A DNA stretch of 64,000 nucleotides, from the IMG/VR virus record IMGVR_UViG_3300045988_174698; one strand, written 5' to 3'. The notes under the pieces were generated by a model. The model did no database searches. It was not told the DNA's origin and worked only from the letters and a program-made list of their open reading frames with translations. How positions within the stretch are numbered: position 1 is the first letter of the stretch; each line of letters begins with the position of its first letter. Positions 1-64,000 of the stretch are shown piece by piece. The position numbers were made by a program, and so were the translations under genes. The stretch comes from a virus.

Positions 1-1761
1 ATATATCCAGAATTAGAAGAAGGGTCTTCATTATATAATTTCTATAATAAATACAATTTAATATATGAAGATATAAATGGTAATATTAGACATGGAGATT
101 TAGAAGCCAAACTTGGTAAACCTAAAGAAGCTATAAAGGCTAGACAAGATTACTTTAAGTCTAGAAAAGAAATGGCTAATATCTGGCAATCTTTTGACTT
201 AGTTAGATTTATTACCGATCCAATCTACAAACAGGAAAGTATTGAAAAATATGAACAAAATAAGGTTAATTTTAATATTTTGGAAGTAATCAGTGCAGTT
301 CCTCATTTTAGAGAAATGTTTAATGTTCTTGCAATTAACAAAAGTGTTCTTAATAGTTTATCATCTAGAAATAGGTTAGAAGATATAATTCTAAACCAAC
401 TTAGTAGGAACTTTGCTGGAGTTCGTATGGATGTAAGCAAACCACTAAATAAACTTGAAATTAGAACTATAAAAGATCAGATAGATAAGTATCTTATTAG
501 ATCTTGGATTATTAGTAAAGGAATTGAAATAAATGTTCCCGCTAGTCCTAAGAATCCAGCTCCTTATATATTAAGATTGGATAATGAAAATAATATTAAC
601 AAGTTTAGAAGTTATGTTGAAAACTACGCTATTCCTTTATTAAAGGATAAGTTGAAAAATAATAAGTTTGTTCAGCTATTAACTTTTGGACTAAGACAAG
701 GAGTTCCATTCTATAAGCTACCACTTAACATGGTTCAAGTTGATAACACTCAGAAGACTAGGGCTTTATACGAAGAAGCATTATATGCTTTTAATAACCT
801 TAATAAGGTCAAAATAACTGGTATAGATATGAACTTAGTGGATATGTTTTATCTATATAACTTAGTTGTTAATCAAGATAAATTTGGTCCTAATTCTATG
901 ACTAGGATATTTGAAGACTTAGTATCATCTGGTAATGAAGATCTTCTTATATATGATTTTAATAATTGAATTGATAGTCAAAATATTGAAGACTTAGTTA
1001 ACAGATTTAGAACAGAAGAAAATAGTATTAGGTTTAATTTAGTAGAATCAACTCCTATTGTAGATGACACAAATTCTGATATTGGATTTAAAGAAACTCC
1101 TTTAGAAGAGGATATTGAAGAGGCTCAATATGAAGAATTAGCAGATAATCCTGTTAAAGAAAATAATGAAGTAGCTGAATATTATCAAACTAACCCTTCA
1201 ACTAAATCAAAACTTATAACAATAATTAAAGAATCTAATTTAAAAGGACTTCACATAGTTACAGATTCTGATTTAGTTAATGAAGATTCTACTACTAGAA
1301 ATGCTAGGGGATTTGTGAAGAATGGTGAAATCTATATTAATGTAGATAGAGCCGAAGATGATACAGTAGTCCATGAATTTAGCCATTTATATTTAGCAGA
1401 TGCTAAAGTAAATAGTCCTAATGAATACTATTCAGTACTAAGTAGAGTTAGAAATACAGGTACTTGGAAATATATGAGAGAGATACCTGAATATCAAAAT
1501 AAAAGAGGATCTGATTTTGATGAAGAGGTTCTAGCAACTTTAATTGAGCGAGCATATAATGAGGGATTAGGAGGAGCAGATTATGATGTTGCAATAGATG
1601 CTCTGAATCTTACATCTCCAGAATTTAAATCATTTATAAAATCTGATATTCTACCATCATTAGGAGAGACATTAATAGAGAATTATAAGGTATCTCAAAA
1701 GATAGCTACACTTAAAAATAAGCTCATCAAAGATAATATTATTAAAGAGGATTGTAAATAA
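1..1761 (+). CDS. Large hypothetical protein, 5'-partial (open from position 1); one in-frame TGA at 967-969 read as sense
   Basis: Frame 1 is open from nt 1 through ORFs 172..969 and 1315..1761. The only interrupting codon is TGA. It ends with TAA at 1759-1761, overlapping the next ATG (TAATG). Confidence 0.55.
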
Positions 1762-4700
1762 TGGAATGTACATATGAAACTACAATAAACGGTAAGAAGA
1801 TAAAGTTCAGCTCCGAAATGGAGCTGGACAACTTCTTATCAAGTAAATTAGCAGATTATCAAATAAACGAATCAGATTTAACTTTTCAAATTAATCCTAT
1901 AGATAGTACTATAGAGAAGGTAAATGCTATTACAAGTAAAGTTAAAAATGCTTCTATAGAATCTGTAATTATAAATGATGATGGAGATTCAGAAACTATA
2001 CTTAAGATTCCTGACTCAATAGGTACTACTAGATTTATTACATCTAATGGGGATCCTTCTAATATGCAAAAGGAATTAGTTCCTCCTTTTAACTTAAATG
2101 ATTTCTTAAAAAAAGAAAGAGAAAGATTAAGTGCAGAAGGAATGACTAAATCTCAAATTGATTCATATTTAGAAAAGTTACAAAAGTCTTGAACTCAGTT
2201 AACTGATTATGGTACTGAAATACATTCCTTATTTGAAAGTATTATTAATAATACTACATTCAAACCAACTAATTTGAGTGAAGAACAGGTATTACGTTTA
2301 ACTGAAGAATTTAAATCCTTTATTGAAGATATTAAATCTAAATATGGTAAAAATGCTAAAATCTTAACAGAAGTTCCTATAATATCAGATAAAATTCATG
2401 AAGCATATCAATCAGAAGGAATTAAAAGTATTAATGGTAGAATTGATATGCTAGTTATTGACCAGAGAGGATTTGCTCATATTTATGATTTTAAAGTTTC
2501 TAGAAAAGAAGTAGGAATATGAGAGGATACTAGAAACATACAAGGATCAACTACATGGCACTCTACTAAAAAACGTTCTGTGGGGTATCAGTTAGGAATA
2601 TATAAGAATATTCTAGCACAATATGGCATTACTGTAGGAGAAACAAACGTTGTTCCTATTAAAATAGATCCAGAATATAATGAAGATGGAACTATTAATA
2701 AGCTAAATGATGCTTATATTGATTTTACTAAAATAAAAGTAAATCCTAATGCTCCATATACAGAAACTATAAATACTATTCTTCCAGTAAAAACATTACT
2801 TGATGATATTGATCTTATAAACTCAATTCAGGAACCAATGACTAAATTTGTTCCTAATTATGCAGTAGAAACTCAGGTACAGAGAAATACAGTTACTGTG
2901 GATAAATACATTAATAATCCTAGAATTGTACACTATATTGATGACACTGACCCAGAACGAAAGTTTGGAAAATACTGAATTTGGAATAAATATAAGAAGA
3001 ATCGTAAAGTATATGCTAAAACAGAGGAGGAACTCAGAGAAAAAGTACAAGAATTAGTAAATGAAGAAAATAAACATATTCACTCTGAAATGTCTACCTT
3101 AGCGGATACCATTCAACAAATTATTGAAGGATATGGATCCATTGATGACTTAGCTGCTGATAACCCATTTAAGTCTGATTATTGTAAAAAGATATTTAGA
3201 AAATATTTAGTAAAAAAGAGTGAAACTGACTATGGATGAACTTTTCAAAATAATCCTAAATTTATAGCTGCAGGTATATTTGTATTTACTAAGGATGGTA
3301 AAATGGAAATAATATCTGTTACTCATAATGATATTCATTCAGTTGTTAATTTAGGTCTTGGCAAATCTATTCAAGGAGCAACTAAAAAGGATAGTGATAT
3401 TGATAGTCATGTAATAATGCAAGCATCTAACGGTAATATTGACCTTGTTAAAGTTATGTGTTTATTAAATAATATGCCTGAGGTACTTAAAGGATACAAA
3501 GTTAATAAAATAGAATCACATAATATTTGAATTCAAAAAGGTACTGAGACCTATTTAGAAACTCTTTTAGATAATTTTTCTGAATTATGCAGGATACATG
3601 GTATTACCAATAATCTTACATCTCAAAATTTTGCAACAACATTAGAAGCAGCTGTAAATATAATAAGAGATACTGCTGGTGAAGAATTACTATCTCACAT
3701 GGGTAATTGAGAATTTAATTTTAGTCCTAATGATATTGTAAATGGAGTTCCATTCATCTTGCAGAAAATGGAACAACTAAGAAAATTAAAATCTGCAGAT
3801 GGCCTTCGTACTGCTTTAAGAGAAGGCAAATGAAATTTTGATGATCCTATTCAGCTAGCATATATGTTATTAGGCAGAGCACTAAATAAACTTAACGGAT
3901 ACTCTATTTATATTGAACAAGATCCTAAATTGTGAGTAAATTTTTCTAGGGAAGGATGATACACTGGTTCATATGTGAATAGTGCTAGTAACTCTTCTTC
4001 TAAAAATATTCAAACATTAAGTAAAATATTTTCAGTAGCAGAAGCTCATATTAGAAGGAAAGAATTATCATACAAACCTAGGATTAGTAAAGTAGTTAAG
4101 GCTTTATATGAATACAATCACAGAAATAGACTTATTGGAGGTGAGGTTAAGTTTTTTGATAACTTATTTGTTAAGGATACAAACGGTAATATAGATAAAT
4201 CATTTAGACTAAAAAATCCTTCAGATAGTAGTTTGGCTAAGGAAGAATCTGACTTTATTAAGATGTTTCTAGAGATAGTAAATGATTTTAGATTTGATGG
4301 TAATCAAAGTAAAATAGCTAAAGCCATTGAAGACGGTTCTTACTATGAAGTTCCTGTTTCTATGGGAAGTACATCTACTCAAATCCACAATAAAGGATAT
4401 AAACAAGCCTTTACATCTAAATATAATGAAGCTTTAAACTTTCTAAAACTTCTTCCTGAACAAGAGCAACAATTTAGGGAATCAAAAGGAGAGCCAAAGG
4501 TATATAATAAATATAGATTAAATGGACTTAGTAGATCTGATTTAATTGAAAATTATGGGATAGATGGTCTAGAAACTCAACTTGAAGATTTGCTATTAAA
4601 TGTCATCCATACATACACAATGGAAGAAGTAATGAATGAATATCTTCCCAGACTTCAAGGTATTAAGATTGCCTTACAATATCAAACTGGGATGTTTGGA

Positions 4701-6161
4701 GTAGTTACTGATCATGTTTTAGAATATATAGATAAATTTATTGATGCTAACGTTTATAGTAAGCCTATTATGGCTAAAGAATTGCAAGGTGCATATAAGA
4801 TGTTATCTGTAGTTAAATCAATAACAACAGCTACCGCTCTCGGTTTAAATCTTAGATCAGGTATTCGAGAAATGATGCAGGGAATGTGAATACATCTAAG
4901 TAGAACTATGGCAGAAGCTTATGGAAAGGATCAGTTTACTAAAAAAGATGTTGCTAAAGCATGGGCTATTATATTTAAACAAAGTGTTAAAGATATTAAT
5001 ACTTTAACATTAATTGATGCCTTAAATGTGGATTATGGAATGGCTAACGCCGATCCCCATCAAGTCCAAGAGAGACTAAGTTCATCTAAAGCAGGTATTA
5101 AAAATTTAGATTCTGATTCACTATACTTCTTTAATAGAGTACCTGACTCGTATCATAGAATGGGATTATTAATTGCTAAGATGTTGCATGACGGATGTTA
5201 TGAAGCTCATAGTATTGTCAATGACCAACTTATCTATGATTTCAAAAAGGATAAAAGATTTAGTTTATTGTCTGATTCTAAAGCTGATAAGAATTCTATA
5301 GAGTATAAAAAGCAACATGCTTTATATACTGCTATGAGAGAACAGTTTAATAGAGAAGGATGAAATATCCAAGATGGAGATGATTTACCACGGGCTTATA
5401 CTATTCAAGAAGGAACTAGTATTAAATCGTTTGCGGAATTATGCTTTGGGCACTATGATAAAAGTACGCAAATGCTTATGAAACAAATGTTTCTAGGTGC
5501 TATGATTCTACAATTCAGAACATTCCTATCAGCTAAGTTTGAACAGTGGATATTAAAGCCAGATACTTATAATCAAGGTCAATACACTGAAAAATTTGAT
5601 GAAAATGGAGTAAGATATATTCGTATATTTACATTTGATGAAAAAGGAATTCCATCTGTTAGAATCGGTCTTGAAACAGAATTAAAACCTGATGATATTT
5701 GGGAACCTTACATTGAATGGCAAGGCAGATTTATGGAGGGAATTGCATATTCAATAATTAGTTTTGGAAAAACATTATACAAGTTAGATTTTAATGGTTT
5801 TAAAGAACTATGAAAAAATCCAACTAAAAGAGCTAATTTCTATTTATTCTTACATGATATGATCTGAATGTCTATACTTATGTGAATTGTTAAAGCTCTA
5901 TTTTTATCTGAAGAAGAAGATCTTGGACCTGTGGGTCATTTAGTAGGTACTTCATTATATACATCTTTTTCTGACGGGCCAATTACTAATATTATGGCTT
6001 CAATGTTTGGAGATTTAAATCCACCTATGCATAGCATAGTTGTGAACTTATATAGACAAACTTCTGGAATAATTACAGGAGATGTTAATTTATTTGATGC
6101 TGGTGTCAATTCATTTGGAGCATTAAATAGTTTAAAATATATTGGTGATCAGTTAGAATAA
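1761..6161 (+). CDS. Very large hypothetical protein (~1466 aa) with >=8 in-frame TGA codons; internal PD-(D/E)xK-like segment (IDMLVID...IYDFKVS)
   Basis: The ORFs starting at 1761, 2274, 2580, 3303, 3975, 4908, 5472 and 5931 all share frame 0 and are separated only by TGA. It ends with TAA at 6159-6161, followed by a strong terminator. Confidence 0.55.
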
Positions 6162-6169
6162 AAAAAGAA

Positions 6170-6210
6170 CCCCTTTGTCGTACGCATAGTACAACAAAGG
6201 GGTATTTTAT
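6170..6210. terminator. Bidirectional rho-independent terminator between convergent genes
   Basis: Hairpin CCCCTTTG...CAAAGGGG with a T-run after it on the plus strand (TATTTTA) and on the minus strand (TTCTTTTTTTA). Confidence 0.75.
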
Positions 6211-6228
6211 AAATTTATAGTTAATAGA

Positions 6229-6735
6229 TTACTTGGGAATTAACACCATGTTCATTCTTTTACCTTCCAACTTTGGTTTAGATTCAACTTTAGCAATATC
6301 TTCAAGATCCGTAGTCAAACGTAACAAAAGAGATTCTCCCTGATCTTTAAACATAATTTCTCTACCTTTAAACATTATGTATGCTTTTACTTTAGCTTTT
6401 GAATTGATAAATTCTCTAGCATGTTTTAGTTTAAATTGATAATCATGTTCGTCTGTCTGTGGACCAAATCTTAGTTCTTTAACTATAACTTTCGCTTGAC
6501 CTGCTTTTAAGACTTTTTCCCGTTTTTTCTGTTGGTATAGAAATTTCTGATAATCTTGAAAAATACATACTGATACTTGGTTTTTATTGTTATCAATATA
6601 TACTGATAGTTCAATTAAATCAGTATTAGTATCTACAGCCTTCCTTAAAGCATCAGAAAGAGAAATTAACTCCCCGCTATCTTTTATTCTGATAATCTGA
6701 GAGTTAATTTCATAATTTATAGAGTAATTTTTCAT
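6229..6735 (-). CDS. infC: Translation initiation factor IF-3 homolog
   Basis: The C-terminal domain VKELRFGPQTDEHDYQFKLKHAREFI...IMFKGREI...KVESKPKLEGKRMNMVLIPK matches bacterial IF3 (KEIKFRPGTDEGDYQVKL...RFRGREM...MIMVLAPK). The N-terminal domain also aligns (DYQKFLYQQKKREK vs DYGKFLYEKSK). Confidence 0.85.
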   Translation of the reverse strand: MKNYSINYEINSQIIRIKDSGELISLSDALRKAVDTNTDLIELSVYIDNNKNQVSVCIFQDYQKFLYQQKKREKVLKAGQAKVIVKELRFGPQTDEHDYQFKLKHAREFINSKAKVKAYIMFKGREIMFKDQGESLLLRLTTDLEDIAKVESKPKLEGKRMNMVLIPK

Positions 6736-6903
6736 TTACTTCTTTACTTTCTTATCATTATTACATACTGTACAAGTACCTACTCCAGTTTTTTCATTTA
6801 TATTAAAAACTCTTTTAAATTTACCGTAAGTAGTATCTTGAAACTTGTGAACAATATTATTTTGTGCACAGCTGTTACAGTATTTTATTTCTGTATTTGC
6901 CAT
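6736..6903 (-). CDS. Small zinc-ribbon protein (55 aa; CxxC...CxxC)
   Basis: Manual translation gives MANTEIKYCNSCAQNN...TCTVCNNDKKVKK*. Its stop directly abuts the IF3 start. Confidence 0.4.
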   Translation of the reverse strand: MANTEIKYCNSCAQNNIVHKFQDTTYGKFKRVFNINEKTGVGTCTVCNNDKKVKK

Positions 6904-6937
6904 TTTTATATATTTTAAAATTAATTATTTAAGTATT

Positions 6938-7620
6938 TTAGAAGCTAAATCTGAAACTTTATTAAATAGATTCTCGATACTTCCATCATTATTAATGATA
7001 TAATCAAATTTATTATTTTGAAATAGTTCTATTACTTCACTTTCACTACGATGAGACCCTGGAATTTGATTTCTGTCTATATAAATAACTATTCCATTAT
7101 TATTTTTTACTTGTTCATATTCATTAATAAATCTTAAATCTGATATAATAATATTATCTTTATCTAATAAAGTTCTTAGTACTCAGAAGTTATTTCCAAA
7201 ATATTCTCTTATTATTTCAGTTCCAAATATTTGTAAAAGTTGTCTAATACTAATATAATAGTTTGATATAACATTTAACTTTTTTGATTTTATCATTCTG
7301 CTTAGTTGCTTATCTGTGATCATTAGATTATTATCAGGAAAAGCTGTAATATGGATACTCTGTAGGTTAATATATCAATTCTCCTTGAAATCTCTATCAT
7401 TAAATTTTTCAACTGGAACATTAATTAAAACAGATAAAGCTTCCTTCATTGAAGAGGCGAAACTTGTGATTTCATATTTAGATACAATAAAATCATATAC
7501 TAGGCAATACAACCAATATTGTCTCATTCATTTGGGAACTGAAAGACAATATCTTATCATATGGGCAGTTAAATCCTTACCAGAATTTTTAAGCCCAGAA
7601 ATTGCTATAATAGTCTTCAT
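6938..7620 (-). CDS. T4 gp1-like deoxynucleoside monophosphate kinase (3 TGA codons)
   Basis: MKTIIAISGLKNSGKDLTAHMI matches T4 dNMP kinase MKLIFLSGVKRSGKDTTADFI. ISDLRFINEYE and GSIENLFNKV also match. The TGA in NNF[TGA]VLRTL aligns with Trp in T4 (MYWVKLF). Confidence 0.8.
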
Positions 7621-7623
7621 TAG

Positions 7624-8838
7624 TTATTCAAGTGTAAATTTAGCAGTAAAGTTCATATTAGGATATGAATCCTTAAGGGACCCATTATACACTGAATATA
7701 ACTTTTTTATAATGCTGTCCTTAATAAAGTTTCTAGATAGTTCTTTGTCTTTGCTGTTAGTACTATTTAAGTACAATTTGTCTATTATATAGTTAATAAA
7801 CCCCTCATAAACTTCTTCTTTTTTTATCTCTAAAATAGATAATATATAGTTAAATGACTTAGAATTATAAATGTTAGATTCTTTAATAATTTTCCAATTG
7901 TGTAAGAGATAAATACTAATTATGCATTGGTACTTTTTTATATTATACGAAGATAGAAGCTTTATACCTAAAGTAATATCATCAAGATTAGTAGATAATA
8001 TCATTTTACCTAAGCTTACAACACTATCTTCTGTTAATTCAAGTTGATTATTAGCAACAATTTCATTTAAATCGGAATCATACATAATATCTGAATATTT
8101 TGTTTGTAAATTTTCGATAAATTCAACTTCTTTAATATTAGATAGTAAAACTACAGAACCATAATATATTTGTTTACAATCGTTTGGTAACACAGATCCA
8201 TTTATTAACATAGAGGCCCATCCATATAGTCCTTCAAGATTTGGATCTTTATATTTGTTAAATACAGAGTTGAAATATGAAGATTTATTAGGGTCTAAAA
8301 TCTTATCTATAATATAGTCTATAAAATAATAGCAGTTTTTACTTGAGGAATACAAAATTAAAACGTCCTTAATCTTTTTAGATGATACTAACGATGATAC
8401 TTCATAGGTCTCAAAAGATATTTTATCGCTTATAACAATAGCATCTGCTTTAGATGGGTCTAAGCAACGTTTAATATTAGTTAAACTATTAAGGTTACGT
8501 CGTGGATATTCACTGGTAGGATCAAAATATATCTTTTTTAAGTTAAGTTGACTACTAATTCTATGCTTAGAATTAATTTTATTATTAATACAAGTACTAT
8601 CTCCAAGATATATACCTTTTGCAGTCACAGGTGTAGTAACTATTTTACCATTCTTATAGTATAGATAAGAAGAACTATAAAAATCAGCATTATACCAAAT
8701 ATAACTGTGTTCAGTGTCTCCAAAGTCGTTTAATCATACCAGATCTGTTAAACTAGCATCCTCAACATTAGTATCAAATCTTGTTTTTTGGTTATATATA
8801 ATATATTTTATATTATTTTTATTAATATGTAATAACAT
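7624..8838 (-). CDS. Hypothetical protein (~404 aa, one TGA)
   Basis: ORF 7624..8628 extends upstream through a TGA to the ATG at 8836-8838. Confidence 0.45.
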
Positions 8839-8839
8839 T

Positions 8840-11462
8840 TTAAATAAGTTTTGCAGCTAATTTTGGGTTAAGTAATAGTTTATTACATTTACCAGGATAG
8901 TGTTTGTTTAGTGTTCTTACTAGGCTAAAGAGTAGATCTTCAGTTAACAATAACTTATCATTATCAACTATCCTAAGAATACGATCTATAATTAGGTCCA
9001 TTTTACACCCAGGTTTACTAAGATATAATAAGCTATAATTTATAAATCTAGTGGTAATTACAGAAGCTATATCGGCACGATACTTACCTTTATCATATAA
9101 TTGATTCTCAAGTATCCTTTTAATATCGTTCCAATCCGTATTAACTAGTTCTTCTGGGGAAGGAAGTTTATCTAATTTATTAGCTATGAATGTAGTAAAT
9201 AATCCCCCAACAATATCATCACTATCAAGAAAACATCCAGAAGCTATTTGCAGAATAAAGGATAAATTCTCAGGTTTAGACCAATCATCAATACTAGAAA
9301 TAGTATTAATAAACATAGTATAATTGCGAGCATTAATTTTAGACTGCCTAGATTTTGAACGGTCCATTAATTCATCACTATAAAGAAGCATAAAGTTAAT
9401 CGCCTGATTATTATACCCTTTTTCCTCGGCATATTTAGCCCAATCATATTTATCAAACTTAATATTAAAGTTTAACATACGGGTTTTTATAGCCTCATCA
9501 ATTTCTGTTACATTAAAATCTCCCCCTTCAGGATTAGCTGTTAAAATAACAGTACTATTAGGAGGTAATTTCCAAGAGAAATATTCTTGTCTTGATATAA
9601 GCTCCATAATAGCAGCCAATACAATTGGAGAGCTACGATTCACATCGTCAAGATTCAAAATTGTAGGTTTACTTAGATCAATACTTTTTATCCATTCTGG
9701 AATTGCATAGCTCATTCTAGTTTCCTCAGATATTTCCCAACCTGCTTTACTATAACTTTCTATAAGTTCTGCAGTTATCCATCTACATTCATCATTTTTA
9801 CATACATAGTGCTCTTTAATTGGCCACCCGCAAATTTCTCCTGGGTCTGAAATTTGACTAAGGTTTTTCTTGATGTAATTAGCACCAATTTCACTAGCTA
9901 TTTGTTCGATTAAACTCGTTTTCAATTTTGTTATCTCTAGAGCTTTTTATCTCTAGATTCTATATCTTCATATTCGATATAGTTCAGCATATCTTTTCAC
10001 CTCTAAAAATAGTAAGGTGGAGCACACTCGTGGGAAAATTATATTCTGTACAACAGGTTCATTTCCTATGCGTTGCACTGTAGCAAATCATTTAAATCTG
10101 CTATTAGCTCAGGATTAGCATCTCAGCCTTCCCTGAATTTGCGCTCTAATAATTTTAAAGATTTCTCTTTAAAACGGCAATCTTTGATTTTATTAAATAT
10201 TTGATATTTTCTATCTAAATAAATTGTTGATTTATAATATAGGTGATATAAGTAGGCAGTTGCCTTTATTCCCGAAAAACTAAATGCAAAAGTAAAATCG
10301 CTATGATTATTAGAAAACAAATGTCTAGGCTCTAAGTAGCTTACCATTTTACTTAAAAATTCTTTTGCACCTAAACAGCTTATTTCTGGTTTATCATATA
10401 ATCCTAATGACCCATCACCATCAAAATATCCTCTAATAAAATGTCTTATTAAATCTTTAGACTTAAAGATATTTTCATTAGGAAATTTTAAAGTCAGTGA
10501 CTTTTTAGGAGTACATCCGTAAGAATTTAATGTTTCTCATAAGTGTTTATTTGTTAGAGCAAATCTACATCTAAAATATTGCTTATTGTTACATATAATA
10601 GATGATATTTTTACTCTATTACCTGTTACTTGAAAAAACTTCTGTAATTTATATAAATGTTCCACATCAGATCCTTTTAAAGAAACTTCAAAATTATAAT
10701 GAGGTTTTCCATTTTTAGGAATTGAAGCAATATATCCATCAGCAAAAATAAAACCCAATCAATAAGCTTTTTCTTCGGTATCTATAATATCAAAAATGTG
10801 TTCATTAAATTTTAGCATATTTTGAGTATTAATAACTGGTATTCCAAGTTTCTTTAATCTAATAGAAAAATTGCTTCGACTAAATTTATATTTATTACTT
10901 ATTTGTGTTAGGCTATAACCATTACTATACATCTGCACTGCCTCTTCAAAGTAAGTATCTAAATTACTCTTTCGTATATTAATGTTATTATTATGAAGAA
11001 TAGTGGAAATAGTATTTCTGGATACATTATATAGTTTAGCTATATCACTACAAGTTTTACCCAAATTATATAGTTTACAAATATTAATTTTTTCAGATAA
11101 TATTAATTTACTACACTCTCTACAAAGAGAATTTCTATTAGCTACACGACTAACTGTAGTAGGATGTACTTTACAAATTTTACTTATATCTTTAATCTTA
11201 TAACCTTGATTATATAAATCAATAATCTTATTTTCTAAATCATTACTAATTTTTTGCATAATATTTAAATTTTAAATAAATTAAATCTATGCAAAAGTAA
11301 TAATATAAAACAATTTAATCAAATATTTTATAATAAATTACCTATACCAGGAAGTGAAGTAAGTTGAACACTTATTGGAAATTCTCCTCTTTCTTGGAGA
11401 GATCTATTATTGTTTATAATATATTTTAAAATAGGTTTTATTTCTCCTAATGTTAGTTCCAT
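8840..11462 (-). CDS. MoxR-like AAA+ ATPase, split by a group I intron: exon 1 at 11462..11340, exon 2 at 9922..8840 (~401 aa spliced)
   Basis: Exon 1 ends ...SLPGIG and exon 2 starts KTSLIEQIASEIG..., which reconstitutes the Walker A motif GIGKTSL. The ILTANPEGG sensor region is MoxR-like. The unspliced read-through hits a stop after 3 codons. Confidence 0.7.
9923..11339 (-). mobile_element. Group I intron (family R, copy 1) with LAGLIDADG homing-endonuclease ORF, inserted in the Walker A codons of the MoxR ATPase
   Basis: The 5' exon ends in T (GGT|) and the intron ends in G (...ACAAAATTG|). The 3' core (10130..9935) carries an S-like element GAAGATATAGAATC and blocks shared with four other loci. 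Confidence 0.65.
10123..11259 (-). CDS. Intron-encoded homing endonuclease: N-terminal repeated HTH modules plus double LAGLIDADG (GFIFADGYI, GYFDGDGSL); 3 TGA codons
   Basis: ORFs 10759..11259, 10537..10758 and 10123..10347 are in frame and joined by TGA (the TCA at 10759-10761 and 10537-10539 on the plus strand). Confidence 0.7.
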
Positions 11463-11467
11463 ATTTA

Positions 11468-12619
11468 TTACGGTATTAATACAGTTATTCCTGGAAACTT
11501 CTGAGATTTATTCCCATCAGATGTAATAATCCAGATTAAGTTTTTACAAGTTGAAAATGTAAATTTAGATAAGTAACCATCAGTAAATATCACACAAGAA
11601 CTAAATTCTTTGTGTTCTTTATAGAAGTCTAGAGCTGGGCAAACATCAGTACCTCCACGACCAATAAATTCAAATTTACTTTTTTTATCATATTTACATA
11701 TCTTAGTGATATTAGTATCACACTCTATAATTGTTATATCTACACCTGTTTTATATATATGATTAACTTCAGATATAAAATTAGAAAAGTCATTCATATT
11801 TATAGAACCTGAAGTATCAATAACAACACATATGTTTGGTTTTCTTTTTAAACGAGTTCCTCTAGCATCAGGTAATCTTTTTGAAGGTCTCATCCTAGTT
11901 AATTGTAGATCACTACTAATAGAATCTCCAACTACTCGTCTAAAATAGTTTCTCCAGTTAAAAACTGGAGGATTATTTCTTATTTTTTCAAGTATTTCTT
12001 TTAATTCTCCAGGTATGTGGCCTACTTGTTTATTAACAAGAGCTTCTGTTTCTTTTAACTTAGACTTTACTTGATTTTCATATAATTTACGTTCGGCTTC
12101 CGATATATCTTTAGGCCACATATCATGATTATCTATACTTTTAAAGTCGGCTAATCCTTCAGTACCAGGGATACATTTTTCAGGGTGTTCTTTAACAAAC
12201 TTTTGTATTTCATTATAATAATACCACGCCCCTCTATTGGGCTCTAGGTTCTTTCCAATTAACTTAGAAAGATTCTGTAAAGTAACACACCCATCAGGCA
12301 ATCCTGTAACTATTTGGTTCACAACTACATCTGTTGCTATATTCATATTATCATGATTATCTGCTTTGAAATCATCAGTAAGATGAAATAAACATATGTG
12401 TACTAACTCATGGGTGAGCACAGCAATACATTCAGTATCAGTAAGGTTATTCCAAAATGTTTCATTTACATATAATGTAAAATTGATACCATTAGGACCT
12501 ACAGCAGCTGTTTTTACAGGATGATTATCACTAACAATCTCCTTGCGTAGATTTAGCAAGAAAAGTCCATAAAAAGGTTGCTGAATAAGAAGCTCTTTAC
12601 ATGCTTTAATTAATTGCAT
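11468..12619 (-). CDS. VWA-domain protein with N-terminal HExxH putative metallopeptidase domain (MoxR partner)
   Basis: HELVHICLFH is an HExxH motif. The C-terminal segment VVIDTSGSINM is a MIDAS DxSGS motif. The gene sits directly upstream of the MoxR ATPase. Confidence 0.65.
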   Translation of the reverse strand: MQLIKACKELLIQQPFYGLFLLNLRKEIVSDNHPVKTAAVGPNGINFTLYVNETFWNNLTDTECIAVLTHELVHICLFHLTDDFKADNHDNMNIATDVVVNQIVTGLPDGCVTLQNLSKLIGKNLEPNRGAWYYYNEIQKFVKEHPEKCIPGTEGLADFKSIDNHDMWPKDISEAERKLYENQVKSKLKETEALVNKQVGHIPGELKEILEKIRNNPPVFNWRNYFRRVVGDSISSDLQLTRMRPSKRLPDARGTRLKRKPNICVVIDTSGSINMNDFSNFISEVNHIYKTGVDITIIECDTNITKICKYDKKSKFEFIGRGGTDVCPALDFYKEHKEFSSCVIFTDGYLSKFTFSTCKNLIWIITSDGNKSQKFPGITVLIP

Positions 12620-12790
12620 ATTCTATTTCATCTTTATTAAGCCAACGTTTAAATGTTAATCTAACAACGCCTTTTATAGGTGCATCTAACATTTTATAGT
12701 CAGCATTACATTCATAAAAAATCCTAGGATTGTTGGTATCATAAGTCCAACAAATCCCAGGATATTCGTTAGTTAAACAATATTTTCTCA

Positions 12791-13375
12791 TTAGTGTTGT
12801 TTACAATATATTACGCCTTGATAACGGCTATTAAAGCAAAGATTACATTTTCTGCAATCTCCTTTACATCTTACAGCATTATTTGGTAAATTATTAAATT
12901 GAAACTTATCTACACAGAAAAACCAACGGTGTGCTTTAATATTTGGAGAAGAAGAATTTACTATAAAGTGAACTCCGCTAAAATTTAAGTCCTCTCTACA
13001 GGTATAACAATATGTTTTAATTCCAAAAACTTTATATAACCATCGTCCAATATTAGATCACCTGTCAACAGACTGTTGATCTGGAAAATCACCCGCTTCA
13101 TTAAGTCTAACGTATTTAATCTTAACAGGAGCATTTAATATATAATACATTAGCATGTCCTTAAGATCTTTATCATCCCACAAATACATGTATGACTCAA
13201 TCAATGTGTTTTTGTGCAAGTATGCTTTATATATACGTTCACATTTTTTAGCATAACATACTTTACTACATCTACAGAAGCCTAATCTTTCCGAAGGACA
13301 ATGTACTGCAGATGTAATATTTACTATGAGTGTTTCTTTTGGTAATTTGGCATTCCCATATGAAAATACTTGCAT
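12791..13375 (-). CDS. Cys-rich hypothetical protein (one TGA)
   Basis: ORF 13058..13375 continues through the TGA at 13058-13060 to a TAA at 12791. Confidence 0.4.
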
Positions 13376-13403
13376 ATTACCTAAGCCTCATCGCTCTTGA
13401 AAT

Positions 13404-13859
13404 TTAATAATATTCGTATTCATCATAGTTTTCATTATAATAGTCTTCATCTCCAGTATCATCTCCTATAGGATTATTAAACCCATATTTAACGGAAGTT
13501 GCTTTGAAAAGAGGTAATCCATAGTAGGCATAATTATCATTAGACCAATTTTCCAAACCTTCTTCAAGGATCCAGTTCCACATCTGCACCACCTCAAACA
13601 TTAGACTCGAAGAAATGCCTCTTTTATCTAAGGCTTTCTCAAAACCAAAAGCAACATCTTCTTTAAGCTGCTTCAGTACATTCTCTCTGGTAAAAGGAAT
13701 AGTCTTTTTATCCCATTCTTCCTTAGTTACGTTATCTTGAAGAGTTAGACCACAAAAAGGAAACATTTCAAAGGGAATGAATTCTGCAAGTCTATATAAA
13801 TCTCTTCCATCTATCGTAGGACTTTTATATGCTACTTTAATCTGTTCAAGTGTTTTCAT
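13404..13859 (-). CDS. Hypothetical protein with acidic C-terminus
   Basis: ORF track only. Confidence 0.35.
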   Translation of the reverse strand: MKTLEQIKVAYKSPTIDGRDLYRLAEFIPFEMFPFCGLTLQDNVTKEEWDKKTIPFTRENVLKQLKEDVAFGFEKALDKRGISSSLMFEVVQMWNWILEEGLENWSNDNYAYYGLPLFKATSVKYGFNNPIGDDTGDEDYYNENYDEYEYY

Positions 13860-14154
13860 CTTCTATATGTTATATTTTAGCTGTCATCTTTAGATAATTT
13901 GATGTTAGTACTTGATAATATATCTTCTTTATCTTTTGTTAAGTTTAAATTTACCACAACGTAAAGAACCACTAAGCCCTAAATCTAAACTACCATAAAC
14001 ATAAGATTTATAGAAACTTCCATATGGGTTAGCCTCAAGACTCCAATCCTCTAAAGCTCCAATCTGATACATAATACTATCTATATTATCAATAGGAATC
14101 ATCGGTAAATCTAATTCTCTATTACTAGAATTGAGAAATTCTTCTATTAGTTGT

Positions 14155-15069
14155 TTAATCGTTTCCATCTAATAAGTTTCTTTTAATAAACTCTTCTTTT
14201 AAAGGAATAGCTAGTTCCTGAGCCTGAGGATGAGCTGCTTTATCAGTTCTAAGTTTAAAGAATCCTCTCCACTGTTCAATAGTACCAGTCATAATTAATT
14301 CTGTTTTTGTGCACAATGGAAGAATTTCTCTAGCCTCTTGAGCTTTACAACCTCTGTTAATAAGAGCTTTATAATTCACTTCAGCTGATTCACACTGAGA
14401 TAAGAAAATGTCAACAGAGTCTCCTTCAAAATGTTTTAGTATGGTATTGGGAATATTATTTTTATCTGCAGCATCTACCCAATCGTTATCCCAATATTGA
14501 TATCTAGCCTCCTTTAAATCAGTCCAATAAGGAATAATAAACGTAAGTTCGTTATTAAATTTATCGGAATTGTAATTGCAATATCTTGTTGATTGTTCCG
14601 CAAATGATAACACGCGATGGCGACAAAACTCACGACTTATAGAAATTGGAAGAATAAACTTTACTGTAATTCGTTTTTCATGATATTCAGTAGGTTCACA
14701 GAGATGTTTTAAATCGTCAAGCCAGCCATTTTCATATAAAACTCTGTAATTAGTTGTGATATGATAATTACCATAAGAATCTGTATTAATAACTGAGTAA
14801 GAATTAGAAAGGTATTGTTTAATTACCCAATTATCACCTATTATATTGGAAGCATGATCCTTATGAATATAAAGATATACAGTGCCATGTTCAAGCATTG
14901 CGGTATGCTGTCTATCCTTAATCATATTAACAAACTTCTCTGCAGAATCTTCTGTAATACGATCCTCTGACTTATAACATGTTCTTCCTGCTCTTTCAAT
15001 TTGTTTATATATTCCTTGAATACCTGGCTCTTGTTCTAAAATTTCAAAACTACTTTTAATAAGTTTCAT
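14155..15069 (-). CDS. thyX: Flavin-dependent thymidylate synthase
   Basis: The ThyX signature RHRxxSxxxxSxR is present as FCRHRVLSFAEQSTRY. Confidence 0.8.
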   Translation of the reverse strand: MKLIKSSFEILEQEPGIQGIYKQIERAGRTCYKSEDRITEDSAEKFVNMIKDRQHTAMLEHGTVYLYIHKDHASNIIGDNWVIKQYLSNSYSVINTDSYGNYHITTNYRVLYENGWLDDLKHLCEPTEYHEKRITVKFILPISISREFCRHRVLSFAEQSTRYCNYNSDKFNNELTFIIPYWTDLKEARYQYWDNDWVDAADKNNIPNTILKHFEGDSVDIFLSQCESAEVNYKALINRGCKAQEAREILPLCTKTELIMTGTIEQWRGFFKLRTDKAAHPQAQELAIPLKEEFIKRNLLDGND

Positions 15070-15077
15070 ATAATTAT

Positions 15078-15374
15078 TTATTCTTTTTGTTTATAAGTTA
15101 TAGTTGGAATTGCAATAAATTCTGAAACAAAACAGGGTTTATCAATATCTTTCCAACTATTCTCCTCACTATATAATTTAGAAGGCCCAGTTATACCAAT
15201 ATATCCGTTCTCACACTCATATACATCTGTTGAGATTTCATACCATCTATGTTCATCTATATACAGATTACTAGCAACCTTTTTAATTCTATTATTGATA
15301 AATTCTTCAGCACTATATAATGAATATAGAGGATAATTATCCCTTATTAAGTTTACTGCTTCATTAACTTTCAT
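15078..15374 (-). CDS. Small hypothetical protein, tandem paralog A
   Basis: Clear similarity to the adjacent ORF (YECENGYIGITG vs YQCEDGFVAITG; AIPTITY vs EIPTVMY). Confidence 0.4.
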   Translation of the reverse strand: MKVNEAVNLIRDNYPLYSLYSAEEFINNRIKKVASNLYIDEHRWYEISTDVYECENGYIGITGPSKLYSEENSWKDIDKPCFVSEFIAIPTITYKQKE

Positions 15375-15673
15375 TATCGACGATATTTTGGAGCATACAT
15401 TACAGTAGGAATTTCAATATATTCTTCTGCAAATGCTGCTATATTAAATTCCTCATAATCTTTCTTTTTTATATTATTCTTAAGACCTGTAATTGCAACA
15501 AACCCGTCTTCACATTGATAAATATTTGTTACTATATTAAAATATTTATGCTTTGTAATATTATAGTTCTCAACTACAATATCATCCTTATATAAACCTA
15601 CAGCTCTAGTTGCTTCAATTAAGGAATAATAATCAGTATTACTAATTATGGATATAACTTCTTTTACTTTCAT
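15374..15673 (-). CDS. Small hypothetical protein, tandem paralog B
   Basis: As above. Confidence 0.4.
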   Translation of the reverse strand: MKVKEVISIISNTDYYSLIEATRAVGLYKDDIVVENYNITKHKYFNIVTNIYQCEDGFVAITGLKNNIKKKDYEEFNIAAFAEEYIEIPTVMYAPKYRR

Positions 15674-15869
15674 TTTATTATATATTATATTTTAATAATT
15701 TTATCACAACTTTTCAAGTGAACTTTTCCACTAAGATCATATTTTAATTTGATTCTTTCTGCAGTAAATCCTATAACTTCTGCTTTTACAAACCAAGATG
15801 AAGTTCGTGATCGCTCAATACAAATAACTTGATCTCCAATTGCTAATATGTTACCTAACCAATCTTTCA

Positions 15870-16328
15870 TTATGTATTCATTTTATAAAACATTTGTATC
15901 TTTTCTTTCAAATCATATAGTATTGCTTTTTCCTGAACAGTATTTACAAATAGTTCGTACATATTATACTTTTCATCATTATATATTAACAACATATCAT
16001 TAATACTTACATCAATATAATTACCTCCTATATAATATCGTAATTTAAAATTAATATATGAATTATTACATTCATACTTAATATCTGTATAACATTCTGA
16101 AGCAATATTTAATAAATTATTAATAAAGTTCTTTGTATAAGATACAACCATTCTATTTGTAATTGGAATCCTACTCTTTGTTCGGTCTTCAATATTTCTA
16201 ATAACATCATTTACAACACTATCCCTTGCTATTATTGTAGCTTGATCTGATTCAATTTTACAAGTTCGAGATTGAAGATTAGAAACAAACAGTTGAATTT
16301 CTTTTAAAGTTAAATTTTCATCATTCAT
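15870..16328 (-). CDS. Hypothetical protein
   Basis: ORF track only. Confidence 0.35.
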   Translation of the reverse strand: MNDENLTLKEIQLFVSNLQSRTCKIESDQATIIARDSVVNDVIRNIEDRTKSRIPITNRMVVSYTKNFINNLLNIASECYTDIKYECNNSYINFKLRYYIGGNYIDVSINDMLLIYNDEKYNMYELFVNTVQEKAILYDLKEKIQMFYKMNT

Positions 16329-18662
16329 TAAAATAATTTTAATTGTTTATGCTTAAACATACATACGATTTTTTGTGCTGCAGCTATATAAAAAGAATAA
16401 TTAATATTAGATGGTAATTCATCAGATTTATTAATAGTATTCAAAATTGTTACGCCAGAGTCAGTTAATAGTTTAATATAGTTATATCGTCTACCATTAG
16501 AATCTATTTTACATTTATATAGCCATGGACCATCAGTAGATATATAATATCGGTTAATACGTTGAATTAACTGACCATCATATTCTACAGAATAATCTTT
16601 ACTAACTTTTTGATAAGTTATAAACTTATTAATATCCTTACAAGCATAAATAGTATCTGCAACAGGAATTCCATCTGCTAAACATTTATTAATAGCTTCG
16701 GGAATAATAACTGCATCCATACCTTTGCCAAGTTTTACCTTGTCGATAAACATACCTTTTGTCTTTAAAAGACTTGGATCTTTTGTTTCAGAATAACCTT
16801 CCTTAATTGCAAGATAGTCATTAATAGCAAACTGATACATTGCTTCAAATCTATCCTCTTCAAGAGTAAGTTTAGTTAAGATTTCCCAATTCTTGCAAAT
16901 TTCTTGTACATTGGTATATTTGTTTCGTTTTAATAGTACAAATAATCCATCAGTATTAGCTTGAATTATTCTACAACCTGCTTGAACTAATTTCTCCGCT
17001 AACATTAATAACATCAATTGTCCATTAATTCTAATTTGCATAACAGCATATGGAGAATAACAAAAATTATGTTCATTTTGTAGATTACCAGACAAACCGT
17101 TTAAAGCAAGTTTTAGAGTTTCATTCTTAACTTTATTTCCATTATGTTTAGCTTCTAATCGTTCATCTCGAATTTGAGAGTAAACTTCAAGGAATTCTTT
17201 ACCAAGATGTTTTGGATAAAATCCATATTGTATAATAATGCTAGGATATAGTGCATATCCATTTTAATTTTCGACTATATCTTAATTTTTATATCTAATT
17301 TGTTCTGAATTTAATTCAATGTAGTGTCATTTAAAGCCTTTATATGAAGCTTTTGTACCTTGACAACAACAATAAATGGATATAACCAAATTAAATTTAT
17401 AAAAATTCGCGGCGTTTCGAATAAAACCTTATAAAGTTTTATCCTACTCTCTTTCGAGATAGTCTGTGAACCTTGATCCTATAAGGATCCTTGGCTGCGG
17501 ATTATAATACTTATTAAGTTTTTACTTTCTCATAAGCGTTATCTTATGTGCTACACTATGTATTACTACTAGCTGCAGTATTAATAAGTTAAATTAAGTT
17601 CCCGCAATTAACCGCGTTTTACTTGCGCCACTATATTAACGCAACATCTATATCAATAAGCATTTCATCTTTTGTAGGTATAATTTCCTCAGGTTTATTA
17701 ACACTATGAATACCTCCAACTCCAACAGTATATTCTAATTCATCAAATATAAAATGTTTCTCATATCCTTTACGTCCAGGAGAAACTGTTTGCTTTTTCA
17801 TATCAGCTAATACACTTTTAAGTATAGGTGATTCAAACTCAATAAAAGGTAAAATAACCTCATTTAATGGAATTAAATCGCAAGGTGACCTCAAATCTTT
17901 AATTTGATTTCAGGTTTGTCCTGTTTTTTCAAGATACTTTTGAGTAATAATTTTCATTCCAATATTAACTCCATCTTTATTAAGTACCTTTACTCCATAC
18001 TCATCTTCAATAGCTATACGTAAATCAATATCCTTTTTACATCTATTTAATAATTCCTCAGTAGAATCAACATCATTAATATTATATTCTATCATTTTAG
18101 GAATTTCAGATACAGGAAGATAATCTTGGAAATCGCCTTCATATTCTTGAACATTTCGAAACTGCATAGTTACTTGCATCTCCTTTAACCCTACTCTCAA
18201 CTTTTGAGAATAAAGCATAGTTAACAAGTCTAATGTTTCAAAATAAATTTTATATTTCCACTTTGTTCAAGAACTAAAATTAGTATCAGTAGATTGAATT
18301 ATTAAATTACTAAGTTTAAATAAAGATGCGCATATCTCTGAATACGACATCTTTAACATTACTTTATGAAAATCAATAATATAATTAATAATAGGATTAT
18401 CATAATGAATATTATTGTATCCACAAAATATTTTATCTGTTTTAAACTGTAAGTTTGTAGTATAGTTTCTTTCTCAAATACCAATTTGAGATTGATTTCT
18501 AACAGTTCAAAATAAATCTACTAACTCTTGTAAATTATTCTTACGTTCAGATATTTCAAAAAATAAGCGTTCTCCTGTTTCTGTATTTTTTACAACACAG
18601 TGAAACACATTAGGAAATATTTCAATATCATAAACGTATACAGTTTTATTTCTAATTAACAT
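16328..18662 (-). CDS. Family B DNA polymerase (with 3'-5' exonuclease), split by a group I intron; exon 1 ~18662..17643, exon 2 ~17261..16328
   Basis: Exo I is VYVYDIEIF and Exo II is GYNNIHYDNPII. Motif A is split: the 5' exon ends ...DIDVA(L) and the 3' exon resumes (GYA)LYPSIII. Motif B-like KLALNGLSGN and motif C-like IIQANTDGLFV follow. The exons are in different frames and separated by a structured non-coding RNA. Confidence 0.65.
17262..17642 (-). mobile_element. ORF-less group I intron (Tetrahymena-like core) in DNA polymerase motif A; boundaries are approximate
   Basis: The minus-strand RNA contains AATTGCGGGAA (P), AATCCGCAGCCAAGGATCC (Q), GGTTCACAGACTATC (R) and TTAAGATATAGTCG (S), in that order. 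Confidence 0.7.
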
Positions 18663-19390
18663 TATACCTCATCATATGTAATTCTAAATATTTCAGGTTT
18701 GCAAGGATAAAATTCATTCCTAACTCCTCTGATAATATAATCTCCAACTGAAGCTTTCATTATACCTTCAAGAGTTGGAATTCCAAGCGAATAATCATTT
18801 TCTTCTTGTGTATTGTTATAACGCAAAAGTTGATTTCCGACAAACTCTTCAACTTCTTCAACATTATTTCCAATATACTGAATAGCCTCTATTTCTACAG
18901 GTTTTTTTCTATATTTCTTTATCATTTATAACGGTATATATTTTATTAAAATCATCTTCATTAATCCAAAATCTGTATCCGTTCCAGTTGCAATAAAAAC
19001 CATTTACTCTTTTATTCTCAGTATGCTGAACTTGCATTTTTAATATTTGATGATTATAATCAAATTTTGTCATTGGCTGAACTTCAACTTCGAGGTTTTT
19101 AACTTTTGCTTTCATTAAAACAAACTGCTAATCATCACACTTAAATATAACAAGTTATCTTGTAAAGCTATATTATTAAGCTCACATAGATTGTTATATA
19201 TCTTTATATAAAGTTTACAAATATTTAACATTTTCCTATTAATTTTAACCAATCTTCCTCTACAAAGTAAGACATTCAACCATATTGATCTAATCAACTC
19301 TCTTCATTAATAAGACAGGCATGTTCATTAAAGTCAGGATGTTCCATTAACTCCTGAGTATACGGTCATTCTACAATTACATATTTCACA

Positions 19391-19837
19391 TTATAGCTCA
19401 TCTAATTCTGTTTGTAACATTTCAGGATAATATTTCCGATAAAACATTCGAATTGTATCTTCTCCTACCTGTAAATCCCTATTTTTATCCCTTTTAATAG
19501 CTTCATAGTATGGGATAACTATTTCCTTATATTGAATATTTGCATTGAATTTAGACGCTATTTCTTCCCATTTAGCCTTAGTTTTAGGATTAAGATTAGT
19601 GGCATCAATAACTACATTATATCCATTAGTTAAAGCCTCTTCAATCATTAGTTTTTCATAGATACTAATTAACTTTTCTCTAGAAGGTACCCAATAATCT
19701 CCACACATTAATCTAATATCATCCCGATTTATTCTAATCCAAGTACTCTTATCTTTCACAAATTCTTTTGCAAAATAGGTTTTACCAGATGCTGGAGGTC
19801 CAACAAGTACTAATAATATCTTATTCTCGTCTTTCAT
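19391..19837 (-). CDS. Polynucleotide kinase-like P-loop kinase
   Basis: LLVLVGPPASGKTYFAKEF...INRDDIR resembles the T4 Pnk kinase domain. Confidence 0.5.
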   Translation of the reverse strand: MKDENKILLVLVGPPASGKTYFAKEFVKDKSTWIRINRDDIRLMCGDYWVPSREKLISIYEKLMIEEALTNGYNVVIDATNLNPKTKAKWEEIASKFNANIQYKEIVIPYYEAIKRDKNRDLQVGEDTIRMFYRKYYPEMLQTELDEL

Positions 19838-21074
19838 TACACTCTTTCCACATTTTGTATATAGGCTCAGAAATCGTTATAAAATCTTTAAGAGGATTAA
19901 CAATTTTTCCTTTGAAAACGTCAATTCTATTTACTTTAGATTCTTTGATAATCTGAATTCCCCATAAACATTCTCTGGTAATATCCATATCTATATTAGG
20001 TAAATCCTTATTTATACCTTGTAAATAAGTTACCCTGGCAATAATATATCTTCTAAGTTTAATAATATCAGGTTTTTCATAAATATTTACATATTCTTTA
20101 ATCTTACCTGATTTAGAAAGAATAGAACATACATACGGTAACAAACTACCAGATTTCATTCTTAAAAATCAATCATCTAAGCTAAAGAATGTAACATTAT
20201 CATTTTTAGAAGTTATATTATCTCCAACAACAATATATTCATAACCTTCTTCATAAAAAGAACAAGGAATCTTATATATAAATTTGATATCCTTGTTCTC
20301 TTTTAGTTGCCTTATTTCTTCTTTAGTCATTATACTAATGCATCAAATTCTCCAGGAACTGCTAAAATATCTTCAATATTCTTTTTAACATAATCCTCAA
20401 CCTTTATAGTTACTAAACCTACAACTTTTAATTTAATTTCATCTAGGATGAGGTAGGTAAAAATAATAGTATTACGGTTATCTATTCTTTTATATAGTGA
20501 TAAATAAACATTTGGTATATATTCTTTATTTTCATCTAACATAAGAGAAAATTCTATAGAGTAAACTTTATTTTTTCTTAGAATTATACTCATATCTCTA
20601 TATCTAATATAACCTTCTTCAACAGTTCAGGTGTTTAAAATAGTAAGTATTTGTTCGTTTGTTAACATATTATTCATATATCTATAGTACTTTATTAAGT
20701 TCTTCGGCTCCATATTAAGAATACTACTAACTTAAGTTTATAAGCTTCAATTTTACCAGGATCCATTAACATCTTTACTAGTACTTGATTTCATTTGATA
20801 CTACATCTTTTGGTACACATTTTTTACAATAAGGGCTAATCCAGCCTCTAGTTATATATTTAGCTTTGGCCCCACAACATATACATGTTCTTTCTGAAAG
20901 TTCTTCGTACGTATTAATGATAGGATATTCACAACCATTTGGAGAACCATTAGAATACCAAGCAAGCATCCCAAACTTCTCCTTAATCTGCATAATCCTA
21001 TACTTATATAGGTAATTATGCTTTTTGAGAACTTTCTTCAGATCCTTACACATCTGTATACCAAAAGCTTTCCT

Positions 21075-21686
21075 TCACCCAGTAGGCATATCATCTAGTT
21101 CTGTAGATGTAGGGATAAAACAGATTCTGTTTATAATATTATCCCAAATAAAAATAATAGAATTGTACACTTTCTTATAGAACTTATCTACGCAAATTTT
21201 GAGTGTTTTAAAAGCAAATCCATAATTATACTTTGTTATCTTATTTTTATGAACATGATATATAATATATGGATAATTAGTAAATATATTAGTAGAAGTA
21301 GTTATACCAGTAATAGTAAAGCCCTTTCCAACATGTTTCTGAAGATTAAATTCAAGCGGCGAATCAATGTATGTACTTTCAAATTTTAATATACCAGAAG
21401 GGGTTAAGTTAACATTGAAATTATATTTACCAACATCTCTAATGATAGAATTAAATTCAGTGCATTCTTTAGGGTCTTTATAAAATTTATATGATAAATT
21501 AATTTCAGTATAAGCTTTTTTGTAATATTTATTACTTAATTTCACAAGCCAATTAGGACTTACTTGATGTTTGTCTGTAAATCTATTTCTAGGGTATAAA
21601 AAAGGAAATCTAATACACAAGTAGACACACTTAGGAATTCTAAGTATCCTATTTATTTTATATTTTAATCTATGAAGGTATTTCAT
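21075..21686 (-). CDS. Hypothetical protein
   Basis: ORF track only. Confidence 0.3.
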   Translation of the reverse strand: MKYLHRLKYKINRILRIPKCVYLCIRFPFLYPRNRFTDKHQVSPNWLVKLSNKYYKKAYTEINLSYKFYKDPKECTEFNSIIRDVGKYNFNVNLTPSGILKFESTYIDSPLEFNLQKHVGKGFTITGITTSTNIFTNYPYIIYHVHKNKITKYNYGFAFKTLKICVDKFYKKVYNSIIFIWDNIINRICFIPTSTELDDMPTG

Positions 21687-22173
21687 CTACACATTTTTTA
21701 AAATCTAAAAACATCTTATTCTCCGAATGATTTTCAAGTAATTCATCTAATGATGATGCTACATCTGAAACTAATTCAGAATTAGGGTCAGAAAGGTAAT
21801 CATATAGCTCATTAAATGTAGAGAACTTGTTTTTATCTGAACCTATAGCATACAACCATATTAACTCAGAGTTGTATTCTCCAAAGTATAGTTCCAATAA
21901 AATACATACAGTACCACAAGCTAGTTGTTTTATTTCTATTAAATCTTTAGAGCACTTAGAATCTACAAACCGTGTTTTTTGAATGCATACTATTATAGCT
22001 AACAAATCTTCTCTGTTTAATTTATGTTTCATTATATATCAATTTTATATTTTAAAGTCTTCATAATAAGTAGTTAGGAATAGGCTTATCTGCGGCAGTA
22101 TAATTAAAATATTTAATTATTACTAGCTTTATATCTGATTTCGTCCTTGCAGTATCTCTTAAATAAATTAGTA

Positions 22174-23562
22174 TTAAGTATTATCATCCTTTTGATATAT
22201 AATTAAATCACTTGTAGTACGACTACAGGCTACATATTGTAACTGCCGAAGTTCTTCTTTATTTGTACATCTCCAGATATTCTCCATATCTATCATTACA
22301 ATAGAATATTGAGATGACTGTGATTTATGAGTTGATATACAATATCCATAATCTAGTGATTTACGTTTAATTATCCTATTATCGTATCTTATATCAAAAG
22401 TAGTTAAAAATGATTCTGATAAATCATAATATTTACGCCATAAAGCATTAACTCTTTTTTTATATACATTATTCTTATCAGCATTAACCGTAGATAACCT
22501 AAGTCATTCTAACCTATAAGCTAGATTATTAATATTTTTTTCTGAATTATCTTTAGATAATACTATTACTTTAAAAGTAGAATCATCTGATTTTAACCCT
22601 AATTCCCAAGCATTTAATTCTAAATACTTAGTTTTATTTACTGATGTTATAATATAATCACGAGAATTTTCTATTTTTAATCCTAAATAGTTAGTTGTGT
22701 CATAACCTGTTAGAACTTCTCCAACAACAAATTCTTCTTTATATCCTAAATATTCTCTAATTAATTTATTTAATGCTTTAATTCTATTATTAGTATAAGA
22801 AACTAATTTTATTAAATTAGAATCACTAAAATCTTTAGATATTTTAAATAAATAACTATACTTTTTAAGCATTTGTACAATATTGTTACATACTGTAATA
22901 TTAGAATAATCATCAGAAATGCTTTTAAATTTATATAATGGCTTTTCTCTTAAATAATTTAATACTTTAGATAAACAACTTTCTTTTTGTCTATATATCT
23001 TATTTAGATAAATTGTTCTATTACTAAATGCTTTAGAAGGTTTATTTTCTTTTACAGAATAAAGCTGTTTAGGATCTCCTACAAATACTATCTTTGATGA
23101 CTTATATTCTTTTAATAGTAAATCATATAGATCACTATTAATCATACTACACTCATCTACAATAAGAACATCATATTTATACACTTGATGTGATCTTTTG
23201 AAAGAAGTATCTAAAAATTTAAATTCTAATTGTGAAGCATCAAAATTTAATACATTTAAATTAGGTCTAAGATTTAGTAGAGAATGTATTGTTAAAGCTT
23301 CTCTTCCTTTCATTCCTTTTGATTCTAATACTAATTTTGCCTTATTTGTTGGAGCAATAAAAGCAGTCCAGTATCCGTTATCAGCTAATATGTCATATAA
23401 CATACTAGCAATCATACTTTTAGAAGTTCCCGCTGACCCAGTTAAACAAATGCAGTGTTCATCACTAGTTATAAAAGAAGTCAAATCGGATAATGCTTTT
23501 CTTTGAGCATCGTCCAATCTGACTTTGTATTCTTTTTCTAATTTATTTATATCATAATTCAT
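22174..23562 (-). CDS. Dda/RecD-like SF1 helicase (one TGA at 22504-22506)
   Basis: Walker A is LTGSAGTSKS and Walker B is VLIVDECSM. VFVGDPKQL is present. The C-terminal extension after the TGA contains GYCISTHKSQSSQY (motif VI). Stop at 22174-22176. Confidence 0.7.
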
Positions 23563-24077
23563 TACTTACCTGTTGATCCAAATCCACCACGAGAATAGGA
23601 ATCTAAATTATCAACCCATTCAAACTTGATTTTAGAAGTAAATAACCACTTAATTTTTTGCCAAATAGTAGCCTTCTGACTTAGTTGAATTCTAAATTGA
23701 CAAATACGATCTCCCTTTTTAATAACAGTACGTTCTAAAGAAATTGCAGGAAATTTCCATTCATCATCATTTCCAGAGTAAGTATTATCGATAATTCCAA
23801 GGGAATTAGATTGAACTATTTTAAAATTCTTAAATGTACTGCTTCGAGGTACTATATGAGCCTCAAATCCTTTTGGAAGAATCATAGCAAATCCGAGTCG
23901 TATAAGACAACTATCAAACGACACATCTCTAAATCGCTTACCATTTAACTCATATTGTACCCCAGCTTGCGGTGCTACAAGTTCTATATCTTCGGCTGCA
24001 TGGAGATCAATCCAATCTCCTTTTTCAATAATTTCAAATTTACTCCCTTCAATAATTTCTTTAACTTTAATCCTCAT
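23562..24077 (-). CDS. dut: dUTPase (trimeric dUTP diphosphatase)
   Basis: PRSSTFKNF, GIIDNTYSGNDDEW and the C-terminal RGGFGSTGK match dUTPase motifs. Confidence 0.75.
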   Translation of the reverse strand: MRIKVKEIIEGSKFEIIEKGDWIDLHAAEDIELVAPQAGVQYELNGKRFRDVSFDSCLIRLGFAMILPKGFEAHIVPRSSTFKNFKIVQSNSLGIIDNTYSGNDDEWKFPAISLERTVIKKGDRICQFRIQLSQKATIWQKIKWLFTSKIKFEWVDNLDSYSRGGFGSTGK

Positions 24078-24438
24078 ATATATGTTTATTTAAATATTTA
24101 TTTACAACGGATAGTATTTCATGTAACGTATCCCACTCATCATCATTCAAATCAAGATATCTATCAGATACAAATTCTGCTATATAATCATCATTATATT
24201 CGTTATATCTGAAAATTAATATAGTATAACAATTTTCCTTTGACTTAAAACAGCTTTTGTGTACTCTGACAGAATGAGTTCCGTCTAAATAAAATTCACC
24301 TTGTTTTTCAAAATTTGACTCAGTGCCATAATAACTATTCGGATAATACTTTACAATTTCAAATGAAATATATTTAGGTAATTCTCCAATATATGTACAT
24401 GGTTTGAATTCTAAATTTTTTATTCTATATGTTTCCAT
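24067..24438 (-). CDS. Hypothetical protein
   Basis: ORF track only. Confidence 0.3.
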   Translation of the reverse strand: METYRIKNLEFKPCTYIGELPKYISFEIVKYYPNSYYGTESNFEKQGEFYLDGTHSVRVHKSCFKSKENCYTILIFRYNEYNDDYIAEFVSDRYLDLNDDEWDTLHEILSVVNKYLNKHIYED

Positions 24439-24474
24439 ACTTATATCTTAAATAAAATATTAGTTACAACGACT

Positions 24475-27000
24475 TCAGCCGCAGGACATACAGCTTACAC
24501 ATCCTGAAGTAGCAACCAATGGTTCCCCACATTCTGGACATACGTTTTTATTATCATGATTGGCATTTATTGAAGGTTTTGTATCTGGAACACTAATCTG
24601 CTCTTTTTGAGGAATTTTTACATTATCTTTTATAGCTTCTGTAATTACTCTTGATATAATATCTGGGCATGACAAACCATCAATATTAATTTTTCTAGCC
24701 TTACATGTACTACAAGCAGGACAATTAATTCCTCTTATCTGATCAATTATCTCATCGACTTTAACACCACTTCTAAGATTAAGAGAAATTAATCTTGTTA
24801 CAGCATTCATGTTAGCTTGACAGATACCACCTTTAGATGTATGTGTGAACACTTCTACAAGATTACCCTTATTATCCTTATTGCAAGTTATATATAATGT
24901 TCCACATGCACATTTTTTACAAAAAGTTGCACCATGTGTTGTACCAAGTGTTTTGCGTGAAACTGGTGCAATGGAATCAAATTTGAAAGATTGTTTTTCT
25001 TCTTCAACTTTAATAGATTCCCCCATAATAGCTGGTCTACTATTTTCCCTAAATATCGTTAACCCTTTTAAACCAGCTTTCCATCCAGCTAAATATAATT
25101 TTTCTACATATTCTTGTGATGTATCTTTCTTAAGATTAATTGTAGAACTTATTGCTGTATCAATATACTTTTGTAATGCTGCTTGAAGCTTTATACGATC
25201 ATATGAATCAATATCATATGCTGTTACAAGAATATCATCATCTATAGAAGAATTAGGAACAGAATCAAGATATTCTTTTACAATTTTAGCATAAACATCA
25301 TATACCTTTTCTTCTTTATTAAGAGATACTGTTTTTCTCTGAAATTTCTTCATAAACAGGGGTTCCAAACCGCCCGATACTCCAAGCATAGTTGAAATTG
25401 ACCCAGTTGGTGCTATCGAAAGTAGTGAACAGTTTCTAAGACCAAATTTTTTCATTTTTTCAAGTTCATCGCTTGAAAAGGCTTCTTTCATTATACTAGA
25501 TTCAAATACCTTGTCTGAATAGCCAGGAAATGTTCCAAGTTCTTTAGCAAGATCATATGAGGTAAATACAGAATTTCTGAAAATAAGTCTCATAATATTT
25601 TCTGCAAGTTTTATCGACTCTAGGCTTCCATATTTAATATTCAATTTTATAAACATATCATGAAGTCCCATAATTCCTATGCCAAGGTTTCGGTATTTAG
25701 CAATTTGTTCTTGTTGTTCCTTAAGAGGGTGGTTATGAAGATTTTCATCTATAATCCTATCCATTTCCCTAACAATAATCTTTATATCTGAAACTAGTTC
25801 AGAATAATTAACTGTTGCAAATTTTGTAAAAGGATCTTTTACATATTCAGATAGATTTATTGAGGATAAGTTACAGGACATATTTTTTGGCAAAGGTTGT
25901 TCCTATATATTACCTATTTAGCTTTTTATCTAGATATTCTGGAAGTTTCCTTCATACTCTTTATTGCCATTAGAGATACGTCTGTCAATTCAGACCAGTT
26001 TAGCATATATTTTCACTATAAAGTGTTGGGCACTCTTGGTGGAATTATATTTATTCATCCACTATGCGTTACAATGTTTCATAGCCTATTCGTAATCTAT
26101 GAAATTATCTCGGTATTATCATGCAATAATTTGTTTAGACTTCACCGATTTTACCCAATTTTTTACATGAGGCAAACAATACAACTAACTGATAACCAGC
26201 CATTTACTACCACATGGATTACTAGTATCTATTTGATACTCAGTAATATACTCCATCAAATTATAATTTCTGAATCTATTCATAAACATGACTCCAGGCT
26301 CTGCATGTTCATATGCATTTTTCATCATAAGTTTATAAATTTCAATTGGAGTTATATCATAATCAGGATATCCCTTAAACTTAGATTTAATATGAAGGGT
26401 TATAACTTCTCCTGTCTCATAAAACTTATCTACGGCATTCATAAAGTTATCATCAACTTCCACAGAAAGGTTTGCATTATTGATCTTTCCAAGATTGCTT
26501 TTAATAGTTATGAAATCTTTTATTTGTGGATGATCTGCTGAAAGAGACATCATTAATGCGCCTTTACGTGATCCACCCTGAGAAACAGAAGCAGTTACAG
26601 TATTAAATATCTCCATAAATGGAACAATACCATCTGTTTCATATCCTGAAGAAAGTTTTGATCCTTTTGGACGAATATCAGATAAAGATAATCCTTGACC
26701 TCCCTGAGCTTTGAACGTTAATCCTATATTTTTTGCCGTTTGAAGAATATCATCAAGATTATCTGCAATTTTACCAGACGAGTAGCAATTTGAGTACGAA
26801 GCCTGTCTGTCTGTTTGTCTGTTTGATAGAGTTCTTCCTCCAAATAAGAACTTTTTAGCAACAATTAACTTTCTTAGTTCTTCATTTCCACCACTAACTC
26901 TATCAAACCACTCGTCTAAAGACTCATTATTATATCTATACTTTTTATTTCAAATATCAATTCCTAATTGATCATTATTAAGCCATTCTTCAACAGTCAT
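24475..27000 (-). CDS. Ribonucleotide reductase catalytic subunit (class II-like, C-terminal Cys-rich zinc ribbon), split by a group I intron: exon 1 at 27000..26199, exon 2 at 25912..24475
   Basis: The N-terminus reads ...VPFMEIFNTVTASVSQGGSRKGA. Exon 1 ends ...SNPCG and exon 2 starts EQPLPKNMSCNLSSINL, reconstituting NPCGE...CNLxSINL. PTGSISTMLGVSGGLEP and the C-terminal CPECG...C..C are also RNR features. Confidence 0.7.
25913..26198 (-). mobile_element. ORF-less group I intron (family R, copy 4) at the NPCG|E active-site codons of RNR
   Basis: The 5' exon ends TGT GGT| (T at -1) and the intron ends ...ATATAG| (G). It contains the family blocks ...AGCATATATTTTCAC..., CACTATGCGTTACAATG and CTCGGTATTATCATGC. 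Confidence 0.65.
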
Positions 27001-27023
27001 ATATTATATACTTAATTAATAAT

Positions 27024-27596
27024 TTATTCAAACTCTCTATTTTTTCTTTTACTTATTCTCACATCTGCTTCATCTACTCCAAACACAATATACTGACCTA
27101 ATTGAGTTCGTACTGAAGGAGTATATTCCATCTCAAAATCAATATCACTAGAATAGTACACTGTTTTCCCATATATATTCTCTTGACACTTCTTTATTAG
27201 TTCTTTTGATAACTCTATTGCTTCTGTTTTATTACTAGCAGTTCCTAAGAGTTGATTATCTTTTTGAGTTCGAATTTCTATAACCCGCTTAAGTTTACAA
27301 CGACCTTTTCTACGGACACTGTTAATTTTAAAAGGATTTTTTCTAGTATCTTCAACTCCAGAAGTAACGGTAATAATTATACCTGCTCCTTTAAAATCAA
27401 ACATACCCTTTTCCTCTAAAAAATCTGCGGCGTATATATTTAAGTCTTTCGTAAGTATAGGAGAGCCTGCTTTCTTCCAATTTTTTGTAGCATCTTGTAC
27501 TACGGTAATACCTGCTTGAAAAGCTATAAGTTTTGCCTCCTCTAAGGAGTGAGCTTGAATTTCTATCTTCTGCATACTAAACAAATATAATATCAT
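27024..27596 (-). CDS. Hypothetical protein
   Basis: ORF track only. Confidence 0.35.
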   Translation of the reverse strand: MILYLFSMQKIEIQAHSLEEAKLIAFQAGITVVQDATKNWKKAGSPILTKDLNIYAADFLEEKGMFDFKGAGIIITVTSGVEDTRKNPFKINSVRRKGRCKLKRVIEIRTQKDNQLLGTASNKTEAIELSKELIKKCQENIYGKTVYYSSDIDFEMEYTPSVRTQLGQYIVFGVDEADVRISKRKNREFE

Positions 27597-28617
27597 CGGA
27601 ATAATAATTCATCTCACAATATGCAACCATCTTAAGAAGTTTACAAAATTCTTTACGCCCTTGTTCTAGTACCTCCTTGTTAATTGGGTATACTCCAACA
27701 CTATTAGTAGATGTAGTTTCAACAACAATAACATTACATTTTACAGTTCATTCTTCTGAATTGTATCCATACTTTTTTTCACAATATCTAAGTAGAACTC
27801 AAATATAATATGCGAATTGTCTTGAATAAGAAAATATTTCAAATGATCCACCAGGTTCCATAAATTGATATAATAAATGACCTGTTGTTTTTAAATCATT
27901 TAAGGTGATAATTTTATTTTCAAGATCAATTGTTCAATTATCAGCTTTCATTTTAAGCTTAAGAGTATGTTGATTACCATTATAAGATGCGTTTATATCA
28001 ATAAAGAATGCTTCCTCATTATATGTTTCAATAGCATCTCCAAAGATATCAGTAGGATATAATAGATTATTTACTTGTCTATTAGAATTAAGATTATTAA
28101 TACACTTTTCTACTGTATCTCGATCCTTAGATGATAGAATAATAGTATTATTATCTGTTATAAGTTTAAGATTATAGTAATATCTAAACCCATCTTTAAT
28201 AATACTTTTTATTCTAGAAGGGGTTAAGCTTAATTCATAATAATGTATCTTTCCACAAGCTTCTACTATGGCACTATATATAGGTAGATTCTTTTTTCGT
28301 AGCTTAAATATTTCATCAATTACCAGTCCTAACTTAGCTGAGGGTTTACCTATGTCTGGGCCTAAAGTAAAGACATCTTTCTGGAGTAGTAGTTCATGGA
28401 TTGCACTGCCAATACTTAATGATATTGTGGTTTCTCCAGTAAATCCTTCTTTATATTTGCTTGGAGACCCATTTTGATTAGGATTAATCAACTTTAAACG
28501 AGAATTTGATATATAGTTGGTATATTTACTTGAAAAATATTCCTCATCAGACATTTTCTCACGACGGACACTTTCTAAATTAGGAGATAGTTTTATATCA
28601 TTTAAATTAACTGTCAT
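27581..28617 (-). CDS. Hypothetical protein (possible nuclease), one TGA at 27934
   Basis: ORF 27934..28617 extends through a TGA to a TAG near 27581. Confidence 0.35.
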
Positions 28618-29043
28618 AATGTTTTATAAAGTGGTACTTATTATTAGAAATACCCATAAGAACTTTGTTAGCTTCTTCTACTTTATATTGTGAAACTAAA
28701 TTATATTTAACTTTCAAGTTTCCTTTTTGGTCTATCATCTTCTATCTTTGTATCTCCTGTTTTATTCATATTAACTAAAGCAGTTAAAAATAGCTCGCAT
28801 AGTCTCGCAGAAAGACCTAAATTTGCTTTTAAATCTGTGATTTTTGGTTCAAAGGAAGGTTTATAGTCCAAGTTTCCTTTATCGTCTAGACTAAAATCTA
28901 GAACGATTTTCTGTCCTGTGCTGTGAATAAATTCTACTTTACAAGTTTCCATATTTCTTAATTAATTCATAAAAAAAATCTTTCGGTATCATAACCACTT
29001 CTCCAACTGACCTAAATGTAGACTCTGTTGGTTTAATTTTTTT

Positions 29044-29358
29044 TCAAAAGATAACAAATGGTTTATCTTTAAAAGGACATGAGTTTAAAATTCCAAAATA
29101 ATCTGGAGTATTAATAGTTGCTTTTAACTGAGGATTAAAAAATAGTTTATTTTCAACATCAACTAAATCAACCTTTCTATCATCCATACTTTTACTTTCT
29201 GATCTAGAGGTAACAACACCTGTAAAACCAAGGTCTCGTAACTCTTTTGCTATCTGTACCTCATAAGCATTTCCTCTAGCTCTATTCCTCTTTAAATTTC
29301 TTGATTTCTTCTCTTTCCCCCTCTGATTTTCCTTTAATATATTCTTTTGCGCTTTCAA
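29044..29358 (-). CDS. Hjc-like PD-(D/E)xK Holliday-junction resolvase-like nuclease
   Basis: RGNAYEVQIAKELRDLGF..VTSRSESKS..KVDLV resembles archaeal Hjc. Confidence 0.4.
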   Translation of the reverse strand: MKAQKNILKENQRGKEKKSRNLKRNRARGNAYEVQIAKELRDLGFTGVVTSRSESKSMDDRKVDLVDVENKLFFNPQLKATINTPDYFGILNSCPFKDKPFVIF

Positions 29359-30319
29359 TTAGACTAACAGTTTTATCATGTTTATATTTGGCATAAAAGT
29401 CAGATATATCTTTAGCTTTATATTCTCAAGGTATTCATATTGGAATAACTTCAGGGAATTTCTTTTTAATAGATATCATTGCTCTCAATCCTGGACGATC
29501 ATTATCATATAATAAGATTATATGTTTAAATCTTTCTTTAAGACGATGATATTGAGCCTCAGATAAGAAACAATTTTCTGATATTGGGGCTATTGCGGGA
29601 ATTCCTAAATTATACAATGTCATTACATCTTTTAATGACTTAGTAACAACAAGATATTCTCCCATTTTTGGTAACATGTGAGATCCTTGTAGTCTTAGTG
29701 ATTTTCAATTAGATATAAATTTATATTTTCTATTATTAGGGAAATAAATCCGTCAACGTTCAATATCTTCTCTTATACCTCCATAATATCCAAATACTAA
29801 TTGTTTATCTTTAAACAAATGAAACAAATTATTATTAAGGAATACATTTTTACAAGAAAATACCTTGAACTTGTTTAGTGTTCGCAAATCAATACCAAAC
29901 TTAGCCCATCAATCTAACTCATATTGTTCGAAATCTTTTATTTCAACTTGAATAATAGCATCAGTAGTATCTTCAAGTTTTGTATTAGAATACTTAATCT
30001 CCTGCGGTATATTATTTTGTCTGGGAATTAAACCTATATCACTTGCAACTATGTTTAATGCCTTATAATACCCACAGCCATATTTATTCATAACCACATA
30101 TACTCAATCTCCGCAATAATTACTTCCAAAGTCTTTTATAATAATCCTACCCATGCGATTTTTATAATATGCTACAGTAGGTTTTGAATCGTTTCTTACT
30201 TTAGACCTAAAAAGACCCTTTTTTACAGGTTGCCCATAATAAGTATACATTAATGTTTCTTGAGAAACCTTAGATTCAATTAAATCTCTAGTTATAACAG
30301 CAGGAAACTTGTATTCCAT
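29282..30319 (-). CDS. DnaG-type DNA primase with Toprim domain (several TGA codons)
   Basis: ORFs 30104..30319, 29909..30097 and 29435..29677 share a frame. The Toprim segment is HIILLYDNDRPGLRAM. Stop TAG at 29282-29284. Confidence 0.55.
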
Positions 30320-30438
30320 ATCTTACCTCTTTATACATAAGTTTACGATTATTTATAATATAATGTACAAGCATACTTCTTTCAGTAACGAAGAAGATAT
30401 GCTTGTACATGCGTCATATAACTATAACTTATTTATTA

Positions 30439-31101
30439 TTAGAAAGGCAGATCACTGTCGTCATTGTTCATACTATCTTCTTGAGGAGAAAAGTCTTCAC
30501 GCAGATCATCAAGTTCATTATTACGTTGGCGCATATCAGTAGGCTTTGCATTTGCTGCACTGTCAATAGCTGTTTTTTCTTTTGCGGTTAATACAAGATC
30601 ATGACCAATTATTTTTGTAGTCATATAAATTGCGTTATCCTTACTGAGACGTGCTACAAACCCAGGAAAACCTACAAAGTTCCCAGTAGTTGGCACAAGC
30701 TTAATTTGTGTCTGAGTTCCAACTTTCTTATCAAGATATTTCTTAAGAAGAGCAATGAAGGAGTCAAAATCTGGAGCAGCAAACTTATCTCCATCTGCTT
30801 CAATCTTATGTGCAAGTTCAGGATCAAGAGCATCAATTACTTGCTTGATTTTACACATAAACTGCTCAGATTCAGATGGATTTGTACCATATTGACTTTG
30901 GGTTCTTTCTTCTGAGCGGGGTTCGAAAATTCGTTCATTGTGAATACCACTACCATCTACTGCCTCAAAACGAAGTTCAATTGCATTAAATCCATCCGCT
31001 TTATCAATTCCTTTAAAGATTACATTGTGAATTCCAGCACGAAGGAAATTATTAGATACTACCTTAGCGTCCTTGACGCCACCCATATTAAACATACTCA
31101 T
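30439..31101 (-). CDS. ssb: Single-stranded DNA-binding protein with acidic C-terminal tail ending DLPF
   Basis: The C-terminus ...NNDDSDLPF resembles the conserved DDDIPF tail of bacterial SSBs. Confidence 0.55.
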   Translation of the reverse strand: MSMFNMGGVKDAKVVSNNFLRAGIHNVIFKGIDKADGFNAIELRFEAVDGSGIHNERIFEPRSEERTQSQYGTNPSESEQFMCKIKQVIDALDPELAHKIEADGDKFAAPDFDSFIALLKKYLDKKVGTQTQIKLVPTTGNFVGFPGFVARLSKDNAIYMTTKIIGHDLVLTAKEKTAIDSAANAKPTDMRQRNNELDDLREDFSPQEDSMNNDDSDLPF

Positions 31102-31108
31102 ATTATTA

Positions 31109-31564
31109 TTAAATTAAAGTTAATTCATTATTTTCAGTAATTAAACTAAGATCAGCGGGGATGAGGTCTGCCTCGTTAATTGGATCCATTCTAAACATCC
31201 CAGGTTTATACTCCTTAATTTTAAACAACTGACCATATTTAGTTAAGATTGTTTTCTGTGTTCCCTTAAAAGACACAGTATTGTTCTTGCTTACTTTATT
31301 ACCAGCATTTGGATCAGCAAAAGCTTCCGCTTTACCAATTACAGGAATTGTAATTTCATTATTTTTTTGAATATAATTCACAGCAATTCTATCTCCATAT
31401 TTGACTGACATAAGTTCTATTGCTTTAGGGGAGATAATTAGTCTACTATCTTCAACTTCAACAACTGGTAAGTTTATGTTATCATACTTAGGAGGTACAT
31501 CTACTACCTTAACGTTAGTAACAGCCCGTGATTCTATATCAAAATCAAAAGATATTTTTAACAT
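31109..31564 (-). CDS. Hypothetical protein
   Basis: ORF track only. Confidence 0.3.
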   Translation of the reverse strand: MLKISFDFDIESRAVTNVKVVDVPPKYDNINLPVVEVEDSRLIISPKAIELMSVKYGDRIAVNYIQKNNEITIPVIGKAEAFADPNAGNKVSKNNTVSFKGTQKTILTKYGQLFKIKEYKPGMFRMDPINEADLIPADLSLITENNELTLI

Positions 31565-31571
31565 AAAATTT

Positions 31572-32312
31572 CTATTTTACAAGAGATGGGTAAATACGTT
31601 CCCAATGTGGTACAAATGTTCCATCTTCTTTACGTTCAGCAATAATAATATCTTTACCAGCTAAATGTTTGCATCGAGACCCAGTTAAGATTTCACCATT
31701 GTTTCCAAAATTAACACATAAATTACCATCTAGATCTCTATGACAGAACCCAATACCATCTGACTTAGCGGAAAGAATTCGTTTTGTTTTTCCAACAAGA
31801 TCAAGATCTTTTACACTACCTTCAAGTCCCTCGTTCAATGATATACCTTTTACATGGCCACATAAGATGATATTTGGAGCACATTTTGATACCATATCAA
31901 TAATCTTTTCTAAGGCTAAGCGCGTCCACATATATCCCTGACCAGAAGGGAGATGAGTTACATCCGTAACATCGGCGTATTTATCACTATACACAGGAGA
32001 AGCCTTATATAAATTCAAAGCTAGAGGTTTTACCATTTCCTCTAGAGCAGTAATAGTATCAATCGTTATGTACTTATAAGGCTTCCCTGCATCGATAATT
32101 GCTTTACAGACCTCTTTAATTTCTTTAACTGTATTTACTTTAATCTTAAGTGCATCGATGTAATCAGTTCCTGACTCACAATCGATAATTAGATTGTTAT
32201 CAAGAGTTGAAAGAGTTGTAGTCTTCCCGCACTTTGGCAATCCATAGAGAATCAAGTACTTAGGGTCTTGTGTAGATGCTGGAATTTTACTTTTTGGTAA
32301 TTCAATAGCCAT
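31572..32312 (-). CDS. RecA-fold P-loop ATPase (Sak4/AAA_24-like recombination ATPase)
   Basis: Walker A is YGLPKCGKTT and Walker B-like is YITIDTITAL, in the context of the replication module. Confidence 0.45.
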   Translation of the reverse strand: MAIELPKSKIPASTQDPKYLILYGLPKCGKTTTLSTLDNNLIIDCESGTDYIDALKIKVNTVKEIKEVCKAIIDAGKPYKYITIDTITALEEMVKPLALNLYKASPVYSDKYADVTDVTHLPSGQGYMWTRLALEKIIDMVSKCAPNIILCGHVKGISLNEGLEGSVKDLDLVGKTKRILSAKSDGIGFCHRDLDGNLCVNFGNNGEILTGSRCKHLAGKDIIIAERKEDGTFVPHWERIYPSLVK

Positions 32313-32395
32313 ATTTAAAAACTAAATTTATTTTTATTTCTGATATCTTTTACTTCTGTATCTTTTACAGTTGCATCTTTTATTTCTTTTTCTCT

Positions 32396-34860
32396 TCATG
32401 AAAGATAATCTTCATAATTTATTTCATCAGATTTAGGTAAAGGATAGAACATACCAATACTACCTTTGAAAGCAGACATGATAATTCTATTAGAAATACC
32501 ATATCTATTTTTAAGAATAATAATAGATCTACAAATATCTTGTAAACCATATCCTTCGTTATCATCCATTATTTTATATCCTCTATAACTTTTTAGTTGG
32601 GTTTTAAATGGACTAAATAATGCAATACAAATATCAGCAGCTTGTAATGGTTCACCTGACTGTTGAATTTCATCCGCAGTAGGCTCTTCCATACCAGCTT
32701 TTCTCCTATCCATAGTTGTACTATTTCTATTTTCTTGCATTATAATATCAAAACTAGTCTGACATAGTTCTCTAAATCTGACACAATAAGTTGATATAAG
32801 ATCCATTTCTTCTTTTTTAGTTCTCCCTTTTTGAGGATTTACTAAAAGTAAATGATCAATAACAACATTAACTATTTGATTAGGATTATTTGGGGTATAT
32901 ATAGTTCTTTTTCCATCAGGACTTTTTTGAAAGGTTCCTAAACTTTTGTGGAGTTCCATCATTTCTGCATAAAAAGAATCTGCAGAGAGCTGTTTATCAT
33001 ATATAATAAACTTATGACTTATAGATTCTAATCACTCACGAGCTTCAATTACATACTTATGTATATCATCTGGTAACTTATTAGTAAATGACATTAATTG
33101 CATATATGTAACTTCAATACCATAAGTTTCATATAAATATAAGCTTAATAATTTCGCCAACAATGTATTAGCACTTAGTTCAAGAGAAAAATAAACTATA
33201 ATTATATCTTTATCTGGATAATCTTTTAAAATACGATATATATCTGTATATATAACAAAAGAGCTTTTCAATTTGTTATCTTACTTGCTTTTTATCAAGT
33301 AATTCTTATAGTTTCCTATAAGTTCAGCATATATTTTCATCTCTTTGAGATGTCGGATACTCTTGGGAAAATTATATTCTGTATAACAGGTTCATTTCCT
33401 ATGCGTTACAATATAAAATAACTGTTAAATTACTTTATTATCTCGGGGTTAACATGCTTATATACAAAATTTGGATAATTATTCTGTACATATAGTTTAG
33501 CCTTCTCCGATATTACCCGATCATTATCTCTAAAATCACTTTTAGAGACGGCAAAATTATGATTTTTAAAACACAAATATCTATAATATTTCCTATTTAA
33601 ATAAATTGTAGAATTTTCATAAATTCACTGTAAAAATTTAATACTATTATTTATATTACTTTTTATATCAAATATTAGATCACTTGTTTTATTTGCAACA
33701 TATCATGTTCATGAAGTATTTGAATATACTTCTATATTTTGTAAAATATTTTTAGTTCCAACAATACAACATCTTGGTTTAAAAATATTTTTACTACCTC
33801 CATAAGATAAACATCCATCACCATCAAAATATCCTCTAATAAAATGTCTTATTAAATCTTTAGATTTAAAAATATTTTCATCAGGAAATTTTAAGACATA
33901 ACTTTTATTTGGAACACATCCTTTTTCTATTAGAGCATCTTTAATATGTTTACAAGAAATAGCAAATCTACATCGTTGCAATTTATTATCAGTTCTTGGT
34001 AATCTGAAAATATTTAAGGCACTATATAATTTTTCTAGATGTTCAATATCATCAATATGTAAATCACATGAGATATGGTAAGAATTTGTAGAAACATTAC
34101 CATCAGCATATAAAAATCCCAATCAATATGCTTTTGTTTCTGTGTCTATTACATCAAAAAATGATTCATTTACTGTTTTACGATTTAGGTTGAAATTATG
34201 TTTTTTTTAGAAACTTTGAAATAACACAACCTTGAGTATTATATAATTTACCTATTTCTTTCAGAGACATACCGTTATTAAAACAATCAATCATATTTTT
34301 TAAATCATTTAATTTAAACGTATATGATATCCTATTACTTTTATGTGATAAATAAATTCCGCATCGTTTAAATAAATTACCTAATGCAGCAGATGTACAA
34401 TTGCACAATTTAGAAACAGATTTAAGTGATATTTCAGGATTTTCATGAAATTTACATAAGGCTTCTTTAACTTTTACATCATTTACTTTATGTTTTCTAA
34501 CATTCTTAAAATAAAAATCTAAAAGAATTAAATCTACAGCTTGTTTTGAAATATTTAATTTGTTGGATATTTCAAATGAATTTAAATTTTGTTTTCTTAG
34601 TTCTATTATTTTGTTTATCATAGTAAAAATTATTTTAATTTTTACTACAAAAATAACGCAATTTATTTATATTTACAAATATCTGCGTTGGAAATTATTA
34701 ATGTTTTACCAACACTACTTTTGCTGAATATTAACTTATATACACCCTTTTTAAATCCTCCAGTATAAAAATCCAATTTTAAAAGTCCTGTTTTAAGACC
34801 TATATTTTTACCTTCTCGCCCGTCTTCTATTTTAGAATATAATTCACCTACCAAACTCAT
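32396..34860 (-). CDS. DnaB-family replicative helicase (RecA-like domain), split by a group I intron: exon 1 ~34860..34690, exon 2 at 33267..32396
   Basis: Exon 1 reads GLKTGLLKLDFYTGGFKKG...SKSSVGKTLII (Walker A). Exon 2 reads ...IIIVYFSLELSANTLLAKL... and ...GEPLQAADICIALF (DnaB IEQDADVVLFL). Confidence 0.65.
33268..34690 (-). mobile_element. Group I intron (family R, copy 2) with LAGLIDADG homing-endonuclease ORF, in the DnaB helicase; the 3' end is exact and the 5' end is approximate
   Basis: The intron ends ...ACAAATTG| and the 3' exon begins AAAAGCTC. The core blocks GTTCAGCATATATTTTCATC and CATTTCCTATGCGTTACA are shared with copy 1. Confidence 0.6.
33435..34621 (-). CDS. Intron-encoded homing endonuclease, paralog of 10123..11259 (HTH repeats plus LAGLIDADG x2: GFLYADGNV, GYFDGDGCL)
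   Basis: ORFs 34196..34621 and 33709..34122 extend through TGA to 33435. An ~80-nt stretch is nearly identical to 10400-10480. Confidence 0.65.
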
Positions 34861-35470
34861 TAAGCAGTTGTATAAACATCATAAGTACTGGTCTTACCTT
34901 GTATTCCCTTTATTTTCATTTCTTCAAATTCGTTTCACTTACAAGAAGCAACAAATTCAATAATAGGAATATGAATAAGATCGTTCATCTTAGCTCATTC
35001 TAATATTTCTAATACTTCTCGATGTTTACTTATACTATGTCCAATAGTTGATGCGTATCAAAAATAAAATTCTTGTAGGTCTCTAAATTTCTTAGAAATA
35101 TTCTTTAAACTTACAATCTTACCATTTAGATACAACGTTGTTGGATATGCATCCATTAACTCTTGTCCTAGTTCTCCAGTTAATTTGAAATACTGTTTAA
35201 TAAAGTTTTGATTAAACTCTATTTCATCAGGATCATAACAATTAGGATTATAATTTTTCTTAATAATACCTTTATCTTTGAGAGAATTAAATAAACTTTT
35301 TAATCGTTTATTACCACCGCCGTCATATCATTTTTTGAAATAAATACGATGCTCTTCGGGATTTCCATTCTCCGTTTGTGCAATAAAAGTTAAATATATT
35401 AACAAAACTTCATCAGCTGTTAACTGATATTTAGTCATAATATTTAAAATCGTATCTAACTTCATATAAT
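34860..35470 (-). CDS. Hypothetical protein upstream of DnaB (possible helicase-associated N-terminal domain or loader)
   Basis: Manual translation reads MKLDTILNIMTKYQLTADEV... through 3 TGA codons, with TAA overlapping the DnaB ATG. Confidence 0.35.
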
Positions 35471-35513
35471 ACGATTAAAAGTAAACATAACGTATTACGT
35501 TAGATCTTTTAAA

Positions 35514-36737
35514 TTAAAATCTATGCTCTATATCTATTATGCCTTTTTTGGGTCTAGTAGAAATTTCACCACCTTTTAATATAACATCTAACTGATCCTC
35601 AGTAATAGTTATATAAGATTGATTTTTATTAGCATTATTATACCAAGTTTCTTCTATAGAACCTGCAATCACTAATGTAAAAAACTCTGCAACTTTATTT
35701 TCTTCAGCTCTGATCACACGGCCAATACGTTGTAAATCAGTCACTTGAGAAGAATTACAAGTTAAAGCTATACCTACAGATAATCCTCTAACATCGACAC
35801 CAGCATCTAAAGCTTTAGGAGAAACAATATTAGCAATATCTAATTGATTAAATGTTTCAAGAATTATCCTATTCTCCTTTTTCTTTTTCTGACTATGCAA
35901 TACTAAAGCTCTGGATTTAAATAGCTCTGCATCTTTTACAGTAGCAGTAAACAATATACATTTCTTGTCTCGTCTAAAGTCTAGAATTTTATTTGCAACT
36001 TCAAACTTTTTAGGATGAGTCATGACAAAAGTTTTTCTTAGCTTTAAGTATTTCATAAACTGAGCTAAGTAACCTCTTGTAGCATTATCACTTTTCCCAT
36101 ATTTTTGGGCCCAAATTTTCACTTTTTTGGGTGATTTGACTAGCTCCATCACCAGTTTAAAATCGTGATTAAAATAAGCAAATAATTGTTGGAATTTAGC
36201 ATTATACTCTCAATATTTCTCCATATCAACATGTAGAAGAACTTTATATTTTCTGTATGAAGATACTCAGTTATTTTCTAATGCTTCTTGTAATGTAATT
36301 GTATCACAAACGGACATAAACTGTTCAAGATATTTTTCACTTCCGTCTAGACGAGTTCAGGTTGCAGTTAATCCTAAAAGATATTTATATTCTACACAGT
36401 TATAGATATTGATAAACGTTGGACTTGCAGATAAATGACATTCATCTACTACTAATAGGTCAACTTGATATTGCTGTTTAATGATAGTATTAAATATTTC
36501 TACTTTACAGATAGAAAAGAGTTGGTTTTTAGCCAACTCTCTATTTCACTGTTCTTTCAAAACATCTGTTGGAACAGCAACTAATACTACGATGTTAGGA
36601 TTATGCTTATATAACGATTTAATAACCATTATACTACCATTTGTTTTACCTGTGCCAGTAGCCCATTCAAGTACACCTCTACCACCACTATCAATTCAGC
36701 GTCTTATACCTAATTTCTGACGTTCATCTCGGTTCAT
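35514..36737 (-). CDS. SF2 DEAH-box DNA helicase (UvsW/Rad25-like)
   Basis: Walker A is EWATGTGKT, the DEAH box is LLVVDECH, and motif VI is TDLQRIGRVIR. The N-terminal half was reconstructed through TGA codons. Confidence 0.6.
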
Positions 36738-36773
36738 TAAAGATACAAAAAATTGATTAGATATAAAAATAAG

Positions 36774-37619
36774 CTACTCTTTACTTGTCTTTTCGAATAT
36801 TGGTAATGAAATATTTCTTGCTTCAGCCACTCGTTGAATATTAGACATTAAAGTATTCCACTTATTTATATGATAATTTAAATCATTATCTAGTAATAAT
36901 AATATTTTATCTCTTAATGTCTTTAGTGCTATAGTTGACAATGATGTTATCTTAGGTAAAGAGGTAAGCTGAACTAATGAACGAAATTCAGAAAAAGATA
37001 ATCCTGTTGGACTAACTCGAAGTTTAATATCAGGATTCAAACATAATCTTTCCTTAATTACTTCCATTCTGTTACGTACTCTACCATTACTATCGACTTC
37101 AGTTAACTCAACTTTTTCATTATCCGTTAACCAGATTCCCTGTGCTAAAATAAACTTATCAGTAATCATTTTCTTATTTAAAATATCAAGTTTATCAAAA
37201 CAAGCATCCATGAGACGACTAACAGTTACCTTTTCAAAAATAGGCTCAAGTCCGTTAAATAGAACTGAAATAGATTCATTAAGTATATCCTCTTCATGGG
37301 AGGATCTTTGACTATTTATATAGTCAAGAATATCTTTCTTTGTTTTTATATCAGTGTCGCAGTCATGTAAAAGATATCTTACAAATAACTCTGTATTACA
37401 AGCATCCCATGTTTTATGAATATTTTCTCGAACGACATATTTGCCAGGGGACCATGGATATGCATTGTATAACATCTCATAACAGTGCTTATATCATTTC
37501 CTAATATCCTCTTCAGGAGCTGTCATAAGTTTTACATCGTTACCACTTTTATCTTTCCACGTTAATGATTCAATAGAATCCATTGCATTTTGCAATTTTT
37601 CACCAAATTCTGTACACAT
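36774..37619 (-). CDS. Hypothetical protein
   Basis: ORF 36774..37475 extends to the ATG near 37619. Confidence 0.35.
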
Positions 37620-37918
37620 ACTATTCAAAATCAAATTTGTCTTGTTTACATATATCTTTTTGTTTAAAGAAATTTATAAAATAATTATTACTATAATTAT
37701 AAACTTCAAAATCTTTTAAATTTTTGTTAAACCATTGAGTAATACCACCTTCTACATATTGAAATTGTAAATAACCAATATCACCAACTTCAAATGTGTC
37801 AGCAGTATCCCAGTTTGGAAGTCTAACTATTGTAACATATTTTAAATCGTCTGTTATATTACGATTTAGGTCTTCAACAACTATTTCAGTATATTGTCCT
37901 TCTTGAATAACTAAGACT

Positions 37919-38725
37919 TTACAATATATTGTTACTGCTTGAGGGGTCATAATATCTACAGGTTTCTCCAATGTTAAGTAATCGAAAACAGATATTATCT
38001 ACAATTTGAGTATTGCTTTGATGGAAATGTCCGTAATACCAATTAGTAATATCATCTTTATAATCATTATAGACCATATCCATAACAGCTCTCTCCTCTT
38101 CTATATCCTTTAATAATTCATTATCGTATTGAGAGTATTCTTGTACAATACTCCCCTTATCTGTTGGAAAACAGAATGAAGGAGCTGTATGAGAACAGAT
38201 AATATCTATTTTCGCGTCAACTTTAGGTCGATATTGAACAATCTCATCTTCCCAATACGTCTTAGGAGCATTTAGTTCTGCTGTTTTATAGTCACAATTG
38301 TGGTATTTCATATATCTAACTATATTAATAGAATCATTTTGCTTCCTAATAATTCTATCTACAGATGTAGCTCCTCCAATACAAAGAATATTAAGATTAC
38401 AAGTATTTATTATAGTATAGTCAGGAACACACTTAACATAATTAGTATTAATAAGTTGATTATTGTAATACTTTGGGTTACTGTGATTTCCTCTAATCCA
38501 AATAAATATATCATTAAACTTTTTTAATACTTTATGTAATTCAGGAATTACATGATCTGTATAATGTTTCAACCGCTCAAATCCTATTCCCACATCTCCG
38601 CAGAAAATAAATACTGAATTTTTTATTTTATATTGTCGAATGTTATGTATAACTGAATTCCATTCTCCATGTACATCTCCAACTATGTAGAGGTCTTTAA
38701 TTGTATCAGGAAGATTAATTGTCAT
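37919..38725 (-). CDS. Calcineurin-like metallophosphoesterase
   Basis: GDVHG, GDVGIGF, GNHS and GHFH motifs are present. Confidence 0.65.
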   Translation of the reverse strand: MTINLPDTIKDLYIVGDVHGEWNSVIHNIRQYKIKNSVFIFCGDVGIGFERLKHYTDHVIPELHKVLKKFNDIFIWIRGNHSNPKYYNNQLINTNYVKCVPDYTIINTCNLNILCIGGATSVDRIIRKQNDSINIVRYMKYHNCDYKTAELNAPKTYWEDEIVQYRPKVDAKIDIICSHTAPSFCFPTDKGSIVQEYSQYDNELLKDIEEERAVMDMVYNDYKDDITNWYYGHFHQSNTQIVDNICFRLLNIGETCRYYDPSSSNNIL

Positions 38726-38731
38726 AACTTT

Positions 38732-39100
38732 TTATATTTTAAACCCTCCGATTGGAAGGGAATAAATATTATATATTTTGTTGTTAATCTCTATATAATA
38801 TCTATAAGAGTTAAAGATATTAATACAATAAAAGAAATCATTCTTATACTTAATATCACTAAGATAAAAACCTGATTCCTCAGGATTACTAAGGAGGTTT
38901 ATATCAAATTTTAGAAGATATGGTGGCAAGATATTCACATTACTAACTCTAAAGACTATTTTTAGTCCAAAACTAGAGTTGAATTTAGTTTTTGGTACAT
39001 ATGCTAAAACCCCCATTCCAATATTTAAACAGGCTTTAATATAATTAGGATCGTTTCTGTAGACAATTATGTTATGCTGTTCGAGCTCCAGTATAGACAT
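38732..39100 (-). CDS. Hypothetical protein
   Basis: ORF track only. Confidence 0.3.
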   Translation of the reverse strand: MSILELEQHNIIVYRNDPNYIKACLNIGMGVLAYVPKTKFNSSFGLKIVFRVSNVNILPPYLLKFDINLLSNPEESGFYLSDIKYKNDFFYCINIFNSYRYYIEINNKIYNIYSLPIGGFKI

Positions 39101-39101
39101 A

Positions 39102-40753
39102 TTAGTCTATGTCCCCCTTATAGGCATTCATAATAGATTTTTCCTTTCTAAGCCAAGAGCCCTCAGTTTCTGCTATATCTAGAACAGTACGGCTAATAGA
39201 TTCTTCTTCTCAATTTTGTTATCGTATAGCTTTTTATCTATACTTCTTATACTTCATTTTGTATAAGCTCAGCATATATTTTCACCTTCAGCATTATCTG
39301 TTAAGGGTAAATCACTCGTGGGTTTATTTTATTCTAATCTGTTATTAATATTTTATAATTGTATATAGCGTTGTATACCTGTTTTGGAAGTATATTTTTA
39401 TATTTGTTAGCATATTCCTTTAAACAAGTTTCTTTCTCTTTCTTATATGCTCTAAATGCTTCTTCAATTGTAGAAAAAGTTCCTATATGTTTTTTCTTAT
39501 TCATATAATTAATTTGAGCAATTATTTTATTGTTTTTGATTCTGACTCCTATTGGAGTATTACCTCTACATTGAAATCTTCAAGTAATAGCAGTATTAAT
39601 TTCCTTTGGGATAAAACAACAATAATTTGGAGAATAAATTTTATTCCCCTTTACCAAGAAATCTTTATCTATAACAAATGATTCGTTATAACAATTATTA
39701 TAATATCAATCCGCAAAATTCTGAAAATTTAATCATTCTTTACAAACAGTAACTCCATTTCCTCCATAGTTATTATATTCAGAAACTTTTGGACAATAAC
39801 ATCTTCCAATCATTTCTTTCCAAATTTTATAACATCGAGTTTGTTTACCGTTTTTGTCCCTAGAACTATATTGACCTACTCCAAAATAACCTGTATTGTA
39901 TACAGACGGATAATAAGGATCTTTAACAGAGCCCTTTTTTAGATTACCTAGTTCAGCAGTAATAATAGTACCTGTTTGTAAAAATTTTATTATTACATTA
40001 TATGAATCAATATATTCTAGAATGATAAAATCTCCAGAACTATTTGAAGTCATAATTTTATTTTCATAAATTTGTTTGTTATTTGTCATATATCATAATA
40101 TTTTAATTAAACATAGTACAAATATACAAATTCTTTTTCAGACTCACAAACAAATTAGGTTCAAAACCTATGCGTTACACTGACTTAATATATTACTATT
40201 AAGTTTAGCACGGTATTAGCATCTCAGCCTTCACCGTTTTTGATTTATTCTATTCTACTTATTTCTAAGCAGACAGGCAGAATTCTACCTGCTCGTTCAC
40301 TAACATTCCTGTCTCTTTATCATGCCCGTTCAACCAGTTGAAAGTAGCCCAATCACCCTCATTAGCTGCCTGATCAACAATTTCATTAATCATTTGAGTA
40401 GTTTCAATTTCAAGATCTACGGTAATCTTAAAAGGATCTACCATATCTTCTACTTTCTTATCAAACTGCTCAATAGTAGGATAAATATACTCTGCATCGT
40501 TTTCATTTAAATATTTACGAATCCAGGAATGATGTAAGTATTCTTCATCTGCTCTTTGTTTGTAATACTCTTCAAGAATAACAAATCCTCTAACACCAAA
40601 GTAATTTGCAAAATTCATATACGCATTATGATTTTGCAATTCATGCTTAAGCTGACGAAGAAGTAGTTTTTGAATTTCAGCACTTAAAGTGCATTCACGC
40701 CTACTAACATCCTTTTTTTCTACAGGATCATTTGCCTCATTTTTAATTATCAT
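39102..40753 (-). CDS. Ferritin-like protein, split by a group I intron: exon 1 at 40753..40287, exon 2 at 39210..39102
   Basis: Exon 1 aligns to bacterial ferritin FtnA (E..EExH..., DWATFNWL vs DYPTFNFL) and ends ...VNEQ(V). Exon 2 EEESISRTVLDIAETEG... continues the FtnA C-terminus (EQHEEEKLFKSIIDKL). Confidence 0.65.
39211..40286 (-). mobile_element. Group I intron (family R, copy 3) carrying an AP2-domain endonuclease ORF between the 5' and 3' core halves
   Basis: The 5' exon ends CAGGT| and the intron ends ...ACAAAATTG|. The 5' half (40250..40130) has ...AGCATCTCAGCC... and ...CCTATGCGTTACACTG... blocks; the 3' half (39330..39250) has ...CACTCGTGGG...AGCATATATTTTCACC. Confidence 0.65.
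39342..40089 (-). CDS. Intron-encoded putative homing endonuclease with W..M..RC...YGG.G motif and C-terminal AP2 DNA-binding domain
   Basis: YKIWKEMIGRCYCPKVSEYNNYGGNGVTVCKEW, then GVRIKNNKIIAQINYMNKKKHIGTFSTIEEAFRAYKKE (AP2-like). Confidence 0.5.
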
Positions 40754-40790
40754 AAATTAGGTAATTTAAAGTATAAAACATTTCTGCTAT

Positions 40791-41153
40791 CTAGTAAATA
40801 TGGATCCTATAACTCTCCTTATGAAAGTTAAAGTTAAATTGATTTTCTAATAACCAGTAAATATCAGAATATATTGTGAATTCATGATTATTAATTACAA
40901 ATCTAAGATAAAAACTATCATAAGTAGTTAAATACCTAGTAATATCTTGTTCATTAAAATAGATAATATTTATACCCTCAAGTTCAATACCTAGATTCTC
41001 AAACTCTACTGTAAGTTCTTCACTTCCACAAACATCAATGATAGATAAGTACCTGTCAGTTTTTTTGTCAAATCCATCAATATACCCTCTCATGTGATTA
41101 ACACAAGGATACCAATGATTACCAACTCTTTTCAAAGTTAATTTCTTTTCCAT
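40791..41153 (-). CDS. Hypothetical protein
   Basis: ORF track only. Confidence 0.3.
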   Translation of the reverse strand: MEKKLTLKRVGNHWYPCVNHMRGYIDGFDKKTDRYLSIIDVCGSEELTVEFENLGIELEGINIIYFNEQDITRYLTTYDSFYLRFVINNHEFTIYSDIYWLLENQFNFNFHKESYRIHIY

Positions 41154-41155
41154 AG

Positions 41156-41626
41156 TTAATTCTGTTTAATATCTTCCTTTGGATTGATTACTGTTGCAGC
41201 AATATTAGCATAACAATCTGCAAGTTCATTAAATTTATTATTATTGTGGCCTTTTAATCAAAAGAACTTTACTTTATGAAAGTGTAATAGATTAACTATT
41301 TTAACTCATAGATCCATATTCTTCTTTGAATTATCTTGCTCTGCAATTCATCTATATACATGACCATTGTTAATACTACTAACAATATAACTTGAATCAG
41401 AATATATTTCTAAATTCCTAGGTTCCTTAAAATATTCTAAGGAGTATAGAACTCCCATTAATTCTGCTCTATTGTTAGTAGTATGTATATAACCTTGATA
41501 TAAAATCTTAATTACTTTGTTGTCCTCAGTAATTATAGAGGCATAACCCCCTTGGTCTGTTGTTGGTTTGTAACTTCCATCAGTATAGATTCTAATCATC
41601 AATAATTTCAGCATCGTCAAACTCAA
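41156..41626 (-). CDS. rnhA: Ribonuclease HI (2 TGA codons aligning with conserved Trp)
   Basis: IYTDGSY..., TNNRAELMGV and IYSDSSY match RNase HI. After the TGA, ...R[W]IAEQ and FF[W]LKGH align to E. coli QWIHNW and EWVKGH. Confidence 0.7.
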
Positions 41627-41749
41627 TAACTCTTATAGTTCCCTTAAAGGCAGCCTCTCTAGAAACTAGAAAGTTATTAAAATCTTCTATAAATGCATCT
41701 TTGTTTTTATCTTCTATACTAATATAACCATTAAAAATGATGTCAACCA

Positions 41750-42130
41750 TTACTCAACAAAATAATTGGAATTAAAAAGCTTAGGATTATGTCTTTTTAA
41801 AAGTTTCTTCTCCTTTTCTATCATAATACTCATGACTTCATCAGCATAGTCATTTCTACGACCTCCAAAGTTTTCAATAACATGAAACGGATTCTCTAAA
41901 GCATTACGCTCAGCAATCTTTCGACCAATAGCTTTATTAAAGTTATCTACAGGCTGACATACTGCAAGTCCAAACTTAATAGTATGACTATTATCATCAT
42001 AAACTGCAGCTATAGTATACCTACGACATGGTTTAACATCATAAACAACAGTTTTCTCAATAATAGGATTCACAGAAACAGTGCCTTGATATACAGGAGC
42101 ACTGTAATAATACTTAACTACTCTACTCAT
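41750..42130 (-). CDS. Hypothetical protein
   Basis: ORF track only. Confidence 0.3.
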   Translation of the reverse strand: MSRVVKYYYSAPVYQGTVSVNPIIEKTVVYDVKPCRRYTIAAVYDDNSHTIKFGLAVCQPVDNFNKAIGRKIAERNALENPFHVIENFGGRRNDYADEVMSIMIEKEKKLLKRHNPKLFNSNYFVE

Positions 42131-43199
42131 ATCTTTCTTATTTTTTTATGATTTACATTTTAAATTGTTACTTCCTAGAAAGCTTACACCTCCATTTTTC
42201 TAGATTTTTACCAAATCTAGCATCAAATATATAATCACAGTAACTATAATCATTAACTATTGTTCTAGGATTAGGAATATTACAATCAAAGTCTTTATCT
42301 TGAAGTTTAAAAAAATTACTTTTTAAGTAATTCTTTATTCTTCTTTTAACAATTCGATGATAAATATTCTTTATACCTTTATCCTTGTAAACTGGAACCT
42401 TATAACTCTTTGACATATTAAGATAATATTAAATATAATTAAGTTACTATATTTTTCATAAATGATATTCTAGCAATGTTTCGTAAATCACTAGATAATA
42501 CTTTAACAACTATATCTTGTCGGCCATTTCTTTGATAATAAGTATATAAAGACCTAGACTTATCTATACTCTTATTTGTTACCTTAGAATCAATTAGTTT
42601 AATTATGTCAGTTCGTCTACATACAATTCAATCTTTCTCTCCTTCAAATGCTATATAATCAGCCTTTCCAAATAGTCATCCAGGATTTCCTCGAACATTT
42701 TTTAGTTCTACTCAGTTGATATTATAATCTGGAGTATTATCAGCTCTACGATTTTTTTTTGCGCTCTTGATGTCAAATGTAAAAGTTCTATTATTATATG
42801 TTCATATAATATCAATATGATCATACATATCTTGATACTTAGATGGAATCTGAACAGTTCCTCCAACCTGAGATAGTAACAATTCAGAAAACTCAGATTC
42901 TTTTATCTTTCCTAATTTAGAGCAATCTATATATTTATTCATAATTGTGACCCCATTTTTCAGCTTCTTCAAATGTACTAAAAACAAGATATTCTGGAAT
43001 CATTGTTACTATATCTTCAAAAGCATAAAATATATGAGGACCAGAATCTAAATATGAGACTATAATATCCTTAACTGTTCTAGGAGTAGTATCTACAGTA
43101 TAAGTATCTACAAAAACTCCTGCTTCAAATTGATGGGTCTTTTGACAAATAAATACTGTCTGCCCAATATCAAATTTGGTTTCTATACTAATTTTCATT

Positions 43200-43808
43200 T
43201 TAGTTATCTATTATTTCAATATATCTCTGTTTAGGAGTAGTAACGTAAGGATTTTGATCTATAATAATAACTTCTATAACAGTATGTTTTCTAGTAAACC
43301 ATCGTGGTAGAAACCATTTTCGTGGTTTAATAGGTTCTTTATGAGAACTTAGAGTTATATACTTTTCATTATTATACTCATTACTTAAAGCTATTGTTCC
43401 TGGATAGGAAAGGTGTAGACAACTTCTGTTTCATTTATCTACAATACAAGTATCTAACACAAACCCAGGTTCTCTAAATATTGTATCTCTAATAACAATA
43501 GTATCTTTCTTAGAAAAATGTTCTAATTGATATTGTAACGCTTTAATTTTATTATCCTTAACTTTGTTCTCATTAGCTACTTTTTTCATTTTAAGCATTA
43601 AAGAATCGCTAAAGTATTCTAATTGCTCAATTGAAAGCTTAAATACACGATTACTTTCTTTTAATCATGAATTTTCCGCAGCATATGCTTTTTCATTATT
43701 TATAGAATTATCTAACGCAATATTCAGATTTCTAATTTTATTGGTCATAAAAATTATAGCCAATACAAGTAAAGTATAACTTAATATTCTTAAAATTATT
43801 TTTTTCAT
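43200..43808 (-). CDS. Hypothetical membrane-anchored protein (N-terminal TM helix), 2 TGA codons
   Basis: Manual translation reads MKKIILRILSYTLLVLAIIFMTNK... to ...QRYIEIIDN*. Confidence 0.35.
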
Positions 43809-44204
43809 TATATTAATTCTCTGTTAAAAGTTGAAACTACAAAACTTCGGAATAGAATTAAATCTTCTAGAGCATTATCTAACGATGCTACTTGTTTTTT
43901 AACTCTTAAATATTTTTCAGTAATAATTTGTATAATATTTTTAATATCTCTAATAGAACAAGGATCGTATTCAAACATACATAATCTTCTATTTAAAACA
44001 CCAATAGGCTCATTTGTTAAAATTATAGGAATTCTCTTGTTAGATTGAATTTTTATAACAAAAGGAATAGATCCAAGGTCTACTAATAATTTTAGATATC
44101 TTATATCTACATTATTTGGAAATATAAATCCTGCCTGTTTAAGATTTCTAGTAATTAACATAGTATTAAAAAATAAGGCATTAGAAAACTAATGCCTTAA
44201 TATT

Positions 44205-44778
44205 TTATTGTTTATTAACAGTGTATCCATGATGTTCTAAAACTAGTTTACATAAGTTTAAGTACTCTTCTACAGTTAAATCACTTTTAGAATAATTAGC
44301 TGCAGGAGTTGTAATACCTAAATTTGATAAATCATTCGACCCGCCTTTAGAAACTGGTATTATATGATCAAAACAATAATCATCTTTTTCTAAATCAATA
44401 GGAGTGCCTGTTAAATAGCACTTTGTTTTTGTGCCAAATTTATTAATAATATCTAAAGTCTTAATTTTATTTAAACTCTTCATTCCTCTATTTTGAAAAT
44501 GTTCAATATATCTCCTTAAACGTTTACGTCATGTTCTATTAGAGATTCTTCTACATCCATGAGAGATTCTAGCACAAAAAGTACATAGTCTAGATTTAAT
44601 TCTCCCCTTAAGTGTATTACGTCATAATGAAGTAGATTTTCGTTGTTTACTATTAGTTATATCATTACAATAATATCCAACAATACTTTTGCTACATCCA
44701 AGTATCTTAGCAATTTCATTATAACTTTTATTATCACTTCTTAAAATAAGAATTTGTTCCTTTAACTTACTCATAATC
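44205..44778 (-). CDS. HNH endonuclease with N-terminal HTH (sigma-70 region-4-like) extension
   Basis: The C-terminal HNH motif is CYLTG...DHIIPVSKGGSNDLSNLG. Upstream in frame, through TGA codons, is SYNEIAKILGCSKSIVGYY. It starts 11 nt after the tRNA 3' end. Confidence 0.55.
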
Positions 44779-44788
44779 AACTTATTAG

Positions 44789-45226
44789 CACGAGCTCTCC
44801 GATTCGAACAGAGACCGTAGGGTTTGGAGCCCTACAATACGGTTTTGCTTACCACTATAGTTTTCACTACCAGTTTTACTGTTTGTAGTCTGGACTATAT
44901 CAGCTTGATATACAAGTGTGGCATTTAGTCTCTACACATTTATAGAGTAAAGTAGGATACATAGAGAAGTGTACGGCTTTAATTTTCGACCTACTAAGCA
45001 CTCCGCCTATTTTACACGGCATAAACAGCCTATGTTCTCTACTGTATTTTACTCTAATTTAGCTCGGTATTATCAGCTATCCATATTTCAGGACCTTAGA
45101 CTTTCTTAGAAAGCTGATTCGCATGATTTTTATCATCTTATTTCGCTTTTACCGAATTTGCCACAATTTTCACGCCAAGCGTGCTCCAATTCGAAGACCG
45201 CTGTGCTACCATTACACTAAGCTCGC
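44789..45226 (-). tRNA. Intron-containing tRNA gene; its 5' half (45226..45193) and 3' half (44848..44789) splice to a ~93-nt class-II-like tRNA with anticodon UCA; the alternative fold is tRNA-Trp(CCA)
   Basis: The acceptor pairs as GCGAGCT/AGCTCGT+G. The D-arm is GTGT-AATGGTA-GCAC and the T-arm is CTCTG-TTCGAAT-CGGAG. The 5' exon ends ...GCGGTCTT| (U) and the intron ends ...GTAAG| (G), giving the anticodon loop CTT|CAAA. The variable arm is GTAGGG-CTCCAAA-CCCTAC. Confidence 0.55.
44849..45192 (-). mobile_element. ORF-less group I intron (family R, copy 5) inserted in the anticodon loop of the tRNA gene
   Basis: Shared blocks are AGCTCGGTATTATCAGC and CCTATGTTCTCTACTG. The S-like element is GCTGATATAGTCCAGAC. 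The 3' end GTAAGCAAAACCG... resembles GATAACAAAATTG of copies 1-3. Confidence 0.5.
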
Positions 45227-45295
45227 ATTTATTATCTTTAGTTATACAGCAAAGATAACAAAAATCTGTGAACAATCAAAAATTTAATTAACAAA

Positions 45296-46501
45296 TTATA
45301 AAGAAAATTTGCGAATTTTGGTTAAATAAATCTCTTTACGATATTGGTTAACTCCACCATAGTCACCATAACTCATCTGCACTTTACGAAGATGGTATAG
45401 CTTACCTCCCTCTAATTTTAATTTATCTGCTATATCCTTTGGAAAAGTAAAATCAATAACCTTGTCAACTGTTATTTTTTTATAGTTACTATCCTTTGAA
45501 TTTATAACATATATTAAGAAAGCACTTAATATAAGCAGGTACCACTTAATTTCAGAGTAATCTGTAGTGGGTCTTAAAAATCTGAATTCTACAGTTTTAT
45601 GGGCATCACCTGAAATTAAATGCATTATATTCATATTAAAATATCTACCGTGCACTTCCCACTTACGCTCCTCTGTTGAATCATATGAATTAGGTAAATA
45701 AAAACTTTGGTCATCATTATACTTATTACCAGTGAACCTTTTGTAGAATGTAGGGAGAGATGCAATACTCGGAAAAGGTTTATTGTAAGCTTTACCATTA
45801 CTTTTATAGCGTTCTGTATAGTAACTATATCTTGGTATGTACATACTAATAGACCATTGAAAATGGCACCAGAACTTACACAGACGATTAATATAACTAT
45901 TATTAATTGGAAAGTTACCAAAATGAATATGCAAAGAGCAGTTTTTATCGTAAAACGTGTATCTTTCAAGCAGTTTCAAATGCTGTTTAATAATAGGTAA
46001 ATCTATATGTGTTAATGGAAAAGTTACATATTCATGCCCATTAATTGAACCATCATACAGTGGTACTAGATTTGTATCAATACAACTTAACCAAGGTATG
46101 TTTCCTGCGGATGTTTCATATTCAAGGCCAAAGGTAAAGTCTTCAATATATGTAAATTCTTTATCAGGTATTAATTTAATATACTTAGGTTTTAAAGATA
46201 GTTTTGAAAAATTGTAACATCTATCTATTGGATAATTAAACACATATTTAGAATCTGTAATGATATTATTAGATAGTTTTAAATCTATCGTATAGCAACA
46301 AATATTATTTACCCAATATAATGGTATTTTGCAGTTCTCGCGTCTTTCCAAATAGGTAATTTTCCCTTCTATTACTAGAGGAATATTTAGTGGGTCTATT
46401 TCAAAATAACCATATTCTATATATGCGTAATCAATATAGATCACACCTCTTAGTAAGGTATCTCCAGTTTCCCACCTTTTTTTAGTATTATTGTACAGCA
46501 T
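45296..46501 (-). CDS. Amidoligase-like (COOH-NH2 ligase) protein, paralog 2
   Basis: It has a HIHFG motif and lies in the amidoligase/GATase/ATP-grasp neighbourhood. Confidence 0.4.
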   Translation of the reverse strand: MLYNNTKKRWETGDTLLRGVIYIDYAYIEYGYFEIDPLNIPLVIEGKITYLERRENCKIPLYWVNNICCYTIDLKLSNNIITDSKYVFNYPIDRCYNFSKLSLKPKYIKLIPDKEFTYIEDFTFGLEYETSAGNIPWLSCIDTNLVPLYDGSINGHEYVTFPLTHIDLPIIKQHLKLLERYTFYDKNCSLHIHFGNFPINNSYINRLCKFWCHFQWSISMYIPRYSYYTERYKSNGKAYNKPFPSIASLPTFYKRFTGNKYNDDQSFYLPNSYDSTEERKWEVHGRYFNMNIMHLISGDAHKTVEFRFLRPTTDYSEIKWYLLILSAFLIYVINSKDSNYKKITVDKVIDFTFPKDIADKLKLEGGKLYHLRKVQMSYGDYGGVNQYRKEIYLTKIRKFSL

Positions 46502-47810
46502 CTAAATTAACAAGTCTATTAGTTATAAACTGTAAAATCTGTGTTTCTAGTACTTCAAAATCGAATGTTGTATTTTCTGCATTATTCTTGAAAATTTCAA
46601 AAGCGCTAGGAGCATAGGTATATGTTGTAGAACTTACTCCATCTTTTACATTAACTTTATCAGGAGCATTAAATAGAGTAACATATGATCCTTCCATGTA
46701 CTTCATATAATTGAAGTCTTTGTCAACAGTAGTTAAGACACCATTAATAATTCGAGGATTATATGCAAAGTAATCAATAACTTCGGGACAATAAACAGAA
46801 AGAACATCATTTGTAAAAAGGTCATCTATATTTTCAAGGAAATCATAACTTTCTTTATTGGGTAACAATCGCCCATAGAAGAAGTAGAAAGTATGTCTAT
46901 ATGCGTTAGAGCTGGCATATGCTTCGGGTACTAAATGCCCAGAAGGATAAGCTAGATACATACCGTGTGCTGGAATTTCATTTAACATATACGTACCTGT
47001 AGTTTGACTGTAATATAAGTTATTAGAGGTATATGCTGGGGAATTATCCTTATAAGAAGCACCATATACTGGTATGCAAAGGGTTCTCCTTAATTTTTCA
47101 CGATTAATATTTCTAATACAGTAAACCTTGTTATCCTTAATTCGGCATAACTTATTTACAGGAAATTCATAGATTGTTTTTTTACAGTTGATGGAATATA
47201 GAGAAGCATACATCGACGAAAAATAAAGTTTACCCTCGTTAATCATATAAACTAAAGGTCGCTCAGATTTTGTTTTGTTTTCATTATAACAAGAGCTCCC
47301 TTTGAACATGAGTACTTCTGGAGTCAAAGATCTATAATCTACCATTATAAGAACAGCACAACCTGTATATTCTTCTAGAACATCATATCCATGTTCATAA
47401 ATAATTTCTGCCAAAATTTGAGAATCAGACATACCAAGAGTATTAGGTTCTGGAAGATATTTATTAGATAATTCTCCAATATTAAGAATAGTACCATTAT
47501 GCATTAGTACAAACTCAATTTTGTTACCACGTCTAATAACAACTGGCTGAGCCTGATCTAAATTCACAGGATATCCAGGAGAGGCCTTTCGACAATGTAA
47601 TAAAGCAATAGAAGCTGACTTTGGATAATTTATACTAGTAGTAAAGTTCCTAAATAATTTTCTGTCACTGACTCCATATTCTACCTTACCATCAATAAAA
47701 ATACCACAACTATCTCCCCCTCTTTCATCGTTTAGGGTTCCAAGTATATTAAAGTGGTTTATGTTAAATTCAGTCTTTTCAGTAGAAATTATTCCAGCTA
47801 GTCCGCACAT
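46488..47810 (-). CDS. Class II (Ntn) glutamine amidotransferase-like protein
   Basis: The N-terminal MCGLAGI has the catalytic Cys2. Confidence 0.55.
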   Translation of the reverse strand: MCGLAGIISTEKTEFNINHFNILGTLNDERGGDSCGIFIDGKVEYGVSDRKLFRNFTTSINYPKSASIALLHCRKASPGYPVNLDQAQPVVIRRGNKIEFVLMHNGTILNIGELSNKYLPEPNTLGMSDSQILAEIIYEHGYDVLEEYTGCAVLIMVDYRSLTPEVLMFKGSSCYNENKTKSERPLVYMINEGKLYFSSMYASLYSINCKKTIYEFPVNKLCRIKDNKVYCIRNINREKLRRTLCIPVYGASYKDNSPAYTSNNLYYSQTTGTYMLNEIPAHGMYLAYPSGHLVPEAYASSNAYRHTFYFFYGRLLPNKESYDFLENIDDLFTNDVLSVYCPEVIDYFAYNPRIINGVLTTVDKDFNYMKYMEGSYVTLFNAPDKVNVKDGVSSTTYTYAPSAFEIFKNNAENTTFDFEVLETQILQFITNRLVNLDAVQ

Positions 47811-48589
47811 ATTCCATAAAGTTTAATTAGATGTTCTGCCAGTACTTTATTAGATGTATTAATACACTTTTGAACTAAATCTCCTTCTGGCAAAGGAAAT
47901 CCTTCATTAAACATATCTACAGCTAACATAGTTTGTTTATAAATCATTGGAAGGTATTTGTCATTAAGCATAAAGCTACTTAGACATCTTGCTTCTACTC
48001 CCCACTCAGGACAACGGAAACTTCCTGCTTGACCATATAGAGTTCTTCTAAAAGTATCTCTATCATATAATACAGAAGGAACTCCACAGCATAGATCAAA
48101 GAACTTAATAAGCTTAACAGATGTATCAAAATTAGGGTTATCATATCCTATGTGAATGTGTGAACCTGCCACTCTTCTATTATCAGGATAACCTTGTGGC
48201 TTATCGTTTTCACACTCTGTATAAGCATCATAATCACTAGAACATCCAATTTCATTTGCTTTAGGATCAAGTAATTGATCTTCAGGCACGGGCATAGATG
48301 CACTACAACAAATATCAAGATTGTTATCGAATTGTTTAACCCAATTACGAATCCAATCTTTCATATATTTAATAGAATCTACAAATTCATTACTAGAAGT
48401 ACAAGGTGGGATATTAAATTCTCCTAAAATACAGTCAATCTCCACACCAAATCCTTTTGGCATGCCTTTAGTATATGGTTTACCTTTTTCTCCTGGAATT
48501 ATTCCAATTGCAGATACTACTTGGTTTGTTTTTGTATTAAAAATAAATAACTCGGGGTCTGCTCCAACTGTAATATTTTTAATTTTCAT
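47798..48589 (-). CDS. Amidoligase-like (COOH-NH2 ligase) protein, paralog 1
   Basis: It has a GSHIHIGYD motif and is Cys-rich. Confidence 0.4.
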   Translation of the reverse strand: MKIKNITVGADPELFIFNTKTNQVVSAIGIIPGEKGKPYTKGMPKGFGVEIDCILGEFNIPPCTSSNEFVDSIKYMKDWIRNWVKQFDNNLDICCSASMPVPEDQLLDPKANEIGCSSDYDAYTECENDKPQGYPDNRRVAGSHIHIGYDNPNFDTSVKLIKFFDLCCGVPSVLYDRDTFRRTLYGQAGSFRCPEWGVEARCLSSFMLNDKYLPMIYKQTMLAVDMFNEGFPLPEGDLVQKCINTSNKVLAEHLIKLYGICAD

Positions 48590-49226
48590 CTGCTATTAAT
48601 TTATCAATTATTTCATTTATTCTTATAACAATTGGTGATTCAGGTCTCATATATTCAGGATGTCCTTGGATAGCCAAACACTTTGGAAGATTTGGTCTGT
48701 CATACAAAACAATTTCAGGTTCACAAGGAGGAGACATAACATTATCTCCCTCATATATACTTGACCGATGACTAGTTGAATAAAACAAACATGTCCAATA
48801 CTTATATGGTATTATAAATGGATACTGCATTTGATGGTGTGTACTGGTAATTTCATACATTTTATTCGTACTTATCTCTGTAATAGAGTGAGTTATTCGA
48901 ATAGCATGATTTTCCACATTCTGAATAAGTATGCCACCATTCATAATACATAAATATTGACTGCCTCGGCAGATCCCCACAGCTAACTGATCAGGTCTGA
49001 TTTTCTCAAATTCTTTCTTTTCTGCGAGATCCCTTTGTAAATTAGCACAAGTAGTAGGATGAGGTTTACAGTTATACAAAGAAGGGTGTACATCTTCTCC
49101 ACCTGTAAAAATAACAATATCTGCATCGTTAATATCATCTACTAGCTCACGCTTAGTAATAAAATTAGCATAGTGTACTTGATTACCAACGACATATACT
49201 TTTTTTGTTTTTAGCATAGTATTCAT
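48579..49226 (-). CDS. Class I glutamine amidotransferase-like / gamma-glutamyl hydrolase-like protein
   Basis: The nucleophile elbow is GICRGSQ and the C-terminal HPE is present. Confidence 0.5.
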   Translation of the reverse strand: MNTMLKTKKVYVVGNQVHYANFITKRELVDDINDADIVIFTGGEDVHPSLYNCKPHPTTCANLQRDLAEKKEFEKIRPDQLAVGICRGSQYLCIMNGGILIQNVENHAIRITHSITEISTNKMYEITSTHHQMQYPFIIPYKYWTCLFYSTSHRSSIYEGDNVMSPPCEPEIVLYDRPNLPKCLAIQGHPEYMRPESPIVIRINEIIDKLIADEN

Positions 49227-49881
49227 TCGCTATAAAATTAATTCCCTTGACAATTTGAGGTAATTGCTTCGAGTTAAATACTCGAAGCAAATGGCACAAA
49301 CTATTATGTTCAGCCATAATCCTACAAAAACTTTCACTATAGTTAAAGTCCCTTCTAATTAAATTAAACTGGCACTTAGGATTAATGTTATAAAATGTTA
49401 GGTTATCTAATCCTGGGCAATGACATCTTCTTCCATCATGAAACAATGTAATATAAAGTTGCATAATTTGAGTAATATCCAATTCTGGAAAGTTTGCTCT
49501 ATTTTGCCATGCAGAGTATAATAATAACCAAAACGGATTTTCGTATACATATCTAATATACATAGCACTATAGACAAAGAATCTATTGTCAGGAGCACAC
49601 CTAATTTGTAATTTGTATGAATGTGTACTCTTTACAAGTGATATTAATGTAAACCCCAGTAGTCTTGAGATTTCCTTAAAGTACTCAATTAATGTTTTCG
49701 TATCAAATGTACAGTAGTTAAGCTGAACTTGTCTACTTCGAGGCCATATAATAGTAGCATAATAATAACCATTAAATTCACCTTGAGAACATCCCCTACT
49801 AAAACAAGCCATATTTTCATAAAAGTAATTACCAGCATAGTAATTACATTTATATTCTTTTCCTCTAAAATCTAGTATCAT
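49183..49881 (-). CDS. Hypothetical Cys/His-rich protein
   Basis: ORF track only. Confidence 0.3.
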   Translation of the reverse strand: MILDFRGKEYKCNYYAGNYFYENMACFSRGCSQGEFNGYYYATIIWPRSRQVQLNYCTFDTKTLIEYFKEISRLLGFTLISLVKSTHSYKLQIRCAPDNRFFVYSAMYIRYVYENPFWLLLYSAWQNRANFPELDITQIMQLYITLFHDGRRCHCPGLDNLTFYNINPKCQFNLIRRDFNYSESFCRIMAEHNSLCHLLRVFNSKQLPQIVKGINFIANEYYAKNKKSICRW

Positions 49882-50608
49882 AGTACTTTTTTAAATGATT
49901 CCCATAATAAGTTATCCCAAAAGAAGCCAGAGAAGGAGCTGTATTACTTTCAACAATGATATAACTATTATCACTACACAATATATCAAAGCAGGCAATT
50001 GTGAGGTCCATTTGTTTTAATGCCTTAATACAATCACTAATTATATTTTCCCAACATACAGGTAATTTGTGTTCCTCTGTTACTAAAACAAATATTGAAT
50101 TATCAGCATGTTTATGCCATTGTACTTCAGCGTCTTGTTTCAGCACTTTTTTACAAGCATAAAAACAACCATGATGAACATCAATATGTACTCTATATTC
50201 ATTTGGGAAGAAGTAATACTTTTCAAACACGAAATCCCTTATATTAACATTATTACATAGATCGTCTAAAGATTTGGGATTATCAATATAATAAATATTC
50301 TTCCCTTTCGATGAATGTTTATGTTTTGCTATAAGAATTTTGTGCTGCATAAAAAACTTATAAATGCTTGCTTTGTTAGAAGAACTAATCCATTCACTAT
50401 GAGATACACCCGCTTTGTCAAAGGCACGCTTCATTAATATTTTATTCCCAGAAGTTTTAACTCCCTCTATAGTATTAATTTCCAAATATTTATATTTAGA
50501 AATTAAAGGAGTTGTGCTCCCTAAACGTAGTAGTACTCTTTGATTAAAAGGTATACTACGTAAAGGAGCACAACTTGTATTTGGACTGAAAACTCGAAGT
50601 TTTAACAT
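49865..50608 (-). CDS. ATP-grasp enzyme (RimK/GshB-like)
   Basis: ILMKRAFDKAGV... and IIVESNTAPSL resemble the ATP-grasp C-terminal region. Confidence 0.45.
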   Translation of the reverse strand: MLKLRVFSPNTSCAPLRSIPFNQRVLLRLGSTTPLISKYKYLEINTIEGVKTSGNKILMKRAFDKAGVSHSEWISSSNKASIYKFFMQHKILIAKHKHSSKGKNIYYIDNPKSLDDLCNNVNIRDFVFEKYYFFPNEYRVHIDVHHGCFYACKKVLKQDAEVQWHKHADNSIFVLVTEEHKLPVCWENIISDCIKALKQMDLTIACFDILCSDNSYIIVESNTAPSLASFGITYYGNHLKKYYDTRF

Positions 50609-50609
50609 A

Positions 50610-51152
50610 CTATAGTTCTAATGCCTTATTATAGCAGTACACAGCCAGTTCCTTCTGGGTTAACTTATTATAATCAGCAAATTCAGCCCCATGGTCCTGT
50701 AAAAGCTTTGCAATATACTGTAGTTCGTGTTTTTTTAGTTTGCTAAATTGAGTGGCCGAGAATTCTGCGACCTTCTTATCAAGAGCAATTAATTTGAGGA
50801 ATACTTTTCCAAATGGTTTATTATTAAATTTATTAATATATACCTTTTGGTCAATATTATCCTCTACTGGGATAGCTTTAGGTTCAGGGTTAGGAACAAC
50901 CTCGTCATATGGGATAATCATAAATTCAGGTACCCATATGCCTATAGATAGAAAATATGGAATATCTGGGTCATTCTTATCTACATCCTCAATAACAGCA
51001 ACATTACCAAAATAGGGAAAATCAGAAAATAAGACATATTTCATGTCTTTGTTACAATAAACACCTTCTAAGTCAGGTGCTTCCTTGAGTAGATTATCCT
51101 TAAGTAAACAATCAAGATTTTTAATGATAACTTTGTCTCCTTGTTCAAACAT
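50610..51152 (-). CDS. Hypothetical protein
   Basis: ORF track only. Confidence 0.3.
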   Translation of the reverse strand: MFEQGDKVIIKNLDCLLKDNLLKEAPDLEGVYCNKDMKYVLFSDFPYFGNVAVIEDVDKNDPDIPYFLSIGIWVPEFMIIPYDEVVPNPEPKAIPVEDNIDQKVYINKFNNKPFGKVFLKLIALDKKVAEFSATQFSKLKKHELQYIAKLLQDHGAEFADYNKLTQKELAVYCYNKALEL

Positions 51153-51166
51153 AACTATTTTTATTT

Positions 51167-52243
51167 TTATTTGAAAAATGATAAATATTCTAATGGACTA
51201 ACAATTCTATATTTAGTCTTTCTAAACTCTAAAAGGTCAAAAGAATCTGAATAACTCATCATTGACCTTAAGTAGTCAACGAAATTTTCACACCAATCTT
51301 GTAACTTATACAAAACTGGAACTGTGGTTTCAATACCCTCAGCAGTTTTGAGTTTTTGGTTTCCTATTTCTATCTGTGCTTTTTTAGTAGACATACCATA
51401 GTATTTACGTCTGAGTCCTAGATTTGGATCTGTAACAGGTAGTAACTCTCCACAGGCTTCTTGAGATTGTGCAAAGAGTTTTCCAACCATTACATAATCA
51501 GCTCCAAGAGCTAGTGCTTTAATAATCTTATCATAATTATCAAATCCTCCGTCCGCAATAATAAATGGAACACTTTTGTATGGATGAGTTATTGAGTTAC
51601 AACCCAAGTAAAAACCAGAGTCACCCGCTATATTAACTACTTTTGTTTCTTCAATACATTTTTCTATAGCCCGCTTTTTATCAACAACTTCCTTAATTAA
51701 GGAAGCCATTGCATAGTGTATTCCACCATTAGCAGAAGTAGTACATACAGAACCTCCCCCTACACCTATCCGTACAAAATCAATTCCTGCTAGTGAATAA
51801 TCAGCATAAGTATCAGGGTTAGCAATATTGCCCGCCATTAATGACAATCGACCTCCAAATATAGACTTTGCTTGTGAGCATAAATCAATTAACTTTAACA
51901 TGTGGCCATTAGCAATATCAACACACACATAACGAATATCATTGGTGGTATCATATATATTTTCAAAATCTGTAATAAATCTTTCAAACTCAGATAAGCC
52001 AAGTGCAACAAACGTACTTGTAGACAACTCCCATCGTTTATCATAATCTACTCCTCTTGGAATAATTGTATTGATCTTATTTCTAAGAAAAACTTCATAA
52101 TTATTCTCATTAATAACAGAATTCATAGGAGCAGTAAATAACGGCAGCATACCATCAAAGTTATATGGATTACAGTCTGCACGATGTTCTATTCTACTGG
52201 TTCTAGCTGGTACTAAACAAATATCATTTAACCCATATGTCAT
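51167..52243 (-). CDS. guaC: GMP reductase (IMPDH/GuaC family TIM barrel without CBS domains)
   Basis: CVDIANGH, GIDFVRIGVGGGSVCTTS, IIADGG and ALGADYVMVG are present. Confidence 0.7.
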   Translation of the reverse strand: MTYGLNDICLVPARTSRIEHRADCNPYNFDGMLPLFTAPMNSVINENNYEVFLRNKINTIIPRGVDYDKRWELSTSTFVALGLSEFERFITDFENIYDTTNDIRYVCVDIANGHMLKLIDLCSQAKSIFGGRLSLMAGNIANPDTYADYSLAGIDFVRIGVGGGSVCTTSANGGIHYAMASLIKEVVDKKRAIEKCIEETKVVNIAGDSGFYLGCNSITHPYKSVPFIIADGGFDNYDKIIKALALGADYVMVGKLFAQSQEACGELLPVTDPNLGLRRKYYGMSTKKAQIEIGNQKLKTAEGIETTVPVLYKLQDWCENFVDYLRSMMSYSDSFDLLEFRKTKYRIVSPLEYLSFFK

Positions 52244-52416
52244 TTTTAATCTCTCTTAATTAGTTTATTTTTCTGTTCCTCAGTATCCCTAAATTTTTTT
52301 ATTTTTCTTTTCTTATTTAGACGAGCAATCTCTTCCTCGTACCTATTATATTTATCCAATTGATTACCTCGAATAAATTTACCCATGATAAAAAACAGAA
52401 TTTCAATTTTGATTTA

Positions 52417-53199
52417 CTATTGAATCTCTAAAGTACCTGGTTCCAGTCCAAGTTCTTTCTCGACTTCTGCGATTGTTTTCTTTACAACCTTATTCTTTAC
52501 TTTTGGCCAAGCAACATCCATTTTTGTGTAATCACTAAGTTTAAAACAGTGTGGTGTTGGAACAAAAATCTTCTTAACTTGGTAGAAACTCCCATTTTTA
52601 GGGGAATTAAAGCATCCACTTAAATAACCCTTAATTTCTCCTTTATTGTTAACATAAACAATAGCTTTAGAAGAAATAATAAATCCAAAATACTCTTGAT
52701 CTTTAACTATTAACTGTACTATTCGCCCAGGTAAAAACTCAGACTTAAAATCATTATTAAGATTAGAATCTACCTTATTATCCTCAACCTTATTTTTTTC
52801 TTTACCTAGAATCTTTTCAAACTGGTCTATAATAGATATGTCATTTGATTTTAATTCAGGTGATTCAAGTAATTTTAATAGATTCTTTTCTGATTTTAAA
52901 ATAATATCACTATATAGAGCAAGTTTATTCTCTTCTATATCATTAATACCTAACTCTTTAAGGATAGTGTTGTCATCATCTGAACAGAAGATATCACTAT
53001 CTCCAGTAAGGTAATGAATATTCTGATTATATGTAACAACATAATAAGATCTTTTATCTGTATCAATTAAGATCTTATAAGGGTGTCCTGAAAGTAATAA
53101 AGATATACTTACCTTAGGATAGTTTAATGTATATCCGTATCTACTTAAGATAAACAAAATGGTATTTAAACTGTTACCATTATATAATAAATAACGCAT
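52417..53199 (-). CDS. Hypothetical protein
   Basis: ORF track only. Confidence 0.3.
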   Translation of the reverse strand: MRYLLYNGNSLNTILFILSRYGYTLNYPKVSISLLLSGHPYKILIDTDKRSYYVVTYNQNIHYLTGDSDIFCSDDDNTILKELGINDIEENKLALYSDIILKSEKNLLKLLESPELKSNDISIIDQFEKILGKEKNKVEDNKVDSNLNNDFKSEFLPGRIVQLIVKDQEYFGFIISSKAIVYVNNKGEIKGYLSGCFNSPKNGSFYQVKKIFVPTPHCFKLSDYTKMDVAWPKVKNKVVKKTIAEVEKELGLEPGTLEIQ

Positions 53200-53252
53200 A
53201 ATTTGATTTTTTTGTTCTTTTTAGTTAAAAAACAGTAACAAGTGAAGGCTCA

Positions 53253-54185
53253 CTATTCTTTTACTTCTATAATTTTATATACAGAATTTTGAGTATGAAA
53301 ATGATTTTTATCTACGATTTTAGTTACAGGTGAGGTTGAGAAGCGAAATCCAAGACAAGCTCGAAACCCTACAGTTATAGGTAGACTTAAATATCCTTGA
53401 GTAAGGTACCCTTTATTGATTCCATTTGGATGATGACCTGGCTTATAATTACAAGTATCAGTATCTTCTAACTTTTCAATCTGAACTTTAGTTTGTGCAG
53501 GATAACTACACACCTCATAATATAATTCACGTACACTCCTCAAAGTTTCCTCATGGTGATCATCTGATTCAGGTATTGATCCTTCACAATCACATTTCTT
53601 TAATAGTAGTAATGCTTCGAAGTCAATACACTCTAGATTATTAGCTAACCTTAGAATAGCCGACTTGATATCTCTTTGTTTTAAAATATAAAGAGGTTGC
53701 ATGTGACACCTTACCAAAGAAAGAATAGCTCTTTTGTACTGAGGTTTAATATCAGAAATATATGTATCTAAAATATGTTCAGCAATTGGAACTCCTTTAA
53801 TTGCATGGTCCTTACAGTGGTAAAGTCCATCTTCTCCCTTTTTTGTAGTAACTGGTTTACCTATATCATGTAATAGAGCAGCAAAGATTAGAATATTTCG
53901 ATAGTCCATGTCTTGAAAAAGTACTTCATTACTGTTTTCAATATGCTTCAACATACATTTTGTAACCATACAAGTATGGGTGAAAGCGTCTCCCTCTTTA
54001 TGCCAAAGTATATTCTGAGGAGTTTCTGACAACGCTTTAAATTCAGGAATTTTTAAAAGTTCATCCCAAAAGACAATATTAGTTTTTGGATCATAAATCA
54101 TATTATATAATAAGATTATAAGAGATAATAGTAGTAACAAATAAAATAGCTGAAGATTTTGCAAAATGTATAAAAGTTGAATCAT
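53253..54185 (-). CDS. HD-domain phosphohydrolase with N-terminal hydrophobic segment
   Basis: ILIFAALLHDIGKP is an HD motif. Confidence 0.55.
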   Translation of the reverse strand: MIQLLYILQNLQLFYLLLLLSLIILLYNMIYDPKTNIVFWDELLKIPEFKALSETPQNILWHKEGDAFTHTCMVTKCMLKHIENSNEVLFQDMDYRNILIFAALLHDIGKPVTTKKGEDGLYHCKDHAIKGVPIAEHILDTYISDIKPQYKRAILSLVRCHMQPLYILKQRDIKSAILRLANNLECIDFEALLLLKKCDCEGSIPESDDHHEETLRSVRELYYEVCSYPAQTKVQIEKLEDTDTCNYKPGHHPNGINKGYLTQGYLSLPITVGFRACLGFRFSTSPVTKIVDKNHFHTQNSVYKIIEVKE

Positions 54186-54582
54186 AATCCGACATTATTA
54201 GAGATCCTATAGTAATTGCAAATAAAAGGGCAATTGACACTATAAAAATATCTCTATACACTTTGTATGTTTTGTTATTAGATACTACCCACCCTTTAAG
54301 TTTATATGTTAATATAACACCAGGTTTGTTATGGTATATATGGTAATCTTCTGGAGTAGCCTCAAAACTAAGTATTTTATTAGTTTTTATATCTTTTGCA
54401 ATAAGATACATCTTACCATTAGTTTTATAGCCTCCAGATATCTTTTCTCCTCCTATAATCTCACATTGATATGGATTAGTATTTACATAGTTACTAAATT
54501 CAGAGTAATGTAGATTCAAACTTATAAGTATAACTACTATAGAAGGAACCCAATAAGCTAAAATTTTAGAAGGTATATCCAT
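54103..54582 (-). CDS. Membrane protein
   Basis: Two hydrophobic segments. Confidence 0.3.
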   Translation of the reverse strand: MDIPSKILAYWVPSIVVILISLNLHYSEFSNYVNTNPYQCEIIGGEKISGGYKTNGKMYLIAKDIKTNKILSFEATPEDYHIYHNKPGVILTYKLKGWVVSNNKTYKVYRDIFIVSIALLFAITIGSLIMSDYDSTFIHFAKSSAILFVTTIISYNLII

Positions 54583-54583
54583 T

Positions 54584-55006
54584 TTATATCCATGTCTTTA
54601 AAGCTTCCAAAAAAGCTGATTCTAAAGCTTCTTCATATGTATTATAATCTACTCCACTTGCATCTATACTATGAGGAGGTCTTACAATTTTCTTAGAAGG
54701 ATCTATCTGAATATCAACGATTTTATATGTCCAATATCCATGAATAGTGGGAACTATTATAATATGTATCTTATGAATATCTCTTAACCATTTTTGAAGT
54801 TTAGATTGAGTTGGAGCTAAATAATAATTATCTGTAGGATCATAAAACTTACAATTCCAAAGCACTCCTTTTTCATCATAACAAGGGCTACAATTTACAT
54901 ATCCTAATTTTGGAAATAGTTTAGATATTCTATTTCCATCCATATAATGTTTTTCCTTTGCAAGTTTAGCAGTATCAAAAGTAATATGTGATTCCATTAT
55001 TCCCAA
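54584..55006 (-). CDS. Hypothetical protein
   Basis: ORF track only. Confidence 0.3.
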   Translation of the reverse strand: MGIMESHITFDTAKLAKEKHYMDGNRISKLFPKLGYVNCSPCYDEKGVLWNCKFYDPTDNYYLAPTQSKLQKWLRDIHKIHIIIVPTIHGYWTYKIVDIQIDPSKKIVRPPHSIDASGVDYNTYEEALESAFLEALKTWI

Positions 55007-55642
55007 GGTAAAATTTTCTGAGTTATTCTTTTATAGTTATTTAATATTCCTAAGATGTTTGCTCGACCTACAGGATTTGCAGATTGACTTGCAAACTGTG
55101 GAAGGACATATCCTTCATCTATACATTTATCTACAATATACTTGGCTATATCGTATCCAGATTTTTCCTCTCCTAAATCATGATCGAGACAAATTGCATA
55201 AGGTCATTCTTTTTCAAGGAAGTCAATAGCTTCTTGATAAGACTGAGCCCATACAACTTTACAATTTCTGCCAATTGGACTAAAATTCATCCAATCATCT
55301 TCCATTGGATTACGAGCATCATCTATCCAAAAAAGTGTTTTCATAATCATCTAATTCTTAAATGAGAAAGTAAATTAAAAACTATTAATATAATACAAGC
55401 CATAGTTGGAATAAAGTTTAAAGGAGTCCAAATGAGTATTATAAAGACAAAGCTACTAATATATTTATCCTCAGTATAGTATAAATACATATCTCCTAGA
55501 GTAGTTCCTTCTTTAGATTTTATCCTCCAATAAACGTAGAGAATAATATGATTAATAATTATACATACAAACCAGCAATATACAAATTCCATAATTATAT
55601 TTTATTTAAATGAAATTTTCACTACCTAATTATTTATAAAAG

Positions 55643-55714
55643 TATCCCCACCTTGATTCGAACAAGGACCTTTCGGGTAGAAGCCGAAGATTCTCTCCAT
55701 TGAACTATGGGGAC
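55643..55714 (-). tRNA. tRNA-Arg (anticodon UCU)
   Basis: Cloverleaf: the acceptor is GTCCCCA/TGGGGAT, the anticodon arm is TTCGG-CTTCTAC-CCGAA, and the T-arm is CCTTG-TTCGAAT-CAAGG. Confidence 0.7.
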
Positions 55715-57926
55715 TAAATAAATAGTTTATCTTACTATTTATATAAATATTATTATTAAAGTTTTTGAATATTCTTCATAAAAACTCTAGTAATAATATC
55801 TATATTCATCTTACATTGCTCAAATATATCTATTTTATAAGAATCTTTCAGTGGGCTATCCTCTTTGTATGGCCAATGTGCAATTATAAATTCATATTCA
55901 CATCTAGCCCAGTATTGATACATTAATTTTCTCGTTACAAAATCCTTACACTGCTCAAAATTTTCTTTAGAAGGTTTATCTGCTTTATAAGCATCATTAT
56001 ACTTTCTAACTAGGTAAGGCATTATATCATAATAGGTTGGTTTATTTTTATTATATTCTAACCATAATACTTTGAATGGTATCATAAATTTTACTATTAC
56101 AATTTTTCACCTAAATAATTAACTTCTATAACATTTAAATAGTTAACTTTAAATGGATAATCATCAACTATAGTATTATACTGTATACAAACACTTCTTT
56201 TATCTGTATCATGAAAGCAAGATACAACATGATTGAAATTGATATTACAGTTATATCCTTCACCTATAATATTAATAATATTTATCTTTTTCATATTGTA
56301 TTTATGTAAAAGCTCTTAGTAATAAAATCTTAACTTAAAATTCTAAGTGGTTTTTATACTTGGCAGCACATCGAAGAAACCTATATGGATCCTTTATAAA
56401 AATGCGTTTTATATTAGGATTTAAATGGCTAAGATCTGGGTAAAAACAAAAAAAGCCAAACTTACCTGTATCATCTAAAACAACAACAGAGCTCTGGATT
56501 TTATTACCTTTCATGTATATCTGAACGTCGAAATATGGCCTATACCCAAGTTTAACTAGACTGCTGTAAAATAAAAGGAATTGTTTAGATAATATTATAG
56601 TATATGGATATTCTTTCATTATAGTAGTGAATTAATTATTAAGATAGCTTTTTTACTGTCATAACGACCCTTGTAATCAGATTTAGGTATAATATTCAAT
56701 ACCTTATTGACAATATTCTCACCACTAGTAGCATATAATGCTCCACTTGGATGATAAAAATCATGTCGTAAATCTACAACAATTAATGTACGCTTCATAT
56801 AGTTAAATTAAGCATAATAAAATTTGAATAAAGTGTAGACTTTGATCAATATAATATGAAGTAAAATCCTTCATATACTTTTTATAAAGTCCTCTACACT
56901 TCCAGTAATCAATAGCATAATGTCCAACTAGTAACATTATTAATTTCCAAATTGCAGCTAATCCCAAAAAGTGTAATGCAATATAAATACCTAACGCCCA
57001 AATTGCACAATGTACAAACAAGACATAATTATTTTCACATTTATACTTCTTACAAAACTCATCTTGCAACGGATAGTCTAAAACTAAATTTAGAAAGTAA
57101 AGTATAATAAAATTTATCATTATCTAATCTTTATTTTTGAGAACAAACTTCCAATATCTAAGAAGATTTGTATTATCAATACAATAGTATTTACTACAGG
57201 AACCCATATTAAAAGGAAGATCCAATCATTATCTTGATCTACATAAAAAGAATAAAGATCACCTATTGTGCTTCCACACTTGTCTTCTTCAATCCAATCA
57301 AAATACAGGGAAACGTGTAAATAAACAACTCCTATTAGATAAATACCTAAAATAATTAAAAATGTATACATATTAATCCAGTTTTTCCCAGCATTCTTGA
57401 TCAAAATTCCAATGTCTAATATCACAAATATTAAACTCGAAACATAATCCAAGAATGCCGATATTAAAACAAAAGCCTGCATGATCCCCTTTATTATTAT
57501 AACTAATATGGAAATCAAGCAAGCCAAATGTATTGATGTTTATAAACAAATAATAACAAATACCAAATAGTTGAATATCAAAGTCAAAAAATTTTGATAA
57601 CTTAAAGATTTTAAATCTAATAGACATTTCTAATGATTTAAACTCTCCTATAGGGTGCACAAACACCCACCACAAAAAATCTAATTTACAAAGCTTCATA
57701 TTTTTCTTAAATTAGAGTAATAAGCGGTTATAGACTATACTTCTAATTTGGGTTAATAACTAATATTATTGTAATACTTTATATCTTCAATATAAGTTTT
57801 CTGTGTATCTCCAGTAGGCCCTATCATAATATTAGGTTTTATTGTTCCGCATGATATATTAAGTATTACTAAGACTATTATAACTATTTTTACTATTGTT
57901 TTCATCTTTATGTTATTAATGTTTAG

Positions 57927-57999
57927 AGTAGGTAACAGGATTCGAACCTGTGATATAGCTTTTGCAGAGCTGGGCCTTAACCAACTTGGCGATACCTAC
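57927..57999 (-). tRNA. tRNA-Cys (anticodon GCA)
   Basis: The acceptor is GTAGGTA/TACCTAC, the T-arm is CAGG-TTCGAAT-CCTG, and the anticodon loop is CTGCAAA. Confidence 0.65.
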
Positions 58000-58004
58000 A
58001 TGTG

Positions 58005-58095
58005 CGGTAAGGGTGGGATTCCAACCCACGCAGCGATTTCTATACGCTCTAATGCATTTCAAGTGCATCCTCTTAAAGCTCTTGAGTACCTTACC
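58005..58095 (-). tRNA. tRNA-Ser (anticodon UGA), class II with long variable arm
   Basis: The acceptor is GGTAAGG/CCTTACC+G, the anticodon arm is ATGCA-CTTGAAA-TGCAT, the T-arm is GTGGG-TTGGAAT-CCCAC, and the variable arm is 22 nt. Confidence 0.65.
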
Positions 58096-58133
58096 AAATT
58101 TATCTATCTATAAACTTTCTAGTAAGTTATTTG

Positions 58134-58206
58134 CTGGACCGATAGGATTCGAACCCACGTTACCCAAATTAACAGTTTGGTGCTTAAACCACTCAGCCAC
58201 AGTCCA
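58134..58206 (-). tRNA. tRNA-Asn (anticodon GUU)
   Basis: The anticodon arm is CCAAA-CTGTTAA-TTTGG, the T-loop is TTCGAAT, and the acceptor is TGGACTG/CGGTCCA (one G-U pair). Confidence 0.6.
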
Positions 58207-58358
58207 GTACATTTTATATATTTATTACAGATAACTCTGCAAAAGTATTTGCAGAAATATTATAAATTAATTAGTCGAGAATGATAGTAATGCTCTATCC
58301 CCTAGAAATCCCAAATTTCTCGTGCTACTTCCACACCCCATTCTCGATAAACTATCCT

Positions 58359-58592
58359 TTATTCAAGGATAGCGTTTAATTTTGCAAGAACACCTTCGTT
58401 TTTCTTACGAATGTTTTCAAGAGCTTCTTTTTCAGCTTGAGCTGCTTTGATTTCCTCGTCTCTTGCTGCAATTTCTAATTCTGCAGAAGCATTTACTTCT
58501 TTAAGACCATCAATTGCAGTTTTGAAAGCATTTAAAACATTGTCTACTTTCTTAGACAGATCTACAGATGTTTTACTTTTTGAATTAAACAT
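58359..58592 (-). CDS. Small coiled-coil protein
   Basis: ORF track only; the sequence is charged and helical. Confidence 0.3.
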   Translation of the reverse strand: MFNSKSKTSVDLSKKVDNVLNAFKTAIDGLKEVNASAELEIAARDEEIKAAQAEKEALENIRKKNEGVLAKLNAILE

Positions 58593-58639
58593 GTTTAATA
58601 GTTTTTTAAATTAATGCTGTGAGGAGATTTTTGGGACCC

Positions 58640-58711
58640 CCAATAATAGTGAACCATATGAGACTCGAACCCCTCTATTTCCTTGCAAAGGAAATGTGCT
58701 CGCCTTTACAC
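58640..58711 (-). tRNA. tRNA-Ala (anticodon UGC); T-stem and acceptor contain G-U pairs or mismatches
   Basis: The anticodon arm is TTTCC-TTTGCAA-GGAAA, the T-loop is TTCGAGT, and the acceptor is GGGCCAT/ATGGTTC. Confidence 0.5.
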
Positions 58712-58941
58712 TACATGGCCCAAAATACTTAAAGTTTAATACGAAATTGTCTTATTTTATTACATATTTTACAACGCTGTATATAAACTTTTTCAACTTT
58801 AACTGGGCGACTTTGATAGTCATTTTCAAACACCTTTTTTAATTTTTCTTCAACTGTCTCCCAATCATGTACATGAAATTTCAATTCAAACCATTTCTTT
58901 ATAAGTTCTAACATATTATAAAGTTTTTAATAAAATTTTAG

Positions 58942-59024
58942 AGCCTCCTGTCGGACTCGAACCGACGCGTTCAAATGAAGACGGATTACAAAACCGTTGC
59001 AGTCGCCGCTGTGCCAAGGAGGCT
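58942..59024 (-). tRNA. Class-II-like tRNA (83 nt, 15-nt variable region); the anticodon loop TTTTGTAAT is readable as UGU (Thr) or GUA (Tyr)
   Basis: The acceptor is GCCTCCT/AGGAGGC and the T-arm GTCGG-TTCGAGT-CCGAC is perfect. The anticodon stem is ACGG/CCGT. Confidence 0.5.
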
Positions 59025-59998
59025 TATAAACACTATCGTAGTTTGCACGTCTGATTTTTATTGCCACAGAAACTCCATACAAATGATCAATTTATATGTT
59101 AAGAGTTGTTACGCCGCTAATGTCAAATTTAGAAATAACTTATAATGACATAAATTGGTTATAGTTATCCTTGTATCCTATAGAAGTATTCACAAGAAGC
59201 TCGCCATGCATGCTTCTACCAGGCATTGGCACCATAAAGTCATTTCCATATATGTTAGTTAAAACACTTAAATATACTTCTGGAGCAGGAAACATTCCTC
59301 ACTCAAATTTAAGGTAAACCTTATTGTTATAGTCTCTAGCGTTTCTAAGACTTTGTATCTTATTTGGAAATGTAAGATTACCAAATGACTCTGTGGAGAG
59401 TACATTATATCGTTGTCGTAGCTCTTGATATTTTTCTCTAAGATATAAAAGTCTAGATGTGTTTTCCTTAGAAGAATCATAACATTGTATTCTTGTTTTT
59501 ACAGCCAGTGCTTCTAGTTTAATTAAGTGAAGCTGGTGCATAAACTTTTGTCTCTCAACTAGATCATCTGGAACATTATCAAAAGGACATATATCTATAA
59601 AGATCCCTTGGTTAAAGGTAAAATGACCTTCTAAATCCTTTTTGTGAATACATGTTGTGTCACTTCTTCTTAACTTCGTACAGCAATAAAAGGTACTGTC
59701 TGTTCAGTCATTTTGAACAAAATATGGATAATTCAACTCTTTAACTGCACACTCTAAAAATCTATCATAGTCTGTTCTAGGCATAGCAATATCAATATCA
59801 TCGTCCCATGGAATAAATCCACCATGTCTGACAGCACCAAGTAATGTTCCTCCATCTAAATAGTGCTTCAAATGATATTTATCACAGATATTTTTAAACT
59901 GTCATAGCAAATCTAGCTCAACTCCTCAAAGTTCTTTTCTTTCTTTAGACACCAAGAATCCATTTTTTACTTCTGCTTCAAAAAAGTTATCTGGTAAT

Positions 59999-60679
59999 TT
60001 AATATTTAAGTTTACCATTAAATAAAAATTTAGCCAACTCTAAATCATCAGGACTTGTAATTTTAAAATTCATAAGTTCTCCCGAGATATATAAGCATTT
60101 ATTTCCATTATGCTCATATAAGTCAGGTAAAGTCTGATAATTATCTATATTTTTAATCTTTGTAATTATATTATAAAGGCTTCTAAGCATAAAAGTTTCA
60201 GGAGTCTGTAAGATAGCAATTGGCTCCGTTCTTACTCCAGGAACATGTAACGAACTAAGATCTTTTAAAGTGCTAACTGTTGGAATGTATGGAACAACAG
60301 CCGAATTATTAGAATCACAAGAAGACAAACATCTTGTAATTAAATTTGAAGTGAAAAAAGGTCTAACAGAATCATGAAACATAATTTTTTCAATAGAAGG
60401 ATAGTAAGTCATTATGTATTCAAGACCAGCAATTCTAGATCTTAAGCATGAGTACCCTCCTTCTATAATTTTGATATAAGAAAATGGAAAAAGCTTTCGA
60501 AGAATAGGAATATATTCAGGTAGAGTAACTATAACAATTATGTTAAACAGTCTTAACCTAACAAACTTTTCAACAGTCAAATATACTATAGGATGTCCAT
60601 TAATATCTATAAACTGCTTAGGAATATTCATTCCTACCCTAGTTCCTTTTCCAGCAGCATTAATAACTAAGGCATTCAT
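59999..60679 (-). CDS. IspD/TarI-family cytidylyltransferase
   Basis: The N-terminal segment NAAGKGTRVGMNIPKQFIDING and MFHDSVRPF resemble IspD (AAGxGxRMG...PKQYL; VHDAARP). Confidence 0.6.
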   Translation of the reverse strand: MNALVINAAGKGTRVGMNIPKQFIDINGHPIVYLTVEKFVRLRLFNIIVIVTLPEYIPILRKLFPFSYIKIIEGGYSCLRSRIAGLEYIMTYYPSIEKIMFHDSVRPFFTSNLITRCLSSCDSNNSAVVPYIPTVSTLKDLSSLHVPGVRTEPIAILQTPETFMLRSLYNIITKIKNIDNYQTLPDLYEHNGNKCLYISGELMNFKITSPDDLELAKFLFNGKLKY

Positions 60680-60882
60680 ACACTTAATCTTATACTCTTT
60701 TTCTTTTAATACTAGTTAATACACTAAAATAAAGATTCATTTCTATTCCTAAAGTAAAGGATAGTACATAGTACTATTACCACAAACCAGATAAAAAGAA
60801 ATAGTAATATTAGACAGTTAATTAGTACTGTTGCCATAGTATTATTTATTATATGTGAGAAATATTTATTTAATTTTAATAG

Positions 60883-60957
60883 TTGCTCGTTAAAGATTCG
60901 AACTTTAACTTTCACGTTCAAAGCGTGACGTGCACAAACCAAGTACACCAACGAGCA
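60883..60957 (-). tRNA. tRNA-Gln (anticodon UUG)
   Basis: The acceptor is TGCTCGT/ACGAGCA, the anticodon arm is TCACG-CTTTGAA-CGTGA, and the T-arm is TAAAG-TTCGAAT-CTTTA. Confidence 0.6.
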
Positions 60958-61085
60958 GAAGCAAATCCGCAGCAAGAATCCACCACAAATATAAAGATAA
61001 AAGTCAATATAACCAAATATTTGTACACTTATTTCTATAATTTGTACAAATTTTTGAGATTACTATTCAGTATAATAACTAACAC

Positions 61086-61445
61086 TTACTTTTGCTTCTC
61101 TTTTAAATAAGTATAGATAATAATGATCATTAAAGTGATAACAATCATCACGAAGAAATATGTTAATACTGTAACAAAGAAGTTTATCCCTAATATGTTA
61201 TTAACAAAGTGTAATAAATAGCACACTAGAACACAATACAACAAAATTCTATGATAAATACAAAATTTGAATGTAAGAGATAAAACAATGAGACCTATTA
61301 GTACTACCATAACTGTTACCAAATCTACACAACTAATAATTACTGTAGAAATTGTATAGTAACGTAGTAGTATTTTAAATAATATGTTTAGTGCTAGTAA
61401 GAAAGGTGCAAAACGAATGAATATTAAACTAAGTTTCTTTAACAT
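61086..61445 (-). CDS. Polytopic membrane protein
   Basis: Highly hydrophobic 119-aa ORF. Confidence 0.3.
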   Translation of the reverse strand: MLKKLSLIFIRFAPFLLALNILFKILLRYYTISTVIISCVDLVTVMVVLIGLIVLSLTFKFCIYHRILLYCVLVCYLLHFVNNILGINFFVTVLTYFFVMIVITLMIIIIYTYLKEKQK

Positions 61446-61563
61446 TCTATAAAATAAAATATCAAATTAATAATTAATATAATAATCACCCAGCTAATTA
61501 TTGTTAATAATCTCGATAAACACCCTAATCTAGTAAGAATATCATGTGATGTAAGTTTCATTA

Positions 61564-61824
61564 TTAAAATTCAGGTTCAAACATACTAGACGCCCATGAC
61601 CAATAGCCACCATCTTCTTCTATAGAATACAAATAGCCATCATCAGGAAGTCTACCGTCTTGCATTTTATGCCAATATTTAGCTTTACTAATAGTGCATA
61701 CTCTTCCTCCATATTCTGTAAGCATATTTTCTGCAAACCAGTACGAATAATCGAGATCCTTACATCCTGGATCATACTTTTCCTTTATTAAAACATTATC
61801 TCCAATTTTGTATAATGATTCCAT
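61564..61824 (-). CDS. Hypothetical protein
   Basis: ORF track only. Confidence 0.3.
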   Translation of the reverse strand: MESLYKIGDNVLIKEKYDPGCKDLDYSYWFAENMLTEYGGRVCTISKAKYWHKMQDGRLPDDGYLYSIEEDGGYWSWASSMFEPEF

Positions 61825-61845
61825 AAGTTAAAAAGATTTTTGTGT

Positions 61846-62262
61846 GGCTGATGAGAATTGAACTCATGTCCATTCAACTATTAATAATAATTTTATTTAC
61901 ATGCTAGGTTATTTTATTCTCCTATTCCGAAAAATAACAAAACGTATCAGATAGTTTTTATCTTATCTCCTACAACTTATCTGAAATAACTCGGTTCTAT
62001 AATAGTAGTTAGTAATGATTAACTTACATCATCTGCATTAATCTATACAGAAAATCTTTGTCTATTATTTCTCCAGACTTGGATAGCTTAAGCTGCAAAA
62101 GCTACTTGAGCACGCATAGGAGTTGCAAGAGGCATAACCTTGTTAGCCATCTTACGTACAGTGTTCTTAGCGTTTATTTTTTGGTCCAGTTGTTAAAGAA
62201 GTTATACCAGCTCCTGCATGAATTGTTATCAACTATCTTGAATGTCAAAAACCTGGCAGGCC
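61846..62262 (-). ncRNA. ssrA: tmRNA (ssrA)-like RNA; the predicted tag peptide ends ...AQVAFAA*
   Basis: The 5' region is GGGCCTGCCAGGTTTTTGACA (compare GGGGCUGAUUCUGGAUUCGAC). About 92 nt downstream is CAAAAAATAAAC-GCT AAG..., with a tag ORF ending GCTTTTGCAGCTTAA (E. coli GCUUUAGCAGCUUAA). About 250 nt further is the T-arm ATGAG-TTCAATT-CTCAT plus CAGCCAC-A. It lies in a ~700-nt ORF-free gap. Confidence 0.55.
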
Positions 62263-62580
62263 CAAAGACAGGGCAGTTTATACTTATACCCTAGAAGTGG
62301 TCCATAATAGCTAAAGTGTTTAATGCTCTAATTATATAGCAGCGACTAGTATACTGTTATACTTTTCTTGTAACTTCAAGAACTATTACTAAAACTTCAA
62401 TGTGAAGTTCCTAAAAGCCACTTGAGTATTTTTTGGGTTCACTCAAGAATACCGTGTTTTATTGTCGGGATCAAACAACCAAACTACCACCTTTCTATAT
62501 ACAAAGGCAAACTCATACTATCTGGCGTAACCCGTTACTATTATTTATATACCGCTAAGTAACCTAATGCGGTTTACTTT

Positions 62581-63171
62581 TTATCCTTTAAAGTATAATA
62601 ATGTTGGATTATTCTTATGCACATCAATATTCGGATATCGTTTTGCAAAAGTTGACATATCAAAAGGAGTTGTAATTAAATGAAAACCATTTTTAGTAGG
62701 AATCAAAGCCTTAAACTTTGAACCAATAGGTTGACATTCTCGTTCAATAAACAGTAAGATATTATTTACCGCACGATTATCTGTAGGTCCATCAATATCA
62801 ACAACCCATGTTTTATCGTCTTTATTACATGTTGATCCACAAGCATGATCATAACAACGATAAACTTCTTCCATCTGATCATATCGTATTCGTTCAGCAA
62901 GATTCTCTAAACAAACTAACGCTACATCTTTATAGCTTCGCTTGTTTAAATGAATATAAGCACGTGCTTTAAATATAGAACACATTTGCTTAATTTCCTT
63001 TTTCTTGCCTTCGAAATATTCAAGAGAACGTATACAATAGGAACGAACTAAACGGTTATTTACTCCTATATCGGGATTATCCTTTGATCTTTGTATAATC
63101 TGAAGATAATAAAAATCATCTTTAGATTCAAATTTCAAAAGACTTTTAATTAAGTCAAAATTATCTACCAT
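62581..63171 (-). CDS. Archaeo-eukaryotic primase (AEP)/PrimPol-like small protein
   Basis: Motif I-like is WVVDIDGP and motif II-like is IPTKNGFHLITTPFD. Confidence 0.4.
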   Translation of the reverse strand: MVDNFDLIKSLLKFESKDDFYYLQIIQRSKDNPDIGVNNRLVRSYCIRSLEYFEGKKKEIKQMCSIFKARAYIHLNKRSYKDVALVCLENLAERIRYDQMEEVYRCYDHACGSTCNKDDKTWVVDIDGPTDNRAVNNILLFIERECQPIGSKFKALIPTKNGFHLITTPFDMSTFAKRYPNIDVHKNNPTLLYFKG

Positions 63172-63250
63172 TTTCTTTAATAAGTAAATTTAATTTGCAT
63201 ATACAAAATATTTTTATTATATTTGATTTAATTATTAAATCAAATAAATC

Positions 63251-63628
63251 ATGAATATATTAATAAAAACATGTACGGTTTGTAAAGAATCAAAAGCCTT
63301 AGATGAGTTTCCAAAGCATCCACAGCATAAAGATGGATACAATAGTGTTTGTAAAAAATGTATGCAAAAAAGCAATAAAAAATGTAGATCAAATAAAAAG
63401 ATTCATTTTATAAAGAAAATAGGAGGAGAATGTACAAATTGTAAAATAAAATTGACTGAAAATAATTGACCAATATTTGATTTTCATCATATAGATCCTT
63501 CCCAAAAAGAAGTTTCTTGATCAACATTAAGAAATTGAAGTAATGATAAAATTGAAAAAGAATTAAACAAATGCACTTTACTATGTGCTAATTGTCATAG
63601 ACTTTTACACGCAAAGACTAAAGATTAA
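63251..63628 (+). CDS. HNH endonuclease (plus strand, 3 TGA codons)
   Basis: CTVC...C..C, then after the TGA ...FDFHHIDPSQKEVSW...LLCANCHRLLHAKTKD*. Confidence 0.55.
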
Positions 63629-63668
63629 CTTTAGTCTTTTATTTTTATCTATTACTATTATTCTAGTC

Positions 63669-63712
63669 AATAAAAAATAGAGCCTACACCTCCGATCAAG
63701 GAGATGTAGGCA
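63669..63712. terminator. Strong hairpin terminator (GCCTACACCTCC...GGAGATGTAGGC) followed by T-rich tract
   Basis: Perfect ~12-bp inverted repeat immediately after the HNH stop. Confidence 0.6.
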
Positions 63713-63840
63713 ATGTTTATCGTCTTTTAAGAGCTTCATAATTTTTATATGGGCCCCTCCTCTTAGTAAAGGTTTTTCCTTTACCGTGTTAGAGGAAACT
63801 ATAGTGTTCTACTATAGAGACTACACCTTTGATTTAGCAG

Positions 63841-63999
63841 GTAGGCTTTTCTGCTTTGTAATTAGGTAAGTATAGAGCATTATGCCTTACTCTACGGTAA
63901 ACAGTTCTATACGAAAGTTCTCCTGTCTTTTTATCAAAAACAGGGTTGCCTTCTTCATCTACTTTAACTTCTTTAAAGGGCATTGTAATAGCCTTCATT
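63841..63999 (-). CDS. Small hypothetical protein (53 aa), start near the window end
   Basis: Manual translation reads MKAITMPFKEVKVDEEGNPVFDKKTGELSYRTVYRRVRHNALYLPNYKAEKPTC*. Confidence 0.3.
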
Positions 64000-64000
64000 T

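Follow-up and report, generated by a model that had tools for sequence, protein, structure and literature searches.

The 64-kb stretch of DNA analysed here (positions 1 to 64,000, the window) belongs to a circular genome of about 167 kb, that of a Zeta-group crAss-like phage (Crassvirales, zeta_12) in which UGA is read as tryptophan. The reassignment is real, yet it has already been published for the lineage (Yutin et al. 2021, PMC7886860). Taken together, our observations are very probably best explained by a Zeta crAss-like phage with UGA as tryptophan genome-wide, a recoded phage on a standard-code Bacteroidales host. Hundreds of assemblies contain human-gut contigs of 163-168 kb with exact copies of window proteins, and the zeta_12 phage is a very frequent member of human gut metagenomes. 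By tblastn, the primase of the window matches primases of crAss-like phages, and the Pfam family crAss_MUZ, present in relatives too, scores 101.5 bits on a 1554-aa protein of the same species. Tiling same-species contigs outward leads to OLVX01000015.1; in Supplementary Data 1 of Yutin et al. OLVX01000015 is listed as 'TGA|w, zeta, zeta_12, 8 tRNAs' without a Sup tRNA, and OLRF01000054, also in zeta_12, as "TGA|w" and likewise lacking a suppressor tRNA (PMC7886860). The composite genome used below is 161,939 bp, tiled from contigs of several strains with joins 95-100% identical. GC is 29-30% in both window and composite.

That TGA is a sense codon is apparent from the open reading frames. Re-calling genes with TGA as sense yields 89 ORFs in the window, with a coding density of 0.885, a mean of 213 aa and a maximum of 1466 aa, against 106 ORFs, 0.755 and 152 aa under table 11; making TAG or TAA sense instead gave no improvement in the window calls. 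On the composite, density rises from 0.689 to 0.878 and mean ORF length from 156 to 264 aa, the longest ORF reaching 2562 aa. The window ORFs hold 86 in-frame TGA and 160 TGG codons, and they stop at TAA (67) or TAG (22). For the 1466-aa ORF, base composition puts the chance of a frame free of TAA and TAG at about 10^-38. The original prediction of reassigned TGA was thus sound in substance and overstated in extent: it had every long gene split by TGA into 2-8 fragments, and TGA occurs in just 30 of the 89 ORFs and in 12 of the 19 of at least 300 aa, while the 1466-aa ORF falls into 15 pieces. Nor are genes split only by TGA, as had been claimed, since the ribonucleotide reductase, the DNA polymerase and the DnaB-like helicase are also split by introns or homing endonucleases.

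It is very improbable that the interrupted genes are pseudogenes, assembly errors or products of occasional leaky read-through. UGA is the leakiest stop codon and a suppressor tRNA was not found, both of which speak for leakiness. Against it, essential late genes hold up to 25 TGA codons, which makes useful yields impossible, and the context after TGA is not of the read-through type, the following base being distributed as it is after TGG (chi-square p = 0.16). Moreover, identical TGA-containing proteins recur in hundreds of independent assemblies, frames stay free of TAA and TAG across up to 2562 codons, and TGA is kept or swapped to TGG across relatives 50-70% identical. Pseudogenes and assembly errors are ruled out by this recurrence, the open frames and the conserved TGA codons.

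Independent evidence from PDB alignments, the codons of relatives and tryptophan content supports the assignment of TGA to tryptophan, a code-4-like reading. The T4 dNMP kinase (1dek) has W where the phage enzyme reads NNF[TGA]V, as predicted. The RNase H positions quoted in the same prediction likewise align with W in PDB structures; over its three TGA codons, two face W in all or the best alignments and the third faces W, K or F. A further RNase H site, MDL[TGA], had been overlooked and corresponds to 'DLW'. In the SF2 helicase, aligned with archaeal XPB (PDB), two of five TGA codons fall on W and the others on F/P, H/Y and V/K. One TGA lies inside 'GLESAWG' in the Glucosaminidase domain (Pfam PF01832) of the 755-aa lysin, where the W is, we assume, conserved in the family. 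In a 64%-identical relative, the codons opposite TGA of the window are 18 TGA, 5 TGG and 5 others, while TGG of the window faces TGA 6 times; primases aligned with seven relatives show TGA and TGG swapped in three conserved columns. In three standard-code relatives the residues opposite TGA are W 11, F 6, Y 3 and G 0 (binomial p ~4e-12), and a standard-code homologue of the 1466-aa ORF in MT835470.1 has W at 3 of 14 TGA positions. TGA and TGG together make up 13.3 per 1000 codons of the composite, a normal tryptophan content.

A reading of TGA as glycine (code 25, known from Gracilibacteria and Absconditabacteria) or as another residue is scarcely credible. Nothing specific favours it beyond the existence of code 25 phages in human microbiomes (Borges preprint, 10.1101/2021.08.26.457843). 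In five relatives TGA faced Gly once, and most conserved columns had TGA or W; the PDB alignments show W, and the remaining residues (F, Y, L) are the usual substitutes of tryptophan. The residue tabulation, in which TGA is mostly opposite TGA, TGG or W, excludes glycine, and code 25 is ruled out by the alignments.

TGA works as a terminator nowhere in the genome; genes end at UAA or UAG only. The clean termination noted originally is borne out by one-base overlaps in 12 same-strand gene pairs of the window and by the absence of a TGA excess near ORF ends of the composite, whether in the last 5 codons (7 seen, 6.2 expected) or the last 15 (16 seen, about 18.6 expected from per-position counts). 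These figures bear on a dual code in blocks, with TGA a working stop in early genes and sense only in late ones. Block-wise code use has been reported in crAss-like phages (PMC7886860 and the Mgcod preprint), and TGA-free blocks do occur in the zeta_12 phage. Yet no ORF shows the short tail behind a TGA that a working stop would leave (the counts above), TGA-free genes stop at TAA or TAG so that TGA is absent rather than used as a stop, and replication genes of the same arm hold many TGA codons; we regard a dual code as quite improbable.

Features of the window, with in-frame codons and the basis of each assignment
Feature	Position	Strand	In-frame TGA/TGG	Basis or remark
End of late arm	1..6161	+		755-aa ORF 3' part and 1466-aa ORF
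755-aa ORF, 3' part	172-1761 (as called in window)	+	1 TGA	
1466-aa ORF	1761-6161	+	14 TGA, 6 TGG	no TAA/TAG
Translation initiation factor IF-3	6229..6735	-	no TGA	Pfam IF3_C 109.5 bits, IF3_N 34.2 bits
dNMP kinase	6925..7620	-	3 TGA	Pfam DNMK
Free-standing LAGLIDADG/HTH homing endonuclease	10066..11259	-	3 TGA	Pfam HTH_7, LAGLIDADG_3
DNA polymerase in pieces (putative)	16328..18662	-		label follows the original prediction
SF1 (Dda-like) helicase	22174..23562	-	1 TGA	Pfam AAA_30, AAA_19, UvrD_C_2
Ribonucleotide reductase	24460..27000	-		Pfam Ribonuc_red_lgC 307 bits in 2 stretches, TSCPD
ORF, 346 aa	27577..28617	-	3 TGA, 0 TGG	homologues in relatives used for codon comparison
DnaG/Toprim primase	29282..30319	-	6 TGA, 1 TGG	Pfam Toprim_2
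DnaB-like helicase, split	32315..34860	-		Pfam DnaB_C, LAGLIDADG_3
SF2 (XPB/SNF2-type) helicase	35514..36737	-	5 TGA	Pfam ResIII, Helicase_C
Other TGA-containing endonuclease ORFs	39334-40164, 44205-44780, 63251-63628			Pfam HNH_4 among matches
RNase H	41156..41626	-	3 TGA, 0 TGG	Pfam RNase_H
Code-neutral block, 10 genes	45296..54185	-	0 TGA, 24 TGG	stops all TAA/TAG
tRNA block: Arg(UCU), Cys(GCA), Ser(UGA), Asn(GUU), Ala(UGC), Thr(UGU), Gln(UUG)	55642..60957	-		ARAGORN, Rfam
tmRNA, phage-encoded	61842..62263	-		Rfam RF00023 52.3 bits (gathering score 47)

The 755-aa and 1466-aa ORFs are members of the crAss-like giant-protein 'transcription block'; upstream, same-species loci carry ORFs of 1850-2562 aa, with a DYDID motif in one strain. 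The ribonucleotide reductase consists of two exons (26209-27000 and 24460-25902, one TGA in each) around a 306-nt intron-like insert (25903-26208), and the junction NPCG | EQPL...CNL keeps the frame; strains L010 and L012 have additional inserts. The DnaB-like helicase, whose N-terminal piece is 34663-34860, is interrupted by a LAGLIDADG endonuclease ORF (33430-34122, 3 TGA) and an HTH ORF (34196-34621). The putative polymerase has an N-terminal part (17631-18662, 4 TGA, ending '...IDIDVA') and a C-terminal part (16328-17095, 0 TGA) across a 535-nt gap. Neither piece matches a Pfam family at E <= 0.001, and the same holds for the 346-aa ORF; from the motifs VYVYDIEIFPN, DIDVA and NTDG we tentatively take the polymerase to be of family B. 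The arrangement fits the fragmented, TGA-containing PolB reported in Zeta phages (PMC7886860).

TGA use is markedly uneven along the genome. On the composite, TGA accounts for 67% of tryptophan codons in the late arm (lysis, terminase, portal, fibres, muzzle protein and giant RNA-polymerase-like proteins) and for 34% in the opposite, replication arm (chi-square 67, p = 2.5e-16), the early and late labels being taken from gene content and strand. The effect persists after control for GC3 (likelihood-ratio chi-square 45.3), and the other A/G-ending codon pairs are 0.77 and 0.75 A-ending in the two arms. Within the replication arm TGA is rarest in the promoter-proximal half and is missing from 45.3-54.2 kb, the code-neutral block, whose genes include an amidoligase, a GATase, a COOH-NH2 ligase, a peptidase C26, an IMPDH/GMP-reductase-like protein and an HD protein; other A/G-ending pairs there are 73% A-ending, so that about 17 TGA codons would be expected if TGA were neutral. 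Altogether 95 of the 180 composite ORFs lack TGA and read the same under both codes. Since TGA-rich genes such as those for primase, helicase and RNase H are interspersed with TGA-free ones, the separation is graded and not switch-like. Recent import from standard-code genomes could account for part of the TGA-free blocks; GC is slightly raised at 44-52 kb.

The original prediction had left two kinds of host open, a Mollicutes-like one with native code 4 and a standard-code one with a stop-codon-recoded phage, and the evidence favours the second because of Crassvirales membership, a Prevotellaceae-like IF-3 and the avoidance of TGA in part of the genome. Among 185,579 species genomes, screened for an exact 8-residue word in common with the phage IF-3, the best 80 matches are all Prevotellaceae/Bacteroidales, and the nearest bacterial homologues, in the same groups, are 53-57% identical. 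Among the nearest IF-3 clusters from an index-free HMMER search, 2 of the 10 examined bear organism names, Prevotella sp./Hallella mizrahii and a Vicingaceae bacterium. The bacterial IF-3 loci average 49% GC against 30% in the phage, consistent with phage tRNAs that serve A-ending codons. These tRNAs number about 9-12, with Met and Leu(UAG) beyond the window, and are accompanied by the tmRNA and IF-3.

A native UGA=Trp host, Mollicutes-like or other, on which the phage would need no recoding machinery of its own, would account for several features: the AT-rich genome at 29-30% GC, TGA nowhere a stop, and a long predicted tmRNA tag of 27 aa ending AFAA (AKNTVRKMANKVMPLATPMRAQVAFAA by ARAGORN in the L007 and L008 copies), which may resemble Mollicutes tags. 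It would also suit the outcome of the tRNA search. ARAGORN detected no tRNA(UCA) and no tRNA-Trp in any tile or in the whole composite, even at a relaxed threshold; Rfam detected no suppressor tRNA at gathering score in the window and six late-arm tiles, nor by E-value in part of the window and loci L007, L022 and L025. We nevertheless consider such a host improbable. Known and predicted Crassvirales hosts are Bacteroidota (PMC7886860, PMC10136315), the phage IF-3 is nearest to that of Prevotellaceae, and the tRNAs decode A-ending codons, as expected with a higher-GC host. Sister Zeta phages use the standard code or read TAG as Gln with CUA suppressors (L095, for example). A code-4 host would not impose avoidance of TGA, and TGA is 0 of 24 tryptophan codons in one block, where about 73% is expected, and differs between arms (34% and 67%) after GC3 control.

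Judged from sequence, then, the recoded phage would have a standard-code Bacteroidales host, probably one of the Prevotellaceae. The ordinary host apparatus would make the code-neutral genes first; UGA would then become readable as tryptophan, allowing the replication genes and above all the late genes to be made, as in the temporal-switch model of Yutin 2021 (PMC7886860) and Borges 2022 (10.1101/2021.08.26.457843). As to the decoder, on a rough split our leading candidate, at somewhat short of even chances, is a suppressor tRNA, either non-canonical or encoded by the host, which the host TrpRS would charge and present detectors would miss. Somewhat behind it comes the host tRNA-Trp(CCA) after a phage-induced change, which might be RF2 neutralisation and/or tRNA modification; a host natively reading UGA as tryptophan seems unlikely, and something else altogether equally so.

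Among known systems, phages of Mycoplasma and Spiroplasma, natural code-4 hosts, are likewise AT-rich, use TGA as Trp and need no phage suppressor tRNA. In those phages, however, TGA should be evenly used as the preferred tryptophan codon, whereas here it is avoided in part of the genome of a crAss-like virus with a Prevotellaceae-like IF-3. The code-4 gut phages that Borges et al. 2022 described, Jade and Agate among them, also read TGA as Trp and have predicted standard-code gut hosts; their recoded codons are enriched in structural and lysis genes, their early genes are compatible with the standard code, and a TGA suppressor is detectable in only 35% of code-4 genomes (10.1101/2021.08.26.457843). 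They belong to other clades, mostly infecting Firmicutes, and in the Jade phages suppressor tRNA, TrpRS and RF1 form a 'code-change module' adjoining lysis genes (10.1101/2021.08.26.457843). In the Pfam-scanned parts of our phage neither a release factor nor a tRNA synthetase appeared.

The Lera phage/'Echekvirus' (PV725988; Int J Mol Sci 2025, PMC12386605) is also a Zeta crAss-like phage. Its genome of about 180 kb, annotated with table 4, has many mobile elements, and about 18% of its ORFs, mostly structural and lysis genes, contain TGA, which lies at Trp positions of homologues. The shared traits are Zeta crAss-like membership, TGA at tryptophan positions and mobile elements; Lera encodes 26 tRNAs, among them tRNA-SUP-TCA and a seemingly unused tRNA-SUP-CTA (PMC12386605), against about 9-12 without a suppressor here. 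It is not a close relative; in a GenBank phage collection that does not contain PV725988, the best primase matches are only 44% identical. Phage_15 and phage_16 of Ivanova et al. 2014 are among the closest known systems, as are the 'TGA|w' cMAGs OLVX01000015 and OLRF01000054 (PMC7886860), which represent the same lineage, the tiling entering the former. The likeness to the zeta_12 lineage covers a human-gut genome of 166-168 kb, TGA as Trp, 8-12 tRNAs with no suppressor, and core genes, the polymerase included, that are interrupted by introns or by homing endonucleases themselves containing TGA. Yutin et al. 2021 (Nat Commun 12:1044, PMC7886860) found the reassignment mostly confined to late genes; here replication genes are TGA-rich too (primase 6, SF2 helicase 5) and the late bias is about two-fold rather than all-or-none, but otherwise nothing essential differs.

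Re-calling of the window ORFs, done mechanically under four codes and followed by greedy tiling, yields 106 ORFs under table 11, with a mean of 152 aa and a coding density of 0.755. With TGA read as sense, the same DNA (29.1% GC) resolves into 89 ORFs, nearly all on one strand, with a mean of 213 aa and a density of 0.885, which is the coding gain that the original prediction had anticipated; no comparable gain was obtained in the window with TAG or TAA as sense. Density likewise rises from 0.689 to 0.878 over the composite, a circular genome of 161,939 bp obtained by walking across same-species contigs, with overlaps 98-100% identical from one join to the next and 95% where the circle closes. 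Within the window ORFs, in-frame TGA occurs 86 times against 160 for TGG and is present in 30 of the 89. Thus, the claim that every long gene is interrupted by TGA was too sweeping, since, of the 19 ORFs that reach 300 aa, only 12 carry the codon. For the 1466-codon ORF at the end of the late arm, a run of its length free of TAA and TAG has a chance of about 10^-38 from base composition. Termination is by TAA (67 ORFs) or TAG (22) in the window and by TAA (136) or TAG (44) for the 180 ORFs of the composite. Because twelve pairs of same-strand neighbors in the window overlap by one base, TAA and TAG must be considered working stops, in keeping with the clean termination first noticed.

In principle, in-frame TGA could also reflect context-dependent leakage at a stop. 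However, TGA is not enriched in the final 5 or 15 codons of the 180 composite ORFs, and a search for a read-through-type 3′ context at TGA found none, the following base being the same as after TGG; both results argue for a reassigned codon rather than leakage. Relic TGA stops with close back-up stops are not in excess in the composite. Two small overlapping late-arm ORFs do each end in TGA followed directly by TAA, where table 11 would place the stop one codon earlier, and such cases are not in excess genome-wide.

For the residue itself, X was placed at every TGA in the queries to keep the test unbiased. In PDB alignments, the three TGA codons of RNase H fall on W, W, and W/K/F, and T4 dNMP kinase has W at the NNF[TGA]V position; in the XPB-type helicase, two of five fall on W and the others on F/P, H/Y, and V/K. 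For the LicD-family protein, no PDB alignment covered the TGA positions. Although only 24.5% identical, the standard-code homologue in MT835470.1 carries W at three of the 14 TGA sites of the 1466-aa protein. Three conserved columns of the primase are TGA in the window; IMG/VR relatives 72-45% identical have TGA or TGG there, and one at 32% has F, Y, or C. In a 64%-identical relative, over all alignable genes, the codon opposite window TGA is TGA in 18 cases, TGG in 5, and another codon in 5, and window TGG lies opposite TGA in 6. Three relatives have no in-frame TGA in the alignment; opposite window TGA they show W in 11 cases, F in 6, Y in 3, and G in none, and the excess on W has a binomial p of ~4e-12. 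A Gly reading was rejected on the absence of G from the residues facing TGA in these standard-code relatives. The notion that the interrupted genes are pseudogenes was also rejected, since TGA lies on Trp in the PDB and relatives' alignments and since TGA and TGG together occur at 13.3 per 1000 composite codons, a normal Trp content, of which TGG alone would provide half. The PDB alignments, the relatives' codons, and this normal content all point to TGA as Trp in intact genes, at sites where homologues have Trp rather than Gly or Cys. A code-4-type reassignment of UGA is supported by these sequence comparisons, and the Trp reading originally proposed from a few aligned positions is upheld by the PDB alignments and by the TGA/TGG exchange among relatives.

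TGA is not the only cause of gene splitting, as had been proposed; three genes are broken in other ways as well (table). The insert in the RNR gene is intron-like, in that the last base of the exon is U and that of the insert is G, matching group I introns; an Rfam group I intron search of the window, RNR junction included, found none at E <= 0.5. In two other strains (L010 and L012), the RNR insert is longer, and a further 1.2-kb insert lies downstream. The DNA polymerase is split within a putative family-B motif A, and no Pfam family matched its pieces. The endonuclease ORFs inserted in these genes themselves carry TGA. Rfam does recognize two group I introns on a further contig (L168), where they adjoin NUMOD/I-HmuI-type endonuclease ORFs just upstream of same-species capsid-region genes.

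Features in the window, in the composite, and on same-species or related contigs
Feature	Reference	Coordinates (strand)	Remarks
1466-codon ORF	Window	1761-6161	14 TGA, 0 TAA/TAG; late arm ends at 6161
IF-3	Window	6229-6735 (-)	Full-length, both Pfam domains
DNA polymerase	Window	16328-18662 (-)	Split: '...IDIDVA', then 535-nt gap
RNR insert	Window	25903-26208 (-)	306 nt, in active-site motif NPCG / EQPL...CNL
DnaB-like helicase	Window	32315-34860 (-)	Split by LAGLIDADG ORF and HTH ORF
Ten consecutive genes	Window	45296-54185	TGA in 0/24 Trp codons
Amidoligase_2, class-II glutamine amidotransferase, phiEco32-type COOH-NH2 ligase, peptidase C26	Window	45296-50608 (-)	Cluster, TGA-free throughout
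tRNA-like element	Window	58274-58346 (-)	Weak; UGG anticodon
tRNA called Thr(UGU)	Window	58941-59023 (-)	83 nt, long variable arm
LicD-family and IspD-like nucleotidyltransferase genes	Window	59140-60679 (-)	4 TGA in LicD-family gene; within tRNA block
tmRNA	Window	61842-62263 (-)	Rfam 52.3 bits
tmRNA copy	L007	10909-11330
Two overlapping ORFs ending TGA-TAA	Composite; L051	90069-90529; 17578-18038	Late arm
Muzzle protein	Composite	131965-136629	1554 aa; outside window
Giant DYDID ORF, intact	Composite (strain L043)	153999-160157	2052 aa
Giant DYDID ORF, broken	L027	963-6515	Strain closest to window; '...GSDLDKLSMFK*'
Two group I introns	L168	18982-19180; 20358-20578	Rfam, 66 and 70 bits
Two adjacent tRNA(CUA)	L095	15422-15572	Amber suppressors
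tRNA with UAG anticodon	L025; L026	9661-9732; 2427-2498	72 nt, without long variable arm

The codon is not used evenly. The late arm, with lysin, PD-(D/E)XK nuclease, collagen-like fibers, capsid region, a 1554-aa protein, giant proteins, and large ORFs that we take by position and size only as putative terminase and portal, has TGA at 228 of 342 Trp codons (0.67). The other arm, comprising the window minus strand on to ~82 kb and carrying replication, nucleotide metabolism, tRNAs, and many small genes, has it at 98 of 291 (0.34; chi-square p = 2.5e-16). Some late genes contain up to 25 UGA codons, and 95 of the 180 composite ORFs have TGA neither as sense nor as stop and therefore read alike under both codes. 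A mere local GC3 effect was rejected, since the arm effect is kept after GC3 control (likelihood-ratio chi-square 45.3); for other A/G-ending codon pairs, the A-ending share is equally high in the two arms (0.77 and 0.75), and it is 73% even in the block of ten TGA-free genes. That block includes the amidoligase cluster, of slightly higher GC, after which come an IMPDH/GMP-reductase-like gene and a gene for an HD protein. The cluster could serve to modify nucleotides, bases, or peptides. Within the tRNA block, the LicD/IspD-like pair suggests a predicted phosphocholine- or ribitol-phosphate-type modification activity.

The original prediction allowed either a code-4 host or a recoded phage of a standard-code host, and the uneven use of TGA bears on this choice, because a host natively reading UGA as Trp would not impose such avoidance in part of the genome. 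So does the phage IF-3, which is 53-57% identical to Prevotellaceae IF-3 over its full length and finds its best 80 matches among species-representative genomes in Prevotellaceae or Bacteroidales, including Xylanibacter, Prevotella, and Hoylesella. An index-free HMMER search with name look-up gave Prevotella sp./Hallella and a Vicingaceae bacterium. The bacterial loci of the matching IF-3 have a mean GC of 49%, and TGA is the stop codon of some of their infC genes. The phage protein is without the ~60-residue C-terminal extension of Prevotellaceae IF-3. With TGA avoided in part of the genome and with IF-3 nearest to bacteria in which TGA ends some infC genes, we consider a natively code-4 host improbable. 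The second scenario is favored: from IF-3 affinity and codon use, the host is likely a standard-code Prevotellaceae-type bacterium.

What decodes UGA in such a host is less straightforward. ARAGORN and Rfam identify tRNAs for Arg(UCU), Cys, Ser(UGA), Asn, Ala, Thr(UGU), Gln, Met, and Leu(UAG), plus a tmRNA, with a second Met and a Leu(UAA) tRNA in some strains. The tRNA(UCA) that the original prediction would have sought in the rest of the genome was not found, nor was tRNA-Trp, by ARAGORN (default and relaxed) or Rfam on the composite and all tiles; allowing introns or relaxing thresholds in ARAGORN added only tRNAs that were not credible, with no UCA anticodon among them. No release-factor or aaRS domain was found in the Pfam-scanned proteins, which include about two thirds of those of the late arm. 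Hence, a phage code-change module of suppressor tRNA, with or without aaRS and release factor, was not found by ARAGORN/Rfam on the composite and Pfam on the scanned proteins. TGA suppressors are detectable in only 35% of code-4 phages (Borges et al., 10.1101/2021.08.26.457843), and the decoder gap has been raised both there and by Yutin et al. 2021 (PMC7886860).

Several oddities were noted among the small RNAs. The tRNA called Thr(UGU) has a variable arm unusual for a Thr tRNA, and ARAGORN calls the UGG-anticodon element only when its settings are relaxed. The amber suppressor pair listed in the table comes from a 50%-identical relative (174.5-kb contig), and closer relatives have a UAG-anticodon tRNA whose structure is odd for Leu. 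The window tmRNA, with a predicted tag of AKNTVRKMANKVMPLATPMRAQVAFAA, shows a single-base difference from copies on two other contigs (L007 and L008). The changed base, 61847, belongs to the 3′ acceptor strand, and this change alone causes ARAGORN to miss the gene.

We propose that the code-neutral genes would come first, translated by the standard-code Prevotellaceae-type host, that UGA decoding as Trp would then be set up, and that this would permit expression of the replication and late genes. It is quite possible that the decoder is a suppressor tRNA, either undetected or supplied by the host. More tentatively, host tRNA-Trp(CCA) might read UGA after RF2 neutralization or tRNA modification. 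We consider it unlikely that the phage has UGA efficiently read as Trp in a standard-code host of Prevotella type with no suppressor tRNA at all. By that route, host tRNA-Trp(CCA) would be reprogrammed by anticodon or D-arm modification, or RF2 activity would be removed, and the candidate effectors would be the TGA-free early genes: the amidoligase/GATase/COOH-NH2-ligase cluster, the HD and cREC proteins, IF-3, and the tmRNA. If true, a suppressor-free UGA switch would be a code-switching mechanism not yet described for phages. In any case, the question of how UGA is decoded when a phage has neither a suppressor tRNA nor tRNA-Trp is sharpened, and this abundant lineage, with a complete genome and a likely host among Prevotellaceae, is a reasonable test case.

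The reassignment is already published for this lineage, since contigs of its group are listed as recoded in PMC7886860; the phenomenon and the lineage are in the literature, which leaves only the decoder as a subject for further work. Hundreds of human-gut assemblies contain 163-168-kb contigs that encode proteins identical to those of the window, and gene calls there are mostly table 4 already. Megablast of 24 kb against GenBank phages returned small patches only, with no near-identical phage record; tblastn with the primase gave 113 records, mainly crAss-like and Bacteroides phages. Pfam crAss_MUZ scores 101.5 bits on the muzzle protein, against a cut-off of 27, and Pfam finds a replication block of DnaG-type primase, DnaB and SNF2/SF2 helicases, AAA ATPase, Thy1, dUTPase, and RNR. 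For the more utilitarian matter of annotation, this very common gut phage needs table 4, as the standard table misses about one fifth of what the genome can encode and fragments all its large genes for virion and replication proteins.

Clade membership is taken from OLVX01000015.1, itself one tile of the composite and 93.5-99% identical in nucleotides to the other tiles; like OLRF01000054, it is entered as 'TGA|w, zeta, zeta_12', with 8 tRNAs and no suppressor listed (Supplementary Data 1, PMC7886860). Zeta phages have genomes of 145-192 kb, reassign TGA to Trp or TAG to Gln, carry TGA codons in a fragmented PolB, and show recoding that suppressor tRNAs match only imperfectly (PMC7886860); another, Lera, was annotated with table 4 in 2025 (PMC12386605). 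The Zeta trait of a genome in this size range with introns, inteins, or homing endonucleases in core genes is seen here in the 163-168-kb contigs and the split RNR, polymerase, and DnaB. The codon use follows the pattern of Borges 2022, with the recoded codon enriched in structural and lysis genes and putative early genes compatible with the standard code (early and late here being assigned from gene content and strand), and provides a clean example of the known late-gene-biased stop-codon recoding in crAss-like phages. The giant, putatively RNA-polymerase-like ORF upstream of the window, for which Pfam gave no match, has a DYDID motif in one strain and is broken exactly at the DYDID site in the strain closest to the window; in Zeta phages, DxDxD polymerase-like proteins are often disrupted (Yutin et al. 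2021, PMC7886860), and this break is of the same kind.

What the first reader, a model, noticed from the sequence alone, without database searches (positions are those of the whole stretch)
9923..11339. Mobile group I intron with a LAGLIDADG endonuclease inserted exactly in the Walker A (P-loop) codons of a MoxR-like AAA+ ATPase
- Exon 1 (11462..11340) ends ...LTSLPGIG and exon 2 (9922..8840) begins KTSLIEQIASEIG, so only splicing recreates GIGKTSL.
- The unspliced reading runs into a stop after 3 codons.
- The junctions obey group I rules (exon U at -1, intron 3'-terminal G).
- The 3' part of the intron carries an S-like element (GAAGATATAGAATC) and sequence blocks shared with four other loci in this window.
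- The 379-aa intron ORF has helix-turn-helix repeats followed by two LAGLIDADG motifs.
- Insertion into the most conserved motif of the host gene is the typical homing-site logic, but an intron in a MoxR/VWA system has not, to my knowledge, been described.
Basis: partly seen in the sequence, partly recalled or inferred. Interest (0 to 1): 0.7.

Follow-up and report, generated by a model that had tools for sequence, protein, structure and literature searches.

The report
Mobile group I intron splitting phage ATPase
A 1.4-kb self-splicing-type (group I) intron carrying its own homing endonuclease gene splits the ATP-binding motif of a phage ATPase gene. It is real and mobile, but it is one more example of the intron-rich crAss-like gut phages already described.

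Summary
On the minus strand, exon 1 (11462..11340) ends ...LPGIG and exon 2 (9922..8840) starts KTSL. Removing 11339..9923 (1417 nt) gives a 401-aa AAA+ ATPase with an intact Walker A. A near-identical phage contig (99% identical flanks) has the gene uninterrupted. It differs from the predicted exon join at 2 of 1206 nt, with the junction at GGT|AAAACG. The insert has the helices of a group I ribozyme: P1 with a U•G wobble, P2, the P3/P7 pseudoknot, P4-P6, P7.1, P8, P9, P9.1 and a terminal G. Thirty family members support this: 95.7% of cells paired against 68.9% shuffled, and 40 of 48 pairs show compensatory changes. Rfam's group I model matches only below its threshold (24 bits, E=2e-4). The intron ORF (397 aa) has three HTH motifs plus two LAGLIDADG motifs, needs TGA=Trp, and overlaps the ribozyme from the guide sequence to P7. 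Three sister introns and one intron of another subfamily lie in the same window. The genome looks like a large, TGA-recoded crAss-like phage, a group already reported to be packed with group I introns, including in an AAA ATPase gene. Verdict: interpretation supported; a new member of a known kind.

The parts
11340..11462 (-). Exon 1 of the AAA+ ATPase gene (41 codons, ends ...LTSLPGIG; last base T = U at -1)
   Evidence: Identical to the first 123 nt of the uninterrupted gene in L001.
9923..11339 (-). Group I intron i1, 1417 nt, starts AAUUUAUU and ends GAUAACAAAAUUG (terminal G at 9923)
   Evidence: Absent from the 99%-identical contig L001, with breakpoints at 11338/9922. The family core is supported by covariation. 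Rfam RF00028 scores 24.1 bits, E=2.2e-4, on 9943..10160.
11335..11342 (-). P1 5' strand: exon GGU plus intron AAUUU; the 5' splice site lies after U at 11340
   Evidence: Pairs with AGAUU-G-CC at 10183..10176. The same helix, with the U•G pair, is in the minimum-free-energy fold of the ORF-less homologue L127.
11252..11296 (-). Hairpin in the P1 loop (UUUUGCAUA / UAUGCAAAA) that buries the endonuclease start codon AUG (11259)
   Evidence: Read from the sequence, with coordinates. An analogous hairpin covers the start codon in intron i2. A regulatory role is inferred only.
10066..11259 (-). Homing endonuclease ORF, 397 aa: three N-terminal HTH motifs plus two LAGLIDADG motifs (LGFIFADGY, IRGYFDGDGS); three in-frame TGA=Trp; stop UAG lies in the P7 5' strand
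   Evidence: code 4 translation. Pfam HTH_7 and LAGLIDADG_3 pass their cut-offs. phrog_4645 'endonuclease', E=1.9e-53. TGA positions.
10176..10183 (-). Internal guide sequence AGAUU-G-CC (P1 3' strand; G at 10178 pairs with the exon's last U)
   Evidence: Conserved as UU-G-CC-G about 30 nt upstream of P3 in i2, L127 and many IMG/VR relatives.
10153..10174 (-). P2 hairpin UUUUAAAGA-GAAA-UCUUUAAAA
   Evidence: The equivalent hairpin has a different sequence in i2 (UCUCUAAAA/UUUUAGAGA) and in relatives, and is predicted in L127.
9936..10146 (-). Ribozyme core: P3 (10146-10141 / 10025-10020), P4, P5, P6, P7 (10071-10067 / 9991-9987, pseudoknotted with P3), P7.1, P8, P9, P9.1
   Evidence: Helix coordinates. 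Covariation: 95.7% of cells paired vs 68.9% shuffled, 40 of 48 pairs with changes on both sides, slid controls 32-45%. RNAalifold independently finds every helix except the pseudoknotted P7.
9923..9935 (-). Conserved 3' tail GAUAACAAAAUUG ending in the terminal G (3' splice site)
8840..9922 (-). Exon 2 of the ATPase gene (360 codons plus stop, begins KTSLIEQ)
11468..12619 (-). Context: upstream partner gene, metallopeptidase-like DUF2201_N plus VWA-like DUF2201 (383 aa)
   Evidence: Pfam. The same gene order is seen in all related contigs.

Best explanation
Window 11339..9923 (minus strand) is a mobile group I intron of IA-like topology, with a P7.1 hairpin between P7 and P3'. It sits between the Gly41 and Lys42 codons (GGT|AAA) of the Walker A motif of an AAA+ (AAA_5-type) ATPase gene. 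The genome is a roughly 166-170 kb, TGA-recoded, crAss-like gut phage.

Proposed mechanism, steps inferred:
1. The pre-mRNA folds so that exon GGU plus intron AAUUU pair with the guide sequence AGAUU-G-CC, which lies 1.16 kb downstream. This forms P1, with the endonuclease ORF looped out.
2. P2 to P9.1 form the catalytic core.
3. A free guanosine bound at P7 attacks after U(11340).
4. The terminal G (9923) then takes its place and the exons are ligated to GGU-AAA. This restores GIGKTS and the 401-aa ATPase.

The intron ORF encodes a single-chain double-LAGLIDADG endonuclease with three N-terminal HTH motifs. Its translation needs TGA=Trp decoding. In mixed infections it would cut intron-less alleles near GGT|AAAACG, and recombinational repair would copy the intron in (homing).

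Shown here: exact excisability; presence/absence polymorphism; a covarying group I core; the endonuclease domains. Inferred: splicing in vivo; endonuclease activity and target.
For: 1. Exact excision restores the gene. Exon 1 plus exon 2 differ from an uninterrupted 1206-nt gene in contig L001 at only 2 synonymous positions, and the junction is identical. The L001 flanks are 99.2-99.8% identical to the window, and the alignment breaks exactly at the insert.
2. Occupancy is sporadic. At least 24 contigs carry the interrupted allele. Ten of the 120 best homologue clusters are N-terminally short forms of the kind an interrupted gene gives. Of these, two distant ones (58-59% identical) and the 100%-identical exon-2 form were checked and have the same intron at the same site. 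One of the distant ones is a 291-nt ORF-less derivative that keeps the guide sequence, P2 and the core.
3. Structure. Forty-eight pairs in P3, P4/P5, P6, P7 (pseudoknot), P7.1, P8, P9 and P9.1 were counted on 30 sequences. 95.7% of cells pair, against 68.9% in shuffles (0 of 500 shuffles reach this) and 32-45% in slid controls. Forty pairs show compensatory changes. RNAalifold recovers the nested helices, 44 of 49 pairs compensatory. The minimum-free-energy fold of the ORF-less homologue gives P1 with U•G at the splice site, z=-5.3.
4. Rfam RF00028 matches the i1 core (24.1 bits, E=2.2e-4), the sister intron i4 (23.3 bits, E=5.6e-4) and a fifth intron (37.8 bits, E=4e-8).
5. The ORF hits HTH and LAGLIDADG models and phrog_4645 'endonuclease'.
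6. Removing each of the three sister introns restores a conserved motif: a helicase Walker A, RNR NPCGEQ, and a ferritin-like domain.
7. Context matches published intron-rich crAss-like phages (PMC7886860; primase hits).
Against: - No RNA-level data: splicing and endonuclease activity are not demonstrated.
- Rfam scores are below the family's gathering threshold of 50 bits. They appear only when the search is limited to the candidate region and are absent from the whole-window scans.
- The exon side of P1 is only GG plus the U•G pair, and P10 is 2 bp in i1.
- An alternative guide G at intron position 29 scores slightly better in i1 alone. It is not conserved in the ORF-less homologue.
- P7 is almost invariant, so covariation says little about it.
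Confidence: 0.92

Rival explanations
1. A dead or non-splicing insertion: an intron remnant or endonuclease cassette has simply inactivated a dispensable ATPase gene.
For: Splicing is not shown. Rfam scores are sub-threshold. P1 and P10 pairing to the exons is short. The sister intron i2 has an endonuclease ORF split over two frames, so decay does occur in this genome.
Against: Both exons stay open and are virtually identical to the intron-less allele. They also stay open in homologues only 58-59% identical that carry the intron. Core helices are kept by compensatory changes. The ORF-less derivative retains precisely the RNA elements needed for splicing. The ATPase is conserved in hundreds of related contigs.
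Confidence: 0.04
2. A split gene: a free-standing endonuclease gene separates two ORFs that are translated separately and assemble as two polypeptides, as in some T4-like phage genes split by mobile endonuclease genes.
For: Gene callers report a 44-aa and a 361-aa ORF. Exon 2 begins right after a possible TTG start.
Against: The break falls between the invariant Gly and Lys of one P-loop, which is unlikely to work in two pieces. The 361-aa ORF has only a TTG that is part of the intron tail. The insert carries about 330 nt of conserved, covarying non-coding RNA that a mere gene insertion does not need. The ORF-less 291-nt version still interrupts the gene.
Confidence: 0.02
3. Another kind of intervening element: a group II intron, an intein, or translational bypassing.
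For: None beyond the bare fact of an interruption.
Against: The insert is not in frame and has a stop after 3 codons, so it is not an intein. No Hint domain or reverse transcriptase was found. There is no group II intron hit in Rfam. The helix order and the P3/P7 pseudoknot are those of group I.
Confidence: 0.01

Closest known systems
Group I introns of crAss-like phages (Delta and Zeta groups; Yutin et al. 2021, PMC7886860)
   Same: Gut phage of about 166-170 kb. TGA recoding. Many introns per genome (at least five in this 64-kb window). Introns sit in replication genes, including an AAA ATPase, primase-neighbourhood genes, the DnaB helicase and RNR. Endonuclease ORFs lie inside the introns. 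The primase's best annotated relatives are Crassvirales.
   Different: That study detected introns through endonuclease domains; the passages I read gave no insertion site or RNA structure. I could not show that this ATPase is orthologous to their ATP_43b: BLASTP against a crAss-like CbbQ/NorQ-type ATPase gave only E=0.25. Assignment to the Zeta group rests on size, recoding and intron density, not on a TerL or MCP tree.
Phage IA-type group I introns with homing endonucleases (T4 td/I-TevI, nrdB, nrdD; SPO1 and Twort introns). Comparison from established knowledge, not tested here.
   Same: Phage mRNA intron in a nucleotide or DNA metabolism gene, inserted at a catalytic motif. Extra P7.1 hairpin between P7 and P3'. 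The endonuclease ORF is looped out of the ribozyme. Mobility by homing. ORF-less and ORF-containing versions coexist.
   Different: The endonuclease is LAGLIDADG with three HTH motifs, not GIY-YIG or HNH. The ORF lies in the P1 loop and its last 38 or so codons overlap the guide sequence, P2 and P3 to P7. The ORF needs opal (TGA) read-through as Trp.
P-loop inteins of replicative ATPases (Novikova et al. 2016, PMC4760082; found by literature search)
   Same: A selfish element with a homing endonuclease targets the most conserved ATP-binding motif of helicases and ATPases.
   Different: Those elements splice at protein level. This one is an RNA intron with stop codons in the host frame.

Membership tests
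Group I intron | The last 5'-exon nucleotide is U and forms a U•G wobble with the internal guide sequence in P1 | tested here: met
   Exon ...GGU with U at 11340. GGU|AAUUU pairs with AGAUU-G-CC at 10183..10176. The same helix is in the minimum-free-energy fold of the ORF-less homologue L127. This is in silico evidence only.
Group I intron | The intron ends in G (omega G) | tested here: met
   G at 9923; all four family copies in the window end in G.
Group I intron | Conserved core in the order P3-P4-P5-P6-P7-P3'-P8-P7'-P9, with a P3/P7 pseudoknot | tested here: met
   95.7% of cells paired and 40 of 48 pairs compensatory on 30 sequences; shuffled and slid controls are far lower. RNAalifold agrees for the nested helices.
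Group I intron | Match to the Rfam covariance model RF00028 at its gathering score (50 bits) | tested here: inconclusive
   24.1 bits, E=2.2e-4, on 9943..10160 when only 246 nt are searched. No hit in the whole-window or 1.9-kb scans. The 1.1-kb ORF separates P1 from the core.
Group I intron | Precise removal restores the host reading frame and a conserved motif | tested here: met
   The exon join equals the uninterrupted gene in L001 apart from 2 synonymous differences. GxGK is invariant in homologues.
Group I intron | Guanosine-dependent self-splicing | not testable with these tools
   Needs in vitro transcription and splicing, or RNA data.
LAGLIDADG homing endonuclease (single-chain, double-motif) | Two LAGLIDADG motifs, each ending in an acidic residue | tested here: met
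   LGFIFADGY (residues 168-176) and IRGYFDGDGS (residues 273-282). Pfam LAGLIDADG_3 scores 29.6 bits (cut-off 22.5); LAGLIDADG_1 scores 19.0, below its 23.1 cut-off. phrog_4645, E=1.9e-53. No solved homologue found by sequence.
LAGLIDADG homing endonuclease (single-chain, double-motif) | Site-specific cleavage of the intron-less allele | not testable with these tools
   The candidate target is the L001 sequence around CCTGGTATAGGT|AAAACGAGTTTA.
MoxR-type AAA+ ATPase with VWA partner | AAA+ domain of the MoxR family proper (Pfam AAA_3) | tested here: not met
   AAA_3 scores 19.8 bits against a cut-off of 27. AAA_5 (25.5 vs 22) and AAA (24.1 vs 21.2) pass. The best solved match is a midasin AAA domain, E=1e-6. 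'AAA_5-type AAA+ ATPase' is the better description.
MoxR-type AAA+ ATPase with VWA partner | Adjacent gene encoding a VWA-domain protein | tested here: met
   The upstream gene 12619..11468 has DUF2201_N (metallopeptidase-like) plus DUF2201 (VWA-like). The pairing is conserved in related contigs.
crAss-like phages (Crassvirales), Zeta-like | Phylogenetic placement by TerL, MCP or portal | not tested
   Indirect evidence only. The best annotated primase hits are Crassvirales at 33% identity. Related contigs are 155-170 kb. TGA recoding and intron density fit the published description.

The most novel reading that the evidence does not exclude
This intron belongs to a widespread phage lineage of group I introns whose ribozyme recognises little more than exon GGU through an invariant G-CC guide, often with AAA at the start of the 3' exon. 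That would let the lineage settle repeatedly at Gly|Lys junctions of P-loops in unrelated NTPases. In this window the targets are an AAA+ ATPase and a DnaB-like helicase; elsewhere the reading frames look like terminase-type and other Walker A motifs, though those host genes were not identified. Spread might occur by reverse splicing as well as by endonuclease homing. Endonuclease expression would be gated by the phage's TGA-to-Trp recoding. That would make it an RNA counterpart of the P-loop inteins.
Probability: 0.25. Interest if true: 0.55.

Novelty: new member of a known kind. Interest (0 to 1): 0.35.

Why it matters
For annotation, the ATPase, the helicase, the RNR, the ferritin-like gene and the DNA polymerase in this window are each one gene interrupted by an intron, not fragments or pseudogenes. 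The genome also has to be read with TGA=Trp.

For biology, the locus gives a clean natural 'before and after' pair: intron-plus and intron-minus genomes that are 99% identical. That pair defines a candidate LAGLIDADG homing site. The locus also shows an endonuclease ORF that overlaps the ribozyme core, and an ORF-less descendant of the same intron.

The wider intron family (more than 70 copies in IMG/VR phage contigs) shows a leaning towards P-loop codons that I did not find described for group I introns. The general phenomenon of intron-dense, recoded crAss-like phages is already published.

Tried and rejected
- Rfam at the gathering threshold and at E<=10 or E<=1 on the whole window and on 9700..11600 found no group I hit. 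Sub-threshold hits appeared only when the search was restricted to the core.
- I first took the guide sequence of i1 to be the G at intron position 29 (UAAAUU-G-UUUUAU), which scores best in i1 alone. I rejected it because it is absent from the ORF-less homologue L127. The UU-G-CC-G site next to P2 is conserved in i1, i2, L127 and many relatives.
- I first read the hairpin UUUUGCAUA/UAUGCAAAA as P2. It is now placed in the P1 loop, as a hairpin covering the ORF start.
- A megablast of the locus against GenBank phages gave only one weak hit, to the endonuclease gene. A tblastn of the ATPase gave only 22-30% identical hits, so no annotated close relative exists in that collection.
- BLASTP against a crAss-like CbbQ/NorQ-type ATPase was not significant, so orthology with the published ATP_43b is unresolved. 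A second comparison failed on coordinates.
- PDB sequence searches gave no LAGLIDADG homologue and only midasin for the ATPase.
- The idea that i1 and i2 are recent duplicates was rejected. Their cores are 71% identical and their endonucleases 41% identical, with only short 96%-identical patches.
Full report
**1. Observation**

On the minus strand, a 44-codon ORF (11462..11328) reads MELTLGE...LTSLPGIG and then N-L-L-stop. A 361-codon ORF (9925..8840) reads (M)KTSLIEQIASEIG... Joining 11462..11340 to 9922..8840 gives an in-frame 401-aa protein containing GIGKTS. Exon 1 ends in T and the intervening 1417 nt end in G.

The intervening ORF (11259..10066) is open for 397 codons only if three TGA codons are read as Trp. 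All three Trp positions of this ORF are TGA, one of them in the typical ...AYW-LGFIFADG context. The ATPase exons use TGG eight times and never TGA. The window as a whole uses TGA=Trp in many genes; a 1466-aa plus-strand protein has 14 of them.

**2. One gene, polymorphic for the insert**

A search with the predicted spliced protein found 325 homologues. Most are uninterrupted proteins of about 401 aa. One cluster, P0001, is 100% identical over 100% of the length.

- The intron-less allele. P0001's gene lies on a 166-kb metagenomic contig (L001). It differs from exon 1 plus exon 2 at 2 of 1206 positions, both synonymous, with the junction GGT|AAAACG intact.
- The flanks. L001 is 99.2-99.8% identical to the window over 12 kb, and the alignment breaks exactly at 11338/9922.
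- Reciprocal polymorphism. L001 carries about 1.2 kb of extra DNA in the ThyX region that the window lacks.
- The interrupted allele. An exon-2-only protein, P0018, is found on at least 24 contigs.
- Conservation of the site. G39, G41 and K42 are invariant in 13 uninterrupted homologues down to 50% identity. The break is therefore inside the Walker A motif, immediately before the catalytic Lys.
- Distant carriers. Homologues only 58-59% identical also carry an insert at the same site. L129 has a related endonuclease ORF. L127 has a 291-nt ORF-less version. That version keeps the last roughly 60 nt of the former ORF, which are exactly the part that forms the guide sequence and P2.

**3. The insert is a group I intron**

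BLAST and motif searches found three further copies of the same core in the window:

| Intron | Coordinates (minus strand) | Host gene and site | Intron ORF |
|---|---|---|---|
| i2 | 34707..33269 | DnaB-like helicase, again splitting the Walker A, SSVG\|KSS (Pfam DnaB_C on the spliced product) | LAGLIDADG ORF split over two frames |
| i3 | 40286..39211 | Ferritin-like gene | HNH-type endonuclease ORF (phrog_953) placed in a different hairpin |
| i4 | 26208..25903 | Class II ribonucleotide reductase at NPCG\|EQPL (Ribonuc_red_lgC continuous across the join) | None (306 nt) |

All four follow an exon ending in GGT.

A pattern scan of IMG/VR followed by nhmmer recovered more than 70 significant relatives in phage contigs. 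I aligned the four window cores with 26 of these (A1) and tested a manually derived structure. The result was 48 pairs in P3, P4/P5, P6, P7 (pseudoknotted with P3), P7.1, P8, P9 and P9.1.

- 95.7% of cells pair, against 68.9% in shuffles; 0 of 500 shuffles reach that value.
- Controls with the partner slid by 1-3 columns give 32-45%.
- 40 of the 48 pairs show changes on both sides.
- RNAalifold, run blind on the same alignment, returned the same nested helices, with 44 of 49 pairs compensatory.

The helix order, and the extra hairpin between P7 and P3', are those of subgroup IA. That assignment is by topology only.

The minimum-free-energy fold of the natural ORF-less homologue (z=-5.3) adds P1. 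There, exon GGU plus intron AAUUUU pair with AAAAUU-G-CC, and the exon's last U lies opposite G. It also adds P2. In i1 the equivalent guide sequence AGAUU-G-CC is at 10183..10176, followed by P2 at 10174..10153. The endonuclease ORF therefore lies in the P1 loop. Its last 38 or so codons overlap the guide sequence, P2 and P3 to P7, and its stop codon is the UAG in the P7 5' strand.

Rfam's Intron_gpI model matches the i1 core at 24.1 bits (E=2.2e-4) and i4 at 23.3 bits (E=5.6e-4). Both hits appear only in restricted searches and both are below the 50-bit threshold. There were no hits in the broad scans. I treat this as supportive but not decisive. The covariation and the exact excision carry the argument.

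**4. The ORF**

Pfam finds two or three N-terminal HTH motifs (HTH_7, HTH_23, HTH_38) and LAGLIDADG_3 above its cut-off. The two motifs are LGFIFADGY and IRGYFDGDGS. PHROGs places the protein in phrog_4645 'endonuclease' (E=1.9e-53), so the HTH plus LAGLIDADG architecture is already represented among phage proteins. No solved homologue is detectable by sequence.

**5. The host gene and genome**

- The ATPase matches Pfam AAA_5 and AAA above their cut-offs but not AAA_3, the MoxR family proper. It also matches phrog_1297 'ATPase', and its best solved match is midasin.
- The upstream neighbour is a DUF2201_N/DUF2201 protein, metallopeptidase-like plus VWA-like. 'AAA_5-type ATPase with a VWA-like partner' is accurate; 'MoxR' is loose.
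- The window is a replication module. It holds a primase, a DnaB-like and an SNF2-like helicase, a Dda-like helicase, a DNA polymerase, RNR, ThyX, a dNMP kinase and exonucleases.
- The primase's best annotated relatives are Crassvirales.
- Related contigs are 155-170 kb.

[quoted passage not shown] I could not establish orthology with ATP_43b.

**6. Mechanism**

The best-supported reading is RNA self-splicing that restores the Walker A, plus endonuclease-driven homing into intron-less genomes during co-infection.

- Shown: exact excisability, presence/absence in near-identical genomes, sporadic distribution, a covarying core, the endonuclease domains, and an ORF-less derivative.
- Inferred: catalysis, the endonuclease target, and any regulatory role of the start-codon hairpin or of TGA-dependent translation.

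**7. Novelty**

This is a new member of a known kind. Some details are worth recording:

- two of four sister introns split the same Gly|Lys junction of unrelated P-loops;
- the family-wide GGU/G-CC pairing;
- an excess of Lys-Thr/Ser at the start of 3' exons, 8 of 55 non-redundant members against a 0.8% hexamer background, with several more having GK[ST] a few codons downstream.

A literature search found the P-loop preference described for inteins but not for group I introns. The census is rough: splice sites were extrapolated and host genes were not identified.

Noticed in passing
window 17259..17647 (-): A fifth group I intron, ORF-less and from a different subfamily (Rfam RF00028 37.8 bits, E=4.3e-8). 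It lies between an ORF matching the N-terminal half of a DNA polymerase (17631..18683, phrog_1252) and the next ORF (16328..17263), so the polymerase gene is probably split too.
   Followed up: partly
window 33269..34707 (-): Sister intron i2 splits the Walker A (SSVG|KSS) of a DnaB-like helicase at the same Gly|Lys junction as the ATPase intron. Its HTH part and its LAGLIDADG part are in different frames, so the ORF is probably decaying.
   Followed up: partly
window 39211..40286 (-): Sister intron i3 sits in a ferritin-like gene (NEQV|EEE). It has the same ribozyme scaffold but an unrelated HNH-type endonuclease ORF (phrog_953), inserted in the P7.1 loop rather than the P1 loop. This points to independent endonuclease invasions of one ribozyme lineage.
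   Followed up: partly
window 25903..26208 (-): Sister intron i4, 306 nt and ORF-less, sits in a class II ribonucleotide reductase at the active-site motif NPCG|EQPL. It has a clear P10 (GAACAA/UUGUUU).
   Followed up: partly
window 10412..10491 vs 33815..33894, and 10026..10074 vs 33359..33407: Introns i1 and i2 are only about 71% identical in the core and 41% identical in the endonuclease protein. They nevertheless share 80-nt and 49-nt patches at 96% identity, which suggests patchy gene conversion between paralogous introns in one genome.
   Followed up: no
whole window; e.g. 1758..6161 (+): TGA is read as Trp in many genes: 14 TGA in a 1466-aa protein, and 13 TGA against 1 TGG in the three intron ORFs. 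Other genes, such as the ATPase exons, use only TGG. None of the 7 tRNAs in the window is an opal suppressor.
   Followed up: partly
window 61842..62263 (-): A tmRNA gene (Rfam RF00023, 52.3 bits, above the gathering score) lies next to a cluster of 7 tRNA genes (55.6-61.0 kb) in a phage genome. ARAGORN did not call it.
   Followed up: no
window 6229..6735 (-): A phage-encoded homologue of translation initiation factor IF3 (Pfam IF3_N and IF3_C, both above their cut-offs).
   Followed up: partly
window 14307..14653 vs L001 1923..3156: The contig that lacks the ATPase intron carries about 1.2 kb of extra DNA in the ThyX region, and ThyX is called in pieces in L001, L005 and L007. Intron content therefore differs reciprocally between 99%-identical genomes.
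   Followed up: no
IMG/VR loci L008-L126 (family members): Eight of 55 non-redundant relatives have 3' exons starting Lys-Thr/Ser, against a background of 0.8%. Others have GK[ST] within a few codons, for example GRKNG|KTE and G|KPKAGKS. Where the 5' splice site is visible, the 5' exon ends in GGT and the guide is G-CC. This suggests a P-loop bias in this intron lineage.
   Followed up: partly
window 9943..9950 and 9923..9935 (-): The P9.1 loop AUAAAAAG (motif GAUAAAAAG with the closing stem base, mostly invariant in 30 sequences) and the 3' tail GAUAACAAA are strongly conserved. I found no pairing partner; a tertiary contact or P9.0 role is unexplained.
   Followed up: no

What the first reader, a model, noticed from the sequence alone, without database searches (positions are those of the whole stretch)
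9935..45290. One group I intron family present in five copies in five unrelated genes (MoxR ATPase, RNR, DnaB, ferritin, tRNA)
Shared blocks recur at 9965-10130, 25980-26160, 33310-33420, 39255-39330 plus 40130-40250, and 44890-45080:
- GUUCAGCAUAU(A/C)UUUUCA(C/U)C
- CAC(U/C)CGUGGG
- CCUAUG(C/U)GUU(A/G)CA
- (A/U)UUAGCAUCUCAGCC / CGGUAUUAUCA

The 3' ends are near-identical, GAUAAAAAGCU..AGAUAACAAAAUUG|.

The copies differ in ORF content (none, LAGLIDADG, or AP2-type) and in where the ORF sits relative to the core.

This looks like an actively spreading intron family within one genome. It always lands in essential or conserved sequence: P-loop, active site, anticodon loop.
Basis: seen in the sequence. 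Interest (0 to 1): 0.6.

Follow-up and report, generated by a model that had tools for sequence, protein, structure and literature searches.

The report
Six self-splicing introns in phage genes
A TGA-recoded phage genome segment carries six group I self-splicing introns, four of them from one intron family that is common in phages; this is an ordinary feature of such phages, but one intron splits an unusual tRNA that reads the recoded stop codon.

Summary
The repeated blocks are real at four of the five sites.

Introns I1 (AAA ATPase Walker A), I2 (class II RNR NPCG|E), I3 (DnaB-like Walker A) and I4 (ferritin-like) belong to one group I family. A covariance model built only from unrelated viral contigs scores them at 132-195 bits, with I4 split in two by its ORF. 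On 116 homologues, 94.8% of pair cells are paired and 44 of 48 pairs show compensatory changes, including the P3/P7 pseudoknot.

The tRNA intron (I5) is a group I intron but not of this family. A sixth, unlisted group I intron splits DNA polymerase motif A.

The four cores are only 66-71% identical, no closer to each other than to introns in unrelated phages. So recent spread within this genome is not supported. Intron content does differ between 92-99% identical relatives, which shows ongoing mobility between genomes.

Dense group I introns in recoded gut phages are already published.

The most novel item is the split tRNA. It has a UCA anticodon that reads TGA (Trp here), is missed by default tRNA finders, and has an extra arm that copies a tRNA-Trp CCA anticodon loop.

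The parts
9923..11339 (-). Intron I1 (1417 nt) in an AAA+/MoxR-like ATPase, inserted between the Gly and Lys codons of Walker A (PGIG|KTS). The R1-family core is 9923-10146.
   Evidence: Exon reading frames. The spliced protein gives a continuous AAA_5 match over residues 38-190. CM R1 scores 194.5 bits, E=2e-48. The 5' exon ends in U and the intron ends in G. P1 is AGGU|AAUUUA / UAAAUUGUUU with U.G at the splice site.
10066..11259 (-). LAGLIDADG homing endonuclease ORF of I1, with N-terminal HTH domains. It has 3 in-frame TGA codons, and its last ~26 codons overlap P3-P7, with the stop being the UAG of GCAUAG.
   Evidence: Pfam LAGLIDADG_3 29.6 bits (cut-off 22.5) and HTH_7. TGA counts. Coordinates.
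25903..26208 (-). Intron I2 (306 nt, no ORF) in a class II (B12-type) ribonucleotide reductase, between NPCG and EQPL.
   Evidence: The spliced protein aligns without a gap to T. maritima RNR 1xje across 'tsnpcgeqpl'. Pfam Ribonuc_red_lgC covers 78-547. R1 scores 132.4 bits. RF00028 scores 23.3 bits, E=5.6e-4, over the full model length.
33269..34707 (-). Intron I3 (1439 nt) in a DnaB-like helicase, at Walker A SSVG|KSS. This is the same codon junction as I1. The core is 33269-33520.
   Evidence: DnaB_C matches 21-315 on the spliced protein. R1 scores 168.7 bits. The best P1 (GUUGG/CCAAC) leaves U.U at the splice site (by eye; one search finds no good U.G option).
33430..34621 (-). LAGLIDADG ORF of I3, split by a frameshift at an A-run near 34196-34206. 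The N-terminal HTH part is 34621-34196 and the LAGLIDADG part is 34206-33430. It has 4 TGA codons.
   Evidence: LAGLIDADG_3 27.1 bits. It is 38% identical to the I1 ORF. An 87-nt patch is 93% identical at DNA level: 10405-10491 against 33808-33894.
39211..40286 (-). Intron I4 (1076 nt) in a ferritin-like gene at EQV|EEES. The core is in two halves, 40286-40150 and 39342-39211, with the ORF in the P7.1a loop.
   Evidence: Pfam Ferritin covers 29-163 on the spliced protein. The spliced protein is colinear with an uninterrupted homologue in L049 (68% identity, one HSP). R1 scores 48.5 + 67.9 bits. P1 is GCAGGU|AG / CUGCCUGU with U.G.
39334..40053 (-). ORF of I4 (239 aa). It belongs to a family annotated as phage HNH endonucleases. 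It has 3 TGA codons and 1 TGG codon.
   Evidence: PHROG 953, 374 and 2081, 'HNH endonuclease', E=3e-57 to 2e-49. There is no Pfam hit at E<=0.01, so 'AP2-type' is not confirmed.
44848..45193 (-). Intron I5 (346 nt, no ORF) in the anticodon loop of a tRNA, between U34 and C35. It is a group I intron with the canonical R/S elements (P7 GACUA/UAGUC) and is not a member of the I1-I4 family.
   Evidence: ARAGORN run with introns allowed. RF00028 scores 18.5 bits, E=0.019, over the full model length. Intronless alleles read ...GGTCTT|CAAAACCGT.... Compensatory changes occur in P3 (GUGGCA/UGCCAC, AUGGCA/UGCCAU, AUAGCA/UGCUAU) and in P6 among alleles. R1 gives no hit.
44788..45226 (-). Split tRNA gene, with exons 45226-45194 and 44847-44788. 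The spliced form is 93 nt with anticodon UCA and G73. A 6-bp extra arm has the loop CUCCAAA.
   Evidence: ARAGORN on the in-silico-spliced sequence gives a tca anticodon. It is missed by default ARAGORN and by Rfam. There are 24 distinct alleles in 46 loci; the extra-arm stems covary and TCCA is invariant.
44205..44774 (-). Free-standing HNH endonuclease gene directly downstream of the split tRNA. It is the probable mobility partner of the ORF-less I5.
   Evidence: Pfam HNH_4 and PHROG 6050. It co-occurs at 95% identity only in loci with the same I5 allele. The cassette 44212-45268 is 96% identical to L125, while the flanks are 70-77% identical.
17254..17638 (-). It is a group I intron in family A DNA polymerase motif A (DIDVA|SLYPS).
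   Evidence: RF00028 scores 37.8 bits, E=3e-8, over the full model length. The spliced translation reads LIDIDVASLYPSIIIQY. P1 is UUGCGU|UA / UGGCGCAA with U.G. PHROG DNA polymerase matches exon 1.

Best explanation
**What it is.** The window is part of a large (~130-175 kb), AT-rich, TGA=Trp recoded phage genome. Its replication and nucleotide-metabolism module carries six group I self-splicing introns.

**The introns.**
- I1-I4 belong to one subgroup-IA-type family: P1, an optional P2, the P3/P7 pseudoknot, P4-P6, P7.1 with an optional P7.1a, P8, P9, and a terminal hairpin with the conserved loop AUAAAAAG. This family is widespread in phages.
- I5 (tRNA) and I6 (DNA polymerase) are two further, unrelated group I introns.

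**How it works (inferred from established group I chemistry).**
1. Each intron folds.
2. Its internal guide sequence pairs with the end of the 5' exon.
3. It excises itself by guanosine-initiated transesterification.
4. This restores a Walker A loop (twice), the RNR NPCGE site, a ferritin helix, the anticodon loop and polymerase motif A.

**Mobility (inferred).** It is driven by endonucleases: LAGLIDADG in I1 and I3, HNH-family in I4, and a free-standing HNH gene beside I5. These cut intronless alleles of co-infecting relatives.

**Origin of the four family members.** They are old, separately maintained lineages, not recent copies of each other.

**Link to recoding.** The endonuclease ORFs write Trp almost only as TGA. 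Their translation therefore needs the UGA-reading tRNA, which is itself produced only after I5 splices out.

**Shown versus inferred.**
- Shown: exon continuity, terminal U and G, family membership by an independent model, covariation, and polymorphism among relatives.
- Inferred: catalysis, endonuclease activity, and the timing link to TGA decoding.
For: **Exon continuity across all junctions.**
- Pfam domains are continuous across the splice sites.
- The spliced RNR aligns to 1xje.
- The spliced ferritin is colinear with an uninterrupted homologue in L049.
- Intronless tRNA alleles match the predicted exon junction.
- The spliced polymerase restores motif A.

**Splice-site rules.** All six 5' exons end in U and all six introns end in G.

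**Family membership and structure.**
- CM R1 was built from external sequences only. It hits I1-I4 at E=2e-48 to 8e-11 and finds nothing else in the window at a comparable score.
- RNAalifold on sequence-only MAFFT alignments recovers P3, P4, P6, P7, P7.1, P8, P9 and the terminal hairpin.
- On 116 homologues, 94.8% of cells are paired, against 63% in shuffles and 31-45% with slid partners. 44 of 48 pairs have changes on both sides.
- RF00028 aligns I2, I5 and I6 over the full model length, below the gathering score.

**Divergence.** Divergence among I1-I4 equals their divergence from external relatives.

**Polymorphism among relatives.**
- L136, L137 and L164 (92-99% nt identity) carry two extra R1-family introns where the window is uninterrupted.
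- The RNR gene of L107 carries three other group I introns and lacks I2.
- The identity of L164 to the window (99.3%) ends exactly at the I5 5' splice site.

**Recoding.**
- TGA aligns with W at 2 of 3 alignable sites in an XPB-like helicase.
- Trp codons in the endonuclease ORFs are 12 TGA to 1 TGG. In the host exons they are 8 TGA to 18 TGG.
- This matches the TGA-rich intron endonuclease in an early gene reported for TGA-recoded Agate phages (bioRxiv 10.1101/2021.08.26.457843).
Against: - No intron reaches the Rfam gathering score of 50 bits: they score 18.5-37.8, and large scans find nothing.
- I3 has no U.G pair at its splice site and its endonuclease ORF is frameshifted, so it may splice poorly or be decaying.
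- P1 of I2 and of I5 is short or ambiguous.
- No RNA data are available, so splicing is not shown.
- The covariation counts come from a model-fitted alignment, which leans towards the model. The sequence-only alignments do give the same helices.
- Subgroup assignment (IA, P7.1/P7.1a) rests on architecture recalled from the Michel-Westhof scheme. It was not tested with subtype models.
Confidence: 0.88

Rival explanations
1. One intron family has recently multiplied inside this genome, giving five copies that arose by transposition from one another.
For: - I1 and I3 occupy the same G|K codon junction of two different P-loop NTPases. Their target sites are 13 of 21 nt identical around GGT|AAAA.
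- Both carry related LAGLIDADG ORFs with an 87-nt patch that is 93% identical. This points to some exchange between the two within the lineage.
Against: - The cores are only 66-71% identical, and external introns are as close or closer.
- The two LAGLIDADG proteins are 38% identical overall.
- I5 is not a family member.
- The family occurs in more than 118 unrelated viral contigs, often several copies per contig.
Confidence: 0.08
2. The shared blocks are not introns. They are another repeated element, such as a regulatory repeat, a terminator cassette or a MITE-like insertion, or AT-rich chance matches. On this reading the interrupted genes are pseudogenes or naturally split genes.
For: - Rfam gives no match at gathering score.
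- GenBank records annotate homologous stretches as 'terminator', 'none', or as part of an 'endonuclease'.
Against: - The insertions fall precisely in catalytic motifs, and the frames are restored after removal.
- The U...G termini, the exon-complementary guide sequences, the P3/P7 pseudoknot and the strong covariation all point to group I introns.
- The block count is far above chance.
Confidence: 0.02
3. Some copies are decaying relics. In particular I3 (U.U at the splice site, frameshifted endonuclease) no longer splices efficiently or no longer moves, and the ORF-less I2 and I6 are immobile passengers.
For: - The frameshift at the A-run 34196-34206.
- No U.G option for the P1 of I3.
- I2 and I6 have no ORF.
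Against: - The I3 core scores 168.7 bits and is conserved in L107 and L163 at 89-94% nt identity.
- The helicase is probably essential, so splicing must still occur.
- The A-run could be a sequencing error or a slippage site.
Confidence: 0.25

Closest known systems
Group I introns of cultured phages (T4 td/nrdB/sunY, Bacillus SPO1-type DNA polymerase introns, Staphylococcus Twort); recalled from memory
   Same: - Self-splicing group I ribozymes with extra helices between P7 and P3' (subgroup IA).
- Inserted in conserved motifs of nucleotide-metabolism and replication genes (RNR, DNA polymerase).
- Carry or lack homing endonuclease ORFs that overlap the core.
- Several introns per genome.
   Different: - A different sequence family: P7 is GCAUA/UAUGC, there is one P7.1 hairpin with an optional P7.1a, and the terminal hairpin has the loop AUAAAAAG.
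- The hosts here include an AAA ATPase, a DnaB-like helicase and a ferritin-like gene.
- The genome is TGA-recoded.
High-density group I introns of crAss-like (Delta/Zeta) phages and Jug jumbo phages (PMC7886860; PMC12880540)
   Same: - Up to 14 introns per genome in Zeta crAss-like phages and about 18.5 per genome in Jug phages.
- They split core genes (MCP, PolB, primase, terL, nrdD).
- Jug introns average ~206 nt, like the ~205-220 nt core here.
- Homologues of I1 occur in the GenBank crAss-like records cr6_1, cr7_1 and cr131_1.
   Different: - This phage is not shown to be crAss-like or Jug.
- The host genes differ.
- Those papers found introns by protein domains or subtype models and do not describe this family's structure.
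TGA-recoded 'Agate' phages (Borges et al., bioRxiv 10.1101/2021.08.26.457843)
   Same: - Genome size of about 154 kb and TGA=Trp.
- The replication module is poor in TGA.
- A group I intron endonuclease in an early gene preferentially uses TGA for Trp.
- A suppressor tRNA was detectable in only 35% of TGA-recoded genomes.
   Different: - Membership of the Agate clade could not be tested here, because no terminase phylogeny was made.
- That paper does not report an intron-split suppressor tRNA or its extra arm.
Group I intron in cyanobacterial and plastid tRNA-Leu(UAA); recalled from memory
   Same: Inserted in the anticodon loop directly after U34. It is ORF-less and compact.
   Different: - The tRNA here has a UCA anticodon, Trp-like identity elements and an extra arm.
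- At least six unrelated intron sequences occupy the same site in different phages.
- A free-standing HNH gene is adjacent.
'Enigmatic' tRNA introns of Lak megaphages (PMC6784885)
   Same: These are phage tRNA genes with introns that bacterial-mode tRNA finders miss. Intron presence and absence vary among variants.
   Different: - The Lak introns were not typed as group I and are not in the suppressor tRNA.
- Lak phages recode TAG, not TGA.

Membership tests
Group I intron | Removing the insert restores an uninterrupted, conserved gene product | tested here: met
   Met for all six introns.
Group I intron | The 5' exon ends in U and the intron ends in G (omega-G) | tested here: met
   Met for all six introns.
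Group I intron | P1: an internal guide sequence pairs with the end of the 5' exon, with a U.G wobble at the splice site | tested here: inconclusive
   It is clear for I1, I4 and I6 (8-10 bp with U.G). For I2 and I5 it is short or ambiguous. For I3 the best helix has U.U at the splice site (and by eye).
Group I intron | Core topology of P3-P4-P5-P6-P7-P3'-P8-P7' with the P3/P7 pseudoknot, supported by covariation | tested here: met
   For the I1-I4 family: (44 of 48 pairs with compensatory changes; 94.8% of cells paired against 63% in shuffles). For I5: P3 and P6 covary among alleles. For I6: only the Rfam alignment.
Group I intron | Match to Rfam RF00028 at or above the gathering score (50 bits) | tested here: not met
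   I2 scores 23.3, I5 18.5 and I6 37.8 bits, all aligned over the full model length. Nothing is found in large scans. RF00028 is, from general knowledge, a broad model that is insensitive to divergent subgroups.
Group I intron | Guanosine-dependent self-splicing | not testable with these tools
   This needs in vitro transcription and splicing, or RNA-seq.
   CM R1 hits I1-I4 but not I5 at E<=10. I5 shares only one 11-mer, and its alignment z-scores are 0.9-2.7.
Subgroup IA (Michel-Westhof) | Extra helices (P7.1 with P7.1a or P7.2) between the 5' strand of P7 and the 3' strand of P3 | tested here: met
   A P7.1 hairpin of 5 covarying bp is present (helix 6; 99.5% paired). An optional inner hairpin holds the ORF of I4. 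Subtype models were not available.
LAGLIDADG homing endonuclease (ORFs of I1 and I3) | Pfam LAGLIDADG domain above the curated cut-off | tested here: met
   LAGLIDADG_3 scores 29.6 and 27.1 bits against a cut-off of 22.5. The I3 ORF is frameshifted.
HNH/AP2-type homing endonuclease (ORF of I4) | A recognisable HNH or AP2 domain | tested here: inconclusive
   PHROGs annotated 'HNH endonuclease' match at E=3e-57. There is no Pfam domain at E<=0.01.
UGA-decoding tRNA-Trp-type suppressor | A cloverleaf with anticodon UCA and Trp-type identity elements (G73; A1-U72 or G1.U72) | tested here: met
   ARAGORN on the spliced sequence gives a tca anticodon. The alleles are listed. The identity rules themselves are recalled from memory.
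UGA-decoding tRNA-Trp-type suppressor | Charged with Trp and active at UGA | not testable with these tools
   There is only indirect support: TGA aligns with W in an XPB-like helicase and in the LAGLIDADG motif AYWLGF.

The most novel reading that the evidence does not exclude
**The tRNA.** The tRNA split by I5 is the phage's own UGA=Trp decoder, and it has two unusual layers.

**Layer 1: a group I intron in the anticodon.**
- The anticodon (U34|C35) is interrupted, so the code switch becomes available only after self-splicing.
- The gene is invisible to standard tRNA finders. That would help explain why most TGA-recoded phages appear to lack a suppressor tRNA.

**Layer 2: an extra arm that copies an anticodon arm.**
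- Its 'variable arm' is a stem-loop copy of a tRNA-Trp(CCA) anticodon arm, with the loop CUCCAAA.
- The TCCA in the loop is conserved across 24 alleles while the stems covary.
- It could serve as a decoy identity element that lets the host TrpRS charge a tRNA whose real anticodon is UCA.

**The site is a homing hot spot.** At least six unrelated introns, as well as intronless alleles, occupy the same site in related phages.
Probability: 0.3. Interest if true: 0.85.

Novelty: new member of a known kind. Interest (0 to 1): 0.5.

Why it matters
**The intron family itself.**
- It gives a validated structural model for a very common but largely unannotated phage group I intron family that Rfam misses. 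Homologous stretches in GenBank records are annotated as 'none', 'terminator' or part of an 'endonuclease'.
- It shows that annotation of such phages needs both code 4 and intron-aware gene calling. Six essential genes in this window are otherwise called as fragments.

**Mobility.** The comparisons with relatives give clean natural examples of intron gain, loss and replacement at catalytic-site codons between 92-99% identical genomes.

**The tRNA.**
- If the novel reading holds, it makes an open question testable: how TGA-recoded phages that infect standard-code hosts obtain a charged UGA-reading tRNA.
- It would also help explain why suppressor tRNAs go undetected in most such genomes.
- It would add a new layer, ribozyme-gated tRNA maturation, to the proposed use of recoding as a timer for late genes.

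Tried and rejected
- **Rfam scans.** At gathering score, and at E<=10 over 39 kb, no group I match was found. Only small-window scans recover RF00028, below threshold.
- **Mixed-subtype alignment.** A MAFFT alignment of both external subtypes (A2) put the P3 strands one column out of register. The model was therefore built from one subtype only (A3).
- **Gap-free identity from pairwise global alignment.** All pairs came out near 0.8, so it did not discriminate. Identity over model columns was used instead.
- **Contiguous-helix search for P1.** It proposed helices for I5 and I2 that conflict with P4 or use only wobble pairs. These were not adopted.
- **ORF coverage under code 4 versus code 11.** This was a test for association between the tRNA and TGA recoding across loci. 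It did not discriminate.
- **Scan of 185,579 bacterial and archaeal genomes for the intronless tRNA.** Four pattern hits were found, of which only one is a real tRNA, on a 3-kb contig of a Treponema MAG. This gives no host clue.
- **Pfam on the I4 ORF.** No hit.
- **tRNA-Sec reading of the split tRNA (ARAGORN's label).** Rejected:
  - the arms are 7/5 with a 4-bp D stem, whereas a Sec tRNA has 8/5 and a 6-bp D stem (from memory);
  - TGA is frequent at Trp positions.
- **Inteins.** Rejected for these six inserts:
  - the inserts are not in frame with the exons;
  - they carry stops in all frames or a separately initiated ORF.
- **Megablast of the RNR region against GenBank phages.** No match, so the genome is not a deposited phage.

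Full report
**1. Context**

The window has 26-34% G+C. From about 6.2 kb onward nearly all genes lie on the minus strand. Seven tRNAs and a tmRNA lie at 55.6-62.3 kb.

Under the standard code many genes are broken at TGA. Several results show that TGA is read as Trp:
- Reading TGA as sense gives long ORFs, including a 1467-aa ORF with 14 TGA codons.
- TGA falls at the conserved W of the LAGLIDADG motif AYWLGF in two ORFs.
- In an XPB-like helicase, two of the three alignable TGA codons align with W in archaeal XPB, and the third aligns with F.

Related IMG/VR contigs are 105-175 kb long. The genome matches no GenBank phage at DNA level. Its RNR is at most 43% identical to phage RNRs.

The size, the recoding and the TGA-poor replication genes resemble the 'Agate' TGA-recoded phages of Borges et al.. 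Clade membership was not tested.

**2. The observation**

The RNAs are on the - strand, so the blocks are the antisense of the RNA.

The 20-mer block occurs four times with at most 3 mismatches, against 0.03 expected by chance. The repeat finder and direct scans place all family-specific blocks at four sites.

At the fifth site, the tRNA, only the 11-mer CGGTATTATCA is shared. Alignment z-scores of that intron against the other four are 0.9-2.7, compared with 5-16 among the four.

**3. Intron boundaries**

Boundaries follow from reading frames and conserved motifs. Coordinates are given in minus-strand (RNA) order.

| Intron | Window coordinates | Host and junction | Evidence |
|---|---|---|---|
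| I1 | 11339..9923 | AAA ATPase, PGIG\|KTS | |
| I2 | 26208..25903 | class II RNR, NPCG\|EQPL | |
| I3 | 34707..33269 | DnaB-like helicase, SSVG\|KSS | |
| I4 | 40286..39211 | ferritin-like, EQV\|EEES | |
| I5 | 45193..44848 | tRNA, U34\|C35 | |
| I6 | 17638..17254 | family A DNA polymerase, DIDVA\|SLYPS | |

Evidence that the junctions are correct:
- After in-silico splicing, Pfam domains run through the junctions.
- The spliced RNR aligns without a gap to the T. maritima enzyme.
- The spliced ferritin is colinear with an uninterrupted homologue in L049.
- Intronless tRNA alleles have exactly the predicted junction.
- All six 5' exons end in U and all six introns end in G.

P1, the pairing of the 5' exon end with the internal guide sequence:
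- I1, I4 and I6 have 8-10 bp helices with the U.G wobble at the splice site.
- I2 and I5 are short or ambiguous.
- I3 has U.U at the splice site.

**4. Family and structure**

A gapped pattern that links the two strands of P7 found at least 118 IMG/VR contigs. Many of them carry two or three copies.

RNAalifold on sequence-only MAFFT alignments of external copies predicted the following helices:
- P3, P4, P6, P7 and a P7.1 hairpin;
- P8 and P9;
- a terminal hairpin with the conserved loop AUAAAAAG.

P3 and P7 cross each other, which is the hallmark pseudoknot of group I introns.

A covariance model (R1) was built from 17 external sequences only. Its hits in the window:

| Intron | Score (bits) |
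|---|---|
| I1 | 194.5 |
| I3 | 168.7 |
| I2 | 132.4 |
| I4 | 48.5 + 67.9, in two halves |

R1 gave no hit to I5 or I6. Its only other match is a 24-nt hairpin at 13697-13720 (E=0.76).

Covariation on 116 homologues:
- 94.8% of pair cells are standard pairs, against 63% in shuffles and 31-45% with slid partners.
- 44 of 48 pairs show changes on both sides.

Rfam RF00028 aligns I2, I5 and I6 over its full length, at 23.3, 18.5 and 37.8 bits. All three are below the gathering score of 50.

The P7.1 helix between P7 and P3' places the family in subgroup IA by architecture. That criterion is recalled from memory, and subtype models were not available.

I5 and I6 have the canonical P7 (GACUA/UAGUC) and the canonical R and S elements. 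P3 and P6 of I5 show compensatory changes among alleles.

**5. ORFs**

- **I1 and I3.** These carry LAGLIDADG ORFs with N-terminal HTH domains. They lie between P1/P2 and P3 and read into the core. The I1 stop codon is the UAG inside P7. The I3 ORF is frameshifted at an A-run.
- **I4.** Its ORF matches PHROGs annotated as HNH endonucleases. It sits in the loop of P7.1a.
- **I2, I5 and I6.** These have no ORF.
- **Beside I5.** A free-standing HNH gene lies directly downstream of the split tRNA.
- **Codon use.** Trp codons are 12 TGA to 1 TGG in the endonuclease ORFs and 8 TGA to 18 TGG in the host exons. This agrees with the observation in Agate phages.

**6. Recent spread within the genome, or not**

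Over 209 model columns I1-I4 are 66-71% identical to each other. Each has external relatives that are as close or closer, for example I2 against L038 at 78%. The two LAGLIDADG proteins are 38% identical. This does not fit recent copying within the genome.

One sign of local exchange remains: an 87-nt patch is 93% identical between the two LAGLIDADG genes. In addition, I1 and I3 sit at the same G|K codon junction of Walker A, with 13 of 21 target positions shared.

**7. Mobility between genomes**

- **L136, L137 and L164.** These are 92-99% identical to the window. They carry two additional R1-family introns where the window is uninterrupted. One is at window position 48163/48164. The other is near 48961, in the catalytic GICRG motif of an amidotransferase-like gene.
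- **L107.** It is about 89-95% identical to the window. It keeps I3 but lacks I2. Its RNR gene instead carries three other group I introns, one of them 5 nt upstream of the I2 site.
- **L049.** Its ferritin gene has no intron.
- **The tRNA cassette.** The segment 44212-45268 (tRNA, I5 and the HNH gene) is 96% identical to L125, whose flanks are only 70-77% identical to the window. L164 is 99.3% identical to the window up to exactly position 45194, the 5' splice site. Beyond that point it carries a different intron.

**8. The split tRNA**

Default ARAGORN and Rfam miss this gene. With introns allowed, ARAGORN finds it but miscalls it as Ala(cgc).

The spliced sequence folds as a 93-nt cloverleaf with these features:
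- anticodon loop CUUCAAA, giving anticodon UCA;
- discriminator G73;
- an extra arm, GUAGGG-CUCCAAA-CCCUAC.

The loop of the extra arm equals the anticodon loop of tRNA-Trp(CCA). That sequence is recalled from memory.

A 17-mer search found 46 loci with 24 distinct alleles. In all of them the extra-arm stems covary and TCCA is kept.

The same site is occupied differently in different loci:
- nine loci are intronless;
- the others carry at least six unrelated intron sequences, 192-707 nt long.

Among 185,579 bacterial and archaeal genomes only one real copy was found, on a 3-kb MAG contig.

Four literature searches found no description of such a tRNA. Published work does note two related points:
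- suppressor tRNAs are undetectable in most recoded phage genomes;
- Lak phages have 'enigmatic' tRNA introns.

**9. Comparison with what is known**

High densities of group I introns in gut phages are published:
- in recoded crAss-like phages (PMC7886860);
- in Jug phages, which show no alternative genetic code (PMC12880540).

Homologues of I1 occur unannotated in GenBank crAss-like, Clostridioides, Staphylococcus, Bacillus and Flavobacterium phages.

The core finding is therefore a correct recognition of group I introns, but it is a new member of a known kind. The claim of five copies of one family actively spreading within the genome needs correction to four family members plus two other introns. 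Mobility is visible between genomes, not within this one.

The tRNA is the part that a specialist would find surprising. Its function is inferred, not shown.

Noticed in passing
It splits family A DNA polymerase motif A (DIDVA|SLYPS). RF00028 scores 37.8 bits. It has the canonical Q, R and S elements and P7.1/P7.2-like hairpins.
   Followed up: yes
window 44788-45226 (-); alleles in L119-L181: The split tRNA has anticodon UCA, G73 and an extra arm whose 7-nt loop CUCCAAA copies a tRNA-Trp(CCA) anticodon loop. In 24 alleles the arm stems covary and TCCA is invariant. Default tRNA finders miss the gene.
   Followed up: partly
whole window, e.g. 1758-6161 (+), 35514-36773 (-): TGA is a sense codon (Trp). 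A 1467-aa ORF has 14 TGA codons. TGA aligns with W of XPB at 2 of 3 alignable sites. The endonuclease ORFs use TGA for 12 of 13 Trp codons, while the ATPase and ferritin exons use none.
   Followed up: partly
window 48163/48164 and ~48961; L136 3318-3583 and 4380-4743: Relatives that are 92-99% identical (L136, L137, L164, L123) carry two more R1-family introns at sites that are uninterrupted in the window. One is in the GICRG catalytic motif of an amidotransferase-like gene. One of these introns has the canonical P7 (GACUA/UAGUC), which links the family to classical phage introns.
   Followed up: partly
L107 7586-8436, 8939-10163, 10511-11623: A ~89-95% identical relative has three other group I introns in its RNR gene, with LAGLIDADG, HNH and LAGLIDADG ORFs. 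One lies 5 nt upstream of the I2 site. I2 itself is absent.
   Followed up: partly
window 44212-45268 versus L125 and L164: The tRNA + intron + HNH cassette is 96% identical to a phage (L125) whose flanks are only 70-77% identical to the window. In L164, 99.3% identity to the window stops exactly at the 5' splice site (45194), and a different intron follows. This is a signature of homing with co-conversion.
   Followed up: yes
window 10405-10491 versus 33808-33894: An 87-nt patch around the second LAGLIDADG motif is 93% identical between the I1 and I3 endonuclease genes, which are only 38% identical as proteins. This suggests gene conversion between the two copies.
   Followed up: no
window 34196-34206 (-): The I3 endonuclease ORF changes frame at a run of A residues. 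This may be a pseudogene, a sequencing error or a slippage site.
   Followed up: no
window 61842-62263 (-) and 55642-60957 (-): A phage-encoded tmRNA (52.3 bits, above the gathering score) lies next to a cluster of seven tRNAs (Arg, Cys, Ser, Asn, Ala, Thr, Gln). No tRNA-Trp(CCA) is present in the window.
   Followed up: no
window 13697-13720 (-): An isolated hairpin with the family's terminal-loop motif GAUAAAAAG matches positions 188-211 of the model (9.7 bits, E=0.76). It may be chance or a remnant.
   Followed up: no
GenBank CP067347.1 and CP069348.1 (hits H1, H4): The RNR genes of two Clostridioides phages match in two pieces about 680 nt apart, which suggests an unannotated insertion there as well. 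Clostridioides phages also hold homologues of the I1 core.
   Followed up: no

What the first reader, a model, noticed from the sequence alone, without database searches (positions are those of the whole stretch)
17262..17642. ORF-less group I intron with a textbook Tetrahymena-like catalytic core interrupting DNA polymerase motif A
The family-B DNA polymerase is in two pieces in different frames.
- The 5' exon ends ...MLIDIDVA(L) with an in-frame stop 2 codons later.
- The 3' exon resumes with (GYA)LYPSIIIQYG, so the DxxSLYPS motif A is only formed by splicing.
- The intervening ~370 nt is GC-richer than its surroundings.
- On the minus strand it contains, in order, AAUUGCGGGAA (P), AAUCCGCAGCCAAGGAUCC (Q), GGUUCACAGACUAUC (R) and UUAAGAUAUAGUCG (S), very close to the Tetrahymena LSU intron consensus.
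- This core is a different intron family from the other five introns in the window.
Basis: partly seen in the sequence, partly recalled or inferred. Interest (0 to 1): 0.6.

Follow-up and report, generated by a model that had tools for sequence, protein, structure and literature searches.

The report
Endonuclease-less group I intron in crAss-phage polymerase
[quoted passage not shown] It is a real but ordinary kind of element for these phages, and its only unusual feature is that it has very recently lost its homing-endonuclease gene.

Summary
Window 17638..17254 (minus strand, 385 nt) matches Rfam RF00028 over the full model (37.8 bits, E=1.4e-7; below the gathering score of 50).

The window is a crAss-like phage of the family Suoliviridae (delta group).

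- **Splice junction.** Splicing after U17639 and after G17254 rebuilds a Ser codon (T|CA) and gives DIDVASLYPS. All 80 closest uninterrupted PolB genes read D[IV]DV[AQE]SLYPS at this site.
- **Guide sequence.** It pairs with both exons: P1 is UUGCGU/GCGCAA with U•G at the cleavage site, and P10 is 8 perfect base pairs.
- **Structure.** On 21 related introns the proposed structure has 90% of cells paired (32-41% when slid). Of 78 pairs, 36 show compensatory changes.
- **Subgroup.** P7.1-GUA-P7.2 and the absence of P2 place it in IA2, the usual phage type, not Tetrahymena's IC1.
- **History.** It is a 659-nt deletion derivative of a 1044-nt intron that carries a GIY-YIG endonuclease. The retained parts are 384/385 identical to that intron, while the flanking exons are only 77-81% identical. 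This indicates recent lateral transfer followed by loss of the endonuclease gene.
- **Other "breaks".** The remaining interruptions in the polymerase are four TGA=Trp codons.

Group I introns in delta-group crAss PolB are already published (Yutin 2021). This is a new member of a known kind.

The parts
17639..18662 (-). PolB exon 1 (codons 1-341 plus the first base of Ser342). It contains four in-frame TGA codons read as Trp, at 18509-18507, 18476-18474, 18269-18267 and 17912-17910.
   Evidence: tblastn of cr114_1 and cr109_1 PolB covers one continuous frame. Two of the TGAs align with conserved W.
17254..17638 (-). Group I intron, subgroup IA2, 385 nt. The last exon base is U17639 and the last intron base is G17254 (omega-G).
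   Evidence: RF00028 at 37.8 bits, E=1.4e-7. Only this junction restores DIDVASLYPS. Covariation on 21 sequences. MFE z=-3.88.
16328..17253 (-). PolB exon 2 (CA of Ser342 through to stop TAA 16330-16328). The spliced product is 649 aa.
   Evidence: The closest IMG/VR relatives are uninterrupted 649-aa genes. phrog_1252 DNA polymerase, E=6.8e-147.
17623..17636 (-). Internal guide sequence. AUAUAGUG (17636-17629) pairs with the 3' exon CACUAUAU (17253-17246) to form P10. The overlapping UGGCGCAA (17630-17623) pairs with the 5' exon UUGCGU plus intron UA (17644-17637) to form P1, with U17639•G at the cleavage site.
   Evidence: Read directly from the sequence. P10 varies compatibly in L029 and L013.
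17470..17616 (-). P3 5' strand (17616-17610) and J3/4. P4 (17606-17601 with 17501-17496). P5 and P5a. A three-way-junction extension made of the P5b hairpin with a GUAA loop (17576-17550) and the P5c hairpin with the invariant loop GAUAACGC (17548-17531). P6/P6a (17495-17470).
   Evidence: Found independently by RNAalifold and by single-sequence MFE folding. Helices 2-9 are 79-100% paired with many double changes.
17408..17466 (-). P7 5' strand CAGACUA (17466-17460, guanosine-binding helix). P7.1 UCUC-GAAA-GAGA (17459-17448). GUA linker (17447-17445). P7.2 (17444-17419). P3 3' strand (17416-17408).
   Evidence: P7 C-G changes to U-A between groups. P3 has three compensatory pairs. The IA2 criterion is taken from PMC3428280.
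17285..17406 (-). P8: stem AUUUUUAUA (17406-17398) with UAUAAAAAU (17293-17285), and the loop between them. The deletion junction lies between 17371 and 17370.
   Evidence: Compared with the 1044-nt intron of L036, 659 nt are missing here. P8 covaries between groups A and B.
17282..17370 (-). Remnant of the GIY-YIG homing-endonuclease gene: its last ~29 codons (..CCQGTKASYKGFKWHYIELNSEQIRYKN) and the stop TAA at 17284-17282. It runs through the P8 3' strand into J8/7.
   Evidence: tblastn of the 239-aa L036 endonuclease finds only its C-terminus in the window. The intron has no start codon or ORF.
17254..17283 (-). J8/7 and the P7 3' strand AAGAUAUAGUCG (17283-17272), then an 18-nt tail ending in omega-G 17254. 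There is no P9 hairpin.

Best explanation
The window comes from a crAss-like phage of the family Suoliviridae (delta group). Its family-B-type DNA polymerase gene on the minus strand carries one self-splicing group I intron of subgroup IA2, at 17638..17254.

**How it works (inferred from the anatomy)**
1. In the pre-mRNA the guide sequence near the intron's 5' end pairs with the last six exon bases (P1, U17639•G).
2. A free guanosine bound in the P7 pocket attacks after U17639.
3. The terminal G17254 then enters the same pocket.
4. An 8-bp P10 helix aligns the 3' exon.
5. The exons are joined, rebuilding the Ser codon T|CA and the catalytic motif A, DIDVASLYPS.
6. Unspliced RNA stops two codons into the intron and would give a dead 343-residue fragment.
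7. Translating the 649-aa product also requires reading four TGA codons in exon 1 as Trp.

**History (inferred)**
- The intron entered this polymerase gene recently by endonuclease-driven homing from a phage with an L036-like allele. That allele is a 1044-nt intron with a 239-aa GIY-YIG endonuclease in the P8 loop.
- The transfer also carried over three synonymous exon bases that pair with the guide sequence.
- A 659-nt deletion then removed most of the endonuclease gene.

The result is a splicing-competent but no longer self-mobile intron. It still makes the gene immune to the cognate endonuclease.
For: **Shown here**
- *Covariance model.* RF00028 matches the full model at E=1.4e-7.
- *Junction.* cr114_1 and cr109_1 PolB are uninterrupted and read DIDVASLYPS across the site. 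All 80 best IMG/VR relatives read D[IV]DV[AQE]SLYPS without an insert. Only the 17639|17253 ligation reproduces this.
- *Guide pairing.* P1 and the 8-bp P10 are complementary to the ligated exons.
- *Intron family.* There are 34 related introns in IMG/VR.
- *Covariation.* The pseudoknotted P3-P8 structure has 90.3% of cells paired, against 32-41% when slid. Of 78 pairs, 36 show changes on both sides. The covariation score is 0.385 against 0.139 in shuffles (0/500).
- *Independent folding.* Single-sequence MFE folding recovers the same hairpins, z=-3.88.
- *Subgroup.* P7.1-GUA-P7.2 is present, which is the published IA2 criterion (PMC3428280).
- *Transfer and deletion.* Intron identity to L036 is 267/268 plus 117/117, while the flanking exons are 77% and 81% identical. 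A 659-nt gap coincides with the endonuclease ORF.
- *Co-conversion.* The intron-less allele L046 differs from the intron-bearing L036 at the site only by GTA GCT TCT versus GTT GCG TCA.
- *Context.* Suoliviridae assignment. Published report of group I introns in delta-group PolB (PMC7886860).
Against: - The Rfam score (37.8) is below the curated gathering score (50). The hit disappears in whole-window scans.
- No RNA data exist, so splicing itself is inferred.
- There is no P9 hairpin and no P2. The P8 loop now holds 104 nt of non-native junction sequence, which could in principle slow folding.
- The exact deletion junction was not found in IMG/VR or JGI metagenomes. This allele therefore rests on one assembly.
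- Pfam does not recognise the polymerase. Family B rests on the motifs, a weak hit to E. coli Pol II (E=0.03) and the literature.
Confidence: 0.88

Rival explanations
1. The intron is a decaying relic that no longer splices, or splices poorly. This polymerase allele would then be a pseudogene or come from a defective genome.
For: The score is below the Rfam gathering threshold. The endonuclease deletion is recent, so selection has had little time to act. The allele was not seen in other assemblies. No P9 hairpin is present.
Against: Every core helix is intact. The retained 385 nt differ at one base from an endonuclease-bearing intron that sits in intact polymerase genes. The deletion is confined to the P8 loop, the normal place for an ORF, and the 9-bp P8 stem is kept. 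The sister introns also lack P9. The exons are free of frameshifts and of stops other than TGA.
Confidence: 0.05
2. The short (ORF-less) form is an assembly artefact. The real phage would carry the full 1044-nt endonuclease-containing intron.
For: The deletion junction is unique to this window. The full-length form is the only one seen in the other group-A loci whose whole intron is stored (L013, L016, L029, L036).
Against: No repeat that could collapse an assembly flanks the junction (sequence). Loss of the endonuclease gene is an expected stage of the homing cycle. This cannot be tested without reads.
Confidence: 0.05
3. The two polymerase pieces are translated separately and act as subunits of a split polymerase. 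The sequence between them would be a spacer, not an intron.
For: Split polymerase genes exist in some phages (my own knowledge, not checked here). Several database records annotate crAss PolB in two CDS, for example cr53_1.
Against: Exon 2 has no start codon near its 5' end; the first in-frame start listed is TTG at 17095, past motif A. Motif A would be cut within a codon. The spacer has a covarying ribozyme fold and guide pairings to both exons.
Confidence: 0.02

Closest known systems
Group I introns in PolB, MCP, primase and ATP_43b of delta-group crAss-like phages (Yutin et al. 2021, PMC7886860)
   Same: Same phage group, same host gene, same class of element. TGA=Trp recoding is also described there.
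   Different: Those introns were found through their endonuclease domains, so ORF-less copies such as this one would have been missed. No RNA structure, subgroup or exact insertion site is given in the text I read.
IA2 introns in phage DNA polymerase genes (SPO1/SP82 I-HmuI/II, Bastille, T7-like PhiI/W31, cyanophage Pf-WMP3; PMC3428280)
   Same: Subgroup IA2 with P7.1 and P7.2 joined by G-U-A. P2 can be absent. Insertion in a conserved polymerase motif, with U(-1)•G and omega-G.
   Different: According to PMC3428280 those introns carry HNH endonucleases, and in Pf-WMP3, PhiI and W31 the ORF sits in P6a. From my own knowledge, not checked here, the host genes are family A polymerases. This family is in a family-B-type polymerase, its endonuclease is GIY-YIG in P8, and it has a P5 three-way-junction extension.
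1044-nt GIY-YIG intron of IMG/VR contig IMGVR_UViG_3300030381_000103 (locus L036) and relatives L029, L013, L016
   Same: Same insertion site, same guide sequence, and 384/385 identity in the retained parts.
   Different: The window copy lacks 659 nt, which is codons 1-~210 of the endonuclease. The host polymerase exons are only 77-81% identical.
Tetrahymena LSU rRNA intron (IC1)
   Same: The P, Q, R and S core sequences and the P7 guanosine-binding helix are near-identical to the general consensus. A P5 extension with a GNRA loop is present.
   Different: Tetrahymena has no P7.1/P7.2 and does have P2, P2.1, P9, P9.1 and P9.2. It sits in rRNA rather than a protein gene. (The Tetrahymena features are from my own knowledge.)
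T4 nrdB intron with a truncated endonuclease gene (I-TevIII), as an example of the homing cycle
   Same: A phage IA2 intron that still splices after its endonuclease gene has decayed.
   Different: Different gene, different endonuclease family, different phage group. This comparison rests on my own knowledge and was not tested here.

Membership tests
Group I intron (Rfam RF00028) | Covariance-model match at or above the curated gathering score | tested here: not met
   37.8 bits against a gathering score of 50. Still E=1.4e-7 over the full model 1-253. The shortfall comes from long insertions (P5 extension, P7.1/7.2, P8 loop) and missing P2/P9.
Group I intron (Rfam RF00028) | Conserved core helices P3-P8 with the P3/P7 pseudoknot, supported by covariation | tested here: met
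   78 pairs: 90.3% paired, 36 with changes on both sides, 0/500 shuffles reach the score, slid controls 32-41%.
Group I intron (Rfam RF00028) | P1 with U•G at the 5' splice site, terminal G at the 3' end, and P10 pairing to the 3' exon | tested here: met
   UUGCGU/GCGCAA with U17639•G. G17254. P10 AUAUAGUG/CACUAUAU, 8 bp. The same rules hold in all 16 group A and B introns.
Group I intron (Rfam RF00028) | Guanosine-dependent self-splicing | not testable with these tools
   Needs an in vitro transcript plus GTP, or RNA from infected cells.
Subgroup IA2 | P7.1 and P7.2 between P7 and P3', linked by G-U-A (criterion as stated in PMC3428280) | tested here: met
   UCUCGAAAGAGA-GUA-GGAUAAAAC...GUUUUAUUC at 17459-17419. 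The GUA is invariant in 21 sequences. Both hairpins covary.
Subgroup IC1 (Tetrahymena type) | P2/P2.1 and P9.1/P9.2 peripheral helices and no P7.1/P7.2 (my own knowledge of Michel & Westhof classes) | tested here: not met
   Only 6 nt lie between P1 and P3. Only 18 nt follow P7. P7.1/P7.2 are present.
Family B DNA polymerase | Motif A DxxSLYPS, motif B KxxxNxxYG-like, motif C DTD-like | tested here: met
   DVASLYPS after splicing, KLALNGLSG, and NTDG. Motifs B and C align with E. coli Pol II (3k57, E=0.03).
Family B DNA polymerase | Match to the Pfam family-B models | tested here: not met
   No Pfam family at E<=0.01. phrog_1252 'DNA polymerase' at E=6.8e-147. Called PolB in PMC7886860.
Mobile (homing) group I intron | Intact intron-encoded homing endonuclease | tested here: not met
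   Only the last ~29 codons remain. No ORF. No second copy of the endonuclease in the window.

The most novel reading that the evidence does not exclude
The most novel reading still open is that the endonuclease-less intron is not just decay. It would be kept because it immunises the polymerase gene against the cognate GIY-YIG endonuclease carried by co-infecting crAss-like phages.

Under this reading the ribozyme family would be a distinct, modular lineage. Its features are an IA2 core, a P5 three-way junction with an invariant GAUAACGC loop, and no P2 or P9. It would move between unrelated phages and genes while swapping endonuclease cargo: GIY-YIG in P8 in crAss PolB, and LAGLIDADG after P9 in a helicase of GC-rich phages.
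Probability: 0.2. Interest if true: 0.45.

Novelty: new member of a known kind. Interest (0 to 1): 0.3.

Why it matters
**Annotation.** The polymerase of this phage is one 649-aa protein. Gene callers using the standard code and no intron model would split it into five or more fragments.

**Biology.** The finding gives a dated snapshot of the homing cycle in the most abundant human gut phages. An intron has just crossed between polymerases about 20% diverged and has then lost its endonuclease gene. It also shows that surveys which find introns through endonuclease domains undercount them.

This does not change what is known about how group I introns work.

Tried and rejected
- **Rfam scans.** The whole-window scans at gathering and at E<=0.1 found no intron. 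The hit only appears in a 2-kb scan, so absence of hits in large scans is not informative.
- **Rfam's own alignment ends (17647/17259).** These would give DVALYALYPS. I rejected them because no homologue has that insert and P10 does not fit.
- **Further introns in the polymerase.** I first suspected introns at 18507-18227 and at 17910. They are in-frame TGA codons in one continuous frame.
- **Sister introns (group B) splice site.** I first inferred a non-canonical G at the 5' splice site. Allowing either U or C as the first base of the 3' exon gives a canonical U(-1)/G(omega) junction in all of them.
- **RNAalifold without pseudoknots.** It mis-pairs P7. I replaced it with a hand-written structure counted.
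- **P3 in group C.** Its 3' strand is ambiguous, and this lowers the paired percentage for helix 1.
- **Searches for the deletion junction.** IMG/VR gave none, and JGI metagenomes gave one chance 24-mer.
- **Pfam on the polymerase.** Nothing found.
- **blastn of the intron against the phage records (INPHARED).** Only one related intron was found (MT839577.1, group B), plus short core matches to many unrelated phage introns.
- **RF00028 on the RNR insert.** No hit even in a 1.1-kb scan.

Full report
**What is there**

On the minus strand, the ORF ending ...EMLIDIDVALI* (17894..17631) and the frame NGYALYPSIIIQYG... (from 17263) are separated by a stretch that holds, in order, AAUUGCGGGAA, AAUCCGCAGCC, GUUCACAGACUA and AAGAUAUAGUCG. 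A 2-kb Rfam scan gives RF00028 (group I intron) at 17259-17647 on the minus strand, over model positions 1-253, at 37.8 bits and E=1.4e-7. The score is below the curated gathering score of 50. The hit is lost to the speed filters when the whole 64 kb is scanned. The four elements are near-identical to the RF00028 consensus. No other site in the window has them.

**What genome this is**

blastn of 16300-18700 against the phage records finds only crAss-like phages at 67-74% identity, with 'DNA polymerase' under the matches. The annotated records checked belong to Crassvirales, family Suoliviridae. This is the 'delta group' of Yutin et al. 2021.

The polymerases of cr114_1 (665 aa) and cr109_1 (659 aa) are uninterrupted. 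tblastn of these against the window shows two things:
- Everything from 18662 to 17639 is one continuous frame. Its four 'stops' are all TGA, and two of them align with conserved Trp.
- The homologues read ...EMLIDIDVASLYPSMLIEYGFYPKH... straight across the gap.

The gene therefore has exactly one insert, and TGA is read as Trp. Both features are already described for this phage group (PMC7886860).

**Exact junction**

The 5' exon ends GAU GUU GCG U (U17639). The insert ends ...GGAUAUG (G17254). The 3' exon starts CA CUA UAU CCU AGC. Ligation gives GCG UCA CUA, which is DIDVASLYPSIIIQYG, in a 649-aa protein.

- All 80 best IMG/VR relatives are uninterrupted here and read D[IV]DV[AQE]SLYPS.
- The closest relatives (80% aa identity) are exactly 649 aa long.
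- The alternative ends suggested by the Rfam alignment are also in frame but would insert two residues (DVALYALYPS) that no homologue has.
- The guide sequence settles the question. Intron bases 3-10, AUAUAGUG, are the perfect complement of the first eight bases of the 3' exon (P10). Bases 11-16, GCGCAA, pair with the last six exon bases UUGCGU, with U17639•G at the cleavage site (P1).

**The RNA fold is under selection**

A pattern drawn from the core (AATTGCGGGAA..GATAACGC..AATCCGCAGCC) finds 34 loci in IMG/VR. They fall into three groups:
- **Group A:** the same site in crAss PolB as the window.
- **Group B:** crAss PolB, 5 nt upstream.
- **Group C:** a DExx helicase gene of GC-rich phages.

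I aligned 21 distinct sequences and counted a hand-written structure containing P3, P4, P5, P5a, P5b, P5c, P6, P6a, P7, P7.1, P7.2 and P8, with P3 and P7 as a pseudoknot.

| Measure | Observed | Control |
|---|---|---|
| Cells forming a standard pair | 90.3% | 32-41% with partners slid by 1-3 columns |
| Pairs with changes on both sides | 36 of 78 | |
| Covariation score | 0.385 | 0.139 in shuffles (0/500 reach it) |

- P7 itself switches C-G to U-A between groups.
- P3 has three compensatory pairs.
- P8 is AUUUUUAUA/UAUAAAAAU in group A and AUUUGGCA/UGCCAAAU in group B.
- Single-sequence folding of the 385 nt recovers the same hairpins, with z=-3.88.

**Subgroup**

Between the P7 5' strand and the P3 3' strand lie two hairpins joined by G-U-A. 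They are UCUC-GAAA-GAGA, then GUA, then GGAUAAAAC...GUUUUAUUC (17459-17419). The GUA is invariant in all 21 sequences.

'P7.1 and P7.2 linked by a G-U-A sequence' is the published criterion for subgroup IA2. IA2 introns in phage polymerase genes can lack P2 (PMC3428280). In the window only 6 nt separate P1 from P3, so there is no P2, and only 18 nt follow P7, so there is no P9 hairpin.

The intron is therefore the usual phage type. It is not Tetrahymena's IC1, although the core sequences are shared. One less common feature is a P5 extension that forms a three-way junction. One arm ends in a GNRA loop (GUAA in groups A and B, GAAA in group C). The other ends in an invariant GAUAACGC loop.

**Why it is ORF-less**

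Group A introns in other contigs are 1040-1044 nt long and carry a 239-aa GIY-YIG endonuclease in the P8 loop. The homologous ORF of the group B intron matches Pfam PF01541; the L036 ORF shows the GIY..YVG motif and is 39% identical to it. The L036 gene itself contains four TGA codons at Trp-like positions.

- The window intron equals the L036 intron minus 659 nt. The first 268 nt are 267/268 identical and the last 117 nt are 117/117 identical.
- The junction lies between 17371 and 17370.
- What remains of the gene is its last ~29 codons and its stop. These overlap the P8 3' strand and J8/7.
- No ORF with a start codon is left, under either genetic code.
- No second copy of the endonuclease is present in the window.

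**Lateral transfer**

The 300 nt of exon on either side of the intron are only 77% and 81% identical between the window and L036, whereas the intron is 99.7% identical. L046 is an intron-less allele of the L036-type polymerase. It differs from L036 around the site only by GTA GCT TCT versus GTT GCG TCA. These three synonymous changes are exactly the bases that pair with the guide sequence, and the window shares them. The window's closest intron-less relatives do not. This pattern is what endonuclease-driven homing with a short co-conversion tract produces. That interpretation is an inference from the established homing model (review: PMC3984707).

**Mechanism**

The anatomy is shown: P1, P10, the P7 pocket identical to the consensus, omega-G, and covarying helices. 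Two-step guanosine-initiated splicing is inferred from that anatomy, and no RNA evidence is available. Unspliced RNA would terminate at UAG two codons into the intron. The insertion in the codons of motif A fits the known preference of homing endonucleases for sequences that encode critical residues (PMC3984707).

**Weak points**

- The Rfam score is below the gathering threshold.
- The short allele rests on a single assembly. Its junction is absent from IMG/VR and from JGI metagenomes, apart from one chance 24-mer.
- The polymerase is not recognised by Pfam. It is phrog_1252 at E=6.8e-147 and aligns weakly with E. coli Pol II over motifs B and C.
- His 'five other introns' were not verified. 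I found one further insert (RNR gene, 26208..25903) with group-I-like ends but no RF00028 similarity.

**Verdict**

This is a genuine subgroup IA2 group I intron in PolB motif A of a delta-group crAss-like phage. It was recently acquired and has just lost its endonuclease gene. Group I introns in PolB of this phage group are published (PMC7886860), so it is a new member of a known kind. Interest is modest.

Noticed in passing
window 18509-18507, 18476-18474, 18269-18267, 17912-17910 (minus strand); tRNAs at 55642-60957: Four in-frame TGA codons lie in PolB exon 1 and none in exon 2. Two of them align with conserved Trp, so TGA is read as Trp in a replication gene, not only in late genes. None of the 7 tRNAs in the window has a UCA anticodon (they are Arg-TCT, Cys, Ser-TGA, Asn, Ala, Thr, Gln-TTG).
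   Followed up: partly
window 26208..25903 (minus strand): A 306-nt insert splits a ribonucleotide reductase gene exactly at NPCG|EQPLP. The exon ends in U and the insert ends in G, as in group I introns. RF00028 gives no hit even in a 1.1-kb scan at E<=10. It may be a divergent intron of another type.
   Followed up: partly
window 61842-62263 (minus strand): Rfam tmRNA (RF00023) match at 52.3 bits (gathering score 47), full length. ARAGORN does not call it. A phage-borne tmRNA-like gene next to the tRNA cluster.
   Followed up: no
L004 (MT839577.1) 1696-2650; L008, L009, L011, L018, L019, L021, L022, L026, L031, L033, L034, L037: A sister lineage of the same intron, 949-952 nt long, with a GIY-YIG endonuclease 39% identical to the L036 one. 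It sits 5 nt upstream in the same motif (GAU GU|N GCN) and its guide sequence is retargeted (GCAUC). P1 covaries there: GAU/AUC becomes GAC/GUC in L022.
   Followed up: partly
L006, L010, L012, L014, L015, L017, L020, L023-L025, L028, L030, L032, L035, L038: The same ribozyme family, including the invariant GAUAACGC loop, sits in a DExx-box helicase gene (..LFIVG|) of GC-rich phages with 67-126 kb contigs. Here a LAGLIDADG-type ORF follows a P9 hairpin instead of a GIY-YIG ORF in P8.
   Followed up: partly
L002 (cr53_1) 2808-3582; L005 (MT835588.1) 2221-3056: A different insert lies at PolB residue 412/413 (AVMQI|RINGQ). In cr53_1 it holds an annotated HNH endonuclease, and the database record annotates the polymerase as two CDS.
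   Followed up: no
window 17260-17255 with 17249-17244 (minus strand); L013 and L016 equivalents: The last intron bases GGAUAU can pair with AUAUCC in the 3' exon. This forms a hairpin with the 3' splice site in its loop and competes with P10. In L013 and L016 both sides change together (GGGUAU/AUACCC). An AUAUCC also occurs in the P8 loop. The role is unknown.
   Followed up: no
window 17644-17639 and 17253-17246; L046 compared with L036: Intron-bearing alleles share three synonymous exon changes (GTA GCT TCT to GTT GCG TCA) next to the insertion site. These are the bases that pair with the guide sequence. This looks like a short co-conversion tract or selection for P1/P10 pairing.
   Followed up: yes
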